DNA of 64,000 nucleotides from NCBI GenBank assembly GCA_965178125.1, contig OZ237746.1, positions 558,001-622,000 of the forward strand. Direction: 5' to 3'. The notes below the pieces were generated by a model. The model saw only the letters and a list, made by a program, of their open reading frames with translations, was not told the origin of the DNA and ran no database searches. The position numbers and the translations under genes are program-made. Positions within the stretch are counted from its first letter, which is position 1, and every line of letters starts with the position of its first letter. This DNA is from Bilabrum cf. latius. Its lineage: Eukaryota. Below, one piece after another: positions 1-64,000 of this stretch.

Positions 1-197
1 CGATTAGCTTAAAATTTAAATTTCTTAACGAATTATATATAAAGACTGTGAAACAAAGTACGTCTCTATAGCTCTGCTCACAACTGAGCTGAGCATCAAC
101 GGCCGTAGTTCCGTTTAGAACCCTCTATCTTCGCGAACCTTCGCTTCGAATTACCAAGTCATGTCAGTGCCGTTTCGACACCACATCCGCGATTCCA

Positions 198-3100
198 ATG
201 TCCGGTCAAGTCGATGATTCCAAAGCCATTGCAGTCGAGGAAGGAAAATTCTCAGGAGGGAATCCAATGAGAGACCCTGAAATGGTGGAGAAGTCCCATG
301 ATGTTACCAGCAAGAGCACAACATGCTGCACATTCAAGTACGTCCTACTGGCAAGTGTCGCCGTCCTCATCGTCGGAGGCGCCGTTGCAGCGGCCGCAAT
401 TCATTTTTCGAAAGATAGTTCGTCTGATTCGGGCTCTATTTCGACAGTTGAAAGCGTATTCGGTCCTGGGACAGTTGGCGAAGAAGCCGCCGATTGCGCT
501 GATGAATGGCTTGAAAACCAGCGTGTATCGCCCGCACAGTATTATACCCGCGTACAAGTTGGATCTTCAGACTCATTTCCTGACTGTGTCGATGTGGATG
601 CAATGAACGAAGCAGCTGCAAGCGTTTTTGGCGTCAACGCATCGGCGATTGTCCTGACTGCAGATGCCTCATCTCGCCGTTTGTCGCGCGCAGCGGTACG
701 GCGAATGCAGGCAGGTAATTTAGTTCTAGTACAGCTTATATTCTCGTACTCCGAGGACGAGTCAGCGACAGTTGCTACACAGGTCCAGGCCAGCGCAGAC
801 TAGCTTGAGCGGGCTCTGCAGTCCGCTGTCCTGAATGCTACGGGCCAAGCAGCAGCCGTCACGATTCGCGTCATGACAGAAGATATCAGCAATGGCTTCA
901 TTCTGATGGATACCCTTCCGAGCACGAGCCCAGCTGTGAGCACAAGTTCTGCGGTCCTGGTCAGATGGCCGCAATCTCATGTATCATTGAGCCTCAGGCT
1001 ACTAGCAGTACTGCGCGTTCTATCGTACCAAGGATTGGAAATAACTGATATTGTTTTTCGATATTTTACGCAGGCATCAACCAATGATCCCGGGAATCAA
1101 CCCTCCATTTCATTGGTTAGTAACTCGCAGGAGATGACATGCGTCAAGGTCCAAAGTCAACCACCCAGAGATGCTGAGCACCGCGCTGCTCGGTCTTCAT
1201 GTTTGTCTTTTTTGCTAATGTTCCCACCGAATACTCCGCAGACGCCGACCCCGTCAACATCGCAACAGTCCGTGAGATGATTCGCGGCCACAGCACATAT
1301 CGACAGCACACACCGTGCAGAAAAAATGAAGCGACCTAAACACGCGACAAGCCACTGCATTTTTTCTTGTTGACAATTGCAGGCGCCTGCATCGACCGCC
1401 CCGAGCGACAGTCCGGCCCCTAGCAGCAGCAGCAGCCCGAGTGTAAGCCCATCGCCGAGCATAACAAGCAGCCCGAGTGTCAGCCCCACCCCGAGCATAA
1501 CAAGTAGCCAGAGCGTAAGCCCCACCCCGAGCACCACGGCAAGTGCTACCAGCAGTCCCAGCAACTCACCATCACCAAGCACAACCGCTACCGCGAGTCC
1601 CAGCCCCAGCCCCACTCCAACTCCTAGCCCGGTCCCCCTTGTGCGGCTCTTTGGCGACTCCGTGCCTGCGGCCGACCAGTACACGGTCACACCCACTGCT
1701 GCGACCCAGGCCAAGCAGCTCTCCGACAACTTCTACATGCGAGCACTCGGGGCGGGCAGCTCTGTCCTGGTGTACGCCTGCGATGATGCCACTCCTCCGC
1801 AGTGCAACGACACGGGTGTAGAGAACGGCTCGCACTTCACCGAGCTCGGCGGCAAGGTGTACATTGCAGGCAGGCTCAACAGCGTGACTGGGCTCGTCTC
1901 GTGCACCAGCGTGGGCACGTGCAGCGTGGTGAGTGTTGCGGGCTCGGTGTCGTCTGTCACCCACCTGACAGCGTACAACGGCCGGATCTGGTTCATGGGA
2001 ATCAGCACCACGTACGGGCGAGACTTGTTCAGCTGCGACACGCAGGACAGCTGCACGGCCCACGATCTGAACCCGTCGGGGAACGCCCGCCCGGAGAAGC
2101 TGGCCGTGGCGAACGGCAAGCTGTACATGCAGGCCCAGAGCGACGGCACCCACACGGACCTGTGGGTGTGCGGCACCGACAATCAGTGCACCGACCTGGA
2201 TCTGCGGTCCGGGTCGGAGCACGTGTACCCTAGCGACATCATCGAGTTCGGCGGCCAGGCGTGGCTCGCTGGCCAGATCGACGGGAGTGGCACCAAGCTG
2301 TTGCGGTGTGACTCGAGCGACACCTGCACTGCGGTGTCGGATGTATCAACCACGAGTACGCTCACATCCGCAGCCAAGGTGATCTTCGGGGGCAGGCTGT
2401 ACCTGTCCGGTGACGGTGACGAGCCGTGGGCCTGCGAGACGGATGGGTCCTGCAGCGAGGTGATGGACATCAACACGGGAGGCAGCTCCAGCCCCAGGTA
2501 CTTCACGGTGTTCCACAACAAGATCTGGTTTGCGGCTACGGATGGCACCACCAGGACGCTGTGGTCGTGCGACGCAGACGACTCGTGCTCCGCGCACTCG
2601 AGTGTGATCGACCCGGAGAAGCTGGTGGTGTTCGACAACAAGCTGTACATGGCCAGCGACGACGGGACGAGCGGGAAGGAGCCGTGGAGCTGCGACGCGT
2701 CGGAGACGTGCTCGATGCTGCAGGACATCAACCCTGGCTCTGGGGACTCTGACCCGTATCTGTTTGCCGGTGCCGATAACTTGTACGTGGTCGCGGACGA
2801 CAACACTCGGGGGTGGGACGTGTACACGTACGGGAGGCTGCAGCCCGCGGCGTCCTTCAGCCCGTCGCCCACCCCGTCCGCATCGCCCAGCACCAGCCCA
2901 TCACCGAGCGTGTCTGCAACGCCAACCCCTAGTCCGGTCCCCCTTGTACGGCTCTTTGGCGACTCCGTGCCTGCGGCCGACCAGTACACGGTCACACCCA
3001 CTGCTGCGACCCAGGCCAAGCAGCTCTCCGACAACTTCTACATGCGAGCACTCGGGGCGGGCAGCTCTGTCCTGGTGTACGCCTGCGATGATGCCACTCC

Positions 3101-5516
3101 TCCGCAGTGCAACGACACGGGTGTAGAGAACGGCTCGCACTTCACCGAGCTCGGCGGCAAGGTGTACATTGCAGGCAGGCTCAACAGCGTGACTGGGCTC
3201 GTCTCGTGCACCAGCGTGGGCACGTGCAGCGTGGTGAGTGTTGCGGGCTCGGTGTCGTCTGTCACCCACCTGACAGCGTACAACGGCCGGATCTGGTTCA
3301 TGGGAATCAGCACCACGTACGGGCGAGACTTGTTCAGCTGCGACACGCAGGACAGCTGCACGGCCCACGATCTGAACCCGTCGGGGAACGCCCGCCCGGA
3401 GAAGCTGGCCGTGGCGAACGGCAAGCTGTACATGCAGGCCCAGAGCGACGGCACCCACACGGACCTGTGGGTGTGCGGCACCGACAATCAGTGCACCGAC
3501 CTGGATCTGCGGTCCGGGTCGGAGCACGTGTACCCTAGCGACATCATCGAGTTCGGCGGCCAGGCGTGGCTCGCTGGCCAGATCGACGGGAGTGGCACCA
3601 AGCTGTTGCGGTGTGACTCGAGCGACACCTGCACTGCGGTGTCGGATGTGTCAACCACGAGTACGCTCACATCCGCAGCCAAGGTGATCTTCGGGGGCAG
3701 GCTGTACCTGTCCGGTGACGGTGACGAGCCGTGGGCCTGCGAGACGGATGGGTCCTGCAGCGAGGTGATGGACATCAACACGGGAGGCAGCTCCAGCCCC
3801 AGGTACTTCACGGTGTTCCACAACAAGATCTGGTTTGCGGCTACGGATGGCACCACCAGGACGCTGTGGTCGTGCGACGCAGACGACTCGTGCTCCGCGC
3901 ACTCGAGTGTGATCGACCCGGAGAAGCTGGTGGTGTTCGACAACAAGCTGTACATGGCCAGCGACGACGGGACGAGCGGGAAGGAGCCGTGGAGCTGCGA
4001 CGCGTCGGAGACGTGCTCGATGCTGCAGGACATCAACCCTGGCTCTGGGGACTCTGACCCGTATCTGTTTGCCGGTGCCGATAACTTGTACGTGGTCGCG
4101 GACGACAACACTCGGGGGTGGGACGTGTACACGTACGGGAGGCTGCAGCCCGCGGCGTCCTTCAGCCCGTCGCCCACCCCGTCCGCATCGCCCAGCACCA
4201 GCCCATCGCCGAGCGTGTCTGCAACGCCAACCCCTAGTCCGGTCCCCCTTGTACGGCTCTTTGGCGACTCCGTGCCTGCGGCCGACCAGTACACGGTCAC
4301 ACCCACTGCTGCGACCCAGGCCAAGCAGCTCTCCGACAACTTCTACATGCGAGCACTCGGGGCGGGCAGCTCTGTCCTGGTGTACGCCTGCGATGACGCC
4401 ACTCCCCCGCAGTGCAACGACACGGGTGTAGAGAACGGCTCGCACTTCACCGAGCTCGGCGGCAAGGTGTACATTGCAGGCAGGCTCAACAGCGTGACTG
4501 GGCTCGTCTCGTGCACCAGCGTGGGCACGTGCAGCGTGGTGAGTGTTGCGGGCTCGGTGTCGTCTGTCACCCACCTGACAGCGTACAACGGCCGGATCTG
4601 GTTCATGGGAATCAGCACCACGTACGGGCGAGACTTGTTCAGCTGCGACACGCAGGACAGCTGCACGGCCCACGATCTGAACCCGTCGGGGAACGCCCGC
4701 CCGGAGAAGCTGGCCGTGGCGAACGGCAAGCTGTACATGCAGGCCCAGAGCGACGGCACCCACACGGACCTGTGGGTGTGCGGCACCGACAATCAGTGCA
4801 CCGACCTGGATCTGCGGTCCGGGTCGGAGCACGTGTACCCTAGCGACATCATCGAGTTCGGCGGCCAGGCGTGGCTCGCTGGCCAGATCGACGGGAGTGG
4901 CACCAAGCTGTTGCGGTGTGACTCGAGCGACACCTGCACTGCGGTGTCGGATGTGTCAACCACGAGTACGCTCACATCCGCAGCCAAGGTGATCTTCGGG
5001 GGCAGGCTGTACCTGTCCGGTGACGGTGACGAGCCGTGGGCCTGCGAGACGGATGGGTCCTGCAGCGAGGTGATGGACATCAACACGGGAGGCAGCTCCA
5101 GCCCCAGGTACTTCACGGTGTTCCACAACAAGATCTGGTTTGCGGCTACGGATGGCACCACCAGGACGCTGTGGTCGTGCGACGCAGACGACTCGTGCTC
5201 CGCGCACTCGAGTGTGATCGACCCGGAGAAGCTGGTGGTGTTCGACAACAAGCTGTACATGGCCAGCGACGACGGGACGAACGGGAAGGAGCCGTGGAGC
5301 TGCGACGCGTCGGAGACGTGCTCGATGCTGCAGGACATCAACCCTGGCTCTGGGGACTCTGACCCGTATCTGTTTGCCGGTGCCGATAACTTGTACGTGG
5401 TCGCGGACGACAACACTCGGGGGTGGGACGTGTACACATACGGGAGGCTGCAGCCCGCGGCGTCCTTCAGCCCGTCGCCCACCCCGTCCGCATCGCCTGC
5501 CTCTCCCCCACTATAA
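198..5516 (+). CDS. Type II membrane-anchored surface protein with Ser/Pro/Thr stalk and three tandem Cys-rich ELWxxDGT-like beta-propeller modules
   Basis: N-terminal TM (YVLLASVAVLIVGGAVAAAAIHF). In-frame TAG 801-803 reads on as SAD-Q-LERALQ. Inferred exons 198-959, 1074-1115, 1242-1271, 1383-5516; the first two introns are in-frame and uncertain. Repeats such as GKEPWSCDASETCSMLQDINPGSGDSDP resemble ELWxxDGT repeats. Ends TAA. Confidence 0.75.
1623..5500 (+). repeat. Three near-identical 1305-bp coding tandem repeats (435 aa each)
   Basis: Units start at about 1623, 2928 and 4233 and differ by only a handful of substitutions. The ORF track repeats at a 1305-bp period. Confidence 0.95.
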
Positions 5517-5821
5517 TCTAGCACTTCTATTTCGGAGGGATGTGGATCTGTCGCCTTTTGCCTAAAGGCTAGTATAATTGGGTCTATCCAACTTGAAGAG
5601 AGCTGGATAGCCGTGTGTTTTGAAGTGCAATCCTCAGACCACCACTCGTTGGGTGTCTACGAGAAAGTTTCTGATAGAAAGTCAAATAAACCCTTCAAAA
5701 ATCAAGAAGAAGGGAGTGGTCTGATATTTTGTGGACTGAGTGCCAAGCCACTGGACTGAACTCAAAAGCGCATGCTATCACGAAGAAACATCTGGAACGA
5801 GGGCCCGGGACCTACCAGACC

Positions 5822-6146
5822 TCACGCTTCAGCTGCAATGGCCTAACTAACCACCTAAGCTCCACCCTGAGGACCCATTTCCCGCTGAGGAGCGTCAGCA
5901 TTCACGATCCCTCCGGCGCCCGCTGCCGGCCCCCGTCCTGCTGCCCGTTCTGAGCCAACCCTGCCGTTGACGTTGGCAACCGCCTCGGCGAGGTTGTTGT
6001 TTTCGGCTGCCCCTACAGCCAGGCTGGCGAAGTCCTCCTTGGCCAACCTAACGAGCGCCCGTTTGGCCTTCGCTGCAGCCCTCATCGATCCCTTCGAGAC
6101 AAAATCGAGGATCCTTGAGTGGTCCTGCATGACCCGTGAGTACATG
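5822..6146 (-). CDS. Short hypothetical ORF (TAG read-through), possibly part of a decayed element
   Basis: ORF 5855-6226 continues through two TAGs (A-Q-VVS-Q-AIAAEA) to TGA at 5822. No recognisable domain; start uncertain. Confidence 0.3.
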
Positions 6147-6197
6147 TTTTTACAACATAGTGCCAAGAACAAGGCGATGGGGATCAGGCCTGAGCAG

Positions 6198-6287
6198 GGG
6201 GGGTACGAGGCCCTCGTACCCCCCACTCGTCACACTTAGGGGTACGAAATTTGGCGGATCTCAGGTCAGACCGCCTCGTACCCCCCC
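6198..6287. repeat. Palindromic GGGGTACGAGG/CCTCGTACCCC motif cluster 1
   Basis: Perfect hairpin GGGGGGTACGAGG-C-CCTCGTACCCCCC at 6198-6224, plus a second inverted pair at 6239-6247 / 6276-6287. Confidence 0.85.
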
Positions 6288-6311
6288 ACGGTGTCGATGG
6301 AGGCAGTTGAC

Positions 6312-7017
6312 ATGGGTTCTACCCGGAAAAAGACATAGACGAAGAAGTCATTGTGCGAGAAGGTGAAGGACAGGGAAAAGCTAGCCTGGGAAACCGCTGA
6401 GCGCATGGGCTGCGCTCACGGACGCTGGGCTCCAGAATCCGGGCACTGCACCCTCAGGCTGGCGGCGCGCACCCCAAGCGGAGTGACCACCCTGAGGTCG
6501 TGGCTGGAGGGCGTGCAGCTAGACGACGGGAAACACCCGCTGCAGCTCGTGGCAGACGTTGAGGTATTCATCAAGAGCTACCGATCCTAGTACGCCGTGT
6601 GCAGGCCAAAGCTCAAGCCGAGGAGCTCGAACTGGAACGGGTGCCGGTGGCCTCTGGTGATGGAATGGGCCACAGAGGTAAAGAGCTCCAGGTCTAGGTG
6701 CGGCCACAGGAAGAACTACCCACGATACAAGACATAATTAAATGTGAGGTACATCGGTTCCATCCATCCTTCCTCAGCGGGTGAACGAGTCTTATCGGTG
6801 TGGAATGTAGTTGCCGACCAGCAACGGGTCAACCTTTTCATTCGCCAGCGGAAATTCGAGATGAGATACAGAGTAGATATATCTACTATGATGCGAGTGC
6901 TGTAGCTCCAGTTGGAGGCAGAAGGTGTCACACCGGCGGGAGAGCTCTGCGAGGAAGTCTGGGAAATCGCTTCCGAGCACCTTGCGGCATCACTCATGCC
7001 AGTTGCAGCAGACTAAG
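6312..7017 (+). pseudogene. Hypothetical ORF of about 235 codons with in-frame TAGs and one internal TAA
   Basis: ATG 6312 (MGSTRKKT-Q-TKK). The frame stays open through TAGs, has TAA at 6735-6737, then continues LNVRYIGS...PVAAD to TAA near 7015. No recognisable domain. Confidence 0.35.
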
Positions 7018-7251
7018 CTGACAGATAACTTAATTACAACTGGATTGAAGAAGATGAAGGATAATTGGTTCCCTGTATCTCGCTTGAAGATGGCCCATGA
7101 TTTTTTGAGAATATATCAGAATCCTGGGTTGCGTGACATTTTTTCGATGTCGAATTTTGCGACCGAGTTGTGTTCCATCCAACTCAGCTCGCTCTGGGGA
7201 GTCCAAAAATGCCTTCAGATCCCATATAGCACTATAGGAAGTTGGTTTTTA

Positions 7252-7318
7252 GGGGGGGTACGAGATTTGGTGATTTTTGGAGCCTCGTACCCCTCCTCGT
7301 ACCCCTCCTCGTACCCCT
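7252..7318. repeat. Palindromic motif cluster 2 with three tandem CCTCGTACCCCT 12-mers
   Basis: GGGGGGGTACGAG at 7252-7264 followed by 12-mers at 7283, 7295 and 7307. Confidence 0.85.
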
Positions 7319-7433
7319 ACCGTGCACAGGCCTGATGGGGATCTATGGTTCCGTAAAATTTTAGCGCAACTTGAAATACCAGATTTGAGATCCCCCCAAT
7401 ATTTGAGGAAAAGGAAGGAGGGGAGTACATCTT

Positions 7434-8190
7434 TTGCATTGGGAACCCACAAGTATGGCTTCGGTGAAATGCTATAGCAAGGAAAGCTGCTTGATTTACT
7501 ATTACAAACCAGCACTTGGAGATGATGGCATGGTTTCAGTTTCTATTACGGACCAAAGCGTGCGTGACGCCGGAATACAAAGACTGCTGGAACGGTTCTA
7601 TTACCTCGCCTTGAGAATGGCTAGACTTGAAGGCCTCTCCAGCGCCAAAGCCTATTGCTTGTCAGTATTGGGACTAAAAGCAGATGCTGGGACTCCTGCT
7701 AAGAATCCTGATGCTATTAAGCAGTGGAAGGCTACCGATGAAGACGCTGCAACAACGCAGCTAGAAGCTGCCGAGTCCGAAGCCCCATGCATCCGGGATT
7801 TGCGCGACCTGCTCAGGTTCGCATACTGCTGGATTTACGATCTGAACATGGGCCCGTTTGAAGGGATTCACAGCCGACTTGTCGGCATAGAAGAGCAGCT
7901 TCTCTAGATGGACGGCAGGTACTCCAAGTTCTACGCAGCCGCGAACGGAGGCCACGACGAGGCATATAGCCGTCCATCGGAGAGAGTTGATTAAGAACCC
8001 GCGGAGCAAACAAGCGCGGCATGCTAACCTGCGAAGCCCGACGCGGAGATTCCTGCAACTTGCCTGTGTGAGCAGTTGTCTCTCCGACCCAGTCACCATG
8101 GTGTTCAGTATGAGGTAGAGGTGCGGCAGGTGGCTAGCCAAGTAGTACTGTGCGGCTAGCGCAGCTACGTAGTTGACGTTGTGTCATTGC
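7434..8190 (+). pseudogene. Decayed hypothetical ORF
   Basis: 157-aa ORF continues past TAG 7905-7907 (LL-Q-MDGRYSKF), then apparently shifts frame near 7965. No recognisable domain. Confidence 0.3.
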
Positions 8191-8518
8191 TAAGAGGTGT
8201 AGCCACGGACGGGGTGCTACGACTGAAGGCAATCGGCAAGCGTAAGGCAGGTGACGACGGGGTTTCGGACGCACGGACACGGAGGCGGCGAACGAGATGA
8301 AGGCGGGTCCGGCGGTGGACGGCCACCAGCGGAGGTGGAATTTGGATCGCGGAGTACAGTTCCGGCACTCAGTCGCCACGCGTCGCGCTGAAAGACCTGA
8401 GCAGGGTCTCAATGTGCAACGCAGCTTGCGATTTTCCGGCTTCGCGTGTGTCATTTTTTAAACAAAGCTTTCTAGATTCTGCGTTCAATCAATCAACTTC
8501 TTGAAGCTCCAGATGATC

Positions 8519-11500
8519 TCAAGCATGGAGGTGGGCTCCTGCGGCCCGCTCGGCTGCACGCCACGCAACAGCTGCATCCGCCACCCCAGCACCACGAAGA
8601 GCGCGTCTGGCCCACCTCGAAGCCTTGCGAGCCACAGCAGCCCACTCAGCCGACAGATCTGCACACTGCTTCCGGAGAATCGCTACCGCCAGAGCCGTCA
8701 CCCACACCGCCTGCGCGCTGTCCCCGGCGGCAGCAAGCTCGCCCGGCTGCTTGCCCTCCCAGCCATCGCCTGCCATAGCACGGAACGCAGCGGTCACCCG
8801 GAAGTCCCCAGCGGCCGACTGCCCCTGTACCAGGTCCTGCATACGCTCGCGGGCGGTTCCTGGCACAGAATATCCGGGTGCCTCCCCGCCCATCATGTCC
8901 TCCATCTCGCTCTCGTCCTCGGAGGAGCCCAGCGACCCCACGACCAAATCGTCAAGCTCGCCGCGCCCTGGCCCTGTAGGTGTGTCCTCTGCTTTGAAAG
9001 ACGCAGTCTGGGCTCGTTTGGGTCGCGAGGGCACCGCCGAGAACAGCTCCGTGGCCACGGACTGTTCCTGCTCAGCGGCAGGTGCGGGGGCAGGTGCCCC
9101 CCCAAAGCCCATGGCCGACATGAGACCGGAGAGCATTCCGCCACTGGGGGCAGCACCTGCACTGGCCGGTGCTGCCTGCGCATTGAAGCTCTCTGCTTGA
9201 TCCCTCAGCTCCAATGACCGTGCCTGCATGGCACCCAGCCCCTCCCCGCGAACAGTTGTTGCCTCTAGGTCGTCGCTCCCGAATGATGCGCGGCGGGACC
9301 GCCTGTCATAGACCGTGCGGTCGAGGCCTGCCGGTCGCACATCCATTCCTCCTCCAGATTGAGTGGACGGTGCGTCGCGCAGACCACGCCTCTTCGCCCG
9401 CGCGCCTCCTCGCTGTCCCCTGGCGCCCTCTGGCACTCGGCCCCGGGCCCGCGCCATCGCCCGCGCGTGCCCCGCGTGCATCCCGACATCGAAGTCGCCA
9501 TCACTATCCTCACTAACTTCGTTCGCGGCTGCATCCATGGCCATATCCAGGGCCACAGGGGCGCCACCTACGGCTGCATACACACCAAACGGGCCACCTC
9601 TACCGACCCGGCCCGCCGCAGCAGGTAGCGCCCTGCCTTCCTCCCTCTGTGGCCGCAGCAGCTCCGGCGGGATGGGTTGGTTGTCAGCCCGCAGCATCTG
9701 CACGTACAAGGACTCCTCCGGCTCCTCGTGGGGCGCATCCTCGAGGGCCGGCTTCAGGGCGGCCTGGCCCACGAAGCGAGTCGCCATGTCGTCCACGGCT
9801 GCGTCACCGCCGGCCGCAGCGGACGCGTAGTCGACAGCCACGAACGATGCCAGCTTCGAAGCCACCCCGAACTGCAGGCACAGATCCAGCGCCTTTTTCT
9901 TGTCGCCTTTGTCGGTCGAACTCTCGAGCTGCTTGGCGATCCGGCTGGCGCACAGGCAGTGCACGGCCCGCCCTGTTGACATGGCCGCCGCGCCGTGGAT
10001 CACGCCGGTCTCCATAGCGCGGACGCCGGGATTGTCCTACGCATCTTGCGGTGCACCTGCGCCCGTGGAGGCGGACACTGACCCTGCTCCGCCCGTGGAC
10101 CCGGTTCCAGACCCTGCCGCATCCGCCTCGGTGGTGGCTGCTGCATCACCCGCTGGTTGCTCGCCCTCCTGCTTCACGTCATCCTCGTCGCTGTCGCTGT
10201 CCCCCCCGCGATCGCTGAGCTCCCTCAAAGGCACGGCCAGCTTCCAAGACAAGGAACCGTCCGGGCCGATGGCCTGCAGGGTCACGCTCGCCACGGCAGG
10301 CAGCGCCCCTTCCTTGCCCGACTGCCCCAACTCCCACACGCCGGGCTTGAGGATGGCAGTCATCAGGAGTCGATCGCCGGCGAACACGGGCACGTGCTTG
10401 GAGGGCCACGAGTGCTGCACGAAGGGCCGAAGCTCGCCCCAGTCAACCTTGACGTTGCTGAGCGCGGGCTGGAGGGCTCGGTTCATCTGCCTGGCCACTG
10501 GCTCCTCGATCCGGTCCCCGCTGGCCACCATCTCGGCCTTGCCGCCGCCCGCCTCCGCCACGCCTTTGACCAGGGCGGAGGAGGCCTCGGAGCCGAAACC
10601 CAGGGAGAACACCCGCACGCCCTGCTTGCTCCTGGTGCCGCGCACGAAGTCCACCACGGCCCTGGTGTTCTCCACATCCCCGTCGGTCATGAGCACGAGC
10701 ACGCGAGGCCACTCCGGGTCTGGATCTTCCTCCAGTACTGGGTCCCTGAAGGGGAGAGGCTCCACGAGGCTCTCGGTGAGGGGGGCCAGGATCTCCGTCC
10801 CGCCCAGGTTGGCCTCCATGCTGCGCACGTGGGCCAGGGCAGTCTGCAGGGTCTCGTCGGAGTACTGCCTGGCGCCGCCGTCGAACAGCGGCTGCCGGTG
10901 GGTCCCAAAGCTCACGATCTGGAACTTGCAGGTGCTCGGCAGCGACCTCAGGGCCATGGCCAGCGCGTCCTTCACCTGCCTCATGCGGCTCCCTGCCATG
11001 CTGCCCGACCGGTCCACCAGGAACGTGTACTCCACCCGTGGATCGTTGTCGAACGTGTCCGCATCCAGGTCGGGCTGAAGGCTCACCATCACGGCGTGCT
11101 GGGAGGGACCAGAACCAGATCCAGAACCAGACCCGCCCGCGCTGCCAGCCGCCGCGCCACTCACCCCCTGCTCGCTGGCCTCCCCCTGCTCCCTGGCATC
11201 CTGCCCGCTCAGCTGCTCCACCCACGCCCGAGGCGCGTGCGGGTTCTCCGTCAGGATATCGATCACGAAGTCTCCGCCGATCAGCCCCGCCCCTCGAGGG
11301 TCCCTCCACACCACCTGGGCGTTCTTGCGAGACATGGTGCCTGCCCCGCTCTCAGCATCCGCAGGCTGCCCCTCGGCGCCCGAGGTCCTGCCGCCCTCGG
11401 CGTCCGGGTGCAGCAGCACAGTAACGAAGTCGTCGGCGGGATGCGAGGGCACGTGCACCGACCTGATCCGACCCGCCATGCCGATGTCCACCGACACGCT

Positions 11501-12303
11501 CACGGGATATCCCGCCCCCTCTGCGTCATCCACGTCGGGGCCGGCACCAGCCCCTGTGGTGGCATCGCCTCCTGCCCCCGTGCCAGTGGTCGCGGCGGGT
11601 TTAGTCGCGGGCTCTTGCCCAGAGCCGAGCTCGTACCTTGGTGCCACGGTGGTTGGGATCACGAGCCTGGTGCTCTCCCCGCTGCACTGCAGGGGACTCA
11701 CCACGGTGATCTCGACCGTGGCGCTCTGGCCGGGGCCCAGGTTGCCCAGAGTGGTGGTGAACACGTCGCGGGAGGCTGCGCTCTCTTCGACTAGGGCTGC
11801 TTTGCCTCCTGCAGCGATGGCGTCTTCGTATGCGTCCTTGGCGGCTTCCTTTTCCTGGACTTCTCCGCGAACCATCCGGTCTCCAAGCTTGGCCTGCGAG
11901 ATGCACCGAACGATGGACTCTATAATAAAATAAGCAAAGTCTCATAGAACTTTTTAGTCTGGTACATCGAACGAGTGCAATCTGGCGACCGTCCAATGCG
12001 TACATGCTAGGATCCAAGCAGGAAGCATCTCGTTCTCGGTGCGGTAGCCAAGCAATTGACCAGCACTCCGAACGCAATTTCTATCGTCGCCATCATGGTG
12101 CTCACCGCAATTCCTGTTACAACACTAGATGCATCTACTGGAAACGTGTAAATGACCTCAAGAGGTTTGCTTTCCTTGTTCTCAAACGTCTGCCGAACGG
12201 TAAGCTCGCAAAGGGCCTCTCCAACCTTGCCAGTGACATCTACGGAGGTCAGTGGGAGAGGAGGGCCTCCTCCTGTAGGCAATAAACCGATTTGCTTCGC
12301 CAT
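8519..12303 (-). CDS. VIT + von Willebrand factor A domain protein (VWA5A-like)
   Basis: VIT motifs (QTFEN...YTFP, GEVQEKEAAKDAYEDAI) and MIDAS FLVDRSGSM, LMTDG. Intron 11894-12105. TAG 10037-10039 joins the 612-aa and 498-aa ORFs. Ends TGA. Confidence 0.9.
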
Positions 12304-12443
12304 GATGTTCTTTCGGTTTTTATGAGGACAGTTAATAATGAATTCTCAGGCACAATTCCGATCCACGCAATATGCACTGCAATGTAGCGCCCGTCCGGAT
12401 CCGTCGCGTTTGACGAGGGTCCAAATATCGCACTGAAAAACAG

Positions 12444-13754
12444 ATGCAGATCGCTCAAACAGGACTTTTATGTGCATCCATTCGGTGCATCATTGCATCA
12501 TCCGGCCAGAATGCGTCTGATGTCGTACAGAAGCCGACTGAGAGCGAAACGAAGGTGTTTCGCCCGCGGACGTTCGGATCCGGCTACTAGGTCGAGATAT
12601 CCACGGATGAGTTTGAGCTGCTGAACCACACCTTATCTGCAGATGCTACGGCAGGGGTACTCTCGCATTTCTGGATGACGGGTTCAAACAGCGAGCTGGT
12701 GGATTCGGCAATCGTATCACTCTACGTCGACGGGGAAGCAGCTCCCAGCATCCGCACCACGCTCTCAATGGCGTGCGGATAGGGATACCCCGATGTGTAG
12801 GCATCAACATTTCCGCCCCAGGGCCTCTTTGCTGCTGGAAGTCGCTTTGGCAAGTCAGCAGCGATTGGCGGCTGGCATTTCGAGCATCCCGTGCCGTTCT
12901 ACCGTTCGTTGCGAGTGACGGTACGCGTGCAGCAAGGTTCAATGCACGCTTGGGCTCTGGTGCGTGGTCGTGAATCAACTGGTAATTACTGTCCGGTGCA
13001 GCTTCCATCCGGGGCCCAGCTGCCGCTCGGCACCAAGATGCAGCTGCAGCAGCTGCACAACCAGACCTTCCAGCCCCTCTCGTTCGTCCCAATAGCGAAG
13101 GTTCCCCAGGGACTGGCCGGGCTTCTGTACATGACCGTGATTGCCACGTCTGCATCCCACGCGGGCAACTACATCGAGGGCTGCTTCCACCTGTTTCCAT
13201 CGCATGACGCGGCCTGGCCGGGGATCGTGGTGGGCACCGGCGTGGAGGACTTCTACTCGAGCTCGTGAGTCGGTCGATCTGATTGATAGATTGATAGATT
13301 GATTGATTGGTGTCTTTGGAATAGGGAGGACGTGTACTGGCTTGATAGCTTGCAGCGATTGCTCCGGCTTTTGCCGCCGCAGCCTCTCGCGTTGCCTGCC
13401 TAATCGATTCGATGTTCCGAATGCGAATGCTACTCGCGCAACTTACCGCCTCCACCCTTTCGCAGGTATAGATTCTGTGCTCACGGCGACTCGGATCCCC
13501 CTTGCACGTTCGCGCACCCCGACTCTGGCATGCTCGCCTTTAGCGCCGACGCGGCGAACGATCGGGAGAGGATCAGCGCTTACCGCGTGCTGGTGGACGA
13601 GGAGGTGGGGTTCATGGACGGGGGGTCGCTGCAGTGGAGGGTGGGGGACGTGAAGGACAAGTGCCTGGCAAACGGTACTTCGCCGGCCATTGGACACCCC
13701 ACGGCAACTAATGTGACTTCGGACGCGTGGGTGCTGGTGTGGCCAAACACCTGA
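12444..13754 (+). CDS. Secreted DUF2961 (GH172-like) family protein
   Basis: Signal-like N-terminus; motifs GVLSHFWMT, LYVDGEAAPSI, PVPFYRSLRVT, GTGVEDFYSSSY. In-frame TAGs at 12588, 12780, 12798. Intron 13265-13465. Ends TGA. Confidence 0.75.
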
Positions 13755-14037
13755 GCCGATACTGCATTGGTGCGGTGGAACAGGTGTACCGTGCCGGGTG
13801 GACTACAGCATCCACCCGGTCCTGTGGAAGTGCTCAGGGTGCCATGAAACCAGATTGAACGAATATATGGATAGATCTATCCATACGGCTGTCTAGTTCG
13901 CATTCTACGTCAGGTGCAATTAGAGCGTCCAAGGGCCATGCCGCACGGGCATCTGATCCACACTGGCGGTGGGTCGGCGCAATCCCGCCATTGTAGACAG
14001 ACTGCACGAGAGTCGCGCCGAGCCACCCCTTCACAGC

Positions 14038-16153
14038 TCAGCCCGACTCGCTCACGCCGTCCCACAGCTCGCCCTCCTGCGCACGGGCCGCTTCGAGCGC
14101 CTCCTTGTAGATGGTGGCCACGGGCCCGAACTCCTCCTTGGGCCTCCTCCAGAAATCCACCACCCCCTTGTGGTTCTCGCCGCCGGGGCGCCCGCTCTTG
14201 GTGCTGATGTAGGCGCAGTTGCACGGCTTGGACAGGTCAGTGCATGGTGGGCTGTAGTCGCAGGACCCGGCAGACTGAGCCCCCACGTTGGCCTTGATAT
14301 CGTTGAACTGCCACACCGTCAGGGCGCTCACGTTGGGGTTCTTGGCCGCGAACTGGGCCTCTGTGGGCACGATGAGCTTCTGGTAGGCCTGGGACCAGCG
14401 GGGGAAGGGCTTGGTCGTGTCGTTGTGCCACTCGTAGATGCCGGCGGCGCCCGTCTCCGAGATCTGGAAGCTCTTGTCGGGGTAGTTGCTGTGCGCCCAG
14501 CTGACGTGCTGCTCCCACTTCGTAACCGTGTTGTTCGGGCAATCGTTCAGCTCGCCATACCAGCACGGGTAGTCGCTGCGAAGAAAGACCCAAAAGAGCA
14601 GGGCGGTACAGAACATAAGGAGCAACAAGCACTTGCATCGATGGACTAGTAGGCCTTCATGGAGGCGCGACGGGTAGAGGACCGGGGGCCAGTCATCGGC
14701 CCTCTTGCTTGCCTGTCTCTCACTTGAACGAGATGTGGTCCACGATGGCGAGGCACACGTCGCCCTCCTTCTTGTCGCTGGCCCACGTCACCAGGCGCCA
14801 GGGGGGCCTCTCCTGCCCCTTCACAAGGGTGGATCGCTGCCTCACCGCGTTGGCGGACTGGTTGTACCCCGGGCATGCGTCCTTGTCGTTGCTTGGGCCC
14901 TCGTTGTTGAAGCCGTGCACGATGATGGAGGGGTGGTTGATCGAAGTCTCCACCATCTCTGCCATTTGCTGCAGCTGGTACTTCATGAAATAAGGGTCTT
15001 GCAGGTCCTTGAGCTGCACTCCGGGACCCAGTGCTTCCTCCCAAATGACGATGCCCTCCTCGTCCAGCATGTCCAGCCAGCGCTGGTCCTGGGGGTAATG
15101 CGCCCCGCGGATGTAGTTGAGGTTGAGCTGCTTGATGAGCGCCATGTCAGACTTGAGCTGGTCCATGGTGAGTGCAGACCCCGTGTCGGGCCACATGGTG
15201 TGACGATTGAAGCCCAGCAGCTTGGTGACCTCCCCGTTGATGGCCAGCCGAGACACACCGTCTTGCTGCTGCTCCACGGAAACCAGCCGATGCCCCGTGC
15301 GGACCGTAATCGAGTCGGCCAGATTCGCCACGGTAGCCTTAATCTCGTACAGGTTGGGCTTCCCGATGGCCCACAGCTTGATGTCGGCGGGCAGCTTGAA
15401 CGACGGCACAACGGCCGACCCGTCCTCGCCCAACGTCACGGACAGGGACTGCGACGCGCCGCCGTTGATGGAGAGGCTCACGTCCATCTTGGTGCCTTGC
15501 TTGGCGCCCTTCCCGCCGAACACGAATCGAAGGTCCGACGTGTACGGCTGCGACTTGACCTGCACGGGCGCGACCTCGAGGCGCTGGAGGTACGCGCCGG
15601 CGTTGCTCGCTTCCGCGGACAGCTCGCGCACGACGACGTTGCGCGTGATACCACCGTAATTGTAGAAATCGCCACCGGTATGCACTGGGGCTCGTGTCGA
15701 GTTAAACTCGTTGTTGGCGAGAACCAATATTTCGCGAGTGGTCTTCGAGCTCGAGACGGGAATGTCCAGCCAGAACGGAGCGTAGCCGCCGGCGCGATGA
15801 TCCCCGATGTCTGAGCCATCCACGAATACCCTGCAGTAGAATGAGCATGCAGCGAAGAGGACGCGGGCGGATCGCCCTGCGGTCACGTCCACGGTCGTCC
15901 GGTAGAACCCAGTGCCTTTCGCGCCAACCACACCGGGCACCGCCACGTCAAAAGCAGACGGAACAGTAGTTGTTTTGGGCGTGGAAACATCCTAGTAGGG
16001 AATGGTCACGGGGTCGATCGTGTGCTCTTCTGCGAAGCCAAAACTCCACTACCCATCGAGCACAGAAATTTTGGAGTCTAAATAGTGGGGGTAGAACGGC
16101 ATCTGTGCATGGGCCCACGCAGCAATTGTGGCAATTGCCAAAATAGATCTCAT
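14038..16153 (-). CDS. Secreted glycoside hydrolase family 2 (beta-glucuronidase/galactosidase-like)
   Basis: Signal peptide MRSILAIATIAAWAHA; LDG-[TAG]-WSF; GFNRH, IRGAHYP, NHPSII..FNNE, SFNDYPCWY, ISETGA. TAGs at 16049 and 15992. Intron 14576-14723. Ends TGA. Confidence 0.9.
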
Positions 16154-16441
16154 GGCAGCAGCAAGTCTGCTACAGCTGTCTTGAATATACGCGGATCTTT
16201 GGTCGATAGCTCAATGGAGGTGTGACGCGGAGCGAAGGGCTGCCGGCTCATATCACACGTGGTGCAACTAGTGACTGTTTCGGAAAGCTAGACAAATTGA
16301 GCCGGGGGTTCCGACACAAGCCAACAGCATGGTAGTATTTGAAACGGTGCCAACAGGTCCCACTCTGTGGGAGCACCCTATCGCAAGCAAAACCACGCCC
16401 AGGCAGGCCGCAGGCGAAACTATGCCCACCCCTCCAACAGG

Positions 16442-17896
16442 TCATCGACGCCTCCCTGCACCCGCGGAAGAACCCCCCGCGAACGGCGTGCTAGACCCTT
16501 TCCTCCCACCGGCCACTGGAGTAGCCCCAGCGGTGGAAGCCCCAGCGCCAGCCCCAGTCCCAGGCCCCTCCTTGGCCTCCTCATCTTCCAGCCCCACCCA
16601 AGTGTACCGCGGCCGCTTGTCCGCTGGCTTGAGAATCTGAAAGGAGCACATGAGCGTCTCGTCCACGGACATCATCGCGCCCGCGTTGTCGAACTCCCCG
16701 CAGTAGTTCGGAGCCGAAAACACCGTCACGAGCTGCCTCTTGGCGAAGAACTCGTACCCGTCCTCCACCACCTGGTGGGCCCGCACCACCAGGTCCAGGT
16801 CGTGCCGCTTCAAAAAGGCGCTCACCACGTCGGGTCCGAAGGTGAAACTCACCCCACGGTCGTTTTCGCCCCACTCCCTCACCCCCTTGTCGGGGTCGGA
16901 CCAGAGCAGGTCGCACAGCAGGCCGGTATCGGGGATGTCCGTGGGCCGTGCGATCTTGCGGATGTCACCCAGGTCTGTGAGCTCAGGGGAAAGGCCCCCA
17001 TGCATGCAGAGGATCTTGTCGTCCACCACGGCTGACACGGGGAGGCAGTTGAACGTGTCTGTGAGCGCCCTCCACAGCTTGACGTTGTACCTTCGCTTGC
17101 ACTCGTCGAAGAGGCCGTAGATGCGGCTGATCGACGAGCACTCCTGCAAACGGCGAGAGCAGCGGCGAGGGAGTGTGTGCGCAGCAAGCATGCAGTCCAG
17201 ACGACAGTGGGGCTATTCCACGGGCAACAAGTATCGTGTTTACTCACGTGGTTGCCGCGCAGGATGAAGAAATTTTCGGGATACTTGACCTTGTAGGCCA
17301 TCAATAGGCATATAGTCTCGATGCTCTGCTTTCCGCGGTCAACGTAATCGCCTAAGAACAAGTAATTTGCATCTGGCGGAAACCCGCCATACTCAAACAA
17401 CCGCAGCAAGTCGTAGTATTGACCGTGAATATCTCCACATATTTTGCAAGGAGCTGCCAGTTCAAGCAGCATCGGCTGGGACATAACAACAGACCGCGCC
17501 CTCAAGCATAGCTCCCGTATAGTCGCCTCTGGCTGCATGCAAGTAAATAAAGATGCTGCTCGCCGCATTTAGTGGCATGAACTGAATTGAGCGGGGCAGG
17601 GACGTTTGCTGCCGTTGGTTGCACAACTCGTTCACTCACCAGGTTCACTTGCGTCCCCGCTCGGGCAGTACGAACCGACAAAAGCGAATCTATTACGGCA
17701 TCCACTGCGCGATATAACAAGACAGCATAGGTGAGGCATCGTTCATAATTCCAGCGTTTGGGCAACTAGGCAGGCACTTGAGTTATTCCGGCCGCATCTT
17801 CCCCCTGGTCATGCAGCGAGCACAGAATCATATATGATTTACCTCTAAATATAATCTGGACTTACCATCAAACTTTCCTGATCCTGTAGCGGCCAT
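16442..17896 (-). CDS. PPP1C: Serine/threonine protein phosphatase PP1 catalytic subunit
   Basis: [35 protein letters not shown]. Exons 17896-17866, 17704-17640, 17532-17248, 17143-16442. Ends TGA. Confidence 0.95.
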
Positions 17897-18079
17897 GGTG
17901 GGGAGTGAAACATTCGGCTACGGATTTTGCTTGTAAGGTTCAATTTGGGACCGACATTCCAGCTCCGAATATCGTGTGACGTAAACCAGATACTTGCTGG
18001 GGTCATCGGCGCTGCGATTTGAGGGCCATTCAAAGGCGGTGTTGACATAGTTTAGAATAGTATCTGATATTTTACCTCT

Positions 18080-20101
18080 ATGATGACCACGAAAAGACGT
18101 GAATTTGACCACATGTTCATCTCAGAGAGAAATGATTTCGTTGGGATCGTTTTGTCTGTGTGCTGGGCTTGTGCATGCTTTGCCGTAGTGCTACACTTTC
18201 CCTTGTCCGAAATTAGCATTAATGGTGCCACGCCGTGGCTCAGTGTGTATATACTATGCTCTACTGCTGCAATCAGCCTGCTCATTGCTGCAGCTGGTCT
18301 GCTTTTCGCTGGAGAAGTCTTTCGGCAGCTCGACGGTCAGGCCACTTCCTCAGGACTTCCCGTGCAACCATTCGACCAAGCGCCAGCTCCAAAGAAGACG
18401 TTGATGGATAAACGGATAGATTCTTGCCTTGTCATTATCAACGGTGGGATATACGACGTGGAACCGCTCATGCGAACACATCCCGGTGGCCGCCAGGTGC
18501 TTGAGAATGCCCGAGGACTCGACGTATCGGATGCGTTCATGTCATATCACCCCCCTGCTGTGGTGTTAAAGAAGCTTCCGGGATATTTTGTTGGACCCAG
18601 TTGTGCTAGCACAGACAAGACCGAAACGCTGCCAGGGCTGCAAGGTGCGGAGGCGGCGACAATTAGAACGGTTGCCATCTCCCCAACGAGTGCCATTGGG
18701 GACGACGCCTCCTCGACCGCATCACCACTGCCAGAAATTGACGATGTTTCTGTCGCGATTCCCGACGAGGAGTCAAAGTCGGCCGATTCTGACTGCGAAG
18801 ACTGCCTATCGGAGGACACCGGCTCCGACTCGAGCACGGTGCGCCGGCGCAGGGACGGGAGTGGCCGCCCCCCGCAGCGCCTAGAGCCAGGGGAGACGCA
18901 TATAGAGCCAGTGCTCAGCTGCGAGGGTGCCGCCGGCAGCGACAATCCTAATTCCGAGCGGTTGCCCAAGGACCCCACACCCCTGGCGGACTCGCCTTTC
19001 CTGCGGGCCAGGCGCGCCCTCAGGGATCGAATGCTGGCGGAGGGGCTCTTCGAGAGGAAGCCGTCTTTCTACGTGAAGAACATCGCGTGGCAGGTCCTGC
19101 TGCTGAGCGGGGCTCTTTACCTGACCGTCTTTCGGGCGAGCGTGTGGGAGCACCTGCTCGGGGCGGTGCTCATGGCCTTCTTCTGGCAGCAGGTGGCTTT
19201 CGTGGGTCACGACCTGGGGCACAACTCGGTGTCCCACGACCGGGACACCGACTTCTTCTGGGGGGCTCTCCTCGGCAACGCCTCGGGCGGCATCTCGATG
19301 GGGTGGTGGAAGGACTCGCACGACGTCCACCACGTCTACTGCAACTCGAACGAGCACGACATGAACATCCAGCACCAGCCCGTGTTCGCGGTGGACGAGA
19401 GCATGTTCGGGAGGTACTGGTCTACCTACAAGAAGATGTGGATCGAGACGGGGGCGGCTGCCCGCTTCCTGGTGCAGTACCAGCACTGGCTGTACCTGCC
19501 GGTCATGGCCGTGGCTCGGTTCAACCTGTACGCGCAGGGAATCAAGTTTCTCCTCCGAGCCGAGAGGGCGGAGTACAGGCGCATGGAGCTGGGTGCCATC
19601 GCGGTGTTCGTGGGCTGGTTCGGGGCTATGGTAGCGCTGTGCCTGGGCTCGTGGCAGGAGAGGCTGGCTTACCTGCTGCTGTCCCACGGGATCTCGGGCA
19701 TTCTGCACGTGCAGATCACGCTGTCGCACTTCGCAGAACCCACGTATCACGGTAGTCCGTTCCAGGGAGAATCTGACGAGTGGTTCCGCATGCAGGTGGG
19801 GACGACTTTGAACGTGGACTGCCCCGAGTGGATGGACTGGTTCCACGGTGGCCTGCAGTTCCAGATCGAGCACCACTTGTTCCCCAGAATGCCGAGGCAC
19901 AACCTGAGGAGGGCCCGCGCCATGGTGAAGCCCTTCTGCGAGGAGCACGGGATCGAGTACAAGGAGCTGCCCTTCCTGCAGGCGGTGGGCCGCGTGCTCG
20001 CCAAGATGAAGGAGACGGGGGCCAAGGCCGCGCACCTCGTCAAAGGGGACGCGGGGTTCTACCACAGCCCTCTGTACGCGGGTCTGCACGCCCAGGGGTG
20101 A
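18080..20101 (+). CDS. Cytochrome b5-fused front-end desaturase (sphingolipid delta-8 / delta-6 type)
   Basis: HPGG heme motif; His boxes HDLGH, HDVHH, QIEHH. Extra N-terminal hydrophobic segment. Ends TGA. Confidence 0.9.
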   Translation: MMTTKRREFDHMFISERNDFVGIVLSVCWACACFAVVLHFPLSEISINGATPWLSVYILCSTAAISLLIAAAGLLFAGEVFRQLDGQATSSGLPVQPFDQAPAPKKTLMDKRIDSCLVIINGGIYDVEPLMRTHPGGRQVLENARGLDVSDAFMSYHPPAVVLKKLPGYFVGPSCASTDKTETLPGLQGAEAATIRTVAISPTSAIGDDASSTASPLPEIDDVSVAIPDEESKSADSDCEDCLSEDTGSDSSTVRRRRDGSGRPPQRLEPGETHIEPVLSCEGAAGSDNPNSERLPKDPTPLADSPFLRARRALRDRMLAEGLFERKPSFYVKNIAWQVLLLSGALYLTVFRASVWEHLLGAVLMAFFWQQVAFVGHDLGHNSVSHDRDTDFFWGALLGNASGGISMGWWKDSHDVHHVYCNSNEHDMNIQHQPVFAVDESMFGRYWSTYKKMWIETGAAARFLVQYQHWLYLPVMAVARFNLYAQGIKFLLRAERAEYRRMELGAIAVFVGWFGAMVALCLGSWQERLAYLLLSHGISGILHVQITLSHFAEPTYHGSPFQGESDEWFRMQVGTTLNVDCPEWMDWFHGGLQFQIEHHLFPRMPRHNLRRARAMVKPFCEEHGIEYKELPFLQAVGRVLAKMKETGAKAAHLVKGDAGFYHSPLYAGLHAQG

Positions 20102-20406
20102 GTTGGCCCGTGGGATGCAGTGGGTGGTTGTGAGGGTTGTGGTATGGTTTGTGAAGGGGTGCGAGCGAGGGGGGGAAAGGTGCTGGGCGGCCCTTGCAAC
20201 ATCCTGTAGTAGTGACCAGGCTTGCCCCTGTGAACGTGCAGTATGGTGGCTGCTGCACTTGGGTGTGTATCTGTGCGTGGATGAATGCATGTTATTGAAA
20301 GGGTATACGCGTGGGTATCAAGAGCCTCACCCGCAGCACAGCGCACCGACAATCGTCACGCGCGGCCCAGCTCAAATTCGGGAGGTTGCAGAACAGCAGT
20401 CCAGGC

Positions 20407-23283
20407 ATGCCTGGCCAAGACCGTGCTCGTCCAACGGTCTCTATTGGTATGTATACATGTTCGATAGCAGGTCCGGCTGCCATCCCGAGCCGGCAGCAAA
20501 CTGAATCGCAAGCAGTTCAAAACGCTTCGCCTTCTGCTGAGTGGTCCGCATTGCGGCGGTCCGTACGAGATGCAACCAGAACAGAACTAGCAACAGTAGC
20601 TTCGTAGGCCGCTGGGTGGGCGGGGTCGGGCATTCTGTGCTGTTGCTGCCTCTGCCGCCCACGGGCTCTCGTGCTGACGGTGTGGTCGTTCGCTGCTGGC
20701 TTGCTGCGGTTCGTTGGAAGCCCTGTTGGGTTGGCTGGGTCGGGGGGCATGAATGGCGCATTGAGTTCCATGGGACAGGCACTTGGCAGCATGGTTCCCT
20801 CTTGGTGGGGCGGGCTGATCGCGGCGACTCTGGGCCTGCTTGGGTTTATGGCCACGCACAGCATCGCATCGCTGGTAGTGGTGCCAGGGCAGCGCGGCAC
20901 CTTATCGCTCGCTCGATTTCTCTTGCGATATGCAGGCAGCCTACTTGGAAACCTCGCCGGCGAGGTTGAGTTGCTGGAGCAGCAGGAGCGTCTCAGGGGG
21001 CAGATGGGCAGCCGCCTGCTGCAGCGGAGGGGCGGGAGCACGGTCATGATCCGACACGCACTTGGCGCCGGGCTCTCCACGATTCACTGCGCCGTGTTTG
21101 GCGCAGATGATGCCCCTCGCATACCTAGCCTGCGGCAAACCACGCCCCAGGCACAGGACGGAGGCACTGGCAACGATGCGGTTGCAACCAACGGGACTGC
21201 GGGAGCGGCGGCAGGCGGTGCGGAGCAAGCGCAGGAACGTGGACAGCGCGATGGTCAGGCGCGTGCACCTGAGGGTGGAGGCGGCCGCGCGGCAGGACTG
21301 GAGCTTGGGCGCTCTAGGGTGGGCCCGGGGCGGGCACCCGGGTGCGTCATCTACTGGGGCGGGAATGCGGAGCACTGGGAGGCCAGCGGGGAGACCGTGG
21401 CGCAGGGGGTGAGGGACCTGCTGCGGCACCAGGGAACAAGCACGGTGCAGCTGGGGAGCTGGAGGGACGGGGCCAAGGCCCCGGCCAGGTACCTGCCCGG
21501 GGGCGTGGCGCAAAGGGCAAGCGGAGGGGCAGGGGCCTTGGATCCGGAGCCGTTGCCGGGCACGGCCCCGGTCCTGATCCTGGCGGCCGCCCCTGCCTTC
21601 GGGGACTCGCCCAGCCCCCTCGCCACTCGGTATGGCGCACGGCTCGCGGCGCTGTCCGCCCTGGCGTTCGCCTGCGACCCTGAGCGCGGGCTGGGGTTCC
21701 CCCCCAGCCGAGTTGTTCTCTGGGGGCACTCTCTGGGGGCTGGGTGCCTGGGGACTGCGCTGGCCGCCAGCCCTGGGTCTCACTTGATCGGCGACAGGAC
21801 GTTCGGTCGGTTGAGCGACGCGGCCGTGAGCTTCGTGCTGGGCAAGGGGCCCGCCCTGGGCAGGATGGTAGTTCGGGCAGCCGAAGCCGAGGCAGAGGCG
21901 GAGGCAGCGGCCAGGCGGGGAGACGGGGAACACGTCGAGATGGCTGCTGCCCGCGGGGGAGAGGTGAATTCAAGGCATAGGGGTAGGAGCGCTTGGGAGG
22001 GGGCGAGGGCTGTGGGCACGGCTGTCCTGCTGGGGGGTTGGAAGGCGCTGGGGTTGGTGATGCAGGCGGCTGAGGCTGCGCGACTGAGGGGCCTGGGTCG
22101 CGGGGGACAGGGAAGCGGGGAACAAGGAGGACAGGGGGGTGCAGGGAGCGAGGGGGGTGAGGGTGCAGGGGTCGATGGTGCCTCGGGGAGAAGGCGCAGG
22201 AGCGGCTCTAGGTCAAGGGGGTCCGGGGCTGGGGCTGAGCAGCAGGAACATGGACAGGGACAGGGGCACGGGCGAGGGGTGGATGGTGAGGGGCAGGGAT
22301 AGCCGGGTGCAAGGGAGGCGCTGGCCATGGCAGACGGACTGCGAATGGCTGTGCGATGGGCGGCGGGTTGGGAGATGGATACGGCTGAGGTGGCTGCGGG
22401 TCGGATCAGAAGCAGGGGGGCGGCTAGAGCCAGGGTGATGCTGACAGCTGCCTCCGGTGCTGGTGCTGGTGCTGGTGCTGGTGCTGGTGCTGGTGCTGGT
22501 TCTAGCGGGGGTCAGGCCTCTGGGTGTGACGAGGACGATGATTGCATGGACGAAGAGGCCTCGCTTCTGCATCGAGGAGGGAGTAGTGGAGATGGAGATG
22601 GAGATGGAGGGGGAGGGAGAGGGGAAGGGGGGCCTGGGGAGGGCAGTCCCACCCAGCCTGGGAGCGGCAATGCGGCTGCGGCTGGGGAGTCAGGGTTGGG
22701 TCTGCGTGTGGGAGTGGGCTCGAGTCAGGGAACAAGGGCCGACAGCTGTGCTGTTGTTGGTGTTCCGCAGGGTTGCGTCACGATGGTGCACGCCCCATCC
22801 GACGGCTTGATCCGCACGCCGGCGGGTCTTCCCGTGGCTGTGCTCCGGAGCCTCCGGTGGGACAGACTCAGGGCGCAGGCCGCTGCTGCTGTGCTCATCG
22901 AGGAGAGTGACAGGGAGGTTGCAACCGGGGGACAGGCTGCAACCGGGGGCAGCGCCAAGCTGGAGGCGGGCCGGCGGATCATGGCTGTGGAGGCGGCGCT
23001 GGCAGAGGCACAAGGGGCCGTGGTGGAGTCGGTGCCTGACGGGGGCGGGCCGCCGGTGAGGGTGACACCGGGGTTCGGTCCTCGCAGCAGTCGGGAAGGG
23101 GCGATGCGCGAGGGCGGGTCGCGGACGCAATAGCCGGGCAGTTACCGGGAAGCGGTGCGGGAGGCACAGCGGAGCAGCGGGGTGCGGGCGGACCCGCACA
23201 ACGGGCCGCTGGGTTCCGGTGCTATGCAGCGGGTGAGGCAGGTGCTCGCGCAGATTATGCGAGGGGAGGGGGTCGTCATGTGA
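20407..23283 (+). CDS. Alpha/beta-hydrolase (ABHD-like) with long low-complexity insertions
   Basis: YWGGNAE, WGHSLG nucleophile, DRTFGRL, HAPSDGLI and DPHNGPL lie in one frame through TAGs at 20605, 22300 and 23131. Start uncertain. Ends TGA. Confidence 0.75.
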
Positions 23284-23409
23284 TGACGGCACCGCACAGT
23301 CAAAACCGCTATGCACTGCTGCATGCGCTGTGGTCACGGTGTGCATGACTCGGATTCGGAGTCATTACACCGTGCACCGCTTCTTCAGCCGCAATGTAGG
23401 ATAGATTTG

Positions 23410-25110
23410 ATGAAATTCCAAGTATACTGGTAGCGATGGTACGTACTATTCGTTCTTTCACTGCTAAGTGCGGTGCAGTCAATCGTTTGGCTCACGTTTG
23501 GCGTGATTCCGGAGGTAGCCAAAGCGGAGCTTGGGCTCACATCAGATGATGTTGACCTCCTAGCCATGTACGGCGCAATCTTTTTCTTTCCAGGCTCTTT
23601 TCTTGTCAGCGGCCGCGGTCTCCGCTTCGTTGCAATCGCATTATCGATTTGTATGATTGGATGCGCACTTTTAAGAGCGTTCGTGCATCATCCTGGCTAG
23701 GCTTGGATGCTTCATGTGGCCCACGCATTGAATGGAGTGGGTGGACCACTGGTCCTAACGCCGCCTCCATAGCTTGCTGTAGCTTGGTTTCCGACTAGCG
23801 AGCGGGCAACGGCCACGGCAATTTCGCTGATCGCGAATTCAGTTGGTAGCGCAGCTGGGTTCCTCATAGTCCCGTTCTTGACCAATCAATTGTCTTTGCA
23901 CCGAATGTTGCAAATCATTAGTTGTGTACAAGTTCTTGGCGGGGTGATGCTACTAGCATACTTCCCCGATGGCCCGCCTACCCCTCCCTCCGCCGCGGCC
24001 GCTCTTGCAGCCGATGCCGAGGCTCGAGCGGTGGCAAGAGACCTGCGGGGCGAGCAGGCGGAGACGGGTGGTGGAGGTAAGGGGGCGCTGGATGATGCAA
24101 AAATAGGCAAGTCCTACGACGGCGGTATGGGGGCTGCACTGCTGCCTGCAGACGGGCTGGAAGCAGGGTTGCTCGTTGCATCAGTGGACGAGAAGCGAGC
24201 GGCAGGCGACGGAGACATGCTGCCATCGCTGAATGGGGGAGCGCCCATCGGTACGGCAGGACCGCTTGAACCCCCCACTGAGGCAGGGCGGCAAGCGGCG
24301 CTAGACACGGCCGAGGCCGAGGCCATCATTGCGGGCCAGAGCTCGTCTCGGCTGGACGCGTGCCAGGTGCTGCGGCTGTGGTGGGTGCTGCTGTCGCGTA
24401 GGAATTTCCTGCTGATCGCGCTTGCCATGGGTATTTCAACGGGTTTCTACTCGGCGTGGACGTCGCTGCTTGGCGTGCTGCTTGGGGGTGCCCCCTGGCA
24501 TTTCGACCAGAGCGCGGCTGTGCACGGGGCCGGGAGCCTGGCGCACTCGGTGGCTTGGCTCGGGTTTCTGTCTACGATCACGGGCTGCATGGGCGGTCTG
24601 TTGGTAGGTCCGTGGCTGGACTGGACGCGGTCGTACCGCTTCACGATGCTGTTGTTTTTCTTTTTGAGCTCTGTTGCGTTCGTGGTGTTCGCGCTGATCG
24701 TGTTCGAGGTTGTGCCCGGCACGCACGCGGCTGTGGTAGCTCTGGCGAGCGTGGGGTCTTTCTTTCTGAGCGCGGTGACGCCCGCGGCTGTGGAGCTGGT
24801 GGCCGAGCTGACGCATCCGGTGCCTGAGAGCGTGTCGAACGGGTTGATCCAGGTGATATTCAACGCCGGCACGCTGCTGATGCAGCTGGTGGGCCTGACG
24901 GGCATCTTGGCCAAAGAGCCGGCGGTGCTGAACGGGCTGTTGCCGGCCGCGACGGTGGCGTGCGGGCTGATGACTCTGGGGACGAGCCAGAGCCTGCGTC
25001 GGCTGGCGCTGGACGAGAGAGCGGAAGGGAAGACGGGATCGGATCATGATGGGCTGGAAGGTGGCAAGGCTGCCTCTGCTGGGAGAGCCGGAGGTGGGGA
25101 GAAGCTCTGA
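23410..25110 (+). CDS. MFS transporter, FLVCR/SLC49-like (copy 1)
   Basis: VYW-[TAG]-RWYVL, AWFPTSERATATAIS, ELVAELTHPVPES; about 12 TM segments. TAGs at 23431, 23698, 23770. Ends TGA. Confidence 0.85.
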
Positions 25111-25307
25111 ACGTGTCTCTCACGAATCGTTCCACATTCATCTGTTCCTACTATCTTCCACCGATCGTCGCGATCCCAACGATCGGATTACAACCGACGT
25201 AGACCACCAAGCTTCTCCATTGCCATCGCCGCGCACTGCGGCCCGGGGCGCCGGCGGTTCCGCAACTGCTCGGCGAATAGATCGCCATTAGATCCTGCAA
25301 AGATCCC

Positions 25308-27105
25308 ATGTCTAGGTCAAGTGGATTGCGTTTTGATGGCCGCGTCGCTATTATAACTGGGGCTGGTCGGGGCCTTGGGAGGGCGTATGCATTGCTTCTA
25401 GCATCCAAAGGCGCGTAGGTAAGCTTGGCCCAATCACTCAATCTGGGATTCTAGACCCTACAGCTACTCATTAAAAAGCCAGATATCATGGACTATGTTC
25501 TATTTGAGCGCAGGTCGTTGTAAATGATCTAGGAGGTCCTGTTGGGGGCGATGCGGGCCACGACGTTCGTGTTGCAGATCAAGTTGTTGCTGAGATCCGC
25601 AAGCTGGGCGGCCGAGCTGTAGCAGACTACAACTCCGTCACAGATGGGGAAGCCATTATAAAAACAGCGATGGATGCGTTCGGGAGAGTCGACATAGTCA
25701 TTTGCAATGCTGGCATTATCCGGGATGTCAGCTTTCACAAGATGAAGGAATCCGATTGGCAATCAGTGATGGCAGTACATTTGGAAGGGGCGTTTAAGGT
25801 AGTTAGGGCTGCTTGGAACCCGATGAGGGAGCAGCGGTACGGTCGTGTGATCTTGACGTCGTCTGCCGCTGGTCTCTACGGGAACTTTGGGCAGGTGAAT
25901 TACGCCGCCGCCAAGCTTGCACTGGTAAGATCAACTCAGTTTACTGGCCGATCCTGCTGAAATGCGCTAATGTCATTTATTATGCACTCGGTGCTACGGT
26001 CAAGACCGTTCCCCTGCGTCCCAACGCACCTCCCGCACAACCCATTTCTCATCCCGTCGCTCTGCAGGTGGGCCTTGCTCGCACTCTCGCCATCGAGGGC
26101 CAGCGGAGGGGCATCAACGTGAACGCCGTGGCCCCCGTGGCAGGCACGCGCATCACAGCCACCGTGCTCCCCGAGGACCTGCTGCAGGCTCTCAAGCCAG
26201 AGGCAGCGGCACCCGTGGTGGGCTGGCTCTGCCACGAGGACTGCGACACGACCGGGGCGGTGATCGAGACGGGGGCCGGGTGGTCTGGTGCCCTGAGGGT
26301 GGAGCGGTCTCCGGGAGCTTTCTTCTCCGATGCCGTCGGGGGCTCGCAGGCGGGAGCGGATCCCGAGTACGTGAGGCGGGAGTTCACGCCCGAGAAGGTG
26401 CTGCGGAAGTGGGGCGAGGTCATGGATTTCGGCTCCGGGTCGGCTCGATCCCCAGAGCACCCTAGCAGCAACCAGGACGCGATCATGAAGATCATGGAGC
26501 TCGTGCAGCAGCTGCCAGAGAAGCCTGCTGATGCGGCCACGGCGAGTGGTGCGAGTGCAGGCAGGGCGGATGCGAGCACCACAGTATCCTGCAGCAGCAG
26601 CAGCAGCAGCGGTGGTGACGAAGCTCACGTTGCTTCCTCAGCCTCTACTTCCTCAGCCTCTGCATCGTCAGCTGATGGTGACTCGGAGCCGTTCGAGTGG
26701 AGCGCAGCAGCAGAAGGCATGGCCTCTGCGGCTGTCTTCAAGGTGCTGCGGGGTGCCATGGCGGTGCACGGGGAGGACTTGAGGAACAAGGTGGACAGCC
26801 GGATCATGTTTCGGATCAAGCCAGACGGGAGGTGGCTCCTCGACCTCAAGAGTAGAGCGCCCCCTGCCGAGGGAACAAGCGGGCCTCACTGGCGGCTGGT
26901 GGAAGTGCCAGAGGGCAGCAAGCCCGAGGTTGATGTGGTACTGGCGGTGAAGGACGAGGACTTCATGGCCCTCGTGGCGGGCACGTCATCCCCTCAGGGC
27001 CTGTGGATGCAGGGCAAGCTCAAGGTCAAGGGCAGCCTGCAGGTGGCGGGCAGGCTGGCCCCAGTGTTCAAGGCCGCAAAGAAGTTCAGCACGGCCAAAC
27101 TCTGA
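25308..27105 (+). CDS. Peroxisomal 3-hydroxyacyl-CoA dehydrogenase SDR + SCP2 (MFE-2/DHS-28-like, no hydratase domain)
   Basis: [48 protein letters not shown]-terminal SCP2 and PTS1 AKL. TAG 25416-25418 is the last codon of exon 1. Introns 25419-25513 and 25925-26067. Confidence 0.9.
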
Positions 27106-27166
27106 GTGTCTCCTTGATTTAAGGTTAACTTAGCCTTATTTTGGCACTTCCAGCACTACTCCATAA

Positions 27167-30100
27167 CCGGCGCCGTGAAAGGTCCGCCATTATTGGCATT
27201 CCGAGTCCCAAAATCGCGACCATCGTGCCTTTAGGCTCCCATTGCTGAGAACTGGACCAATTTCTTGGGTGAATTTACATTGCAAAAATATCTTATGTAA
27301 CATTTAAATGTAATGCAGTCCCAACGGAGCCATGCAATTCGCAGCATTAGACTGAAAACGAGTCGTGCTTGCGACCACCATTTTTGGCGACCACCCCCAG
27401 CCCAAGATTTTACTCGCTGGCAAGGGGTGCCAGATGCACGCACCGTGTGCCGCCAAAAAAGCTTTTATTTGGTTTCTGTTGGTATTTAGTAGTTAAAAAC
27501 ATATTTGACAACATGTTATCAGGTCACTAGGCTCATTCATTAGCAATCCAGCGAAATTTGGCTGCCATTCCAACACACGTCGGTTCAAACGGTTCCAAAA
27601 TTTGCAGGGCATTTATACCTTAGCGCAATAGACTTTTAACACACTGGCACTACTGTTGAGGTAAACGGGTATTAAATACAATATCATGTGGAGGATTACG
27701 TCTACGTTTGCGAGAACAACGAGTGGGAGGCGATAAAGTCGCTCCAGCGGCGCGTCCGAAGTTGGGTCTCGGGGTGCAAGTGCCCCTGGTGGGAGTGCCT
27801 CGTCTCGGCGTCACGAGCAGAAATCCGCCAAACTCAGGATCATCGATCAAAGTGAGTACGGTATTGTTATGGTTGGTGGAATTGCATGGGCTCTAGCCGG
27901 CTAGTTTCGGGGTACCGTACAATCTGCCGCAGAGGCACCGGAAGCCACGAATGTGGCACTCATTGACAGTATCCATGCATCCGTGGTATGCTTGACGAGG
28001 TGTTGGTTGAATAATCATTTCATGGTGATGTGGACGAGCTTAAATAATTCTACAGAGGTATAATAGGGCCACAATCGGGCTTGCGTCCTGTGCAAAATTG
28101 GCCATGCACGGTGTTGCTGCAAGGCCACTGATATCAGCCTTCATCGCTTATTTGTGCTTAGCCTTCGCAGAAGCATCTCAGTCAATCCCAAAATTCTCAT
28201 TGGAGTCTTGTAAACCTATATCTAGCGTTTCGGTTGCTAGCAAGTAGTCAGGAAGCAGCCCGTCCCATGCGGCCAGTTCGAGCCGACGCGCTGGGTTCAA
28301 GCGTAAACGGCAAGAGGACAATGCAAATAAATCGACAAAAGATGATGATTTACGTGATTTGTTGGGCGAAGCATAGGCCAGCGATGATGATATGGACTAT
28401 GTCGGCGATTCAGACGAGGACGAGCAGGTATCCAGTCGGTCTGCAACTTTGAGCCGGCCTCAAGTGCAGCATCGTAGGAGGCAGTAGGCTCACCAAGCAA
28501 AGCGGCGCAGAATAGAGCAATATGAAAGTATGTTTCCTATGGACAAAATTGCATCGTTGGTTGACGAGCCTGAATATAGGTACTTCGTGAATGACCGGGT
28601 TGTGATTGGCGGTGATGGGATCCCGATCGCTCGCACAGCGGCTACTTATGTGGCTGCTACTGAGTATGTCAAAGGCTGGATGACGGCTCATCATGAACAA
28701 CCAATATCTCCAATACGCATTCTGTGCTCGCTGGTGCCTCTCGATATTGCATTTCCGTGGCGAGGCACTGCAGCGGCAGAGGTAGCTGGCCAGGCAGCCG
28801 GCCAGCCGGCAGCGACCAACCAATGGACATGCCAGTTGCGATGATGTTCCTGGCCGTGGCATTGACTCTGTCTCTCATCCGACCCCGGATACCTTTAGAA
28901 TAACTGCAATCAAAGTAGTTCCTGGTGCGCATGAAAGACGATATCGTAGTGCAAGACTGGAATCGGTTCCATCGAAACTTGTCTTTCGCCGGGAGGTTGC
29001 AGGAGGCTCCGGCACCCCTGCTGGCGGAGGAGCGCGCCACAATGAGGCTAGGGAGTGTGGGCAGTCCTCGCGAGCGGGTACTCATAGAATATCTATCAGG
29101 CATGCTAGATACAGTTTCAGAGTACTTTCGTGCGGCTACTTCGAGCCCAAAGAGCATCGCCGTTGATGAGATGATGGTGATGGCGAACGGCCGAAATCGG
29201 GCATGTGTCATCATGCCGAACAAGCCCACATCGCATGGCTTTAAGCTATGGGCAGCTGCACGAAAAGACGGGTATGGGTACCATTTGGATCTAGCAACAT
29301 CTGTTGCCGATGATACACGATAGTACAGGGGGAAGGCTGAGTACTCGTATAAGGTAGCAACCGGTAGCGGTGCCGCTGCCGGGTAGCTGACCCGGATGGA
29401 CCTGCAAACAGCAGCTGTTGCGTCAAAGGCAATGGACAAAAACTTGAATGGGGGCCTTCTAGCGGTGGATAACTACTTTAAATCGGCTCCACTGTGTGAT
29501 TGGGCCACCAGCAAAGGCCTTCGGGTTGTTGGCACGCTTCGCCAAGGCAAAGTGAGCGGTGAGCTGTACCACGCGATTGGCAAGCTGAACAGACGAACCC
29601 CAGGCGAACGCGGGCAGGCTGTGAAGCGCGCTCCTCCTGGGTCCAGCAAAGTCTCTTCATGTCATGTAATAGCTGATGATGTTTTTGATGCGAGTGAGCT
29701 TCCTGCGGGATCGCTGCTGGCCGAAGAGGACCTTGGCAGTCGGGGCCTGTTGAGCCCTGGCCAGACAGTAGCCTTTGACTCGCCAGTTGATTCAGCTTCT
29801 GGGATGCAAGTTTTTGGATACTGTGCCCGCGCACCATTTCTTATGGCTTCTAACATTCCTACGAAGTACTTTGTTCGGTTGGTAAAGAAGCTACGGAAAG
29901 ATGGTGGCGAACTGAGTGTGGTGAACGCGCCCCTCGTGTCCGTCCTCTACAACAAGTACATGGGGGGTGTGCATCTAGCTGACAAGTTCCGGACGCAACT
30001 TTCGCTAACAAATGCATTCCAGGGAGAGAATAGGGCATACTTAAGAGTGTGGGAAGGTTTAATGGAGCAAGTTATCGTCAATACGTACATCATCTGGGTC

Positions 30101-31062
30101 AACTTGGAGGCACGTCGACTGCTACGCCACGGACCCAGTCGTCGGCAAGCTGCTGGAGCTAGCAACGAATCCGTTCAGGAACAGGTTTAGCACATGGTGC
30201 TGCATCGACAAGCTCATGTTATGTTTGTGCAGCTGTTGTATGACGAATTGATGCGTCCTTACCGACATGCACGTGCAGGAACTCGCGGTGCTGCAACCTC
30301 AGCTGGGATGCGTGCGGAGGCGACCCCCGGGAACCTTGGATGTAGAAAGCAGCACACGGTAGCTACGCTGCTGGGCTCGCTCCATTTGATTGGAAAGGAG
30401 TAGTTACAAGCAGGACTGATTAAATTTCTCAGTAGCGGACGATCAAAGAACCGTCGAGTGGGGTGCAGCGCCAAGTGCAAGGACTCCAGATGCAGCAAGC
30501 GGCAGCATCATTAGTCAGTTTCTTCCTATAAAGTGTGTTCACGCTGCTGCAAGTTCATTTGTGGGGATTGTAAAGAATCTATGTATCATCTGTAAACAGG
30601 ATTTGGCTGTGATGTGGATATAGTTGATATTAATGCCAAGTAAGTGGATGCGCAAGAATCGGGTCACGAAGCACGTCATTCATGGCAGGTCCACATTCGA
30701 TTCAATATCTTGTAAACCGTTCGGTAACTTTTTTGCGCTAAGACTTATATATAATATAACTACCAATTAATTCAAAAAAGCTTGTTTATTTCTCAAGCAT
30801 GCCTGCTTGGACAAACTTCTGCAGTATCAAAGTAGCCCTTCCTGAAAATCGAGCGTATGGTTTCATGACCACCAAGTATACTATTCTCGCAAGCTCATCA
30901 ATGAGTAACTCTCGCAATCGATAGTTAACTTATACAATTTTCAATATTTTGATATTATTTTAGGATTACTTGAATGGTACGCGAGAATCGGTAAGGTGAA
31001 CTCATGGTACCGATATCGGCGATACCGGTCGGTCGGCCAAATCCGACCTTTCACGGCGCCGG
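27167..31062 (+). mobile_element. piggyBac-like DNA transposon (3.9 kb), degenerate
   Basis: 18-bp TIRs CCGGCGCCGTGAAAGGTC at 27167-27184 and 31045-31062, flanked by the 4-bp direct repeat ATAA (27163-27166, 31063-31066). Contains a piggyBac transposase. Confidence 0.9.
28234..30595 (+). pseudogene. piggyBac-family DDE transposase with C-terminal Cys-rich domain
   Basis: SIAVDEMM, NKPTSHGFKLW, AVDNYF, VVGTLR, YNKYMGGV(H)LAD and CxxC motifs. About 8 in-frame TAGs. Frameshift near 28750, internal TAA at 28901, terminal TAA 30593-30595. 5' end uncertain. Confidence 0.85.
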
Positions 31063-31081
31063 ATAAGTAAATAAATTTTGT

Positions 31082-32821
31082 TCAGTTGATGCCAAGCGTC
31101 GTTCCATCCAGGACCTACGAGGGTAGCTTCTCCCCACCTCCGGCTCTCCCAGCAGAGGCAGCCTTGCCACCTTCCAGCCCATCATGATCCGATCCCGTCT
31201 TCCCTTCCGCTCTCTCGTCCAGCGCCAGCCGACGCAGGCTCTGGCTCGTCCCCAGAGTCATCAGCCCGCACGCCACCGTCGCGGCCGGCAACAGCCCGTT
31301 CAGCACCGCCGGCTCTTTGGCCAAGATGCCCGTCAGGCCCACCAGCTGCATCAGCAGCGTGCCGGCGTTGAATATCACCTGGATCAACCCGTTCGACACG
31401 CTCTCAGGCACCGGGTGCGTCAGCTCGGCCACCAGCTCCACAGCCGCGGGCGTCACCGCGCTCAGAAAGAAAGACCCCACGCTCGCCAGAGCTACCACAG
31501 CCGCGTGCGTGCCGGGCACAACCTCGAACACGATCAGCGCGAACACCACGAACGCAACAGAGCTCAAAAAGAAAAACAACAGCATCGTGAAGCGGTACGA
31601 CCGCGTCCAGTCCAGCCACGGACCTACCAACAGACCGCCCATGCAGCCCGTGATCGTAGACAGAAACCCGAGCCAAGCCACCGAGTGCGCCAGGCTCCCG
31701 GCCCCGTGCACAGCCGCGCTCTGGTCGAAATGCCAGGGGGCACCCCCAAGCAGCACGCCAAGCAGCGACGTCCACGCCGAGTAGAAACCCGTTGAAATAC
31801 CCATGGCAAGCGCGATCAGCAGGAAATTCCTACGCGACAGCAGCACCCACCACAGCCGCAGCACCTGGCACGCGTCCAGCCGAGACGAGCTCTGGCCCGC
31901 AATGATGGCCTCGGCCTCGGCCGTGTCTAGCGCCGCTTGCCGCCCTGCCTCAGTGGGGGGCTCAGCTGCTCCTACAGTACCGATGGGCGCTCCCCCATTC
32001 AGCGATGGCAGCATGTCTCCGTCGCCTGCCGCTCGCTTCTCGTCCACTGATGCAACGAGCAACCCTGCTTCCAGCCCGTCTGCAGGCAGCAGTGCAGCCC
32101 CCATACCGCCGTCGTAGGACTTGCCTATTTTTGCATCATCCAGCGCCCCCTTACCTCCACCACCCGTCTCCGCCTGCTCGCCCCGCAGGTCTCTTGCCAC
32201 CGCTCGAGCCTCGGCATCGGCTGCAAGAGCAGCCGCGGCGGAGGGAGGGGTAGGCGGGCCTTCGGGAAAATAAACGAGCAGCAACAGTCCTGCAGCAGCC
32301 TATACACCGCTAATAATCTAGAGCATTCTTTCAATAGACAGCTGATTCGTCAAAAATGGCACGAGTAAGAACCCGACAGCCGATCCAACGGAGTTAGCAA
32401 TGAGAGAGATTGCCGTAGCAGTAGCGCGCTCGCCGGATGGAAACCAAGCAAGCGCTAGCTACGGCGGCGGCGTTAGGACCAGCGGTCCACCGAGCCCATT
32501 GATTGCATGTGCAACGTGAATCATCCAGACCTGACTTGGCTCGTGCACGAATGCGCGCAGCAGCGCACAGGCAACCATGCAGGCAGCTAGGGATATCGCT
32601 ACGAAGCGAAGACCGCGACCACTTGCAAGGAAAACCCCTGGGAAAAAGAAAATTGGTCCATAGGCTGCAATGATATCAACATCATTAGCAGTGAGTCCCA
32701 GCTCGGACTTTGCAGCGTCAGGAATCACTCCAAACGTCAGCCACACTGTACACTGTATCGTGCTAAGGAGTGAAAACAACAACAAAACATACCAGCGCTA
32801 CCAGTACACAGTATACTTCAT
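31082..32821 (-). CDS. MFS transporter, FLVCR/SLC49-like (copy 2, inverted paralog)
   Basis: Colinear with copy 1. TAGs near 32798 and at 32459, 32318, 32300, 31115. Ends TGA at 31082. Start could be 32863. Confidence 0.85.
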
Positions 32822-32966
32822 ACTCGCCGTGCTATACGTCACTTTTTCCAACAGCAACTGCATTACTGGCTATTGTAAGGTGTACGTTAAATAGGCGCTT
32901 GCTCGGTTTCGATGCAAGCAGTATAACTTCAACAGTGATTAAAGTAAATTATTTCAACGGCCAAAT

Positions 32967-34542
32967 ATGGCGGATGACCAGCGAGATGTAGCCAAAGACG
33001 ATGCTGAGCAGCAGGGATCATAGGCGCCTGCCCCAGCATCCGGGGCGGGAATGAGCGATGGCGCTCAGCCGATGGACCAGGATGAGCTGCTGGAAGGGTC
33101 AGAACTGGAAGAATTGAGGTCTCTTAGTGCCGATGAAATTAAACGACGAACCAGAGATATGAAGAGGTAGCTGAACGTGGTGAAGAGTAACTTGAAAAGT
33201 GCGATGGTGGCGACCAAGAAAGAAGAAAAAATGGCCCACGACGCCCGAGAAAGATTCAAGCTGAACGTGCAGCTGCCATTTCTTGTTGCAAACATTGTAG
33301 AGGTAAGCTTTGTCGGTTCATATTGCAGAATTCGCTCGTTTCGAGGGCAATATGAAGGTGCCACGGCTCGCGATTCGAAGCGTGGTCATTGCACGATTAC
33401 GAAATGGGGCGCACCGACCGCCCCCAGCCATTGCATCGAAGAATATACTGATCTTGTAAATTTTTTCCCCGTGCACGCGCGTGCAGGTGCTCGATCTTCC
33501 GGAAGAGAGCAAAGAGGAGGATGAGGACGCTACGATGCAGTCTGCCGAGGACCAGCTCAAGGGCAAGGCCGTCGTGGTCAAGACTACCACTCGCCAGACC
33601 GTTTTCTTGCCAACAGTAGGTCTTGTTCCCGCCAAGGAACTCACTCCCGGCGACATGGTAGGCGTGAACAAGGACTCGTACGTCATTCTGGAGAAGCTGC
33701 CGGCCGAGTACGACACCAGGGTGAAGGCCATGGAGCTTGACGAAAAACCCACAGAGGACTACGCCGACATTGGCGGGCTTTCCAAGCAGATCTAGGAGCT
33801 TGTGGAGGCCGTGGAGCTCCCCATGAAGCAGGCAGACCGCTTCAAGACCATCGGGATCCAACCGCCCAAGGGGGTGCTCATGTACGGCCCCCCCGGGACC
33901 GGCAAGACACTGCTGGCTAGGGCATGCGCGAAGAACACGGACGCCGTGTTCCTCAAGCTGGCGGGGCCCTCGTTGGTGCAGATGTACATCGGTGACGGGG
34001 CCAAGATCGTGCGTGACGCCTTCGAGCTGGCCAAGGAGAAGTGCAAGGAGAGGAGCGGAGCCATCATCTTCATCGACGAGATTGACGCGGTGGGCTCCAA
34101 GCGGTCGGGGGGGGACGAAACGGGGGACAACGAGGTGCAGCGCACGATGCTGGAGCTGCTGAACCAGCTGGATGGGTTTTCCTCAGACACGAGGATCAAG
34201 GTCATCGCAGCCACCAACCGCCCCGATATCCTGGACCCCGCCCTCATGCGGTCCGGCCGGCTGGACCGCAAGATCGAGCTGCCGCACCCCACCGAGGCCG
34301 CCCGCGCGGAGATCCTGCAGATCCACAGCCGCAAGATGAACGTGAACAAGGACGAGGTGAACTTCAGGGAGCTGGCCAGGTCCACGGAGGACTTCAACGG
34401 GGCCATGCTCAAGGCAGTGTGCGTGGAGGCGGGCATGATCGCGCTGCGGAGGGGGGCGGCCGTGATGGAGCACGAGGACTTCGTGGAGGGCATCCAGGCC
34501 GTGCAGATGAAGAAGAAGAAGAGCCTGCAGTACTACGCGTGA
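32967..34542 (+). CDS. PSMC3: 26S proteasome regulatory ATPase subunit 6A (Rpt5)
   Basis: [32 protein letters not shown]-[TAG]-[25 protein letters not shown]-terminal LQYYA. TAGs at 33021, 33168, 33793. Intron 33303-33486. Confidence 0.97.
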
Positions 34543-34835
34543 GCGGCCGCGGAGTACTCCGCATGGATGGAGCTTGGGCTGTGAGGCTGATGGGGTATCA
34601 CGCAGTGGGGCGAGTGGAAGTGCTGAAACACAATGAGCTGGCAGTGGATGATCACAATTCCAATTCTGATCCAAGCAAACGAAATCAACTCTAGCTCAAT
34701 GGCGCTGGCTAGCCGTTGCATGCAGCTGTCACATGCGAGTCGTTGGCATTGCACTCGTCACGCCACGATTACTGAACCGATCTTGACGAATCTAGTACAA
34801 CGGTCCTCAAGCTGGCATACAGGGGGCCTCCTCAC

Positions 34836-35419
34836 TCAACCCATCCCATCGTCCATGGGCACTGCTGGCCCCCCTGTCGCCATGCCACCGGATCCACCAC
34901 GGCCAGCGAGCATCGCCCCGGTGCCACCGCGAGCTTGCCCCAGAGCGCCCTGCCTCCCGCGCCCCACCAGCCGCTGCCTCGCCGAGGGACCGACTGCTCC
35001 AGGGGACCGAGTGGCGCCCTGCCTGGGAGAGTGAGAGCCCCACGGGCTGAAGCTGCGCGAAGGTGCACTGCCTTGCGCTGCCCGCAGGCCCAACCCCCCG
35101 TCGGGTGCTGCATTACCCTCCACAGCGCCATGAAGGAGATCCGCCAGCTCGCCCAGCACAGAGCCGAGCGTTGCGGTGCAGTGCCACCGCTGCAGGCAGG
35201 GCAGCCGCACCACCCTTGCCCCGGGGTGCACGGCGCCCAGAAACTCCTTGAAGCGCAGAGAGCGCAGGCCGGACTGCTCCTCGCCCATGACGGGCTGCCT
35301 GGCAAACCCTAAAGCCCCACCCATGGCTGCGGGTCCAGTGCCAGTGCCATTGCCAGTCCCACCAACCCCCCACATCTGCGCGCTGAACGCGTCGCTGGCT
35401 TGCCTGCCCCATTTCATCC

Positions 35420-35456
<37 letters not shown>

Positions 35457-36977
35457 ATCTTCATCTTCATCGTCGTCCTCGTCATCCGCAGCCATCCCGT
35501 CATCATGCTCATCTGCATATGCCCCATCCCCATCCCACTCCCCCTTGGCTTCGGCCTCGCGGCCGTCCTGGCTCGCCGCCCCCATGGAATGCATCGACTG
35601 GCCCGAGGCGCGACTGATGCTCAGGCGAGAAGTGGGTGCACCATCCTGCCCCTGGCCACTGGCACTGGCACTTGCAGCGCTCCCGAAGAAGCCTGGACGG
35701 GGCATGGCACCATCCTACCGTGCCGCCAGACCTGATGCTGCGTCTGCCCCCATGGACACCTGGCCGATGGGTGCACTGCCTTGCGGTAGCCACCCTGGGA
35801 CAGCCCCCCCAACGCCCTAAATTTGAGCCTGGGCCTCCATTACTGTGGTCGTTGCCGGCGCTGATCGAATGCAAGCGCTGTGACCATCTGTGGAGCCAGG
35901 CCATCCCTCCACCGGGCCCGTGGAGGAAGAGGAGGACGAGGAGGAGGAGGACGATCGAGGGGGCTGGACCACTGACGCGGACCATAAGCCCCCGTCCTCC
36001 ATGGGTGACGCACCTGCCATCGCTGCAGAGCCGGCGGCCCGGGGGGGAGCAGACCGGGGCATGCGGTGCTGTGCATGTGCAGAGGGTGCCGAGTGCTGTG
36101 CATGTGCAGAGGGTGCCGAGCACCCGGTGTCTGAGGCGGAGGCAGTGGATTCGGAACCAGCAACGGACAGGGGAGCCTCGCTGGAGCAGCCTCCATCGAT
36201 CGTGTCGCTGCTGGACCCGCGCTGTAGCCTTGGGTTCTGCTCCTTCCATGTCTCTGGTCGCATGCTCGCAACTGCTCGCACGCCCGGTCGAGCCGCGTGC
36301 TGCCTTCGAATGGCAGCCCTCCCAGCCGCTCTATCCCTCGGTGATTGCTACAATATGGTAAGTTGAGGCTGTGTCATGGCTGCAGCAGTGCCACGCTTTC
36401 CCTCCCTCCTTGAAAACGTCGCCTTGAGCTCGTCCTCGGTTGGCGCGGTGCACATCGGAATCCAATTTCTGGCCGAACCGAGCAAATCACCGGAGACATC
36501 GATCAGGACCGGGGGTTTATGCGGATAATACCTTCCAATATGAATAACTACTGCTCGCTGGCATGGATCCATACCCGTATACACCTTGGCTGGGTCCACA
36601 TACACTAGAATGCGGAGGTCATCGAGACGCTACACCTCGACAACTGCGCCTTGCTTGGTTGTAGCAAGCTCTTCGAGGTCTGCGATTATGAAATAGCAAT
36701 GTTCAGCTGCTTTAACGGCTGCAGGGCAATTGTGTGTGCTTCAGCTGAAGTGGACCTGGACATCGGACTACTGATAAGCAACTGAGATCCGCTGCTTCTG
36801 GAACAAAAGCGAAATCAGCGTCTTACCGTGTTTTAGTCTCAATTGTCCGGATGAGCTCAGCGCTTTCCGTCGCTTCTCCGCCCTTGGATGGCAATGTGCC
36901 TGGTCATCCTCGTTGCTGCTTCGTGCTCGCTTTCTGCCTCGACGGATCCCTGGGCTTGCAGCGAAATGAACTTCCAT
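34836..36977 (-). CDS. UBC-fold (Ubc12-like) protein interrupted by a large low-complexity insertion; probably catalytically inactive
   Basis: SSGQLRLKHDLEEL, YYPHKPP, and a distal VRLPCLQRWHCTATLGSVLGELADLL. Intron 36680-36826. TAGs at 36630, 36348, 35817, 35715. Confidence 0.55.
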
Positions 36978-37256
36978 AATTGGGTGGAGACTCTTAATTT
37001 ATGAGGATGAGAAAAGGCACAGCAACGTACGGGGAGTTTGTGCCTGTTCTAATGCGCCTTGTTGGGTGCGCGAAAATGCCGGTCACTTCAATCGTCACCG
37101 CCGCCGGCGATCCATGGCCCACGCTGCCAGCGGCTTTCGTCAGCATACCCTTTAAGTGTGGACACATCGAGATTGCGCCGTCCAAACGTATCCCTTATTC
37201 AATCACATTCCAAGTTCAAGCGACCGAAAACTGAATCTGCCCCCCGATTAGGATGC

Positions 37257-38513
37257 TCAGCGCCACGACGGCACGATGGGATCGGGGTACTGGTACGTCT
37301 TCTCTCCCAGCTGGGCGGGCCCCTCAGCCGGCTGCTTCAGCATCACGTCCAAGTTCGTTGTCTCCGCAGCTGTGAGCGGCTTCGGGGGAGTCCCGTTGTC
37401 GCACTGCAGCATGCTCTTGTACTCGTCTCCAAACAGAGGGCTCACTCCGCTCCTCGTGTTGCACTGCACTGACCTGCCCAGGCTCACGATGTGGTGGTAC
37501 CAGAATGACGGCACGTACAGGATGTCCCCCGCCCTTACGATCACTTCCACGCTCTCTGCCCTCTGCAGCTGCCCTGCGACCTCCTTGCTCTCTTCCGGTT
37601 TAGAGAGATCCAGGGCGGTGTGCCTGCGGGAGGGCCCCTCGTGCATGATGCCCAGGTAGGGGCAGGCAGAGGGGGGATTCAAGATGTACCTCTTGGCGCC
37701 CCTGAGCATGGCGATGAAATTGAGGTGCCCGTCCTCGTGGCACTCGGCGATGATGCCGCGCATGCCGAACCTGCAGTGCATGCCCCGCATGTCGCTGTTG
37801 TCCACCACGAAGAGAGACCCCTGGTTCTTGCTCCTCCAGATGTCAATGTCCTTGCCTATGACTGTGGGCCCGCCGTCGTACGAGTCCCCTGTGGTGAGGT
37901 AGAGGTGCTCGTAGTCCTCTCTCTCGGCCAGAGAGTGCGTCTCCTCCAGGGCGCGCGTCTGGTTCCAAAACTCGGCGAGGGTCATGCGCACGGGGACGGG
38001 GGGAGGGTGCGGGGCTGTATATCCCTTGGCACGGAAAGCTCCCTGGGCTTCCTTCTCGGAGGCGTACCCGCCCTTTGGACGCTTGCCGCGGTTCACCTCG
38101 CGTCGCATGAACTTGGCCTGGTAGTACATGAAGTGATTGTTGTGCGAGCGGTGGACCTCAAACTTCTTGTCTGGACCGCCAAGACCATTAATAAGGTATT
38201 CATCGTCTTTCCACTTGCTGACGACCTGATTTATGTTGGGTACGTTGTGCACTATGAACGGGATCTCGAGACGCCGCAGGTACTCCGCCCGCTCCTTATC
38301 TGCCGGCTTCTGATAGTCTAAATGCTCCAGCGAATCGAAAACGCCCTGCTTTGGGATCGTTACATCATCCGTCGGCCAATTGCGTAGGATTGAGAGCATT
38401 GGAAACATCTTCGGCATATTCTTGCGGCGTTCATCGGTGTACTCCTGACGTCTGTACAGCCCAGCAGTCGCAATCACAGCCACACTTGCTAGTAAAACGC
38501 ATAATGATCTCAT
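37257..38513 (-). CDS. JmjC/cupin-like (Cupin_8) 2-oxoglutarate oxygenase with signal peptide
   Basis: ECHEDGHLNF (HxD), GAKRYIL, AGDILYVPSFWYHHI. Hydrophobic N-terminus from ATG 38513. Confidence 0.8.
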   Translation of the reverse strand: MRSLCVLLASVAVIATAGLYRRQEYTDERRKNMPKMFPMLSILRNWPTDDVTIPKQGVFDSLEHLDYQKPADKERAEYLRRLEIPFIVHNVPNINQVVSKWKDDEYLINGLGGPDKKFEVHRSHNNHFMYYQAKFMRREVNRGKRPKGGYASEKEAQGAFRAKGYTAPHPPPVPVRMTLAEFWNQTRALEETHSLAEREDYEHLYLTTGDSYDGGPTVIGKDIDIWRSKNQGSLFVVDNSDMRGMHCRFGMRGIIAECHEDGHLNFIAMLRGAKRYILNPPSACPYLGIMHEGPSRRHTALDLSKPEESKEVAGQLQRAESVEVIVRAGDILYVPSFWYHHIVSLGRSVQCNTRSGVSPLFGDEYKSMLQCDNGTPPKPLTAAETTNLDVMLKQPAEGPAQLGEKTYQYPDPIVPSWR

Positions 38514-38725
38514 GGGTCCGAACGATGTTAGGCCTGGGAGGGCACGAATGGACTCTTGATGGTCCCGCGATCCGTCATCAGTAGGTTCCGCAAGGTAGAC
38601 AGAAGAATGCGCGGCGCCAAGATGCACTGCACTCTAGGATCAAAATCACGTGGCAAACTGCACCCGGTTCATTCGTTTGAAGGCTTGGTCAGGTTGTCTA
38701 GGTAATTTTGACCAGATATTGAACT

Positions 38726-40225
38726 ATGGCATCAGTTGCCGGATCGGTTGCAGCGAGCTCCGCGTCTGGAGAGCGAGATGAATCGGGATGGAGGATTGAA
38801 GAGTCTGTGACGGCCAAGCGCACCAACAACCCCATTCGGAAAATCGTGGACGGTATTAAGATGCCTAAGGATGATGGATCCAAACCGATCATTCCCCTGT
38901 CCTTGGGTGAGGCAGCCTGTTTGGCCGAATGTAGACATGTCCCGAAGGGAACTCTGAGAAGATGCACGAGGCTACTCTCGACCGTCGTGCTTTAAGTTGG
39001 CACTTGGACGAGCAAGTCGTTCTGTTTGATGTATATGCACGATTGTGATCGCATCTTATGCCTGCTACGACTCAACATTTCGCTAATATGCCTTCTGGCC
39101 GCAGGTGATCCGACTGTATTCGGCAACTTCAAAACCCCTGAGTTCTTCGTCAAGACGATCGAGGAGAACCTCAAGTCTTACAAGCACAACGGATACGTCC
39201 ACTCGGCTGGCACACCTGCTGCCCGAAAAGCAGTGGCCGAGCGATTCTCTAGCCCAGGTGCAGAGATCACTGCTGAGGACGTCGTCATCGCTTGCGGCTG
39301 CTCGGGCGCTCTGGACCTGGCCATAACCGCCCTTTGCAACGCCGGGGAGACACTGCTTGTGCCCAGACCGGGCTTCGCGCTATATCAAACGCTTGCAGAG
39401 AGCAAGGGCATCTGCGTCGAGTACTACGACCTTGACTCGACAAAGAGCTGGGAGGTGGACCTGGCGAGCCTGGAGGCGGCCATCAAGAAGAGCAAGGGGC
39501 CAGCAGCCATCCTCGTCAACAACCCGAGCAACCCCTGCGGCTCGGTGTACTCGAAGGAGCACCTGAAGGCCATCATCGCCGTGGCGGAGGCAGCCCGGCT
39601 GCCCATCATCGCTGACGAGATCTACCGGAACATGGTGTTCAGCACGGCCAAGTTCGTGCCCATCGCCGGCCTTTCAAGCGAGGTGCCAGTCCTTTCCGTT
39701 GGCGGTATTGCAAAGGAGTTTCTCGTACCAGGATGGAGAGTTGGCTGGGTGCTTGTCCACGACAAGAAGGGGCGCTTTGAAAAGGTGCGAGCTGGGCTTT
39801 ACCGGCTCAGCTAGCTCATCATTGGATCGTGTTCTCTCATTCAGTCAGCTCTTCCAGAGTTGCTGTCCCCTACCACAGAAGAGCATAAAGTGGCACTCGC
39901 AGACTTCACTGCGAGCACCATCAAGTAGCTAGAAGACAACGCTTCCTTTACAACTGAAAGGCTTACTGGCCTGGAGGGCGTTGAGGTTATTGTTCCACAA
40001 GGCGCCATGTACGTGATGATTGGAATTGACTCTTCGAAATTCAAGGACATCGCCGACGACATGGAGTTCACTCAGAAGCTGCTCGATGAAGAGCACGTGT
40101 TTATGTTGCCCGGGTCCTGCTTCGGCATGAAGGGGTTTGCACGTATCGTTTTCTCAGCGCCGAAAGACAAACTAAGCGATGCATACGACAGAATCGAGCG
40201 ATTCTGCAAAGCTCATGCAAAGTAA
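38726..40225 (+). CDS. TAT: Tyrosine aminotransferase (class I PLP)
   Basis: IPLSLGDPT, NNPSNPCGSVY, ADEIY, GGIAKEFLVPGWRVGW, RLS-[TAG]-LIIG, PQGAMY. TAGs at 39812 and 39926. Intron 38907-39104. Ends TAA. Confidence 0.93.
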
Positions 40226-41809
40226 AATGCTTATTTTATGTGCAAATTGAACCAATAGAGTCATTGCTTAAGAAACCTTGTAGTGTTAAATTAAATTACC
40301 ACGTGTTTGATTTTAAATCAGGATCATAGTCCACGATATTTGGCAGAGTAAACATTAATCAAGAAGCATATACTTGTATAATGGCTTGATTTGATACTAG
40401 TGTTACAATATGAAAACTCTTGCACAGCAACAACAACAATTCGAACTAAGTATTTCGTGACACATTCAATGTTGAGCACGTTTGACAAGCTTGTAATCAA
40501 GGCACTTTATTTGTTTTATTAACTGAGCCTTGTCTGGGTTTAAATAAAGGCATACTCTCAACCAACACAGCCTTATACACCGATATTGCATGCAACTATT
40601 ATAAATTACTGTAAAATTGGTATCCTATTGTGGCCATTTAATGACCGTTGGCCATAACTAAGATGCTGGTTGTCTTTCCTCTGCAAAATCATCTAATAAG
40701 ATACAGTTGCCCTTCTTTTATATATACTTTTGTGTAATTAAACTAAGGCCATATTTCAATGATTTTTGCAATAGCTGGCTGAAAATCTCATCAATTAAAT
40801 GTGATATTCTGTCGCACATGAACACAAATTTTCCTCAGATAGTCTATGGGGTTCAAGGCAAATTTGAATGTAATAGTTTGATGGACTCAGGTGGTACAGA
40901 AAGAAATAATATGGAGTTGTATTATTTATTGATAATAATCGTATTATTCATCACTCTAGAAGCGTGCTCGCGTCAGGATCAAGCGTGTCATACGCAAATT
41001 TTCTAGCATCAGATGGATCCTACTTCAGCGCTACAACCTCAGCCAATGATGGCCGAAAGTCGACTGCCTCCGCAATTTCATCAGGATATGGTCCAGCTGG
41101 TACCACTTTAAATAATACGAAGCCGAAAACAGGGAATCATGCCGGTAGCACTTAACAGAGTGTAGTCCAGGGAGGAAAAGCCACAGCTACTCACCGTGGT
41201 AAAGCACCTCCTCACGAGATCGAGTCCGAGGATCTGGGAGCCTTAGCTGCACCACAACGGGGTATAGGTCTTGCTAGGTCATCCTGAGTGAACTCGGTAG
41301 CCTCGATGAGTCCCACAGAGATTGAGCTATGAGTAGATGTAAGCAGATCATCACCAACACCATTCAATATAGCAGTCAATCGGCGGGAATGCACGGTTTT
41401 AAATATAGAAGTGGAAAAATCACGGATTTGGCACTTGTTACCGATCCTCCTTTGTGAACTCTAGCATATTATGCTTTTGTTCACAATGAGCTTCACTGAG
41501 CTCTGACCCTATCTTTGATATTCTTGCGTCGATCACTCGAATGGCAACTGCTGCATCCTATGCCTAGCGGGCCTCAGCGGTTGAACCATTAGCAAATGCT
41601 TTAGACATAGCATATTCTGCATTCATTTGTATAGCCAGCCATTTTTTCTGCTAGGAACATCCCTTGGAAGTATACATCAAGTCAAGTAAATACACGAAGA
41701 TTAAGTGATCTGTACTTTGAATCCAAGATTCCTTGATAATATGACTGGAGAGACTATTTATTACAAGAGATATGACAAGAACAGTTGGAAACTTTGGGCT
41801 GCAGGTCAT

Positions 41810-44715
41810 TCAGAAGTAGAATTCCTCGTGGTGAAACCCGAACCCCATGTCAAAGGCCAAGTCTGAGGCAGACTGGACCATCACCTCGGGACCACAGACC
41901 ATAAGCATGGCTTTGGATGATCCCACACTTTTTGCAATTTCCGCTGCTTGCGAACAGGTTGCTGGAAGCTTTGGCCTTCCACTCGTGATGTTGCTCTGCA
42001 CGAACCGAATTGCCGACCGTGATATGCCAGTGAATGGTGCACCCATCGCATCTTGCTGCGCAAGCATCGGCTCGACGGGACTCTGGCTCATCCCCGTGTC
42101 GAGGGTAACCTTTGAGGTGCAGTGCAAAGACACCTGGAAAGCGTTCTGCGGGTTGTGCGACGAAATCTTGTAGAACAGCTCCGCGAACATGTTGAACAGC
42201 TTGGTGTCCCTGGCAGCCCAGACAAGATGCACGTGCTTGGCTCGCACCCCGGGGCAGATCCCCTCCGAGGCGCGAACGCCAGCTGCTTCGGCCGCGCAAG
42301 CCCTTGCGTACAGGTCCGCGAAGATCGAAATCATCGGCGTAATTCCGATCCCACCTGCCAGGAGGACAATGGAGTCGCTGTCCGTGTATTCGGCCGGCCG
42401 CCCGTAGGCGGCATCGATTCGAACAATCGGGTCATGCTACCCCGTGCCGGTGCCCTCGTAGAACTTGGCGATCTGTCCCAGCTCTGCCGTCCACGTCTTC
42501 GGCCCCATGGACTTGATGTGGAATGTGCGAGTCTTGCTCCCAGGCGCGCTGCTGATGGTGAACGGGTGCCACTGGTGCTCGGACACCTCGGGAATGTTGA
42601 GCCACACGTACTGCCCCGCCGTGTGCTGGAACGCCTCCCCCTCCAGCTCGAGTCTAGTCACGCCGTTGTAGTGCTCCAGACTCACGACCTTGGCAGGCAT
42701 GGCTCCCCGCGCGATCCTGATGCACTTGTCAAAGTACCACAGCACGAGCCCGGCCGCTGTGTAGTACCAGAACCCCCACGCGTGCACGATGCCGGCGACG
42801 TAGAAGATGATGCCCGCGATGTGCGAGTACAGGAAGAGCTCATAGTTGGATCGGCGGGAGCACACCGCGATGAGTACCGTCGCGCTCAGCAGCAGCCACG
42901 CGGTTTCCGCGATGGGAATGGTCCAGTTGTCCCAATGGAACTTGTCCGGCCAGATGATCAGGTTGTCCACCCGCAGCACCACGTTGTTCCACAGGTTCCC
43001 TTCCTTGAGCCACTTGGCCTGCCACAGCACCATGTGGGCAGTGGCCAGCATCCACGCGAGTCCACCCAGCAGCCGATGGTACTTGATGGCCCGCTCGAAC
43101 GGGATGGCAAACACGCTCTCCCACACCGAGTTGCGGGCCACGGGCAGGCTCAGGAAGGCCATGGTGAAGGTCAGCAGGTGCCCCAGCAGACGAGCGGCCA
43201 CGTGCATGGAGAAGTTCGGGTCCCCTTTGGCTTCCTCCCTGATGCGCTGGTACGGCAGATTCGCCAGCGTGAACCCGAATCCCCAGTAAGCGATCCAGTA
43301 CGCGAACAGCAGCAGCCAGCCCAGCACCACGGTCAGCTCGCCGACGGAGATGCCAGTGTTCCAGGGATTGAACCAGCCCGTCCACGCTGGCCCGCAGTAC
43401 AGCCTCGTGTGCACGATGCGCCTTCCCTCGGTGAAGCTGTGTGCGACTGCCCCCAGCACGATGGCACCCAGCACCACGGCGAAGAACACCACGACGTCCT
43501 CGTACACCTTCGGCCGGAAGTACGTCCCGTTGGGCAGAGGCTTGCCCCACCTTGCCTGCACCAGCGAATAGGGGCTGGAGGCTGGCATGTACGAGTGGGC
43601 GCTGTAGTTCCACACGTTGGTGAAGCTGCACGAGGCCATGAACACGAGGACCACCACTAGCACTGCACCGGCGATGCCCAGCCAGTTGTCGAACGCGTTC
43701 GTGGGCTGCACAGGAGAATGCAGCGAAGCAAGGGCCCGTTTGTATGCGCCCGCGTCCCCTCCCCTGCTGCCGTTGGCTTCCGGCGCTGCCGCCCCCGCTC
43801 CACCGAGGGGCCCTATGGCCATGATCCCGCCCCCAATTCCGAGTCCCGAGCCGTCGGCGCCGCCGTCCATCATTGGTGGCATCAGCGGGGCGTTGGCATC
43901 GTACGAAGACAGCCCGTCCTGGTCCTTGCCCTTCCGCCCCTTGCGGTGGGAGCGCACCCTGGGCCCAGGCTGGTTCTGAAGCAGCAGCTTGATACCGATG
44001 GCGACCGCGGACACGGTGAGGGGGGCGAGGATGCACACAAAGAAGCCTCCAATGAGCTGTTTGAACGCATCCGCCGGGTCCTCGTCGTTGAAGGTGTGCG
44101 TGGGCTTGATCAAATACAGCCAAGAGCATACCTGACCGAGAATGCACAGCGCAGCCGCCAAAAACTCGAGTAGCACCACCATTTGCGTGCCCCAGTGGAC
44201 ATGCATAGTGGCTACAGATTGAAGAGTTAGAATGGCCCCGGACTGCGCGAAACTAACGCTGAAACATGAGTAGCAGACGGGTTTGTACTGGAGCGGGAGC
44301 GCTGACGTGCCACACTTTGCAAGCACAAGGGTGGCATTAAAGGCACAGCTTGCCTTCGGATACGAAAAAATGTCCACTTTATAGGCAGGATTTCTCCTTA
44401 TATTGCAGTGGAATTATACTGGCTCACCATTCCAAGAGGAACACCGATCAACAGCATGAGGATGCCTGCCTCATTCCCCCAATGAGCCACAGTATAGCCT
44501 GGATGCGAACTTGGCTCGACAAAAAAATTGCCAATCAGAAGAAGCCCTCCGATGACGGAGCCGCCCAGGACAAACACAGTCACTACGGCATGCAAAGCGA
44601 GCGAGAGACCTGTTCGATCCTAGCCCGGTAGCTTGAATTGAGTACCGTGATGACCAGGCCCGCGGTTCGCTCCTGCAGTGGCATCATAGTTAAGAGGCTG
44701 CTTCATGTCTTCCAT
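41810..44715 (-). CDS. Ferric reductase / NADPH-oxidase-like transmembrane flavocytochrome with extra N-terminal TM region
   Basis: IKYHRLLG, FLYSH, GQYV, QWHPFTISS, IDAAYG, LAGGIGITP, MVCGP, HHEEFYF. TAG 42437 lies before the NADPH-binding motif; another TAG at 44620. Intron about 44243-44427. Confidence 0.88.
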
Positions 44716-44902
44716 ATTGTGCCCCTTCGACAGCAGCCCAACAGGCGACGCAATAGGCCTGGGATTTGGGACGTGTCGCCGCAGAATTTGATGGCAAAGG
44801 AACCTTCATGAAGATTACTGTGGCACTGCTCGGTTGCAGTTGACCGCTCATCAGCTTGACCAGAACTATTCAGCGCAACAGTCTCGGAGAGTGGGGTACA
44901 TC

Positions 44903-47900
44903 ATGCAAGCCAAAGCCGCATGGGTTCAGTTCTATCCTCCAGAGAAGGATTTTCCGGGCCATAGAGAATGCCACAGGATGCTCAGCATTTGTGACAAGGT
45001 TTGGCTCTTCGGTGGCAACGATAAGACGATGTAGACCAACGACGTCCACGTTTTCGATGCTGGTAAGTGATTGCATTGCTTCACTTTAGGGTGCAGGCGT
45101 CGTGATTGCCTTTTGGTTTGCGAACCCGTTCGCACCGCGTGCCAAATCAAACCCTTGCTCGCCAATCACCCGTGCGGTACCGTCGCGGTGTTTGTCTGGT
45201 GATAAGCTCATATTACGACGCAGAGTCCTTATCATGGACAAAAGTGGAAGTATCGGGGCCAAAACCGAAGCCTAGATCCGCCAACGCCGCCACCGCATGG
45301 GGTTCCAAAATACTCGTCTCCGGCGGATGGGACGGACAGGTCGAACTGAACGACCTTCACGTATTTGACACCAGTGAGCTATATAAAGGTCGTCATAAAG
45401 CTACATATTCTGTTGATTAGCGCCTTTTGCTTCTCGCTGCGTGGCATGGCTAGGTCGTGCGTCAACCACCCCGCCGTGACACACCACAGACACCCCCTGC
45501 CACGAGCAATCCTCCCCCCCGCAGAGACAGGCAAGTGGAGCGAAATTATAACCTGGGGCGACCCTCCGTGCATCCCCTGCCCCCGGCACTTCCACTCCAT
45601 CGCCGCCCTCGGAGACCTCCTCCTCGTGTTCGGGGGATACACGGGCCGGAACTGGCTCAATGACCTCCACTGCCTGCACTTGCCAACACGTAAATGGATC
45701 CCGGTGCAATTCATGAGGCCCGCCCAAGCCAACCAGACGCTGGCACAGCCGCGAGGTGCCCAGCCGCAGCCACAGCAAGGCCCGGGTGGTGAAGCAGGTG
45801 CAGGCTCTGCCCAGTCCGCCCCACCACCCAGCGAGACTGGCGCTGCCATCGGCGCTTAGACTCATGGACAGGCAGGCGGCCAAGAACGGACGGCTGCACT
45901 CTCTAACGGTCAAGCTCAATAGCAGCAGCAGCAGCAGTAGCAGCAGCCGCAGGCCACGATGCAGGACCAGGACGACAGCGAGGACAGCTCTGACGCGAGC
46001 GAGGACTCGAGCGACGGCGAGGACGACGACGGGGACATGGCGATCGAGCGGCAGGCGAGGGCCTTGGCCTCCTTGAAGCGGTGGAAGCAGCGCTGGAGGC
46101 CCAGTCGCAGGGCCTCGGCCACTCTGGAGGCGGTGGAGGAGCAGGGCATGGTCTTCCTGCTGGGGGGGTATGACGGGCACTACTTTCTGTCGGACCTGTG
46201 GGCCATCGAGCCAGAGATGGTGATGCCGCCGAGCGGGTCTGGACCTGGGTCCAGGTCTTCTGACCCTGCCTCCATCTCTGCGTCTTCCTCGTCTTCCTCC
46301 TCGTCGGCTGCTGGTGCTGCTGCTTCTGCTGCTAGTGTCGATGCTGGCAGCAGCATGAGCACGGGGAAGACTAGAGCCCCCATCGCGATTCGCGCCCACC
46401 TCAACCGCATTGGGGGCGGGAGGCTGGGACCCAAGCGCAACCCGCTCGACAGAACCGACCACCGGGACCTCCTGCACGGCGACTGGCCACCTCCACGCTC
46501 CGGGCACGCGTGCACAGTGTCTGACGGCCTCATGTACGTGGTGGGCGGCCGCCACAGCGGGGGCCGGCGCAACGATCTGTTCGTGTACGACCCCAAGACC
46601 GAGAAGTGGACCCACGTGCCCCCCGTATCTGACAAGAGCGTGCCCAAGGAGAGGAAGACCCACAGCATCGCAGTGTCCCAGGGCTGGCTCTTTCTGTTCG
46701 GGGGCCACGACGGCAAGTTCTGGAGGCAGGACCACTGGATGGTCAACCTGGGGGGCATCCAGAGGGCCGTGGCGGGGGCACAGGCCATCAAGGTGCCCCG
46801 CTCCACGATCTCAACGGACATGGCCAGGCTGCTGCCCTTTGAGGCCAACGACTCGGCGGCCATGGAGCGGCTGAGGGACGCAGAGGACGAGCTGCACGAG
46901 CTGGTGCGGATCGTGGAGGAGCGGCAGGGGAGCTCTCTGGGGCCTATCCAGGGGCATGGGACGGAAAGAGAAAGGGGAGGGCACAGGACGAAAGTGCCCG
47001 GAACCGGCCTGTCAGTCGGCATGGAGCAGGAGGACCAGGGGGCTACCATGGGCCTGGGGACAGGAATGGGGCGTCCGCCCCCCGGTGCACAGACCCCCAC
47101 AGGGGGGAGCCGACCCCTCCCCTCGTCCGCGGCCTCCTCGTCCTCGACCGTGTCTGACACCGGCTCGGCCCATGGGAGCGCGTCTGCCTCCTCTGCCGTT
47201 GCGCCCTTCCACATCGCGAGGAGCCCGCTCTCAAGGCGGGGCAGGCGGGGGTCGGCTTCCTCGACCTAGGGCTAGGGCTAGGGCTAGGGCTAGGGCTCGT
47301 CTTCTTCTGCGGGTCTCTCCCTGCCCGGGGCACAGGCGCACCTCCAGGCTGTCCCGTCGTCGTCCTCTTCGACCTCGACTTCGACACGAGCATCGTCGCC
47401 CTCGCAGGCCACGGGCACTGCAGGCCAAGGTGGACTGCCCGCCGGGGCAGCCGCTCCAGGAGGGCAGGCCCCGCCTGGCAGCAGCGAGGGTGAGAGCGTC
47501 GCTCGTCACACAGCCAACGCCCCACTAGCAGCGTCTCGCGCGGTGGCTGCGTTGGCCAGCGGCGAATCCGTGCTGCATGGGCTCATTGGTCCACAGCAGC
47601 CGGCCATGTCGGGCAGCGGGGGCGAGCCAGAGATCCAGTGCCCCAACCTCTGCATCCGGCCAGACGCGGTATGCCTCGAGTCGGGCGAGGATCTGGTTGT
47701 GGCAGCTGTCAGGCTGGGCATATCAACGGCACCTGCGGCCACTGGAGTGGTGCGCCGTTGGCTGGAGGCAGTCGTGGGGATGCGCTCCTGCTGCAAGGGC
47801 TAGGCTTCCGGCCACAGGGAACACGGAGCAGGCACAGACGACTCTGTGCCTGCCGCTCCCGACGTCCTGGTTCGCGTGGCGGGATGCGACGTGGCTCTCC

Positions 47901-49144
47901 ACTGGATGGTCCTCGCTCTCAGGTGCGAGTTCTTCAGGACTGCCCACGCGTGGCAAGCTCGGGGAGGGCGGGCACCGTCGCCCATGCAGGCCATGGAGAG
48001 GGGCGGCTCGCCTCCGACCAGCTCCTCTGGCGGTGCCAGCTCTAGCGGCGGCGTGGTCACCTCAGGGCAGGACCCCTCGCGGCTCCCCGTGGTGGAGCTC
48101 CCAGGCACCCGATTGTCCGCCTTCCTCATCGTGGCGAGGTACCTCTACTGCGACTCGCTGCCCACGGACGATGCCCTGCTCGAGCACTCGGGGGAGCTGC
48201 TGGAGCTCGCAGGGAGGCTTGGCCTGCACCGCCTGCAGCGCCACGTGGAGGGGTTTCTCTCGCACCGCATGCACTGTGACAACGCCGCCGACCTGCTGAG
48301 CCTGGCAGACGACGTCGGTGCCGACGAGCTCAAGGAGCGGGCCATCCGCTGCATCCTGGGCGCGTTCGACCACGTCGTTATGCTGCCGAGCTTCGTCTGC
48401 CTGCGTGCTGACCTCCTTAAGGAAGTTCTATTCCGCAAGCAAGGGGGCATGCGGCCCGTGGTGCGGCCGGCCTCGTCCTCGGGAAGCGCGGCCCTTGCTG
48501 CCAGCGAAGGCAGCAAGGGTGCCGGAACCGCTACTGGACTAGCCGGTATCCACGGCTCGACTGCAGCCTCGATGAGCTCCTCTCTGGTGCCCGGGCTGCG
48601 GTGGGAGGACGTGGTGGCTGCGGACCGCGCGATCGGGGCACTGCACATGGATGGCTCCCTGGCTGGGTCCCGCGGTCCTTCGTCGGTAGCGTCTGGAGGG
48701 GCGCTGTCGGGCCGCAAGCGCGGCAGGGACGAGGCCGAAATGAGCACCGACCCAGTGCAGGAGCTGCCTGCCGAGCTCGGCAGCGGCGGCGGTCAGTCGG
48801 CGCACCAGCGGCTGCTGTAGAGAGCGCAGGTGGCCGCGACCAGGGCTGCGATCGGTGCTGGGCTACGGGAGGAGGCAGTCGGGTAGATCGTGGCGAGACT
48901 CATCGCAGAGCTGGCGCCGCAGCTTGTGGGTGATGGAGGCGACCAGCACGAGCAGGTCCCTGGCCACGGAGCCAGGAAGAGGAGGAGGGGTCCGGATGGG
49001 AACAGGGTCCGCGCAGCTGGCGTTTCTGCGGGTTCACAGGCGTCGGCAGAGGGAGACCACCCCAACGAGGAAGGCAGCAACGGTTCTGGAGAGCGGGGCG
49101 AGGGGAATGGTGGTGGAAGTGCTCGCCCAGGCTCGAGTGTGTGA
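44903..49144 (+). CDS. Kelch-repeat + BTB/BACK protein (LZTR1-like architecture) with low-complexity inserts
   Basis: Kelch repeats (LFGGN, VSGGWDG, VFGGY, PRSGH, LFGGHDG) and BTB (DVLVRV..ALHWMVLALRCEFF, RYLYCD). Introns 45063-45223 and 45374-45524. About 12 in-frame TAGs. Ends TGA. Confidence 0.85.
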
Positions 49145-49339
49145 TCCGTGATCACACTGCGGTGGTTGCCTGTTGAAGACCTCGCGAGTTGAACCCTCAC
49201 TCTTGGATTCTCATGTTATAACATCCACGGATACGGTGTGTGAAGCCGGCAATGACAGTCATCGAAACCTTCAATGCACCTGTGAGCGTTGGTAGACACT
49301 GCCACTCAATGACTCGGTAAGAGTTAGCCCTGACGCGTT

Positions 49340-50508
49340 TCAAGTGCTCGACACTGCTCGCCTCCGTTTGTTTACACCCACGGCGCTTTCAGAGCTGCGA
49401 GATCGTTTGGAGCCTATCTCACCGCCTCCGTCTGGCGCCAATCCAGCAGAACGCTCCGCTTTTGCGTCAGATTGCAACCCACCCGTGGATGCTTGTCCTG
49501 TCGATACCTCACCACGTGCACTGCCTCCACTCCCGCTGCTGCTATTGCCAAGCGAAGAGCCTGCGTCGCCCTGGCTGGTGCCGCTGTCGTCTTCACTCCC
49601 ACTGTTGCGAGCGGTCGCACGAAGACCCCACTTGTCGCCATTGCGAGGTCTTGTGGCCCCGTCTTGCGCTGGCTCAGCTCCCTTGTGTTCGGAGCTGTTC
49701 GTAGGAGTACCATCAGACCCGGAGGAATCATCGCTATCCTGTCCCATATTGCCGGAGTCCTGGCTGCCTCCTTCCGGCGAATCACCAGACGGAGAATCGC
49801 CCGAAGCGCCACCGCTGTCACCTGGAGCATCAAGGCTAGATCGCCCCCCCACGTCTGACGACGATGCCGCTGGCGGAGGTGCCTAAACGGACTATTTGCC
49901 GAGGTTGGCCGCTGCACCTCCATCACACCCTGTTTCGCATTCTTGGTCTGAGCCACGATGGGCGGCATCGGTTCCCGTGGCGGCACCATGCCGAGTGGTG
50001 TCCGAGCTACGTAGTGCGTGCTGATACCTTCTGGCTTGTTGCACCGCGTGTCGGTCCTCCTGGGCCTTTGAAACAACCTCGGGCTGCTCGTGCAGCAGAA
50101 TGCGGCGGTGTCTCCTCTCTCTCCGTTGCGCAGCTTCACGCCGATGCACGTCGGCCATACTGGTGTACACCGGGGCATCCACACCGGCTGCATGGGCCTG
50201 GATGTCGAACCCGTGAGATCGAAGCAGCGGCGCATTCAAGCTGAATCGACCTGTTGGCGGCCACGCTCCCGCCACTGCGCGGACATTCCGTGGCGACCTT
50301 CCGTCATGCTGCGTCTCCTGCAGCAGCCACTAGCCGTACTGGTCTCGAAGGGCTTGCACCTTGCTGTCCACACGGCGCCCTTCAGCAGAAGCAGACGACT
50401 AACCAGCAGTATTGGGTGTGGGGGCTACCATCGAGTGCTTTGGGGTCGCCGCCATGGCAGCCCGTGCGGCCTTCACCAGCACTGCATAGGTTGAGGTGGC
50501 AGTGCTCG

Positions 50509-50542
<34 letters not shown>

Positions 50543-52620
50543 ATTTGCAGCCTTTGATTGAGCATCTTGACGGTTTGCGCCGCTCTCGTGGAGAGGGACC
50601 AGCCCTGGCACTCTCGCACTGGAGGGCTCCTGCACAAACCGCACGCGCCTCGACTGCGAGTCCGTCTCGCCCGCATGGTGCTCCTCGTTTTCCGCATGGG
50701 AGTGTTGCGCCTGCCCATCGGCGTGCCCCATAGCACGCGCCGCGTCCAGCTGCCGTGCTGCCTCGGGGGGCATCTCACCATTGCCAACCCCACCCATTTC
50801 ACCATTCAGGTCCCCAACTTGATTCTCAGGCGCGCCAGCCCTTGTGCGTCCCTCTGTGCTTGGTGCAGCCTCCATCGCTTGGACATGCTCCGCTGCCTCC
50901 CTGGCCTTCTAGATGGCCTCCTGCAGCGACAGCCCATCCCTGAGCACACCCTCCTCGAAGGCCCGGAGCTCCTCGCGGCTCATGGACAGGTGGCTGGGCA
51001 CCGACCTGAGGCTCGGCATGGTGTCCAGCAGCAGCTCTCTCGCCTGCAGGGCCACGTGGCGCAGCTTATCCACCTGTCGCAGGCCCATACACTGCAGCTT
51101 CCTCAGCCGCTGTTCCCTGGAAGACAGATCGGATTGGCTGAGCGTCCCACCCGCGGTCTCGCCGCTGTCATCACCCCCTGCTCCCGATCGCTTGACCCGA
51201 TCGATCTGCTGCTGTACCCCGTGTACTGCTCTCAGCAGGCCATCCGCCTCTGCACTGGCCAGCTGAGCCGCCCGTATGGCGTGCTGCCTCAGCTAGGCGG
51301 AAGACACACCGGGCAGCGACTGGGACTGCACGGCTTCATTCCACGCGAGCTTGGCACCATCGCTCCCGCTCCCGCTCCCGCTCCCGCTCCCGGCACCACT
51401 GCTGCTGCTATGGGTAGACAGCGGAGGGGGTGCTAGCGAGTTCGGCTGGGCGCTTGCGCTCGTACCGCATGCCAGGTGTGCTTTGGACTAGACGGGGCTT
51501 GTGCCGGCAGGCGGAGCGAACCAGAACTGGGGACTTCTCCCGCTCGAGTGGGGGTGGAGAGAGGCCGATGCGCTAGAGGCAGCAGCATGAGCTGGCACGG
51601 CTTGCGCGGGTGCCCCAGCCCCCTGCTACTGCTGCTGCTGCTGAGTGTGAGCGAGCAGTAGTTCGGTGGTTTGGGGATCAAGATTCCACACGCCGACCCC
51701 TCCAGGATGCTGGATCGGACGTTGTAGCTTCATGACAGAGCCGAATGTGAGGCGCCATCCCCCTGTACTGCTTGTTGGCTATTGATCCCACGAGGAGATC
51801 TGCTTGCCGTGTGTCTCCTGGCTCGGCGTTGCATGCTGAACTTGTGCAAAACCAAGGATCTGGCCACACATACTCTTCAGTCTGCTAATATCAGATATCC
51901 TCCATGTTTCAAGCGCATATTGCACCGCGCCTGGAGACATTCGCTCGAATCTGTCCGCGAACACAGCCACCCAACTTCCAATGAGACTCTCGATCGACTT
52001 GAAGTTTACAATCCCCGCATTCTGCGATATGGTGCGTACAAACATGCAAATACTAATGCTGCACTTTCGATCACAGGGACAGAAAGGAGGTGCACGAAAA
52101 GACCAAAGGATGGGGCGTTGTCACACCGACGCTACCATCACGGGCTGCTCAAAACTTGGTCAAATCAAACAACGAATCACAAGAATACGTCGAAACATGC
52201 AACGCAGTGGCATTCGGGGGCGATTGCCCCGGAGAAATTCTCTTGGTGGCCCACAGCGGTGCCCAAAAATCGGAGACATGCAACACATCCACTCCACTAC
52301 CTCACTGTGTACCCTTCAATGATGCCACTGGCATACGGCTGCTGCAAAGTGATAGCATATAATTGCACATCTCGCACTGCTAGCATGCTGGACTCGGCTG
52401 GACGCCTGCTTCCAGCCCATTGACCGATCGAACCGTCCATCAACGAATGTAGACTGCCCTGACAGGTATAAATGCCAACGCTCAAGAGGTGCTTGCAGCG
52501 GCAGAAGTTCTTGTATTTTTTACAGAACTTATTTTCTGTATTATACCTTGGCTGTACGGCGCAATCTGGTAAGAGGTAGGGCGTATTGGATTCCGGCGCG
52601 TGCAGGTGAAGTGATGACTG
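49340..52620 (-). CDS. ASCH-like domain protein with long low-complexity C-terminus (5' end unresolved)
   Basis: AITLQQPYASGIIEG, GSWVAVFA, GQILGFAQV, KLQRPIQHPGGVGVWNL resemble ASCH motifs. Intron 52022-52305. One frame runs from 52021 to TGA 49340 through 9 TAGs. Confidence 0.6.
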
Positions 52621-52854
52621 CACTTGCCAGAGTGCCAGTGCCAGTGGCAGGGATCCGATCCTGCCATCCGGCGCTCATCAATGGATTGCTACTGCTGGTA
52701 CCTTTAGAAGTAGTTACGAGCAGACAGGCCACTGCATCAATTCTGAATGGGCCACCCTTCACATGTACAAGTGGCAGGGACCGCAAATGCTGATCCATGC
52801 TAACGCCGTACTCGCCGCATCTGGCCCGGCCGTATCTCCCCGCACAGACCATGC

Positions 52855-55751
52855 TCACCACAGCTCCTGCACGAGCCTCCTAGTTTTCTCCAGCCGGTCC
52901 ACGAAGCTCGCTGCCTAAGAGTTGTCCATTCTGCCGTGCCGCTGGGCGATCTGCGCCAGTGCCGAGACCACGGCGTGCCCCATCCGCCGGGCCCCGCACA
53001 CGTAGAACGAGCCGCCCTTCCCGTGGATCATGTCCCAAACCCTCGCCTGCCACGCGTCTTCCAGCAGCCTGTCCTGCACGTACACCTTGCCCCCGCCTCG
53101 CTGTTCCCTGGAGAAGGCCAGCACCAGCTCGCTCAGCGTCCCGTCCTCTTTCCACCCCTCGATCTCCTCCCTGTAGATGTAGTCCTCGTCCCGCCGCCTG
53201 CACCCGAAGAACAACACGGTCTCGCCCACCGCATCTGCCCCCAGCCGCTCCCTCTGGATGGCTCGCTCCTGCAGAAAGGCGCGCATGGGGGCGATCCCCG
53301 TCCCGGGGCCTACAAGCACAACCGGCAGTCGTGGGTCGGGCGGCAGCTCGAAATGGGACGTCGTGACAAACACTCGCATGGTGGGCCAGGGGCCCGTCTG
53401 GTCGACAGCTCCAGTCCCGGCGGCGGCCGCAGCCCCGGATGCCGCTGGTCCCACCACCACCCCGTCCTCTGTTCTGTGGGGCCGCACCCCCTGCATGTAG
53501 TGGGTGCACACACCCATGTGTTCCCTGGTCGGGTCCTGGGCCGCCTTGGGCTCTCTGACGATGGACACTGCCAGGTGGATCCGCCTGGGGTGCGCCACAG
53601 AGGAGGACGCGATGGTGTACTGGCGGGGCTTGAGCCTGGGCGCCAGCTCGAGAAATGCGCCCAGAGGGGGCTTCACCGACGAGAACTCCTGCAGCACCTC
53701 CACCAGGGAGCGGCGGGGCTGCACGGCCCACTCTTGCCACTCCCCTCTGCCCTCTGGCTTGGAGAAGAAGGCCAGCCTCGCCCTGTCCTCCGGCTTGGTG
53801 GCCCAGCGAGCCAGCTGGCCCACGAACTCTCTCGAGGGAGTGGCCTGCAGATCCACGTACCACGAGAGGGCAGCACGCACCGTGGTGGGTGTGGGGAACA
53901 GAGGCTCAGGCTGGTCCTCCTCGTCAGCCCCCGCATCGCCTTGTTCCCTGGGCTCCAGCACGAACCAGGCATCTGGATCCTCGAACTCGCCCCCCAGCCA
54001 GGCGCAAAGCGGCTCCACCACGGAGTCCGGGTTCTGGGGCAGCACGCTCAAGTTGTCCGCCGTCTCATAGGCCAGCCCGCTGCCTCTGAGGTCCAGCTCG
54101 ACGTGGAACGTGGAGGCGTCCGGCTGCGGCTTTTGTCGGAGCTCCCTGTTCGCGATGACCCGCACGGGCACCGCGGTGAAATACGGCTCCGATTCCATCG
54201 AGGCCGCTTTGCCCTGGTCCGCCAGCCCCCGTGGGACAGCCTTAGACACCCCGTATGACTTGCCCGCGTGCTTGAGCTCACCCCCCGAGGCAGCCGTGGC
54301 GTCGCCAGCGGCCGCCCTCGCCCAGGATGGCCCCGCCGTGGCCTGCGCCTCCTCCTCCTTCACCGGTGAAAACCCCTGCAGCAGGCTGGGGTCCCGCCGA
54401 GCAGCCGCCGCGAAAGCCTCGCCCTTCCTTCGCAGCGCCTCGGGCTCTGGCACCATCCGCAGCTGCATGGACAGGTCCGCTGCATCGGGGAGGCCGTCTC
54501 CCGCCGATCCACCGGTGGACCCGTCACCCGATCCGGAGGATTCCTCCGCTAGACCCGCGGCCTTCCTCAGCGCTGGCCACAGCTGCTGTCTCCACTGCGC
54601 GAAGTCCTCGTTGATGTTGTCGTCGTCATCGCCTTCGCCATACGGCACCACGCGCTCGGCCCCGCCCTGCTCGAGTCCCTGATTCGTCTGCTTCCCGATA
54701 GCATTGTAGTGGTCGTACGTCTTATTTCCCAGGCCAAACACGCCGAAACGGAGGCCTCGAAGGGCACCAGAGCCGGCAGCGGCACCCCCCCCGCCCCCGC
54801 CCCCCTGCTCTTCGAGCCACTCCATGAACCCCTCCGCGTTGGCCGTGGGATCTCCCTCTCCGTACGTGGCCATCAAGAACAGCGACAGCGGTGGCCCCGC
54901 GCCCTCGCTTGCCCCTGCCCCCGCCCCCGCCCCGTCCTCCCCCCGGGCAAAGTTGGCAGGGTTCCATCCCTCAAGGTCGATCGACTTGCCGCGGAACCCG
55001 TGCCGCCGGGCCTCCTTGACCAGCTTAGAGGCGAATCGCTGGGCAGTTCCGGTTTGGGAGCCCCAGAACACCCGCAGGAGCGGCTTTGACCCAGAGCCGG
55101 CCGCGTCCTCCTCCTCCTCGGCGGGGTCGGCCGCGTCGTCGCCCGCCTCCTCCTCGTCCTCGCTCTCCTCGTCGTCCACCATCCTGCGGTGCATGGGAGC
55201 GACAAAGCTGGAGCATGGGGGGCGGTGGTCAAGTACAACAAGCTAGTGTCTATCGGCACGGACTAGTTTATGCGGTGTGCGTTCCCGCTGTCCCGACGGC
55301 CTGCACAACGCCGTCCAGCTCTGCCCACTCTTGCAGCCACTCGAGGTATCCAGCAGAAGACAGCTCCAAGACGAGTACAATCGCAGGGGCTTCATATAAT
55401 TATCTACATCCATGCAGCAAATCTCTTGAAATGCAACAAGTTGTGCCGCATAAAAGCAAGCTGCGGTAAGGGCACATTGCTGTCCGGAACTCAGCAAGCC
55501 AACCCGCAAGTATTTGAGGTGCGTGGAGCACCGTTGCTACATAATACACTGCCCGATACCAAGTCATTTCCGCACATCCACAAGCATTGGTTTCAGTTGG
55601 CAAAGAGACTGGTGACGTCATGGCGATGGGTCCCTCACTGCACAAGTCTAGGATCCACTGCTGGTTTCGCAGGCCAAAATATATAGGCTAGGATTCCGAT
55701 GCAACCTAATATCACTAATATCCCAAGTGGGCTTGCCAATATCCCCGACAT
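52855..55751 (-). CDS. POR: NADPH-cytochrome P450 reductase
   Basis: N-terminal TM exon 55751-55639; intron 55184-55638. GSQTGTA, ATYGEGD, FGLGNKTY, RQYTIASS, GPGTGIAP, FFGCR, AFSRE, KVYVQ, YVCG. Terminal Trp (VQELW) is reached only through TAG 52915. Confidence 0.93.
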
Positions 55752-56110
55752 CGCCCTCAGATTGGCAGAGGCGCTAGTCCACCTATTTTGTCATTTTTTG
55801 CGGTTGTAACCAAATTGCATTGCACTGTAGCGAATCTCAAAACACACTGCCCGTGCTCTACAGGGTGCTACAGTTGGTAGCTGATTTGCTTTTCACCGTA
55901 TCTGTTCGTGTAGATTGACGAATAAGTCCTTCACCTACCGTTTGGTGGCTGATCCATCGTTCGATTGGGTAGCTGTGGTGGAAACGAAGCAGCTTGCAGC
56001 TCCGGTCCATCCCGCTGTCCACGTTGGTGGCCAGTCGATCAGGACTGTCATACCGCAGCTAGTTTCGGCAGGCGGATCGCGCAACTTGCATATATAATTG
56101 GATTTGCTGA

Positions 56111-57628
56111 ATGAACAGGGACTCCGGCACCCAGCTTCTGGGGCAAGCGCTTGCAGCAGCGAAATCAGGGGATGCAGCGAAAGCCCAGCGCCACCTGGCC
56201 AGGTGTAGAAGAATAGACCCGGACCACCCGAGGTTGGAACAAGTATTTCAGCAGGTAGATGCCATGCTGAATCCGTAGGCAGAGCCCGAACCGCCCGGCG
56301 GTGCTGCTGGTGCGCAGGGAGAACCACCAGGCAGCGGCCGCGCAGGAGACGGAGGGAGGGAAGGCCTGCGATAGCGAAGAGGGGCCCCGAGCCGATCTGC
56401 ATCGTAGCCAAACACACAGAGACACGCATCATCCCGGGCCAGCGAGCCCCCCCGCCGCGCGGCCAGCGGAACCTCCACCTCCGCTGCGCACGCCGCCAGC
56501 CCCTCCGCGGGGCACTCGAGCGGACGGGCCGCAGACGCGGCGCAATCCGCCGAGGTGCGGCGCGTGCTAGGCACCAAGGATCTCTACGAGGTTCTGCGCG
56601 TCTCCCGAGACGCCACCGAGGCTCAGATCAAGCGCGGGTACAAGCTGCTGGCAAGGAAGGTGCACCCCGACAGGAACCCCGACCCAAGGGCCACGGAGGC
56701 CTTCCAGAAGATGCAGCGGGCGCAGGACGTGCTGCTGGACGGTGACAAGCGGGCCTATTACGATCAGCACGGGGAGGAGGAAGGGGTGCACCAGGCGCAG
56801 CAGCAGCAGCAGCATGCTGATAGGGTGCACCGGGCCTATCGGAGACGGCAGCGGGGCGGGGACCCCTTCGAGCAGATGTTCTTCGGGGGAGGCGGGCCCT
56901 TCGGAGGGGGTGGCGTGCAGTTTGGTTTCATGGATGATTTCGGCAACGTGCAATTTCGGGGGATGGGGGGCCGCCGTCGAGCGGAGCGTGCTGGCCCCGA
57001 GGACGAGCAGCGTGCTCGGATGGCGTCCCTGCTGCAGCTGCTGCCTGTGGTGCTGCTGCTGCTCTTCACCCTCGTGCCCATGCTCATCTCCGGCCTGAAC
57101 TCGCCCTCGTTCTCCTTGGACAGGCAGGGCCCCTTCAGCGTGTCCATGAGGACTGCTGAGGCGGCGGGAGTGACCCCTGGCCTGCCCTATTTCGTGACAC
57201 GGGACTAGTACGCGACGCTGCACACGAGCCGAAGCGAGAGGCACCGGGTGGAGAGGGACGTGGACGGGCAGCTGAGGGACCGGTTGAAGAACCAGTGCAA
57301 GCAGCAGCGCATGCGAAGGCACGCCACGCGCATGCAGGCAGAGCGAGCGTGGGACAGGCGCACCCGGGACATCCTCAAGAGGCAGGCGGAGTCGCTGACT
57401 CTGGATAGCTGCGACCTGTATGACCAGTACTTCTCGCTGCAGAGCGCGGCGGCGAGGGCGAGGCAGAGGTCCAGAAAGGGTGGGTGGAGGAAGCACGGGC
57501 AAGGGGGGGCGGCCGGGGGAGGGGCCGCCAAGGGTGGGGCGGCGGCGCAGGGCCAGGCTGGGGGTAAGGGGGCTTCCGGGCGTGCCAAGAAATCAAGTGG
57601 TAGCAAGCGAAAGAACAAGTTCGGTTGA
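56111..57628 (+). CDS. ER membrane DnaJ protein (DNAJB12/14-like)
   Basis: MNRD...KAQRHL N-terminus, J-domain with HPD, G/F region, TM (LLQLLPVVLLLLF) and a luminal domain. TAGs at 56276, 56372, 57206. Ends TGA. Confidence 0.88.
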
Positions 57629-57727
57629 CTGAAATAAAGTTGGAATCGAGTATGCAGCCAGCGTCCATCTCTACAAATCCTGAATCAGCCCAGGATCTCC
57701 TTGTGTCTTTGCTATTCATTCACACCA

Positions 57728-58124
57728 TCACCTTCGCTGCCGGTTCAGCCTCGCGCTTGCTGCGCTGGCCATCGCCTGCCGCAGGAGCCGCTGCTTGGCA
57801 GACCCCAGCTGGGGCGGAGCCTGCGCCCTGGCCCAGAGCCCCGACGCAGTCCCCGCCCTCGTCACACCCCCTCCGCTGCCCAGCTCCCTCGCGTGTTCCC
57901 CAGGCAGCGCAGCCACCCCCACCGCTCCATTGAAAGAGGAGCTGCCTGGCCCCGCCTCCCCGTCACGTCCAGCAGCGCCCGTCCCGCTGGCACCAGACCC
58001 CGCGCCTGCCCTTCCTGCACTGGCATCGGGGACCTCTGTGGCTAGCATGGCGGCGGGCAGGGAGGGCGCGACAAGGCTGCCTCCCGCGCCGGACCTGGAG
58101 GCCGAGGTGGACGAGGCAGCCGAT

Positions 58125-58173
<49 letters not shown>

Positions 58174-59254
58174 ATGCAGAGGCATGCCCCCTTGGCTTCG
58201 CGGGGCCGCGCGCACTTCCACCCCGGCGATGATGGGATGCCTCTGTCAAGGGCCTCGCCCGCAGCGCCCCTCTCTCCCCCTCCATCACCAGGCCAGCGCC
58301 GCCCCTACCCTGGCCCTTGCCCCCTCCCTTGCCCTGCGCAACCCCGTTGTGCCCGCCCCCCGCAGAGTGCTCGTCCTTCCTGGCCGCCTCCCGTCGAGCC
58401 ACCACCTCCCGCACTGTCCCCGCCACGGCAGGGTCGATCCTCCCCGCGAGCCGCCCTTCGAGCTCTGCATCCGTGATGCCTCGCTGGCTCTGCTGCACGC
58501 GATGCTCTGCCTGACGCCGCTGCAGGAAGCGCTGCAGCTCGCGGTCCTCGGCCGCCGCCTGGTGCTCGTCGCTGCGCGCCCCCAGACGCCCCTGCTTGCG
58601 GAGCCGCTTGGCGCCGCGCTTGCCCGCCTCCAGCTCGAGGATGGCCAGCTCCTCCTGCCTGGCGGCGTCGCGGGCGTCTCGGCGCGCGTCCAGATCCTTA
58701 AGCTTGCGCTCCGCAACTTCTAGCCTTGATTGTCCGTCTCGCGCGGCCTTGCCGCCCTGCATGAGCATGCGGAGGGCTGTCGCGTGCTCCTTGGCCAGCG
58801 CCTTCTCTGCCTTGCGGTCGATGCGCTGCTGAAGCTGCTTCTTCTTCCTAGTCTGGCTGCCGGTTACGCCCATAGATCTTCGCTGCTGCATGACTTCCTT
58901 CGCGACCGCGGTTACGCGACGCTTATACTTCTTCAGGCTCTCTCCTTGGATTCGCTCCACTTTCGGCATCGCTGGACCCTTGCTACCGCTGCTTCCGCGG
59001 CCTGAATCCCCTGCACTGGAGGGCTCACGAGGCCGTTTGCGACCTACAAGTGTTCCGCTTCTAGTGAATCGCATCTCTTCCTTCGGGATAGTATGCGTTG
59101 GCAGCAGTTGCCGCTGGACTTCTCTTCGCTCGTCCTTGGCTGTAATTGGAGCATCCCGTCGCTTAGCAACCACTGGGTCCTCGGGAACAACGCCTCCAGT
59201 CTTTGAGAAAGGGTCAATTGCCTTAATCTTGCGCTTGCGGGAAAGGCGCCCCAT
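57728..59254 (-). CDS. Basic coiled-coil protein (CCDC137-like, tentative)
   Basis: Intact 508-aa ORF; RKRKIKAIDPF and IQGESLKKYKRRV motifs. Confidence 0.55.
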
Positions 59255-59410
59255 CGCTGCAGGTCTGAAGTCCGGTTCCTTCCCTTCGATTTATTGCATT
59301 CATCTTTAAAAATAGTACTGCGCGGCGCCGTACGAAATGTTCCGCTTGGGTGGCGTGCAGTTGCGTTTGTTGTTTCTTGCGCACGATTTTTACTCAAGAA
59401 CTCAGGAAAC

Positions 59411-60307
59411 ATGAGCTTCAGAGGACGCGGAGGCGGTGGATACGGTGGTGGTGGATATGGTGGAGGTGGTCGCGGTGGTGGCGGATTCCGTGGGGGAGGA
59501 AGAGGCGGAGGACGGGGTGGTTTCCGCGGCGGAGGCCGAGGCGGCAGGGGCGGCGGTCGTGGGGGTGCTAGGATGGGTGGTTACGATACAAACCCTTCCC
59601 ACGTAGTAGGTGAGGTTTATGTTGAATGCCTTCACTGTTTGATTTTGCACGATGAGCTCTTTGCGGCTGCTGTAGAGCACACGCTCACCACGCATTTAGT
59701 TTCTTGGCAATAGCATTCCCCTGGCATTTACGTCAATTAGTTTGCTGAACCTATTGCGTGTCATTATTTTTTTCTTGCAGGTCTAGGAGAATTCATGCAT
59801 GAGTGCGAGAAAGATATGGTGTGCAAGGGCACGCTCGTGGAACAGGTCCCGTACTTCAACGCTCCCGTGTTTTCGGAGACCAAGCAGCATCTAGGCAAGG
59901 TTGATGAGATTTTTGGAAACTTGAGTTAGCTTATGTTTACGGTGAAGACGGAGCCGGGCGTGAATGCATCGAGCTTCAAGGCAGGCGACAAGTTGAGCAT
60001 CGCTCCTGACAAGCTGCTGCCCCTTGCTCGGTTCCTGCCGGGGGCCAAGAGACCGCCCAGCTCGGGTGGACGTGGTGGAGCGCGCGGGGGCCGCGGTGGC
60101 GGGCGCGGCGGATTCCGTGGCGGAGGCCGGGGTGGAGGCCGCGGCGGCGGGTTCAGCAGAGGGGGGTTCGGGGGAGGCAGGGGCCGCGGCGGCGGGCGCG
60201 GTGGATTTGGCGGCCGGGGTGGGGGCCGAGGCGGAGGGTTCGGCGGGGGCCGGGGTGGAGGGTTCGGTGGAGGCCGGGGCGGAGGGGGCGGCAGGGGCCG
60301 CTGGTGA
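59411..60307 (+). CDS. GAR1: H/ACA snoRNP subunit Gar1
   Basis: RGG tails flanking the core LGEFMHECE...VPYFNAPVF...GKVDEIFG...[10 protein letters not shown]. Intron 59610-59780. TAG 59927 lies inside the core domain. Confidence 0.95.
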
Positions 60308-60703
60308 TGTAGCATGCTCGGGGCGGCAGGCGGTTACCCACGCTTGGGAAATAGATACGATTCTTGCGTTTGTCCACAGCCGTGGCCTGGTCAGGCCAGG
60401 CATTCAAGATACAATCAGAGTACAGCGCGCCCACCACTACGATCAGGTCCGCATAAGCACCTGATATGCTTGATCCGATCACAAGTGTGGCGAGTGCCTG
60501 CCCACCTGCCCACCTGTGCTCACCAAGGCACCCCCTACGCCCAGTGAAACGTAGATCTACCGAGTGGCCTTGATGACGAGAAAACCGAAATGATGGATAG
60601 CGACTGCCATGAATTCTGTAAAGAAGACGCCCAACTGCACAGACGAGAACTTACCAACACATATATATAGTATGAAATGAGCGTGCCAATCGCACTCGCA
60701 CGA

Positions 60704-63700
60704 TCACTCGCCAGGCACCACCACTGCAGGCTCTGCCCTCTGCACTATCCCCGACAGGATCTCACAGGACCTCGCGGTGTACCAGTCTACGGGTCTGCCG
60801 GCCGCACGCACCACGTCGCGGGCGATCCTTCGGGAGATGAACTGGTGGACCGCCTGCTCCACCACGCCCACCTGCACCGCTTCGTCGAGCAAATCGCCCA
60901 CGTCGATCGTAATATCGCTGTGGTCCGGAGTCCAAGAGAAACTCGGGTCGATCGTCGTGCCGTCAACCTGCAGGGGTCGCGGGGCCCTGGGTGCACTCAG
61001 TCGCACCGTCGCTCTCACGACAGTCTCCGTGCCCTCGCCCTCGGCGGCGGGGACCTGCGCCAGCTCAATCTCATCGACGGACACGTGCACCAGTGCAGCC
61101 GAGGTCACGCTATCCGCCCCTCCCTCGGGCCACACCCGCATCCGGATGGAGTCGGTGATCTGCGCGGAATCCATCATCAGCGGGTTGGCTGCACCGAACA
61201 TGGGCTCGCCTCTGTCCACGCCCCTGACCACCACCCTGATCTCCTGCTGCACGACCTCTTGGCTGACGTACTGCTGCTGGGAGGGCAGCTGGGTCACCGT
61301 GATGGACTCGGGCACGTCCGGCGTGGAGGCACGGGGCACGACTCCCGCCACCTCGACGTTGCAGGCCAGCTGTGCCTCCACCACGAAGACCTCGCTGGTG
61401 TGGAGGGACGCCCCATGACCCCGCACTGGGGCGAGTGCTTCCGCCACGCGCACGGCCGTCCTGTTGGTTGCCTCGAAGCAGAACCGCACAGTGCCCGCCT
61501 CCTGGGGGGCGCTCGTCTCGAGCACAACCAGAGTCCCGTCGGTCGTCAGGCCGAACACCTCAGCTGCGTCCCTGCACATCTCGTCGATTCCACCATATGC
61601 ATCCGAGCCCCGCCCTCCTGCTGGTGTTCCCCCGAAGATCTTGAACCCCTCGAACTCGCCCCCCGGCAGACCGTCGGGCTCCTAGATCTCACCGACTCCC
61701 CTGCCCCCGATGGCAGCCCCCTGCTTGCCGCTTGAGATGCCTCGGAAGGACGAGTCCAGCGGAGTGGGGCCGAACACGAGCGCTGCAGTAGACTGCAGGC
61801 TGACACTCCCAGTGCCATCACCCCCCACGCCAGTGTTCCCCAGGCTGCTCATCCGGATGATCGTCGAGTAGGTGTAGCTCGTTGCGAAGGGCCCCTGCAC
61901 GACGGCCCGCGTGGGATTGCTCCCGAACTGAAGCGGCCCGTCGTGTGACAGACCCACGAAGACCGTGTCGCCACCCTCCACCCCGATGGATGCACCGACA
62001 TCCATCGCGTCCACGATGTAGGTGTAGTACCCCGAGTCGCCCTCTGGCCGCCCCATCACCTCTGCGCTGGCCAGGCTCAAGTCATGGGCATACCTCACCG
62101 CCAGAAGGTCGGGGTTGAATCCGGTGGCTGCTGACACCGGGGCCGAGTTAGAGCCCAGCTGGCCTGCGGAACCCGTCTGAGTCAGTGACCGGGTCACGTT
62201 GGTGATGCCGTTCACGGTCTGACCCAGCAGACGGACGACCGCGGTGAATCCACCGGTGGGCATCCACTGCAGTGCCATGCACCCTTCCTCCACCGCGCTC
62301 CCTGCCACATCCTCCACCCCGTCCCACAGACCCGTCCCCTGCACCTCCATGCTCCCACGGGTCACCACCGACATGAAGCCGAACCCCTTGATGTCACCAG
62401 AACCACTCTGTCTTGTTCTCTCGTACTAACCAGAGCCTGAGTCAAGCCCCGACCAGTCAAAGGAGGCTCCGATGGCAGCGCCGCACACCGCCACTCGCCC
62501 ACCTTGCCCCATCGTCGACACGCCCACCGCAGCGTACGAGGGCATCATCGACGGAAGACCGGAACTCGGCGACAGGTGCAGCACTTGCTCGATGGTGGGT
62601 GGGGACGAGGTCCCCCCAGGGACTCGGAATCGCAGGAGCGCCCCCTGCGCCGCGTCCGATGGCCTCCCGCTGGCGGCCTGCCCCAGGCTCCTCAGCAGCA
62701 CGTCGTTCCCGTCGCTGTCCTGGCCCAGGGTCGCGTTGTGTTCCCCGTCCATCGAAGCTGAGTACCTGACCATCAGATACAGGTCGGTGCCGTCTTCCGC
62801 CGCGGCCATGCTCATGTACTCGATGCTGAGATCTGCTGCAGTGCTGCCATAGGTGGCAGCGTCCGCTTCGTTGATGGTCACGAAGCCAAGGGGAAGCCCG
62901 TTGCTCAGGTTGTATGCCACGATGGAAACGCTGGGCTGTTCTAGCTTAGGCACGGCCGCGCCCGTGACTTCCGTCGGGAGGTTGCTCCCATCTGCAGAGG
63001 TGAAATCAGAGTTGTAGATGTCTAGGGCCTCGTCAGGACCCCCGTGAGTTGTGCATGCCAGGGCCAGCACGCCTGCCCCGGGCATCGCGGCAGCACCCGG
63101 GCACCTGGCCTGTTCTACTGCGGTGTCTGTGGCGGGCCCGATGGTCGCATATGCCAAGGAGCCGTCCAGTGCGTTCACGCCAATTATCATGGTGGCGATT
63201 CCCTGCAGTGTGCTGGGGGTAAGGCTGATGGAGGACTGCCCGCCCGCCACGGTGGGAGGCGTCGTGCCGGCTTCCCAAGTGGTCGCGGTCAAATCGACGG
63301 ACGCCGCGCCGCCCACTTCCACCCTGAACTCGAGCGTCGCTACGACGAGGCCATGTGCTTTGTCTTGAACGAGCGACTTTGGGGCGATGCCGGAGATATC
63401 ACCGGAGGGCGACAGCAAGCCAGTCACACCTTTCAACGCACCAGTGTCGGGGTCCAGATACAGCAGCCGTGCAACAGTTTCGGTGTTTCCTGGCGCGATC
63501 TCTAGAAGTGTTCCATCTGAAGATTCAATTTCAATGGGTGTGGACGTGCCTTCGGTCGATGTTCCGACCAGCACAACCACATGGTCTTGCGCCCTTACGA
63601 TGCCGCCAACGCGGTCGCGCTCTGTGCCAGTACGATCGTTTGGGTACGCCACCGTCCGGTTCCAAGCAAATCCAGATGGGGACGTGCCTGTTGGCCCGGC

Positions 63701-63742
63701 CAATGCGCACCCTGCCAGGATTGCAGCCAGCAGGACAATCAT
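60704..63742 (-). CDS. Large secreted beta-rich protein of unknown function (about 1010 aa)
   Basis: Signal peptide MIVLLAAILAGCALA. Three ORF-track fragments are joined in frame by TAG 62426 and TAG 61682. Ends TGA. Confidence 0.7.
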
Positions 63743-64000
63743 GGAAACAGCCGTTCTTGTCGAGGTAGATAGCTTCACAGGTCGCGGTATCACTCGCTCT
63801 AAATGTTGTGGCAGCGCGCCTCGAATAATACACCAAATATTATGGAGCTCTTCCTGCTATTTCTGGGGTACTGCACCTTCCGCCGTGGCACCTGCAAAGG
63901 GAAACGTCGCTGTGCGACCGCGGTGCAAGTGGTCGCAAGATACTCGGAATCCAGCCGTTCGGCTGCAGCCCGCAGCTACATAAATCGTGCTCCGTTCCCA

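Follow-up and report, generated by a model that had tools for sequence, protein, structure and literature searches.

A GC-rich nuclear genome segment of a probable stramenopile in which UAG appears to encode glutamine

Changes of the nuclear genetic code are rare, and those in which UAG and UAA take differing meanings are rarer still, with a handful listed (PMC11687900). Reassignment of UAG alone to glutamine has been described in the fornicate Iotanema spirale, in Protocruzia tuzeti and in two phyllopharyngean ciliate lineages (PMC11687900, PMC5304391). The UAR to glutamine code (NCBI table 6) is recorded from many ciliates, Hexamita, ulvophyte green algae, Streblomastix and Amoeboaphelidium, while UAG stands for leucine in the uncultured rhizarian exLh and in a ciliate, and for serine in Scotinosphaera (PMC11687900).

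The window, that is, the whole 64 kb stretch of DNA analysed here, is a multi-gene chromosome piece with a GC content of 60% and with spliceosomal introns. We propose that its nuclear code is NCBI table 15, in which UAG is very probably a glutamine sense codon while UGA, the main terminator, and probably UAA act as stops. As in the codes of the Iotanema/Protocruzia type, UAG would be glutamine and UAA a stop, with tRNA-Gln(CUA) as the predicted decoder (PMC11687900, PMC5304391). Unlike those, it occurs in DNA of 60% GC with stramenopile-like genes and spliceosomal introns, belonging to neither a ciliate nor a metamonad, and its main stop is UGA, whereas UAA is dominant in two taxa of Panek et al. 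(PMC5304391). With the UAR codes it shares the conversion of a stop to glutamine by a one-step change from CAG/CAA (PMC11687900), but here the tyrosine aminotransferase gene finishes with TAA where its homologues end, and no TAA was found in frame. The leucine and serine codes likewise uncouple UAG from UAA (PMC11687900), but the residue here appears to be glutamine, leucine and serine lying 13 to 14 nats below it in a likelihood calculated over eight homologue columns. Phages recoding TAG to glutamine (code 15) give the codon the same meaning (PMC9523058), but the present case concerns cellular nuclear DNA carrying housekeeping genes and introns. The code type is already known; the lineage looks new, and in the literature we found no report of a UAG-only change to glutamine in a stramenopile-type lineage.

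The best match of the tyrosine aminotransferase is from Cafeteria (65% identity) and that of the proteasome ATPase Rpt5 from Chrysoparadoxa (78% identity), and a single-gene tree of the former places the host on the stramenopile side, near bicosoecid-like heterotrophs. The host, which an earlier note on this DNA had called a protist, is probably a stramenopile, to judge from these best hits and this one tree.

In-frame TAG and the use of stop codons

Open reading frames were taken as maximal, bounded by TAA or TGA (n = 24), and 71 in-frame TAGs are spread over 21 of them. The principal features are as follows.

8519–11941, minus strand: VIT/VWA gene (Pfam); one TAG, codon start 10039
12414–13268, plus strand: DUF2961 gene fragment (Pfam, 1.6e-07); TAG at 12588, 12780 and 12798
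14038–16210, minus strand: GH2 glycosidase in two exons (Pfam GH2 domains); TAG codon starts 16051 and 15994
23410–25110, plus strand: MFS transporter copy a, MFS_a (Pfam MFS_1); TAG at 23431, 23698 and 23770; ends at TGA
28904–30595, plus strand: piggyBac-like transposase ORF (Pfam DDE_Tnp_1_7, 3.1e-10); six TAGs, no TAA or TGA inside
31082–32821, minus strand: MFS transporter copy b, MFS_b (Pfam MFS_1); TAG codon starts 32800, 32461, 32320, 32302 and 31117
32967–33302, plus strand: Rpt5 (26S proteasome ATPase) exon 1, from tblastn with the full-length homologue P0004 and frame translation; in-frame TAG at 33021 and 33168
33303–33484, plus strand: Rpt5 intron, GT..AG by its splice-site letters, 184 nt, cut ambiguous by 2 nt
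33485–34542, plus strand: Rpt5 exon 2 (Pfam AAA, 2.9e-40); TAG at 33793, upstream of Walker A; TGA stop 34540–34542
34836–36740, minus strand: unnamed ORF; four TAGs (36632, 36350, 35819, 35717)
38726–40225, plus strand: tyrosine aminotransferase, TAT (Pfam, 5.6e-70); exon 1 to 38905, intron 38906–39103, exon 2 carrying TAGs 39812 and 39926; TAA stop 40223–40225
41810–44413, minus strand: ferric reductase/NOX-like gene (Pfam); TAG codon 42437–42439 upstream of GGIGITP; stop TGA
45350–49144, plus strand: Kelch-repeat gene (Pfam Kelch families, matching Kelch repeats only); 11 TAGs, at 45857, 45920 and 45938 (in a CAG run), 47267–47293 as (TAG GGC)x5, 47801, 48818 and 48884
49340–52120, minus strand: unnamed low-complexity ORF; nine TAGs, that at 51628 inside a CAG run
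52855–55563, minus strand: NADPH-cytochrome P450 reductase, POR (Pfam FAD_binding_1, 3.3e-51); coding TAG 52915–52917 near the C-terminal Trp; stop TGA
56111–57628, plus strand: DnaJ/DUF1977 gene (Pfam); TAG at 56276, 56372, 56405 and 57206
59207–60307, plus strand: GAR1 (Pfam Gar1, 7e-24); coding TAG at 59927

About 8–10 of the 71 precede a likely start codon or sit in an intron. Likely non-coding are those of SCP2 (aa3), Cupin8 (aa2), POR (aa9 and aa107), MFS_b (aa23) and PGBD (aa5), together with 59711 and 59738 of GAR1, which fall inside an apparent GT..AG intron placed from sequence and homology only. When these are subtracted, and the two additional TAGs of Rpt5 exon 1 counted, the earlier figure of 55–60 TAGs in 18 of 22 genes proves about right.

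Within the Pfam-matched spans (16 genes, 5570 codons) there are 19 in-frame TAGs, distributed over 11 of the genes, and neither TAA nor TGA, these zeros being partly due to the cutting of ORFs at the two codons. The off-frames of the same spans contain 53 TAG, 187 TGA and 29 TAA, TGA thus being 3.5 times as frequent as TAG, and the chance that random stops drawn at these frequencies would all 19 be TAG is about 4e-14. Set beside 176 CAG and 30 CAA in the spans, TAG would represent about 8% of glutamine codons. The truncated Pfam domains (GH2, Rpt5, TAT, GAR1) are interrupted by GT..AG introns, none by a read-through stop, the TIM barrel of the glycosidase resuming in another frame in exon 2; no Pfam-matched domain was seen broken at TAA. 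The statement that these genes lack frameshifts and other internal stops holds for the 16 Pfam-matched genes, in which TAG is the only interrupting codon. The sites that had been quoted, KQI[TAG]ELVEA in Rpt5 (33793), RLS[TAG]LIIG in TAT (39812) and MDNS[TAG]AASF on the minus strand in POR (52915–52917), are exact, and the Walker A motif, GGIGITP and the terminal Trp do follow in-frame TAGs in the same frames. No common pattern was found in the sequence context after the TAGs.

The 24 ORFs end at TGA (21) or TAA (3) and never at TAG. Ends that match those of homologues are at TGA in Rpt5, POR and the ferric reductase, the PDB alignment of the last reaching the end of the NOX dehydrogenase domain, and at TAA in TAT, which coincides with the ends of the Cafeteria and PDB homologues. 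That no gene ends in TAG is borne out at all four of these homology-fixed C-termini, and none of the 24 ORFs needs TAG as a stop, in what is a small sample. On the sequence evidence UGA is retained as a stop. TAA stands at the end of TAT and of the transposase ORF, in the latter after a Cys-rich tail; no in-frame TAA was found, in ORFs that were themselves delimited by TAA and in a small sample, 64 kb of GC-rich DNA.

TAG in genomic and spliced contigs

Public sequence runs from four studies (X2, X5, X6 and X8) were compared with the window as contigs, which drop rare variants, and showed no difference at any covered TAG. The labels of X6 and X8 are guesses ("RNA?", and for X6 also "probably DNA"); we call these two runs RNA-derived on the sole ground that they hold spliced contigs. 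X6 and X8 contigs show the Rpt5 joint 33300>33485, which is absent from X2 and X5. These spliced contigs match the window without difference over 33000–33300 of Rpt5 and over TAT, and carry five TAGs (33021, 33168, 33793, 39812 and 39926). Agreement was equally complete in the X6 contig 41776–44242 over the ferric reductase, in the X6 contig 35430–36679 over the unnamed ORF at 34836–36740, and in X2 and X6 contigs over the low-complexity ORF. X6 contigs cover every TAG of the Kelch gene except the (TAG GGC)x5 repeat at 47267–47293, which is covered by none of the contigs listed. It had been foreseen that reads or transcripts might carry CAG at these sites; at contig level both DNA-type and spliced RNA-type sequences carry TAG throughout. 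The TAGs are thus real and transcribed, and UAG is present in mature mRNA, at the level of contigs.

The residue inserted at UAG and competing readings

Four independent lines of evidence, namely paralogues, poly-CAG tracts, homologue columns and close relatives, support glutamine as the meaning of UAG. In the codon-level alignment of MFS_a and MFS_b every coding TAG stands opposite TAG (2), CAG (1) or CAA (2). TAG codons are embedded in CAG runs at 45920, 45938 and 51628. Glutamine is the commonest residue in the columns of the Rpt5 TAG (73 of 120 homologues, and three of three PDB alignments at 33793) and of both TAT sites (100/120 and 47/120); the first TAT site has Q in three of four PDB chains, while at the second, T occurs in 40/120 homologues and three of the four chains have F, F and K. 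The POR site aligns with Q in the rat reductase and with K in two plant reductases. GAR1 homologues in the PDB have E, E, D and D at 59927, and the ferric reductase site has S, S and W in the aligned structures; both sites fall in variable loops and are uninformative as to identity. Nor do PDB homologues inform on the GH2 sites; those of the DnaJ/DUF1977 gene fall outside solved structures, and no solved relative was found for the DUF2961 fragment. The five MFS columns, taken over 150 remote representatives, show R, A, K/L, Y and A with Q at just 3–12%; alone they would not favour Q, and we regard them as uninformative either way. The earlier claim that the TAGs fall on glutamine in homologues is borne out for Rpt5, both TAT columns and rat POR; GAR1, plant POR and the ferric reductase loop have other residues. 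In combined log-likelihood over eight columns Q is nevertheless best, the next residue being 7.5 nats worse.

Relatives at 80–98% identity have Q at seven of seven TAG sites: one in P0002 (98% identity, Rpt5), two in P0123 (80%) and four in P0243 (81%, MFS_b), these database glutamines being assumed to be encoded by standard codons. The database ORFs of P0126 (98% identity) and P0244 (99%) stop exactly at a TAG. The view that UAG is an ordinary glutamine codon is supported by the paralogue exchanges, the CAG runs, the columns with their likelihood, and these relatives.

One might object that UAA is glutamine as well (NCBI table 6, as in ciliates, ulvophytes or aphelids), sense UAA being too rare to be seen in 64 kb of GC-rich DNA. 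With CAA six times rarer than CAG only about three sense TAAs would be expected, and the cutting of ORFs at TAA could hide them. TAT, however, stops at TAA exactly where its homologues end, the transposase ORF finishes at TAA behind its Cys-rich tail, Pfam domains break at introns and not at TAA, and no in-frame UAA aligned to glutamine occurs in the window; as a weak hint, neither TGA nor TAA follows the TAT stop before the listed RNA-type contigs end (40252, 40271). We consider this reading improbable. Marginally less credit still is due to an ambiguous UAG of the Condylostoma/karyorelict ciliate type, sense inside genes and a context-dependent stop at some ends. Termination is possible at the MFS_b TAG lying two codons past the point where MFS_a stops at TGA, and just four C-termini are fixed by homology; yet none of the four is at TAG, no ORF requires TAG as its end, and of the three TAGs within Rpt5 one lies 54 nt from the start codon.

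Another residue (e.g. Glu, Lys, Leu, Ser or Tyr) or inefficient readthrough is very improbable. The acidic residues of GAR1, the K of plant POR and the T at the second TAT site might be cited in its favour, against which stand the likelihood margin, paralogue exchanges limited to CAG and CAA, TAG within CAG runs, the unanimous glutamines of the relatives and the want of a common context 3' of the TAGs; leaky readthrough would also be difficult to square with the presence of three TAGs in Rpt5, a proteasome subunit that is essential. Least probable is artefact or decay, whether by assembly or base-calling error, C-to-T damage, RNA editing to CAG or pseudogenes. Nothing was found to favour it, beyond the fact that contigs drop rare variants and minority editing is possible; with identical letters in four runs from four studies, spliced contigs included, and TAG the sole interruption in 16 Pfam-matched genes free of frameshifts, it is largely refuted.

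Possible origin and significance

If UAG is glutamine while UAA remains a stop, a predicted tRNA-Gln(CUA), which a single mutation separates from tRNA-Gln(CUG), would read UAG and not UAA, and eRF1 would have weakened UAG recognition, both by analogy with other UAG-only codes (Panek et al. 2017, PMC5304391). Neither a tRNA gene nor the eRF1 gene is present in the 64 kb window. We infer that UAG may first have been disused as a stop and then captured for glutamine, a sequence of events which the strong preference for TGA stops in a GC-rich genome would fit. The change may be a young one. In a relative of about 80% protein identity the database ORFs run on without interruption and show Q at six of six comparable sites, and a 98% identical relative has Q in Rpt5 against TAG here, yet keeps TAG in TAT and MFS; from this mixture codon capture could be in progress in the lineage.

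It is quite possible, though we stop a little short of thinking it probable, that this lineage provides the first altered nuclear code among the stramenopiles, UAG alone having become glutamine in a GC-rich genome that ends its genes mostly at UGA. As an independent, GC-rich case outside the ciliates and metamonads it bears on how UAG, and not UAA, escapes eRF1, and it puts to the test the idea that a stop codon falls out of use before it is captured. Public gene calls of near-identical relatives (P0126, P0244) are cut at TAGs, and without translation by table 15 the proteomes, phylogenomic matrices and metagenome bins for this organism would be wrong.

In-frame TAG codons

The window has a GC content of 60% and its eukaryotic genes are densely packed. 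Translation of the frames bounded by TAA or TGA, with TAG read through, gave Pfam matches for 16 genes:

VIT/VWA gene
DUF2961 gene
GH2 glycosidase
cytochrome-b5 desaturase
MFS transporter (MFS_a, 23410-25110, +)
second MFS transporter (MFS_b, 31082-32821, -)
SCP2-domain gene
piggyBac-like transposase (28904-30595, +, 563 codons)
Rpt5
Cupin_8 protein
tyrosine aminotransferase (TAT)
ferric reductase
Kelch-repeat protein
NADPH-P450 reductase (POR)
DnaJ/DUF1977 protein
GAR1

In-frame TAGs number 71, spread over 21 of the 24 maximal ORFs, a total which includes some upstream of the likely start codon or inside introns; two more (33021 and 33168), in exon 1 of Rpt5, come in addition. The Pfam-matched residues alone contain 19 TAGs, in 11 of the 16 genes, and no TAA or TGA among 5570 codons, the two zeros being partly by construction since the ORFs were cut at these triplets. 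The other two frames of the same spans hold 53 TAG, 187 TGA and 29 TAA, and under a random-stop model the probability that all 19 interruptions would be TAG is ~4e-14. Counted with the glutamine codons of the matched spans, TAG makes up 19 of 225. These figures bear out the earlier note, which had described intact genes interrupted by in-frame TAG, and its coordinates for three such sites, in Rpt5 (33793), TAT (39812) and POR (52915-52917, -), are exact.

Wherever a matched domain breaks off early, it does so at an intron. Spliced contigs demonstrate two of these (33301-33484 and 38906-39103), and the GH2 domain picks up again in a different frame. GAR1 has an apparent intron with canonical GT..AG ends at 59609-59781 (+), which is open in frame if TAG is read through; it contains two TAGs, by which a naive count of coding TAGs is wrongly inflated.

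TAG occurs six times in frame in the transposase, TAA and TGA never, so that this mobile element appears adapted to the host code rather than decayed. One large ORF has no TAG at all:

1374-5516 (+), ORF of 1380 codons, three near-identical 1305-nt tandem units

Its units are 98-100% identical over a 300-nt reference stretch; their period lies outside the reach of Tandem Repeats Finder and was picked up by a separate repeat search. The product consists of Ser/Pro-rich linkers and a repeated, Cys-rich domain that weakly matches a Pfam family (strictosidine-synthase-like N-terminal), and is encoded with 39 CAG/CAA codons and a TAA stop.

Evidence for glutamine at TAG positions

MFS_a and MFS_b lie in an inverted duplication, with arms at 23422-25106 and 31125-32809 (1685 nt, 89% complementary overall) and identical protein over the C-terminal ~400 codons. 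The arrangement is suggestive of a recent duplication or of gene conversion, and a link to the transposon is possible. Between the arms lie 6 kb that carry the SCP2-domain gene, one unnamed ORF and the transposase. When the two MFS genes are aligned by codon, each coding TAG stands opposite TAG (two sites), CAG (one) or CAA (two). TAG also occurs within CAG runs, at 45920, 45938 and 51628.

With TAG masked as X in the query, solved structures place glutamine at the Rpt5 site in 3/3 PDB alignments, at the first TAT site (39812) in 3/4 chains and at the second (39926) in 1/4; POR aligns with Q in rat and K in two plants. Among 120 database homologues per column, the Rpt5 site has Q 73, N 26 and E 14, TAT site 1 Q 100 and T 13, and TAT site 2 Q 47 and T 40. 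The residues aligned with the GAR1 site are E, E, D and D, and the ferric reductase site falls in a variable loop of the solved structures. The structure alignments leave out the N-terminal parts that contain the GH2 sites and do not reach the DnaJ DUF1977 site; no solved relative of DUF2961 was found.

Close relatives are the most telling homologues. Glutamine occupies the Rpt5 site in P0002 (98% identical), both TAT sites in P0123 (80%) and in Cafeteria P0124 and P0125, and all four sites compared in the MFS homologue P0243 (81%). Two database ORFs, P0126 (98%, TAT) and P0244 (99%, MFS), terminate exactly at a TAG, which is the pattern expected from a standard-code gene caller. That the Rpt5 call has Q while the TAT and MFS calls stop at TAG suggests that close strains may differ by TAG versus CAR. 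A metagenome scan for the contig of P0002 did not recover it among the 80 loci listed, the best being 68-69% identical.

Remote MFS relatives (150 representatives, 181 aligned stretches) have R, A, K/L, Y and A as the leading residues at five TAG columns, with Q at 3-12%. Since Q is just as scarce there in two of the three columns that hold a genuine CAG or CAA, the remote columns are uninformative. In a pseudocount log-likelihood over all eight columns Q still ranks first, with a lead of 7.5 nats, and over the three well-aligned ones it is 5.6 nats ahead; taken by themselves, the MFS columns do not discriminate between residues. A word-based search with the full MFS_b query gave only two weak matches, its low-complexity loop having probably swamped the search.

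Transcripts, stop codons and alternative explanations

Contigs from four public sequencing runs (X2, X5, X6 and X8, each of a different study) were compared over one 20 kb stretch, 33000-52999, and all pieces listed agree with the window without a single other letter. Contigs of X6 and X8, but not of X2 and X5, skip 33301-33484 and 38906-39103 at GT..AG; X6 and X8 thus hold spliced transcripts, a status taken from the splicing, as their run labels are guesses and no listed run is recorded as RNA. The spliced contigs carry the TAGs at 33021, 33168, 33793, 39812 and 39926. The presence of TAG in RNA, which the earlier note had proposed as a check, therefore holds for Rpt5 and TAT at the contig level, which is compatible with minority editing. 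Further X6 contigs span the TAGs of the ferric reductase, the Kelch gene (including those in CAG runs) and two unnamed ORFs.

The Kelch-repeat gene also contains a (TAG GGC)x5 microsatellite (47267-47296, +), read as (Gln-Gly)x5. At 47267-47293 it is the sole TAG stretch of the compared 20 kb without contig cover, and the contigs of all four runs break there. An acidic GAC/GAG-type simple repeat (35420-35490) lies within the unnamed ORF 34836-36740; in all runs contig ends and false joints pile up on it by the thousand, with a depth bin of 28,875 in X2. These joints are an assembly hazard and not a biological junction.

Pseudogenes, RIP-like decay and RNA editing were rejected as sources of the TAGs: TAG is the sole interrupter, frameshifts are lacking and the letters are identical in four runs. 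Readthrough driven by a motif is argued against by the sequence 3' of the TAGs, where no shared context was found. ORFs end in TGA (21/24) or TAA (3/24), and no gene of the window needs TAG as a stop. The C-termini of Rpt5, POR and the ferric reductase, set by TGA, and that of TAT, set by TAA, match those of their homologues exactly. The code is thus probably of the UAG-only type (table 15) rather than UAR=Gln, the case for UAA as a stop being made by three gene ends, of which one is well defined and two are weaker. We consider it very probable that UAG is read as glutamine.

Host lineage and decoding of UAG

The best named matches of Rpt5 are ochrophytes and oomycetes (73-78% identity), and that of TAT is Cafeteria (65%), followed by oomycetes (~55%). 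A quick TAT tree joins the window sequence to P0123 (support 99), and this pair groups with Cafeteria and unnamed sequences (92), adjoining the oomycetes. Such single-gene evidence points to a host that is probably a stramenopile outside the oomycetes. The ESM Atlas, queried with the desaturase, returned family names without useful taxonomy. In the literature outside subscription journals and supplements we found no report of a nuclear UAG=Gln code in stramenopiles or bicosoecids; the runs matching the window DNA date from 2025, and a published description may exist.

In-frame UAG is present in DNA and in mature mRNA, equivalent to glutamine codons. Decoding would presumably require a tRNA-Gln(CUA), the sole anticodon reading UAG without UAA, together with a change in eRF1 by which release at UAG would be lost, an argument made for Iotanema in PMC5304391. 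A tRNA scan of the 64-kb window gave no tRNA genes. Known UAG-only glutamine codes, as covered in PMC11687900, are those of Iotanema, Protocruzia and two phyllopharyngean ciliate lineages. The code of this Bilabrum window would be of the same type, but in a different host lineage.

Follow-up and report, generated by a model that had tools for sequence, protein, structure and literature searches.

In-frame UAG, best read as glutamine, and UAA kept as a minor stop codon in GC-rich nuclear DNA of a probable stramenopile

The window, by which we mean the whole 64 kb stretch of DNA analysed here, has a GC content of ~60% and carries genes with GT..AG introns of 161-198 nt. For comparison we used L002, a syntenic and orthologous metagenome contig whose tyrosine aminotransferase is 80% identical to that of the window. 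The features that carry the argument are listed below, with the evidence for each in brackets.

1374-5516, + strand: gene 1, a repeat protein of three 435-aa units (translation); no in-frame TAG; stop TAA at 5514-5516
23410-25110, + strand: MFS transporter paralogue 1 (Pfam MFS_1); TAG at 23431, 23698 and 23770; stop TGA
28904-30595, + strand: piggyBac-like transposase ORF (Pfam DDE_Tnp_1_7, E 3.1e-10, partial)
31082-32821, - strand: MFS transporter paralogue 2 (Pfam MFS_1); first bases of TAG at 32800, 32461, 32320, 32302 and 31117; stop TGA
32967-34542, + strand: Rpt5, 26S proteasome ATPase (Pfam AAA, Prot_ATP_ID_OB_C); exons 32967-33300 and 33485-34542; TAG at 33021, 33168 and 33793; stop TGA at 34540-34542
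33793-33795, + strand: Rpt5 TAG in the motif KQI-TAG-ELVE (homologue column, L002)
37257-38513, - strand: JmjC/cupin-8 protein (Pfam Cupin_8); stop TGA at 37257-37259
38726-40225, + strand: tyrosine aminotransferase, TAT (Pfam Aminotran_1_2, E 5.6e-70); exons 38726-38905 and 39104-40225; in-frame TAG at 39812 and 39926; stop TAA
39812-39814, + strand: TAT TAG in the motif RLS-TAG-LI (homologue column, L002, database protein P0005)
39926-39928, + strand: second TAT TAG (homologue column, L002)
40223-40225, + strand: TAT terminator TAA (at the C-terminus of the homologues)
40226-41809, no strand: AT-rich spacer that separates the convergent genes TAT and NOX (GC content)
41810-44206, - strand: NADPH oxidase / ferric reductase, NOX (Pfam Ferric_reduct, FAD_binding_8, NAD_binding_6); stop TGA
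44903-49144, + strand: Kelch/BTB protein (Pfam Kelch families); three exons; 12 in-frame TAG; stop TGA
52855-55194, - strand: NADPH-cytochrome P450 reductase, CPR (Pfam Flavodoxin_1, FAD_binding_1, NAD_binding_1)

Across 21 CDS segments (14,214 codons), TAG occurred in frame 52 times and neither TAA nor TGA was found in frame, in agreement with the initial annotation, which had claimed that host coding sequences lack TAA; CAA and CAG were counted 91 and 470 times in the same codons. Restricting the count to the 17 high-confidence segments backed by Pfam, homology or a transcript contig (10,870 codons) gave 38 TAG, 0 TAA, 53 CAA and 342 CAG, the other four segments (3,344 codons) having no family match and therefore lower confidence. 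TAG-bearing segments made up 15 of the 21 and included Rpt5, TAT and CPR. Off frame, the same 21 segments contained 59 TAA, 131 TAG and 448 TGA, and on the + strand of the window TAA was the least frequent stop triplet (263, vs 450 TAG and 815 TGA). TAG and CAA were indeed common in the AT-richer 5' regions, as the annotation had also stated: the first fifth of the CDS, with a GC3 of 0.67 compared to 0.77-0.80 further on, held 20 of the 52 TAG, 32 of the 91 CAA and 86 of the 470 CAG codons. If TAA stood to TAG as CAA stands to CAG, 10.1 in-frame TAA would be expected in the full set (probability of zero 4e-5) and 5.9 in the high-confidence set (0.003), while a position-stratified estimate for the window came to ~12. 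Overall, a TAA with the same meaning as TAG should have appeared in frame 6-12 times and was never seen. This zero is partly built in, as the ORFs were initially listed with TAA as a stop, but it still counts because the start Met, the ends of homologues, the extent of Pfam matches and spliced contigs then gave the CDS limits independently. In this small sample, made up of the 64 kb window and 11.6 kb of the relative, UAA does not serve as sense.

The meaning of TAG was read from conserved alignment columns. At the first TAG of TAT, 100 of 119 homologues have Q and none has E, L002 has CAG, and the database protein P0005, which is 98% identical to TAT, stops exactly at this codon. The column of the second TAT TAG is more mixed (Q 46, T 37 and E 8 of 119), and L002 again has CAG. 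For the Rpt5 TAG at 33793, Q was present in 74, N in 26 and E in 13 of 120 homologues, with CAG in L002. In CPR, the TAG at 52915-52917 lies 20 codons upstream of the TGA stop, and the 20 residues past it can be aligned with the last residues of P0241 (94% identical); since this conserved C-terminal tail follows it, the TAG appears to be read through even near the end of the mRNA. Its column favours E (E 55 and Q 23 of 120), which is also the residue of P0241. Summed log-odds over 12 TAG columns placed Q first at 1.81 vs -4.88 for T, and in the four columns of TAT, Rpt5 and CPR Q reached 9.63, with T at -0.24 and E at -0.77; L and S fell outside the eight best-scoring residues. Three further standard-code protein calls (P0368, P0362 and P0412) likewise stop exactly at a TAG. 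From these comparisons, UAG is best read as a sense codon for Gln.

TAG codons also occur in other genes of the window. In MFS paralogue 1, the TAG at 23698 aligns with Q in both paralogue 2 and L002, and the paralogue 2 TAGs at 32461, 32320 and 32302 correspond to CAG, CAA and CAG in L002. The TAG at 32800 of paralogue 2, in the motif YW-TAG-RWY, is shared by both window paralogues and the L002 copy. Among distant MFS homologues this column covers 136 rows, 11 of them gaps, and 59 of the 125 residues are R; MFS columns drawn from such homologues are uninformative about the meaning of TAG. In the Kelch/BTB gene, two of the TAGs (45920 and 45938) fall within a poly-Gln run, and a TAG-GGN repeat (47267-47293) contributes five more. 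Six in-frame TAG are present in the transposase ORF, a copy of which in the DNA run X5 shows 36 differences in 1099 nt.

Contigs of three sequencing runs, X6, X7 and X8, indicated that these codons are kept in mature mRNA. The Rpt5 intron (GT..AG, 33301-33484) is skipped in contigs of all three runs and the TAT intron (GT..AG, 38906-39103) in those of X7 and X8, in each case with no other letters, and a third GT..AG intron (45062-45222) is likewise skipped in sequencing-run contigs. As they skip introns, the contigs represent spliced transcripts, and the RNA nature of the runs rests on this splicing rather than on run labels. All 19 TAG codons at positions 27000-46999 lie within contig pieces that show no other letters. 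For example, an X6 contig spans 31090-32816 of MFS paralogue 2 without a difference, X6, X7 and X8 contigs do the same across the NOX TAG at 42437-42439, and the Kelch/BTB gene is covered by pieces at 44863-45061, 45223-45373 and 45525-46999. UAG is therefore neither edited nor intronic in the contigs of the three runs.

We then considered how genes end. For the 22 host genes with a placeable 3' end, the stop was TGA in 20, the number given in the initial annotation, TAA in two and TAG in none; six genes of L002 gave four TGA, two TAA and no TAG. TAG as a terminator was thus seen at 0 of 28 gene ends, a sample small enough for rare use to escape it. TAT ends with ...ERFCKAHAK followed by TAA at 40223-40225, and the C-termini of all ten full-length homologues aligned fall within 0-9 residues of this end. 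TAA stands at the same place of TAT in the relatives L001 and L002. GC content drops from 0.49 in the 300 nt before this TAA to 0.32 in the 300 nt after it, and GC3 from 0.62 to 0.31; the spacer region has a GC content of 0.416 over 40001-42000 and of 0.30 in the 200 nt directly after the TAA. Further in-frame triplets downstream are TAG at +10 and TAA at +22, +41 and +51, with no in-frame TGA in the 110 codons inspected. These data match the earlier description of TAT as ending with TAA at the homologous position and running into AT-rich DNA. Transcript contigs from two studies end 27 nt (X8, 40252) and 73 nt (X7, 40298) past the TAA while a DNA contig continues, which is only a weak hint of the mRNA end, as contigs cannot prove a poly(A) site.

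Gene 1 and the transposase had been annotated as ending in TAA as well, and TAA is present at 5514-5516 and 30593-30595, respectively. In gene 1, GC3 falls from 0.82 in the last 80 codons to 0.42 in the 80 codons past the TAA, and the next in-frame TGA lies 80 codons on. Of the two TAA-ending host genes in the window, only TAT has both homologue and transcript support for its end. In addition, the JmjC gene stops with TGA in the window and with TAA at the same residue in the L002 orthologue. Taken together, most of these genes use UGA to terminate, and UAA acts as a minor stop. With 52 TAG and no TAA in frame, and with the TAT TAA at the C-terminus of the homologues, the data support the proposal of the initial annotation that UAG and UAA are uncoupled in meaning and that UAA still terminates.

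The same pattern was observed in the relative. L002 contains no in-frame TAA in 2,758 codons (4.3 expected) and carries in-frame TAGs of its own, at other places than those of the window and in one case at the same place. Alignment of the window with L002 gave 22 codon pairs that include a TAG, in which the commonest partner was CAG/CAA (8), followed by GAG/GAA (3), AAG (3) and TAG itself (1), with seven others. The code change appears to predate the split from this relative, ~80% identical in TAT, and shared ancestry of the code is further suggested by the YW-TAG-RWY codon, because TAG is present there in three of three MFS copies.

Placement of the organism drew on searches with three single genes and on two quick trees, and the window contains no rRNA. 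For TAT, the best named matches were Cafeteria (65%) and then oomycetes; those of Rpt5 came from ochrophytes and oomycetes, and those of CPR from oomycetes and brown algae. In the TAT tree, the window falls in a 10-row clade with Cafeteria (SH-aLRT 89), whereas the quick Rpt5 tree places it beside unlabelled rows outside all named groups. The organism is most likely a stramenopile that belongs to neither the oomycetes nor the ochrophytes. It had been noted that the gene style is not ciliate-like, which fits the GC content, the GT..AG introns and the stramenopile best named matches of all three genes. The accompanying remark that the organism cannot be identified from the window holds only in part, as a placement at the level of the supergroup is possible. 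By TAT, the closest named organism is the bicosoecid stramenopile Cafeteria roenbergensis (P0003, 65% identical), which lies 0.91 substitutions per site from the window lineage in the TAT tree. Its genome is GC-rich, and a Cafeteria-like metagenome contig (L003) has a GC content of 0.72. To our knowledge, its TAT is full length in the NCBI annotation and no code change is known for this species.

We propose that the window comes from the nuclear genome of a GC-rich eukaryote whose genes carry spliceosomal introns, most likely a non-oomycete, non-ochrophyte stramenopile, in which UAG encodes Gln and UGA (main) and UAA (minor) are stops, and we put the probability of this reading at roughly 85%. 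This assignment corresponds to what we take to be NCBI table 15, the 'Blepharisma nuclear code'. For the decoding machinery we infer that the likeliest decoder would be a tRNA-Gln whose anticodon has changed by one base, from the normal CUG to CUA, and which by ordinary pairing should read UAG and not UAA. As a partner step, eRF1 may no longer recognise UAG efficiently while keeping UAA and UGA; together, the two changes would explain the uncoupling of UAG from UAA. Neither the window nor L001 or L002 contained a tRNA gene, an Rfam search gave no match, and the eRF1 gene lies outside the 64 kb.

Several other explanations were weighed against this reading. In a coupled, ciliate-type code, UAA and UAG would both encode Gln, only UGA would stop, and TAA would simply be too rare in 64 kb of GC-rich DNA to be met in frame. 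TAA is indeed the rarest triplet of the + strand and TGA ends most host genes, but the 6-12 in-frame TAA expected in the window and the 4.3 expected in L002 are absent, TAA stands at the conserved TAT C-terminus in two species, the JmjC gene of L002 stops with TAA where that of the window has TGA, the codon-position GC structure stops at TAA, and the 110 codons inspected past the TAT TAA offer no TGA at which translation would end. We therefore give this explanation very little credence. It is also highly improbable that UAG is ambiguous, serving as sense within genes and as a context-dependent stop elsewhere, in the manner of Condylostoma or Blastocrithidia. Rare use of this kind could escape a sample of ~28 gene ends, and MFS paralogue 2 has a TAG 11 codons upstream of the TGA, in a tail missing from paralogue 1; against it stand the absence of TAG from all 22 host and six L002 gene ends and the CPR TAG, which has a conserved tail behind it although only 20 codons separate it from the stop.

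That UAG is sense for another amino acid, such as Glu or Lys, carries very little probability, even though the CPR column and P0241 favour E and TAG pairs with GAG/GAA and with AAG three times each between window and L002. Both GAG and AAG are one base from TAG, and E and K are frequent substitutes for Q. Moreover, E is absent from the most conserved column, that of the first TAT TAG, Q leads the summed log-odds by 6.7 (12 columns) and ~10 (four columns), CAG/CAA is the commonest partner of TAG, and TAG lies inside a poly-Gln run. For the view that the TAGs are pseudogene lesions, assembly errors or codons edited or spliced away under the standard code, we found no supporting point. It deserves next to no credence, as TAG is spread over 15 of 21 CDS segments including three conserved genes, 19 of 19 TAGs are unchanged in contigs of independent runs, spliced ones included, and the relative has TAGs both at other places and at a shared one.

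We next compared UAG as Gln, with UAA and UGA as stops, to known variant codes. The initial annotation was right that UAG-only Gln is known from few lineages: it is described for Iotanema spirale, Protocruzia tuzeti and two phyllopharyngean ciliate lineages (PMC11687900, PMC5304391). These share the retention of UAA and UGA as stops with the present case, which differs in its GC content, its ordinary GT..AG introns and its stramenopile best matches. They also differ in stop usage, as UAA ends 86.9-98.3% of genes in the ciliate cases (PMC11687900), whereas UAA is rare here. Codes with UAR as Gln, described for many ciliates, ulvophycean green algae, Hexamita, Streblomastix and Amoeboaphelidium (PMC11687900, PMC5304391), likewise read a stop codon as Gln, with TAG exchanging with CAG/CAA, but use UAA as sense, in contrast to the missing in-frame TAA and the TAA-ended conserved genes reported here. 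A split of UAG from UAA is further shared with the rhizarian exLh (UAG=Leu), Scotinosphaera (UAG=Ser) and a ciliate with UAA=Lys and UAG=Glu (PMC11687900, PMC10553269); here, the amino acid is best read as Gln.

The type of code is already known, and the lineage looks new. A full-text literature search, with most subscription journals outside its reach, returned no report of a nuclear code change in a stramenopile. The suggestion of an independent, undescribed origin is plausible and not proven. Whether the window organism and its relatives (94% identical in CPR, 80% in TAT), as a small clade, represent the first such change in stramenopiles, and an independent origin of UAG=Gln in a GC-rich, UGA-dominant genome, we regard as evenly balanced. 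Because UAA and UAG almost always change together, each independent split tests ideas on code evolution. Heavy use of UAA in ciliates has been offered as the reason why UAA cannot follow UAG (PMC11687900). UAA ends only two of 22 genes here and is nevertheless not sense, so this argument would not explain the present case; with UGA as the main stop of a GC-rich genome, UAA would have stayed a stop though few genes depend on it. If true, uncoupling would be set by the specificity of the CUA-anticodon tRNA and of eRF1, and the cost of lengthening most proteins would not decide it. For annotation, standard-code gene callers will cut the proteins of this organism at every TAG, and TAG has to be read as Gln when its genome, its transcriptomes and the metagenome bins of its relatives are annotated. 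Indeed, TAG-cut fragments are already present in public protein sets (P0005, P0368, P0362 and P0412).

The window (64 kb, GC ~60%) is eukaryotic nuclear DNA, and Pfam-based annotation identified genes for the following proteins, several further ORFs having no family match in the Pfam search:

1374-5516 (+), gene 1, a three-unit repeat protein, stop TAA 5514-5516
23410-25110 (+), MFS1, first of two MFS paralogues
28904-30595, piggyBac-like transposase ORF
31082-32821 (-), MFS2, second MFS paralogue
32967-34542 (+), Rpt5
37257-38513 (-), JmjC/cupin protein
38726-40225 (+), TAT, stop TAA 40223-40225
41810-44206 (-), NADPH oxidase (NOX)
44903-49144 (+), Kelch/BTB protein
52855-55194 (-), CPR (NADPH-P450 reductase)
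elsewhere in the window: a VIT/VWA protein, a DUF2961 protein, a GH2 glycosidase, PP1, a cytochrome-b5 desaturase, an SDR/SCP2 protein, a DnaJ protein and Gar1

With CDS limits set from start Met, Pfam span, homologue ends and spliced contigs, 21 CDS segments comprising 14,214 codons contained 52 in-frame TAG codons, spread over 15 segments, and neither in-frame TAA nor in-frame TGA. Contigs from four public runs were mapped onto window positions 27000-46999. The GT..AG introns 33301-33484, 38906-39103 and 45062-45222 were spliced out of contigs in three of the four runs, indicating that these contigs derive from spliced RNA. All 19 TAG codons in this region (MFS2, 5; Rpt5, 3; one unnamed gene, 4; TAT, 2; NOX, 1; Kelch, 4) lay within the listed contig pieces, with no other letter at any of them. 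Because they were unchanged also in spliced pieces, the TAG codons are neither intronic nor edited. Coverage in the three RNA-derived runs was missing at 27667-31001 (the transposase region, near zero) and at 40340-41673.

Public proteins from standard-code gene calling terminate exactly where TAG codons stand. Of four such proteins, P0005 (TAT, 98% identical) breaks off just before the TAG at 39812 and P0368 (MFS, 99% identical) before the one at residue 120 of the query; for P0362 and P0412 the break precedes TAGs in a relative. Fragments of this lineage's proteins, cut at TAG by standard-code calling, are therefore present in public collections. At a CPR TAG near the end of the gene, the next 20 residues align through the last residue of P0241, the CPR of a 94% identical relative, so that TAG is read through even there.

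To assign an amino acid to TAG, we compared the residues found at TAG positions in homologues. In the TAT column at 39812, 100 of 119 homologues have Q (T 13, E 0), and the Rpt5 column at 33793 likewise favoured Q (Q 74, N 26, E 13; 120 homologues). The second TAT column, at 39926, was more evenly divided (Q 46, T 37, E 8; 119 homologues). In contrast, the CPR column was opposite in direction (E 55 versus Q 23 among 120 homologues), and the 94% identical relative carries E at this site. Summing log-odds over these four TAT, Rpt5 and CPR columns placed Q (9.63) ahead of T (-0.24) and E (-0.77), and over all 12 usable columns Q again ranked top at 1.81, with T at -4.88. MFS columns, for which 136 distant homologues (identity 30-40%) were aligned, varied too much to assign a residue, Q reaching a plurality in only one (48/132). 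Comparison of the two MFS paralogues with each other revealed three sites at which one has TAG and the other a CAG or CAA codon for Gln, and in the Kelch protein two TAGs fall within a poly-Gln run.

UAA, unlike UAG, behaves as a terminator of translation. As the initial annotation had proposed, TAT ends with TAA at the homologous position: its C-terminus FCKAHAK is followed by TAA, and the ends of all 10 aligned full-length homologues lie 0-9 residues away. The DNA beyond, described there as AT-rich and non-coding, shows a fall in GC3 from 0.62 to 0.31 and no TGA within 110 codons, the frame containing TAG at +10 and TAA at +22, +41 and +51. GC3 drops similarly across the TAA of gene 1 (0.82 to 0.42). 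Transcript contigs from two studies stop 27 and 73 nt beyond the TAT TAA and a DNA contig extends to 40515; these ends, in keeping with the tails of 34-99 nt that follow TGA in Rpt5, JmjC and NOX, give a weak hint of termination. Among 22 host gene stops in the window, the earlier count of 20 TGA was reproduced, with two TAA and no TAG. The transposase ORF was also confirmed to end in TAA, though its Pfam match is partial; for this reason, and because the ORF may be decaying, its TAA is a weaker witness for stop use.

If TAA had the meaning of TAG and followed the third-base bias of CAA versus CAG, 10.1 in-frame TAA codons would be expected in the window. None was observed (P of zero 4e-5), which bears out the original statement that host CDS lack in-frame TAA. 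Restriction to 10,870 high-confidence codons gave 5.9 expected and none observed (P 0.003), and stratifying the expectation by CDS position raised it to ~12. The same window CDS contain 59 off-frame TAA, so the triplet itself is well represented there. Since the initial ORF listing treated TAA as a stop, the test leans on the independently set CDS limits. Judged from sequence, TAA is a terminator and not a sense codon.

A TAT scan of metagenomes gave three loci out of 48 pattern matches. Two of these (L001 and L002) are relatives with 80% TAT identity to the window, and both carry TAA at the terminal codon of TAT. The 11.6-kb L002 locus follows the gene order of window positions 31-43 kb (MFS, Rpt5, an unnamed gene, JmjC, TAT and NOX), and its 2,758 codons include 12 in-frame TAG, 21 CAA, 59 CAG and no TAA, against 4.3 TAA expected (P 0.014). 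Its six gene stops are four TGA and two TAA, with no TAG. JmjC terminates at the same residue in both, with TGA after SWR in the window and TAA after HWR in L002. TAG occurs in at least one member of 22 aligned window/L002 codon pairs, and opposite it stood CAG or CAA in eight, TAG in one, GAG or GAA in three, AAG in three and another codon in seven, the latter mainly in badly aligned low-complexity regions. The TAG in the motif YW-TAG-RWY is common to both window MFS paralogues and L002, indicating that their common ancestor already used TAG as a sense codon; on this comparison the window organism and its relative share the code. The third locus, L003 (Cafeteria-like, GC 0.72), has long ORFs in all six frames, which makes an ORF listing uninformative on its code.

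This type of code, with only UAG read as Gln, is already known. Passages of two papers (PMC11687900, PMC5304391) describe it in Iotanema spirale, Protocruzia tuzeti and two phyllopharyngean ciliate lineages, in agreement with the initial annotation's mention of few lineages including Iotanema and some ciliates; they also report UAG as Leu in a rhizarian and as Ser in Scotinosphaera. In the ciliate cases, a section of PMC11687900 gives UAA as the terminator of 86.9-98.3% of genes, in contrast to 2/22 here. A full-text literature search, with most subscription-journal papers outside its scope, found no stramenopile nuclear code change; this lineage seems a new addition to those with the code. 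Mechanistically, a tRNA-Gln with anticodon CUA would decode UAG only, and an eRF1 having lost UAG recognition would remove competition at this codon. In Iotanema and the rhizarian, eRF1 is reported to differ at the sites corresponding to human Thr32 or Leu69 (PMC5304391). ARAGORN detected no tRNA genes in the window, L001 or L002 and one tRNA-Thr in L003; Rfam at gathering threshold gave no match in the window.

We next placed the organism using TAT, Rpt5 and CPR. In the TAT search, 2,967 of 8,000 scored candidates fell within E 0.001, and the best named matches among the 8,000 were Cafeteria roenbergensis (65%) and then oomycetes (~55%); relatives without a name, a sister lineage like Cafeteria, have ~61% TAT identity. 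The TAT tree (42 rows) paired the window with the relative (SH-aLRT 100) inside a clade of 10 rows that includes the Cafeteria group (SH-aLRT 89), adjoining an oomycete-containing clade. Named Rpt5 sequences among the best 120 matches were chiefly ochrophytes and oomycetes, with apicomplexans next; in the Rpt5 tree (35 rows) the window grouped with unnamed rows, outside both the oomycete-ochrophyte clade and the apicomplexans. Named CPR matches were oomycetes and brown algae (~40%). The best reading of these protein comparisons, held with moderate confidence, is a stramenopile outside oomycetes and ochrophytes. An aphelid affinity was rejected, the best matches being stramenopiles and not fungal relatives. 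DNA of window positions 33000-42000 was present at at least half of the sampled words in eight runs with four different coded organism labels, and one DNA run showed no differences over 8.3 kb; it may be that this organism grows in mixed culture alongside other labelled ones.

The product of gene 1 contains three near-identical units of 435 aa (period 1305 nt) with Ser/Pro-rich linkers between them, as seen in the translation; Tandem Repeats Finder, whose longest period is 500, did not detect the repeat, and Pfam matches were weak only (SSL_N, SP2). A possible first exon of gene 1 is the ORF upstream of it at 93-1280, which has a Met and a hydrophobic segment. Both MFS paralogues lie in an inverted duplication of 1685 nt (23422-25106 versus 31125-32809, 89% complementary); their 3' halves code for near-identical protein and their 5' parts are divergent. 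Between the arms sit the SDR/SCP2 gene and the transposase ORF, which has six in-frame TAG and possibly is decaying; a public DNA run holds a second, diverged copy (36 differences in 1099 nt).

Across all window CDS, GC3 rises from 0.67 in the first fifth to 0.77-0.80 downstream, and CAA and TAG, as A-ending or rare codons, are enriched toward the 5' end, the first fifth holding 20/52 TAG and 32/91 CAA. A 994-codon ORF at 20299-23283, without a Pfam family, carries GHSLGAG, a lipase-like GxSxG motif, and is situated in a region of strong G > C skew (up to 0.26). The GC-poorer region 5700-8500 (0.53) contains candidate ORFs 5889-6737 and 7407-7994, both stopping at TAA and both without a family match. 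TAT and NOX are convergent, and the 1.6-kb spacer between their 3' ends (40226-41809) is AT-rich (GC 0.30-0.42, far under the 60% of the window).

Follow-up and report, generated by a model that had tools for sequence, protein, structure and literature searches.

The 64,000-nucleotide stretch of DNA analysed here (the window) carries two copies of a transporter gene of the major facilitator superfamily (MFS), lying in opposite orientation and matched by the arms of an inverted repeat, as well as a series of other genes (Table 1). The ATG starts (23410 and 32821) and TGA stops of the two copies agree with the gene limits given in the initial annotation. Between the copies, the SCP2-domain gene has two spliced introns (25417-25511 and 25924-26066, with joints in the X6 and X7 contigs described below) and the piggyBac-type transposase ORF (28925-30595) contains five TAGs and ends in TAA. 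Eukaryotic housekeeping genes, encoding proteasome Rpt5, PP1, Gar1 and NADPH-cytochrome P450 reductase (CPR), are found in the same window. The source of this nuclear DNA is a eukaryote of high GC content (~60%) whose introns are short and of the GT-AG type.

Table 1. Coordinates of the features of the window and of their in-frame TAG codons.
Feature	Coordinates	Strand	Details
DUF2961 gene (+) and GH2 glycosidase gene (-)	12444..16153		Pfam matches; TAGs 12588, 12780, 12798; 16051, 15994
MFS (FLVCR-like) transporter gene, copy 1	23410..25110	+	ATG 23410; TGA 25108-25110; in-frame TAG 23431, 23698, 23770
Inverted-repeat arm 1	23422..25106		partner 31125-32809; 1685 nt, 89% complementary
Spacer between MFS copies	25300..30595	+	SCP2-domain gene and piggyBac-type transposase ORF
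MFS transporter gene, copy 2	31082..32821	-	ATG 32821-32819; TGA 31084-31082; in-frame TAG (top base of each) 32800, 32461, 32320, 32302, 31117
Inverted-repeat arm 2	31125..32809		partner 23422-25106
Proteasome ATPase Rpt5 TAG	33793..33795	+	exon ORF 33481-34542; inside conserved KQIQELVEA motif
Tyrosine aminotransferase (TAT) gene, last exon	39080..40225	+	TAG 39812, 39926; TAA stop 40223-40225
Kelch-repeat gene	45365..49144	+	11 in-frame TAGs; 45920 and 45938 within CAG poly-Q run; (TAG GGC)5 at 47267-47296
901-codon gene, no family assigned (o901)	49340..52045	-	9 in-frame TAGs, one in poly-Q run (51628-51626)
NADPH-cytochrome P450 reductase (CPR) gene	52855..55194	-	TAG 52917-52915, 19 codons ahead of conserved C-terminal Trp; TGA stop
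DnaJ (DUF1977) gene	56111..57628	+	4 in-frame TAGs; TAG 57206 faces CAA in L001 ortholog

A Pfam MFS_1 match was detected over both six-helix halves in both copies (E 7e-18 in copy 1, 1.5e-16 in copy 2); in an ORF translation of 599 residues it extends from residue 59 to 523. There are 2849 homologues of the protein at E<=0.001, and the closest solved structures are FLVCR1 and FLVCR2 (E 2e-22 to 7e-20), the alignment with FLVCR1 running over residues 8-203 and 333-483. The paralogs have MFS_1 over both halves in common with FLVCR1/FLVCR2, members of the same superfamily that transport choline/ethanolamine (heme), but the similarity is low and the window proteins have a low-complexity central loop of ~120 residues. 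From these matches, both copies appear to be FLVCR-like members of the twelve-helix MFS fold.

Divergence between the copies is uneven. Arm 1 contains a diverged block up to ~23968, with near-identity between the arms from 23965 onward, and pS drops from 0.81 in codons 1-185 to 0.019 in codons 186-566. The remaining 381 codons, being near-identical, add no evidence on TAG. In the codon alignment of the two copies that the initial annotation had proposed, the diverged 185 codons contain five TAG columns: two TAG/TAG (23431/32800 and 23770/32461), one TAG/CAG and two CAA/TAG. All the exchanges originally pointed out were recovered, base for base. At codon 97, copy 1 reads CCT GGC TAG GCT TGG (TAG at 23698-23700), facing CCA AGT CAG GTC TGG on the minus strand in copy 2 (CAG at 32533-32531). 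Reciprocally, at codons 168 and 174 the TAGs of copy 2 (32320-32318 and 32302-32300) face CAA in copy 1 (23911-23913 and 23929-23931), within the peptides RMLqIISGVq (copy 2, where q is TAG) and RMLQIISCVQ (copy 1). A Gln-type codon occurs in either copy in eight columns of the block, and 5/5 TAG columns face TAG, CAG or CAA, the partner being CAG or CAA in 3/3 non-identical cases. CAG and CAA together make up only 5/185 codons of copy 1 and 3/185 of copy 2, and simple arithmetic on these codon counts gives a chance of ~1e-5 that all three swap partners would be CAG or CAA. The evidence from the MFS pair consists of three swaps only. The view that TAG behaves as a synonymous Gln codon in this pair is supported, and all wider tests run agree with it; the accompanying remark that no outside database is needed expects too much of three swaps, and outside data give the case its strength.

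Could the TAGs be true stops under the standard code, in decaying pseudogenes, in introns or in codons removed by RNA editing? In public databases, gene callers using the standard code have indeed cut these genes at TAG: a database fragment identical to copy 2 (P0013) ends just ahead of TAG codon 121, and fragments predicted in relatives for the o901 gene (P0273 and P0274) end exactly ahead of TAG codons 379 and 572. However, the TAG-bearing blocks bear the marks of selection. In the diverged MFS block, pN is 0.148 against a pS of 0.81, 140 of 185 residues are identical, and the copies differ at 44, 17 and 115 first, second and third codon positions, respectively, so that this block is under strong purifying selection. 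Transcript-type contigs tell against a standard code as well. The X6 and X7 runs were guessed to be RNA; X6 was flagged "probably DNA" by the tool, and both were treated as RNA because of the spliced joints in their contigs. Record 27 of X7 covers the copy-1-specific segment 23746-24129, including TAG 23770, with 0 differences, and record 21 of X6 (1727 nt) carries the copy-2 variants at 24262, 24270 and 24816. Records 17 and 18 of X6, from the DUF2961/GH2 region, show GT..AG and CT..AC joints with otherwise 0 differences, and retain its five TAGs. Introns are located elsewhere than the TAGs in the spliced contigs. If the joints are taken as a sign of RNA, UAG would be kept in the mature mRNA, neither spliced out nor edited. 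The initial annotation had named untranscribed pseudogenes as a finding that would undermine its reading; this explanation fails, because RNA-type contigs match both copies and the pair is under purifying selection.

The distribution of TAG across the window points the same way. With TAA and TGA taken as the stops that delimit ORFs, 53 in-frame TAGs were found in 12 of the 17 long ORFs, amid 13,413 codons holding zero internal TGA or TAA; the absence of TAA is partly by construction, since ORFs were cut at TAA and TGA. Homology runs uninterrupted across TAG in the Rpt5, TAT, CPR, NOX and MFS genes, of which Rpt5 and CPR are essential, and the same TAG pattern recurs in a diverged relative (see below). 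Taken together, these observations leave the standard code a negligible probability, and the in-frame UAGs lie inside conserved, functional protein-coding genes that are under selection and apparently transcribed.

We then considered which residue UAG would specify. Of the five TAG sites aligned with solved homologues, four have Q as their best match (Rpt5, TAT 39812, CPR and NOX, the exception being TAT 39926). The Rpt5 TAG aligns to Q in 2/2 solved chains shown (8amz_M and 5vft_F). TAT TAG 39812 faces Q in mouse, Q in human and M in T. cruzi, and TAG 39926 faces F, F and K in the solved TAT homologues. The CPR TAG aligns to Q in rat CPR (E 2e-113), and the NOX TAG to Q in 5o0x, being unaligned in 6sz5. 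TAG also occurs within low-complexity Q tracts: the poly-Q tract of the Kelch-repeat gene reads CAA TAG (CAG)5 TAG CAG CAG, and its (TAG GGC)5 repeat is a (QG)n tract. Among relatives, the MFS fragment P0006, at 76% identity, carries Q at TAG columns 97, 121, 168 and 174 (4/4). Gln was absent from the five TAG columns in distant MFS homologues (30-37% identical, 173 aligned stretches), with R, A, K/L, Y and A as the most frequent residues; FLVCR1 could be read at columns 8, 97, 121 and 168, which hold R, F, R and Y. These columns are simply variable among distant homologues, like control column 160.

The same TAG usage appears in a relative ~70% identical in protein, represented by an 11.4-kb metagenome contig (L001) syntenic with window positions 52967-60141. 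Its four orthologs contain 26 in-frame TAGs, and the genes end in TAA (2) and TGA (2). Over the 1606 aligned columns between window and L001, Q faces TAG in 7 of 15 non-identical columns, with one additional TAG/TAG column; the other eight face K (2), G (2), R (2), A and D. Gln-type codons are faced by 72% of CAG, 66% of CAA and 53% of TAG columns. Several of the non-Gln columns fall in badly aligned, low-complexity segments of DnaJ. The log-likelihood of the TAG meaning on the 15 columns was -32.1 for Q, -48.4 for H, -50.2 for K and -55.3 for E, placing Q ahead of every other residue by ~16 units.

A different residue, such as Glu (as in Blastocrithidia and some ciliates), Leu, Ser or Lys, with the CAG and CAA partners as ordinary replacements, would be in keeping with the CPR site, which is E and D in the two nearest relatives (95% and 75% identical, respectively) and E in P0155, and with the L opposite o901 codon 549 in a 67% relative. 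It is nevertheless highly improbable in view of the likelihoods above, the 3/3 paralog swaps to CAG/CAA, the 4/4 Q in P0006, the TAGs within CAG poly-Q runs and the conserved Q in Rpt5 and TAT. In paralogs and orthologs alike, the UAG columns fit Gln best.

The fate of the other two stop codons determines which variant code is used. Among the 17 long ORFs, 15 end in TGA and two in TAA (ORF1379 and the piggyBac ORF). TAA terminates three genes of the window and two of L001, a small sample. The TAA of the TAT gene coincides with the C-terminus of mouse and human TAT; the sequence beyond it is AT-rich and, when read through, gives no additional match to the family. Reading through TAA in window genes yielded no homology in the resulting code-6 extensions. 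The homology-complete genes (CPR, NOX, the Rpt5 exon and both MFS copies) require no TAA read-through, and all four homology-defined termini (CPR, NOX, Rpt5 and TAT) are TGA or TAA, in ORFs delimited without TAG. UAA thus appears to be kept as a terminator, and with TAA as a stop the reassignment would be confined to UAG, unlike in the common UAR=Gln code.

A code in which UAA and UAG both specify Gln (NCBI code 6, used by ulvophytes, hexamitids and Amoeboaphelidium), with TAA rare through high GC, deserves attention since UAA is also reassigned in most known UAG=Gln lineages, according to PMC11687900 and PMC5304391. Of the three stop triplets, TAA is moreover the least frequent in the window (263, versus 450 TAG and 815 TGA), and the way the ORFs were defined made them end at any TAA. 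Against this, some 12 in-frame TAAs would be expected beside the 53 TAGs in the 13,413 codons if TAA:TAG followed CAA:CAG (102:442), and TAA ends TAT, ORF1379, the piggyBac ORF and two of the four L001 orthologs. We consider this double reassignment quite unlikely, and code 6 was rejected for the window, as no conserved gene requires TAA read-through and TAA marks the TAT C-terminus.

Alternatively, UAG could be ambiguous, read mostly as Gln and acting as a terminator near mRNA 3' ends in some contexts, as in Condylostoma or karyorelictids. The last TAG of copy 2 (31117-31115) lies three codons past the stop of copy 1, so the end assigned to copy 2 is provisional. Yet the four homology-defined C-termini end otherwise, the dedicated stops TGA and TAA are available, and the CPR TAG, 19 codons before the real end, must be read through because the conserved terminal Trp would otherwise be lost. 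A context-dependent UAG therefore seems unlikely.

We thus favour, with a probability of roughly 0.9, a code in which UAG would be read as Gln in cytoplasmic translation, UGA (in most genes) and UAA still terminating, the two MFS copies being functional paralogs with interchangeable TAG, CAG and CAA. Such decoding would involve a tRNA-Gln with anticodon CUA, pairing with UAG and not UAA and probably derived from tRNA-Gln(CUG); a glutaminyl-tRNA synthetase that would accept it; and an eRF1 whose N-terminal domain may no longer recognise UAG. These three components are proposed by analogy with other lineages that read UAG as Gln, for which they are described as established (Panek et al. 2017, PMC5304391), and according to the same source eRF1 changes are expected at UAG-recognising positions of the N-terminal domain, e.g. 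the GTS motif. ARAGORN detected no tRNA gene in the window, L001 or L002, and none of tRNA-Gln(CUA), glutaminyl-tRNA synthetase and eRF1 lies within the window or L001.

UAG=Gln with UAA and UGA as stops is a pattern that NCBI formerly listed as table 15; it is a rare code change, of a kind already described. It is reported for Iotanema spirale (Fornicata), Protocruzia tuzeti and two phyllopharyngean ciliate lineages (PMC5304391, PMC11687900). The window resembles the Iotanema-type code in that UAG alone is reassigned, to Gln, while UAA and UGA terminate. In contrast, its host has ~60% GC and short spliceosomal introns and is by no result a fornicate or a ciliate, and the main stop is TGA (15/17), whereas in I. 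spirale the predominant stop is UAA (PMC5304391). UAR=Gln (code 6) is attributed to many ciliates, ulvophycean green algae, hexamitid diplomonads, Streblomastix and the algal parasite Amoeboaphelidium protococcarum. There, too, a stop became Gln and Q-rich tracts hold an excess of TAG, and the presumed mechanism, as presented in PMC11687900 and PMC5304391, is alike: a tRNA-Gln with a mutated anticodon and an altered eRF1. Code 15 (TAG=Gln) of crAss-like and other phages, as described in PMC9523058, makes the same codon-to-residue change, but the window is cellular eukaryotic DNA with spliced housekeeping genes.

The best named protein matches of the window are stramenopiles among the 120 matches listed, which include no fungal-side or green-algal names. 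We found no published report of a UAG=Gln code with UAA/UGA stops in stramenopiles. Tentatively, the host may belong to a lineage without a reported nuclear code change, possibly a deep stramenopile or stramenopile-like protist found in runs labelled as other organisms and in algal/protist metagenomes; UAG=Gln with UAA as a stop might then be ancestral to the whole clade, comprising at least the window organism, relatives whose proteins are 90-95% identical and a further one at ~70%. If this is true, it would be among the few non-ciliate cases of UAG/UAA decoupling and the first such case in a GC-rich, TGA-terminating genome. It would also be the first for which genomic DNA is already publicly available, allowing tRNA-Gln(CUA) and eRF1 to be read directly.

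On its sequence, the window is eukaryotic DNA, with a GC content of 52-66%. Pfam searches identified an NADPH-cytochrome P450 reductase (CPR), a NOX/ferric reductase, a cytochrome-b5-fused desaturase, Kelch, DnaJ, JmjC and VIT-VWA proteins and a piggyBac transposase; the proteasome ATPase Rpt5, PP1, Gar1, tyrosine aminotransferase (TAT) and a GH2 glycosidase are also encoded. Treating TAG as a sense codon gives 17 long ORFs with 13,413 codons in all. In-frame TAG occurs 53 times, in 12 of the 17 ORFs, against 442 CAG and 102 CAA, a count slightly too high for coding TAGs because some lie in introns or 5' of the real starts (CPR codons 2 and 100, PP1 codon 6, Gar1 codons 140 and 149). TGA ends 15 of these ORFs and TAA the other two. 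Short introns interrupt PP1 (joints 17142>17247 and 17532>17640) and Gar1.

The initial annotation had proposed that TAG is exchanged for CAG or CAA between two MFS paralogs, here inverted and FLVCR-like (table), and every base that it quoted, including two shared TAGs, was found as described. Copy 1 reads CCT GGC TAG GCT TGG (TAG at 23698-23700), while the reverse complement of copy 2 reads CCA AGT CAG GTC TGG (CAG at 32533-32531). Conversely, the copy 2 TAGs at 32320-32318 and 32302-32300 lie opposite CAA at 23911 and 23929 of copy 1, and TAG is common to both copies at 23431/32800 and 23770/32461. Pfam MFS_1 matched over both halves of each copy, and the best solved relatives of the pair are FLVCR1 and FLVCR2 (E ~1e-22).

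Features of the window and of the relative contig L001, with TAG read as a residue in the two MFS copies
Feature	Coordinates	Strand	Remarks
MFS copy 1	23410-25110	+	ATG 23410 to TGA 25110
MFS copy 2	31082-32821	-	ATG 32821 to TGA 31082
Inverted repeat arms	23422-25106 vs 31125-32809		formed by the two MFS copies
Near-identical 3' two-thirds of the MFS copies	23965-25106 vs 31125-32266		sharp boundary near 23968 with the saturated 5' third
Three-copy tandem ORF	1377-5516		1379 codons; TAG 0; TAA end
PP1	16442-17650
Gly/Ala/Ser-rich ORF	20311-23283		990 codons; 3 TAGs; directly upstream of MFS copy 1
piggyBac-type (DDE_Tnp_1_7) transposase ORF	28925-30595 (also 28098-28844)		5 in-frame TAGs; TAA stop
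Gar1	59294-60307
Ortholog of the 901-codon gene	L001 7657-10578		15 in-frame TAGs, vs 9 in the window

Codon alignment of the two copies placed all five TAG columns of codons 1-185 opposite TAG, TAG, CAG, CAA and CAA, so that each of the three swaps is with CAG or CAA. This block holds a Gln-type codon of either copy in eight columns, and CAG and CAA together make up only 5 of 185 codons in copy 1 and 3 of 185 in copy 2; given this scarcity, the chance that three of three swaps would hit them is ~1e-5 by arithmetic on codon counts. Exchange of CAA and TAG takes two steps, as would be expected from a synonymous walk CAA-CAG-TAG. Differences in the block number 44, 17 and 115 at codon positions 1, 2 and 3, with 140 of 185 residues identical, and pN is 0.148 against a saturated pS of 0.81, so both copies have been maintained as coding sequence where the TAGs lie. 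Codons 186-566 are almost identical (pS 0.019; 11 of 381 codons differ). This near-identity of the 3' parts resembles the outcome of a recent gene conversion, or of a partial duplication, between the inverted genes; conversion is the simplest account. A lower-GC patch flanked by the two copies holds the piggyBac-type ORF.

Elsewhere in the window, a poly-Q run encoded by CAG has interspersed TAG (CAA TAG CAG CAG CAG CAG CAG TAG CAG CAG), and a 901-codon gene has one TAG within a poly-Q run. The Kelch gene contains (TAG GGC)5. In Rpt5, TAG 33793 lies within KQIqELVEA, opposite Q in both of the two solved chains shown. TAG 39812 of TAT faces Q in mouse and human and M in T. cruzi, and TAG 39926 faces F, F and K in the solved homologues; the NOX TAG lies in a variable loop and, in one structure, aligns to Q. 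In CPR, the TAG at 52917-52915 lies opposite Q of the rat enzyme, 19 codons upstream of the conserved C-terminal Trp, so that a stop there would lose this residue; the same site is E in a 95% relative and D in a 75% relative, which counts against a simple Gln picture.

The MFS proteins of this organism and its relatives exist in databases as short fragments cut at TAG, which were retrieved only by an exhaustive homologue search without a near-length filter. At MFS columns 97, 121, 168 and 174, one such fragment (P0006, 139 residues), which shares 76% identity with copy 1, carries Q. Another (P0013) corresponds to copy 2 itself; a standard-code gene caller ended it just upstream of TAG 121. At the five TAG columns, which are variable, distant MFS homologues do not favour Gln and are therefore uninformative on the meaning of TAG. 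For the 901-codon gene, two fragments from relatives (P0273 and P0274) stop immediately before the window TAGs 379 and 572, and site 549 is L in a relative's sequence.

A syntenic relative was found by a locus search with the 75% CPR relative (P0154). This 11,360-bp metagenome contig (L001) matches window 60141-52967 at 69-75% nucleotide identity and keeps the gene order Gar1, 508-codon gene, DnaJ and CPR, followed by the ortholog of the 901-codon gene. A second locus from the same search was a distant CPR fragment and was left out, and a related-locus search with P0006 gave 597 pattern matches, none confirmed. In-frame TAG occurs 26 times in four L001 genes, whose ends are TAA, TGA, TGA and TAA. 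Codons were tallied over the four clear ortholog pairs (CPR, 508-codon gene, DnaJ and Gar1; 5 HSPs, 1606 columns), excluding antisense or off-frame ORF matches (e.g., w74, with its four TGG/TAG pairs) and the match of the 901-codon gene, at 26% identity. In addition to one TAG/TAG column, seven of 15 non-identical TAG columns face Q, and the other eight face K, G or R (two columns each), A and D; in the unfiltered tally (24 HSPs), CAG or CAA stood opposite TAG in 12 of 39 non-identical columns, with five TAG/TAG columns besides. A Gln-type codon was opposite in 72% of CAG, 66% of CAA and 53% of TAG columns. With substitution frequencies taken from the same window/L001 alignments, the log-likelihoods for the meaning of TAG were -32.1 for Q, -48.4 for H, -48.8 for R, -50.2 for K and -55.3 for E. 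Thus, L001 follows the same code. TAG makes up 18% of Gln-type codons in the four L001 genes, vs ~9% in the long ORFs of the window, and its usage thus differs between the relatives.

Taken from these comparisons, sense use of UAG is shown, and the codon is best read as Gln, a reading to which we give a probability of about 0.9. The proposal that TAG is a synonymous Gln codon was thus supported by the swaps, the poly-Q runs, the homologues and the L001 likelihoods, and it was narrowed to UAG, with UAA still a stop. TAT ends in FCKAHAK-TAA (40223-40225), the end point of the mouse and human enzymes, and TGA is aligned with the last residues of homologues in CPR, NOX and Rpt5. Under code 6, where UAA and UAG both encode Gln, the text read past the TAA of TAT is AT-rich and gave no further family match. 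That code would also predict ~12 in-frame TAAs at the CAA:CAG ratio, and the conserved genes need none. UAA is therefore probably still a dedicated stop. Some UAGs may also act as context-dependent stops. The sequence of copy 2 departs from that of copy 1 shortly before the stop and has a TAG at 31115-31117 (minus strand), three codons past the copy 1 end and followed by 10 codons to TGA, which offers a natural test case for such termination alongside the sense use of UAG.

Contigs from two coded sequencing runs (X6 and X7) skip segments of 95-201 nt bounded by GT..AG on the gene strand, and the SCP2 gene joints 25416>25512 and 25923>26067 are present in both. These gaps indicate short spliceosomal introns and RNA-derived sequence in X6 and X7; an RNA nature of X6, X7 and X8 is a guess of run kind (none is recorded as RNA), for which the joints are the reason in X6 and X7, and the X6/X7 contigs carry no expression-level or 3'-end information. 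Two spliced X6 contigs (X6-17 and X6-18) keep the TAGs at 12588, 12780, 12798, 15994 and 16051 with 0 differences. An X7 contig (record 27) matches 23746-24129 with 0 differences, is specific to copy 1 and spans TAG 23770. Since RNA-type contigs retain them, these TAGs are neither edited nor spliced out. An X6 contig of 1727 nt (record 21) aligned to 23965-25106 but has the copy 2 bases at 24262, 24270 and 24816, and it continues for another 550 nt, which would fit a putative copy 2 transcript reaching nearly to the ATG.

Another X6 contig (record 20) spans 20404-21981 of the Gly/Ala/Ser-rich ORF, for which a Pfam-type family match was sought and none found. The three-copy tandem ORF consists of 1305-bp copies, 98-99% identical, with Cys-rich repeats and weak strictosidine-synthase-like N-terminal matches. 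Coverage by X6 and X7 is almost nil at 27264-31050, a stretch that a relative's DNA run (X10) covers at ~96% identity. By the listed pieces, X10 and X14 derive from relatives ~90-96% identical to the window, and none of the 40 listed among their ~1240 differences falls at a TAG. Runs that carry the names of several organisms contain sequence near-identical to window 12000-31050, and ~90-96% identical relatives occur in other runs, algal and protist metagenomes among them, which suggests that the organism often accompanies other cultures or samples. DNA runs of the organism contain 97-98% of the search probe.

From what the excerpted text of PMC5304391 describes, reading of UAG as Gln would involve a tRNA-Gln(CUA), whose anticodon would be the only one to read UAG while ignoring UAA, a GlnRS that accepts it and an eRF1 weakened for UAG. 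A tRNA gene scan found no tRNA genes in the window or in L001. The eRF1 of Iotanema has the substitution T32G at a UAG-contacting residue. According to excerpts of PMC5304391 and PMC11687900, UAG=Gln with UAA as stop is known from Iotanema spirale, Protocruzia tuzeti and two phyllopharyngean ciliate lineages, so this kind of code has precedents. Cases of a changed UAG with UAA still a stop are few in the excerpted PMC11687900: Iotanema, one rhizarian (UAG=Leu), Scotinosphaera (UAG=Ser) and some ciliates.

As to placement, CPR bit scores were 442-474 for oomycetes, about 416-441 for brown algae, about 382-397 for diatoms, 378 for a labyrinthulomycete, 375-385 for plants, 384 for rat and about 195-220 for yeast. 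Maximum-likelihood trees of CPR (26 other sequences in the first; eight of the 26 dropped for a slower model in the second) set the lineage apart from two plant sequences and leave it unsorted among oomycetes, ochrophytes, a labyrinthulomycete and one EukProt sequence. A full-text search of openly available articles found no nuclear code change in stramenopiles. The odds that the genetic-code literature has yet to cover this lineage are somewhat under even.

Annotating this organism or its relatives by the standard code would give badly wrong results, cutting 12 of the 17 long window genes, and truncated fragments ended at TAG are already in public protein collections (P0013, P0273 and P0274). 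UAG-only cases bear on the mechanistic coupling of UAG and UAA, and this would be a further independent one, in a GC-rich genome with mostly TGA ends, with diverged relatives alike and with public genomic DNA. The public DNA of this organism would allow the predicted tRNA-Gln(CUA), GlnRS adaptation and eRF1 changes to be read directly; in Iotanema, according to PMC5304391, this still awaited a genome.
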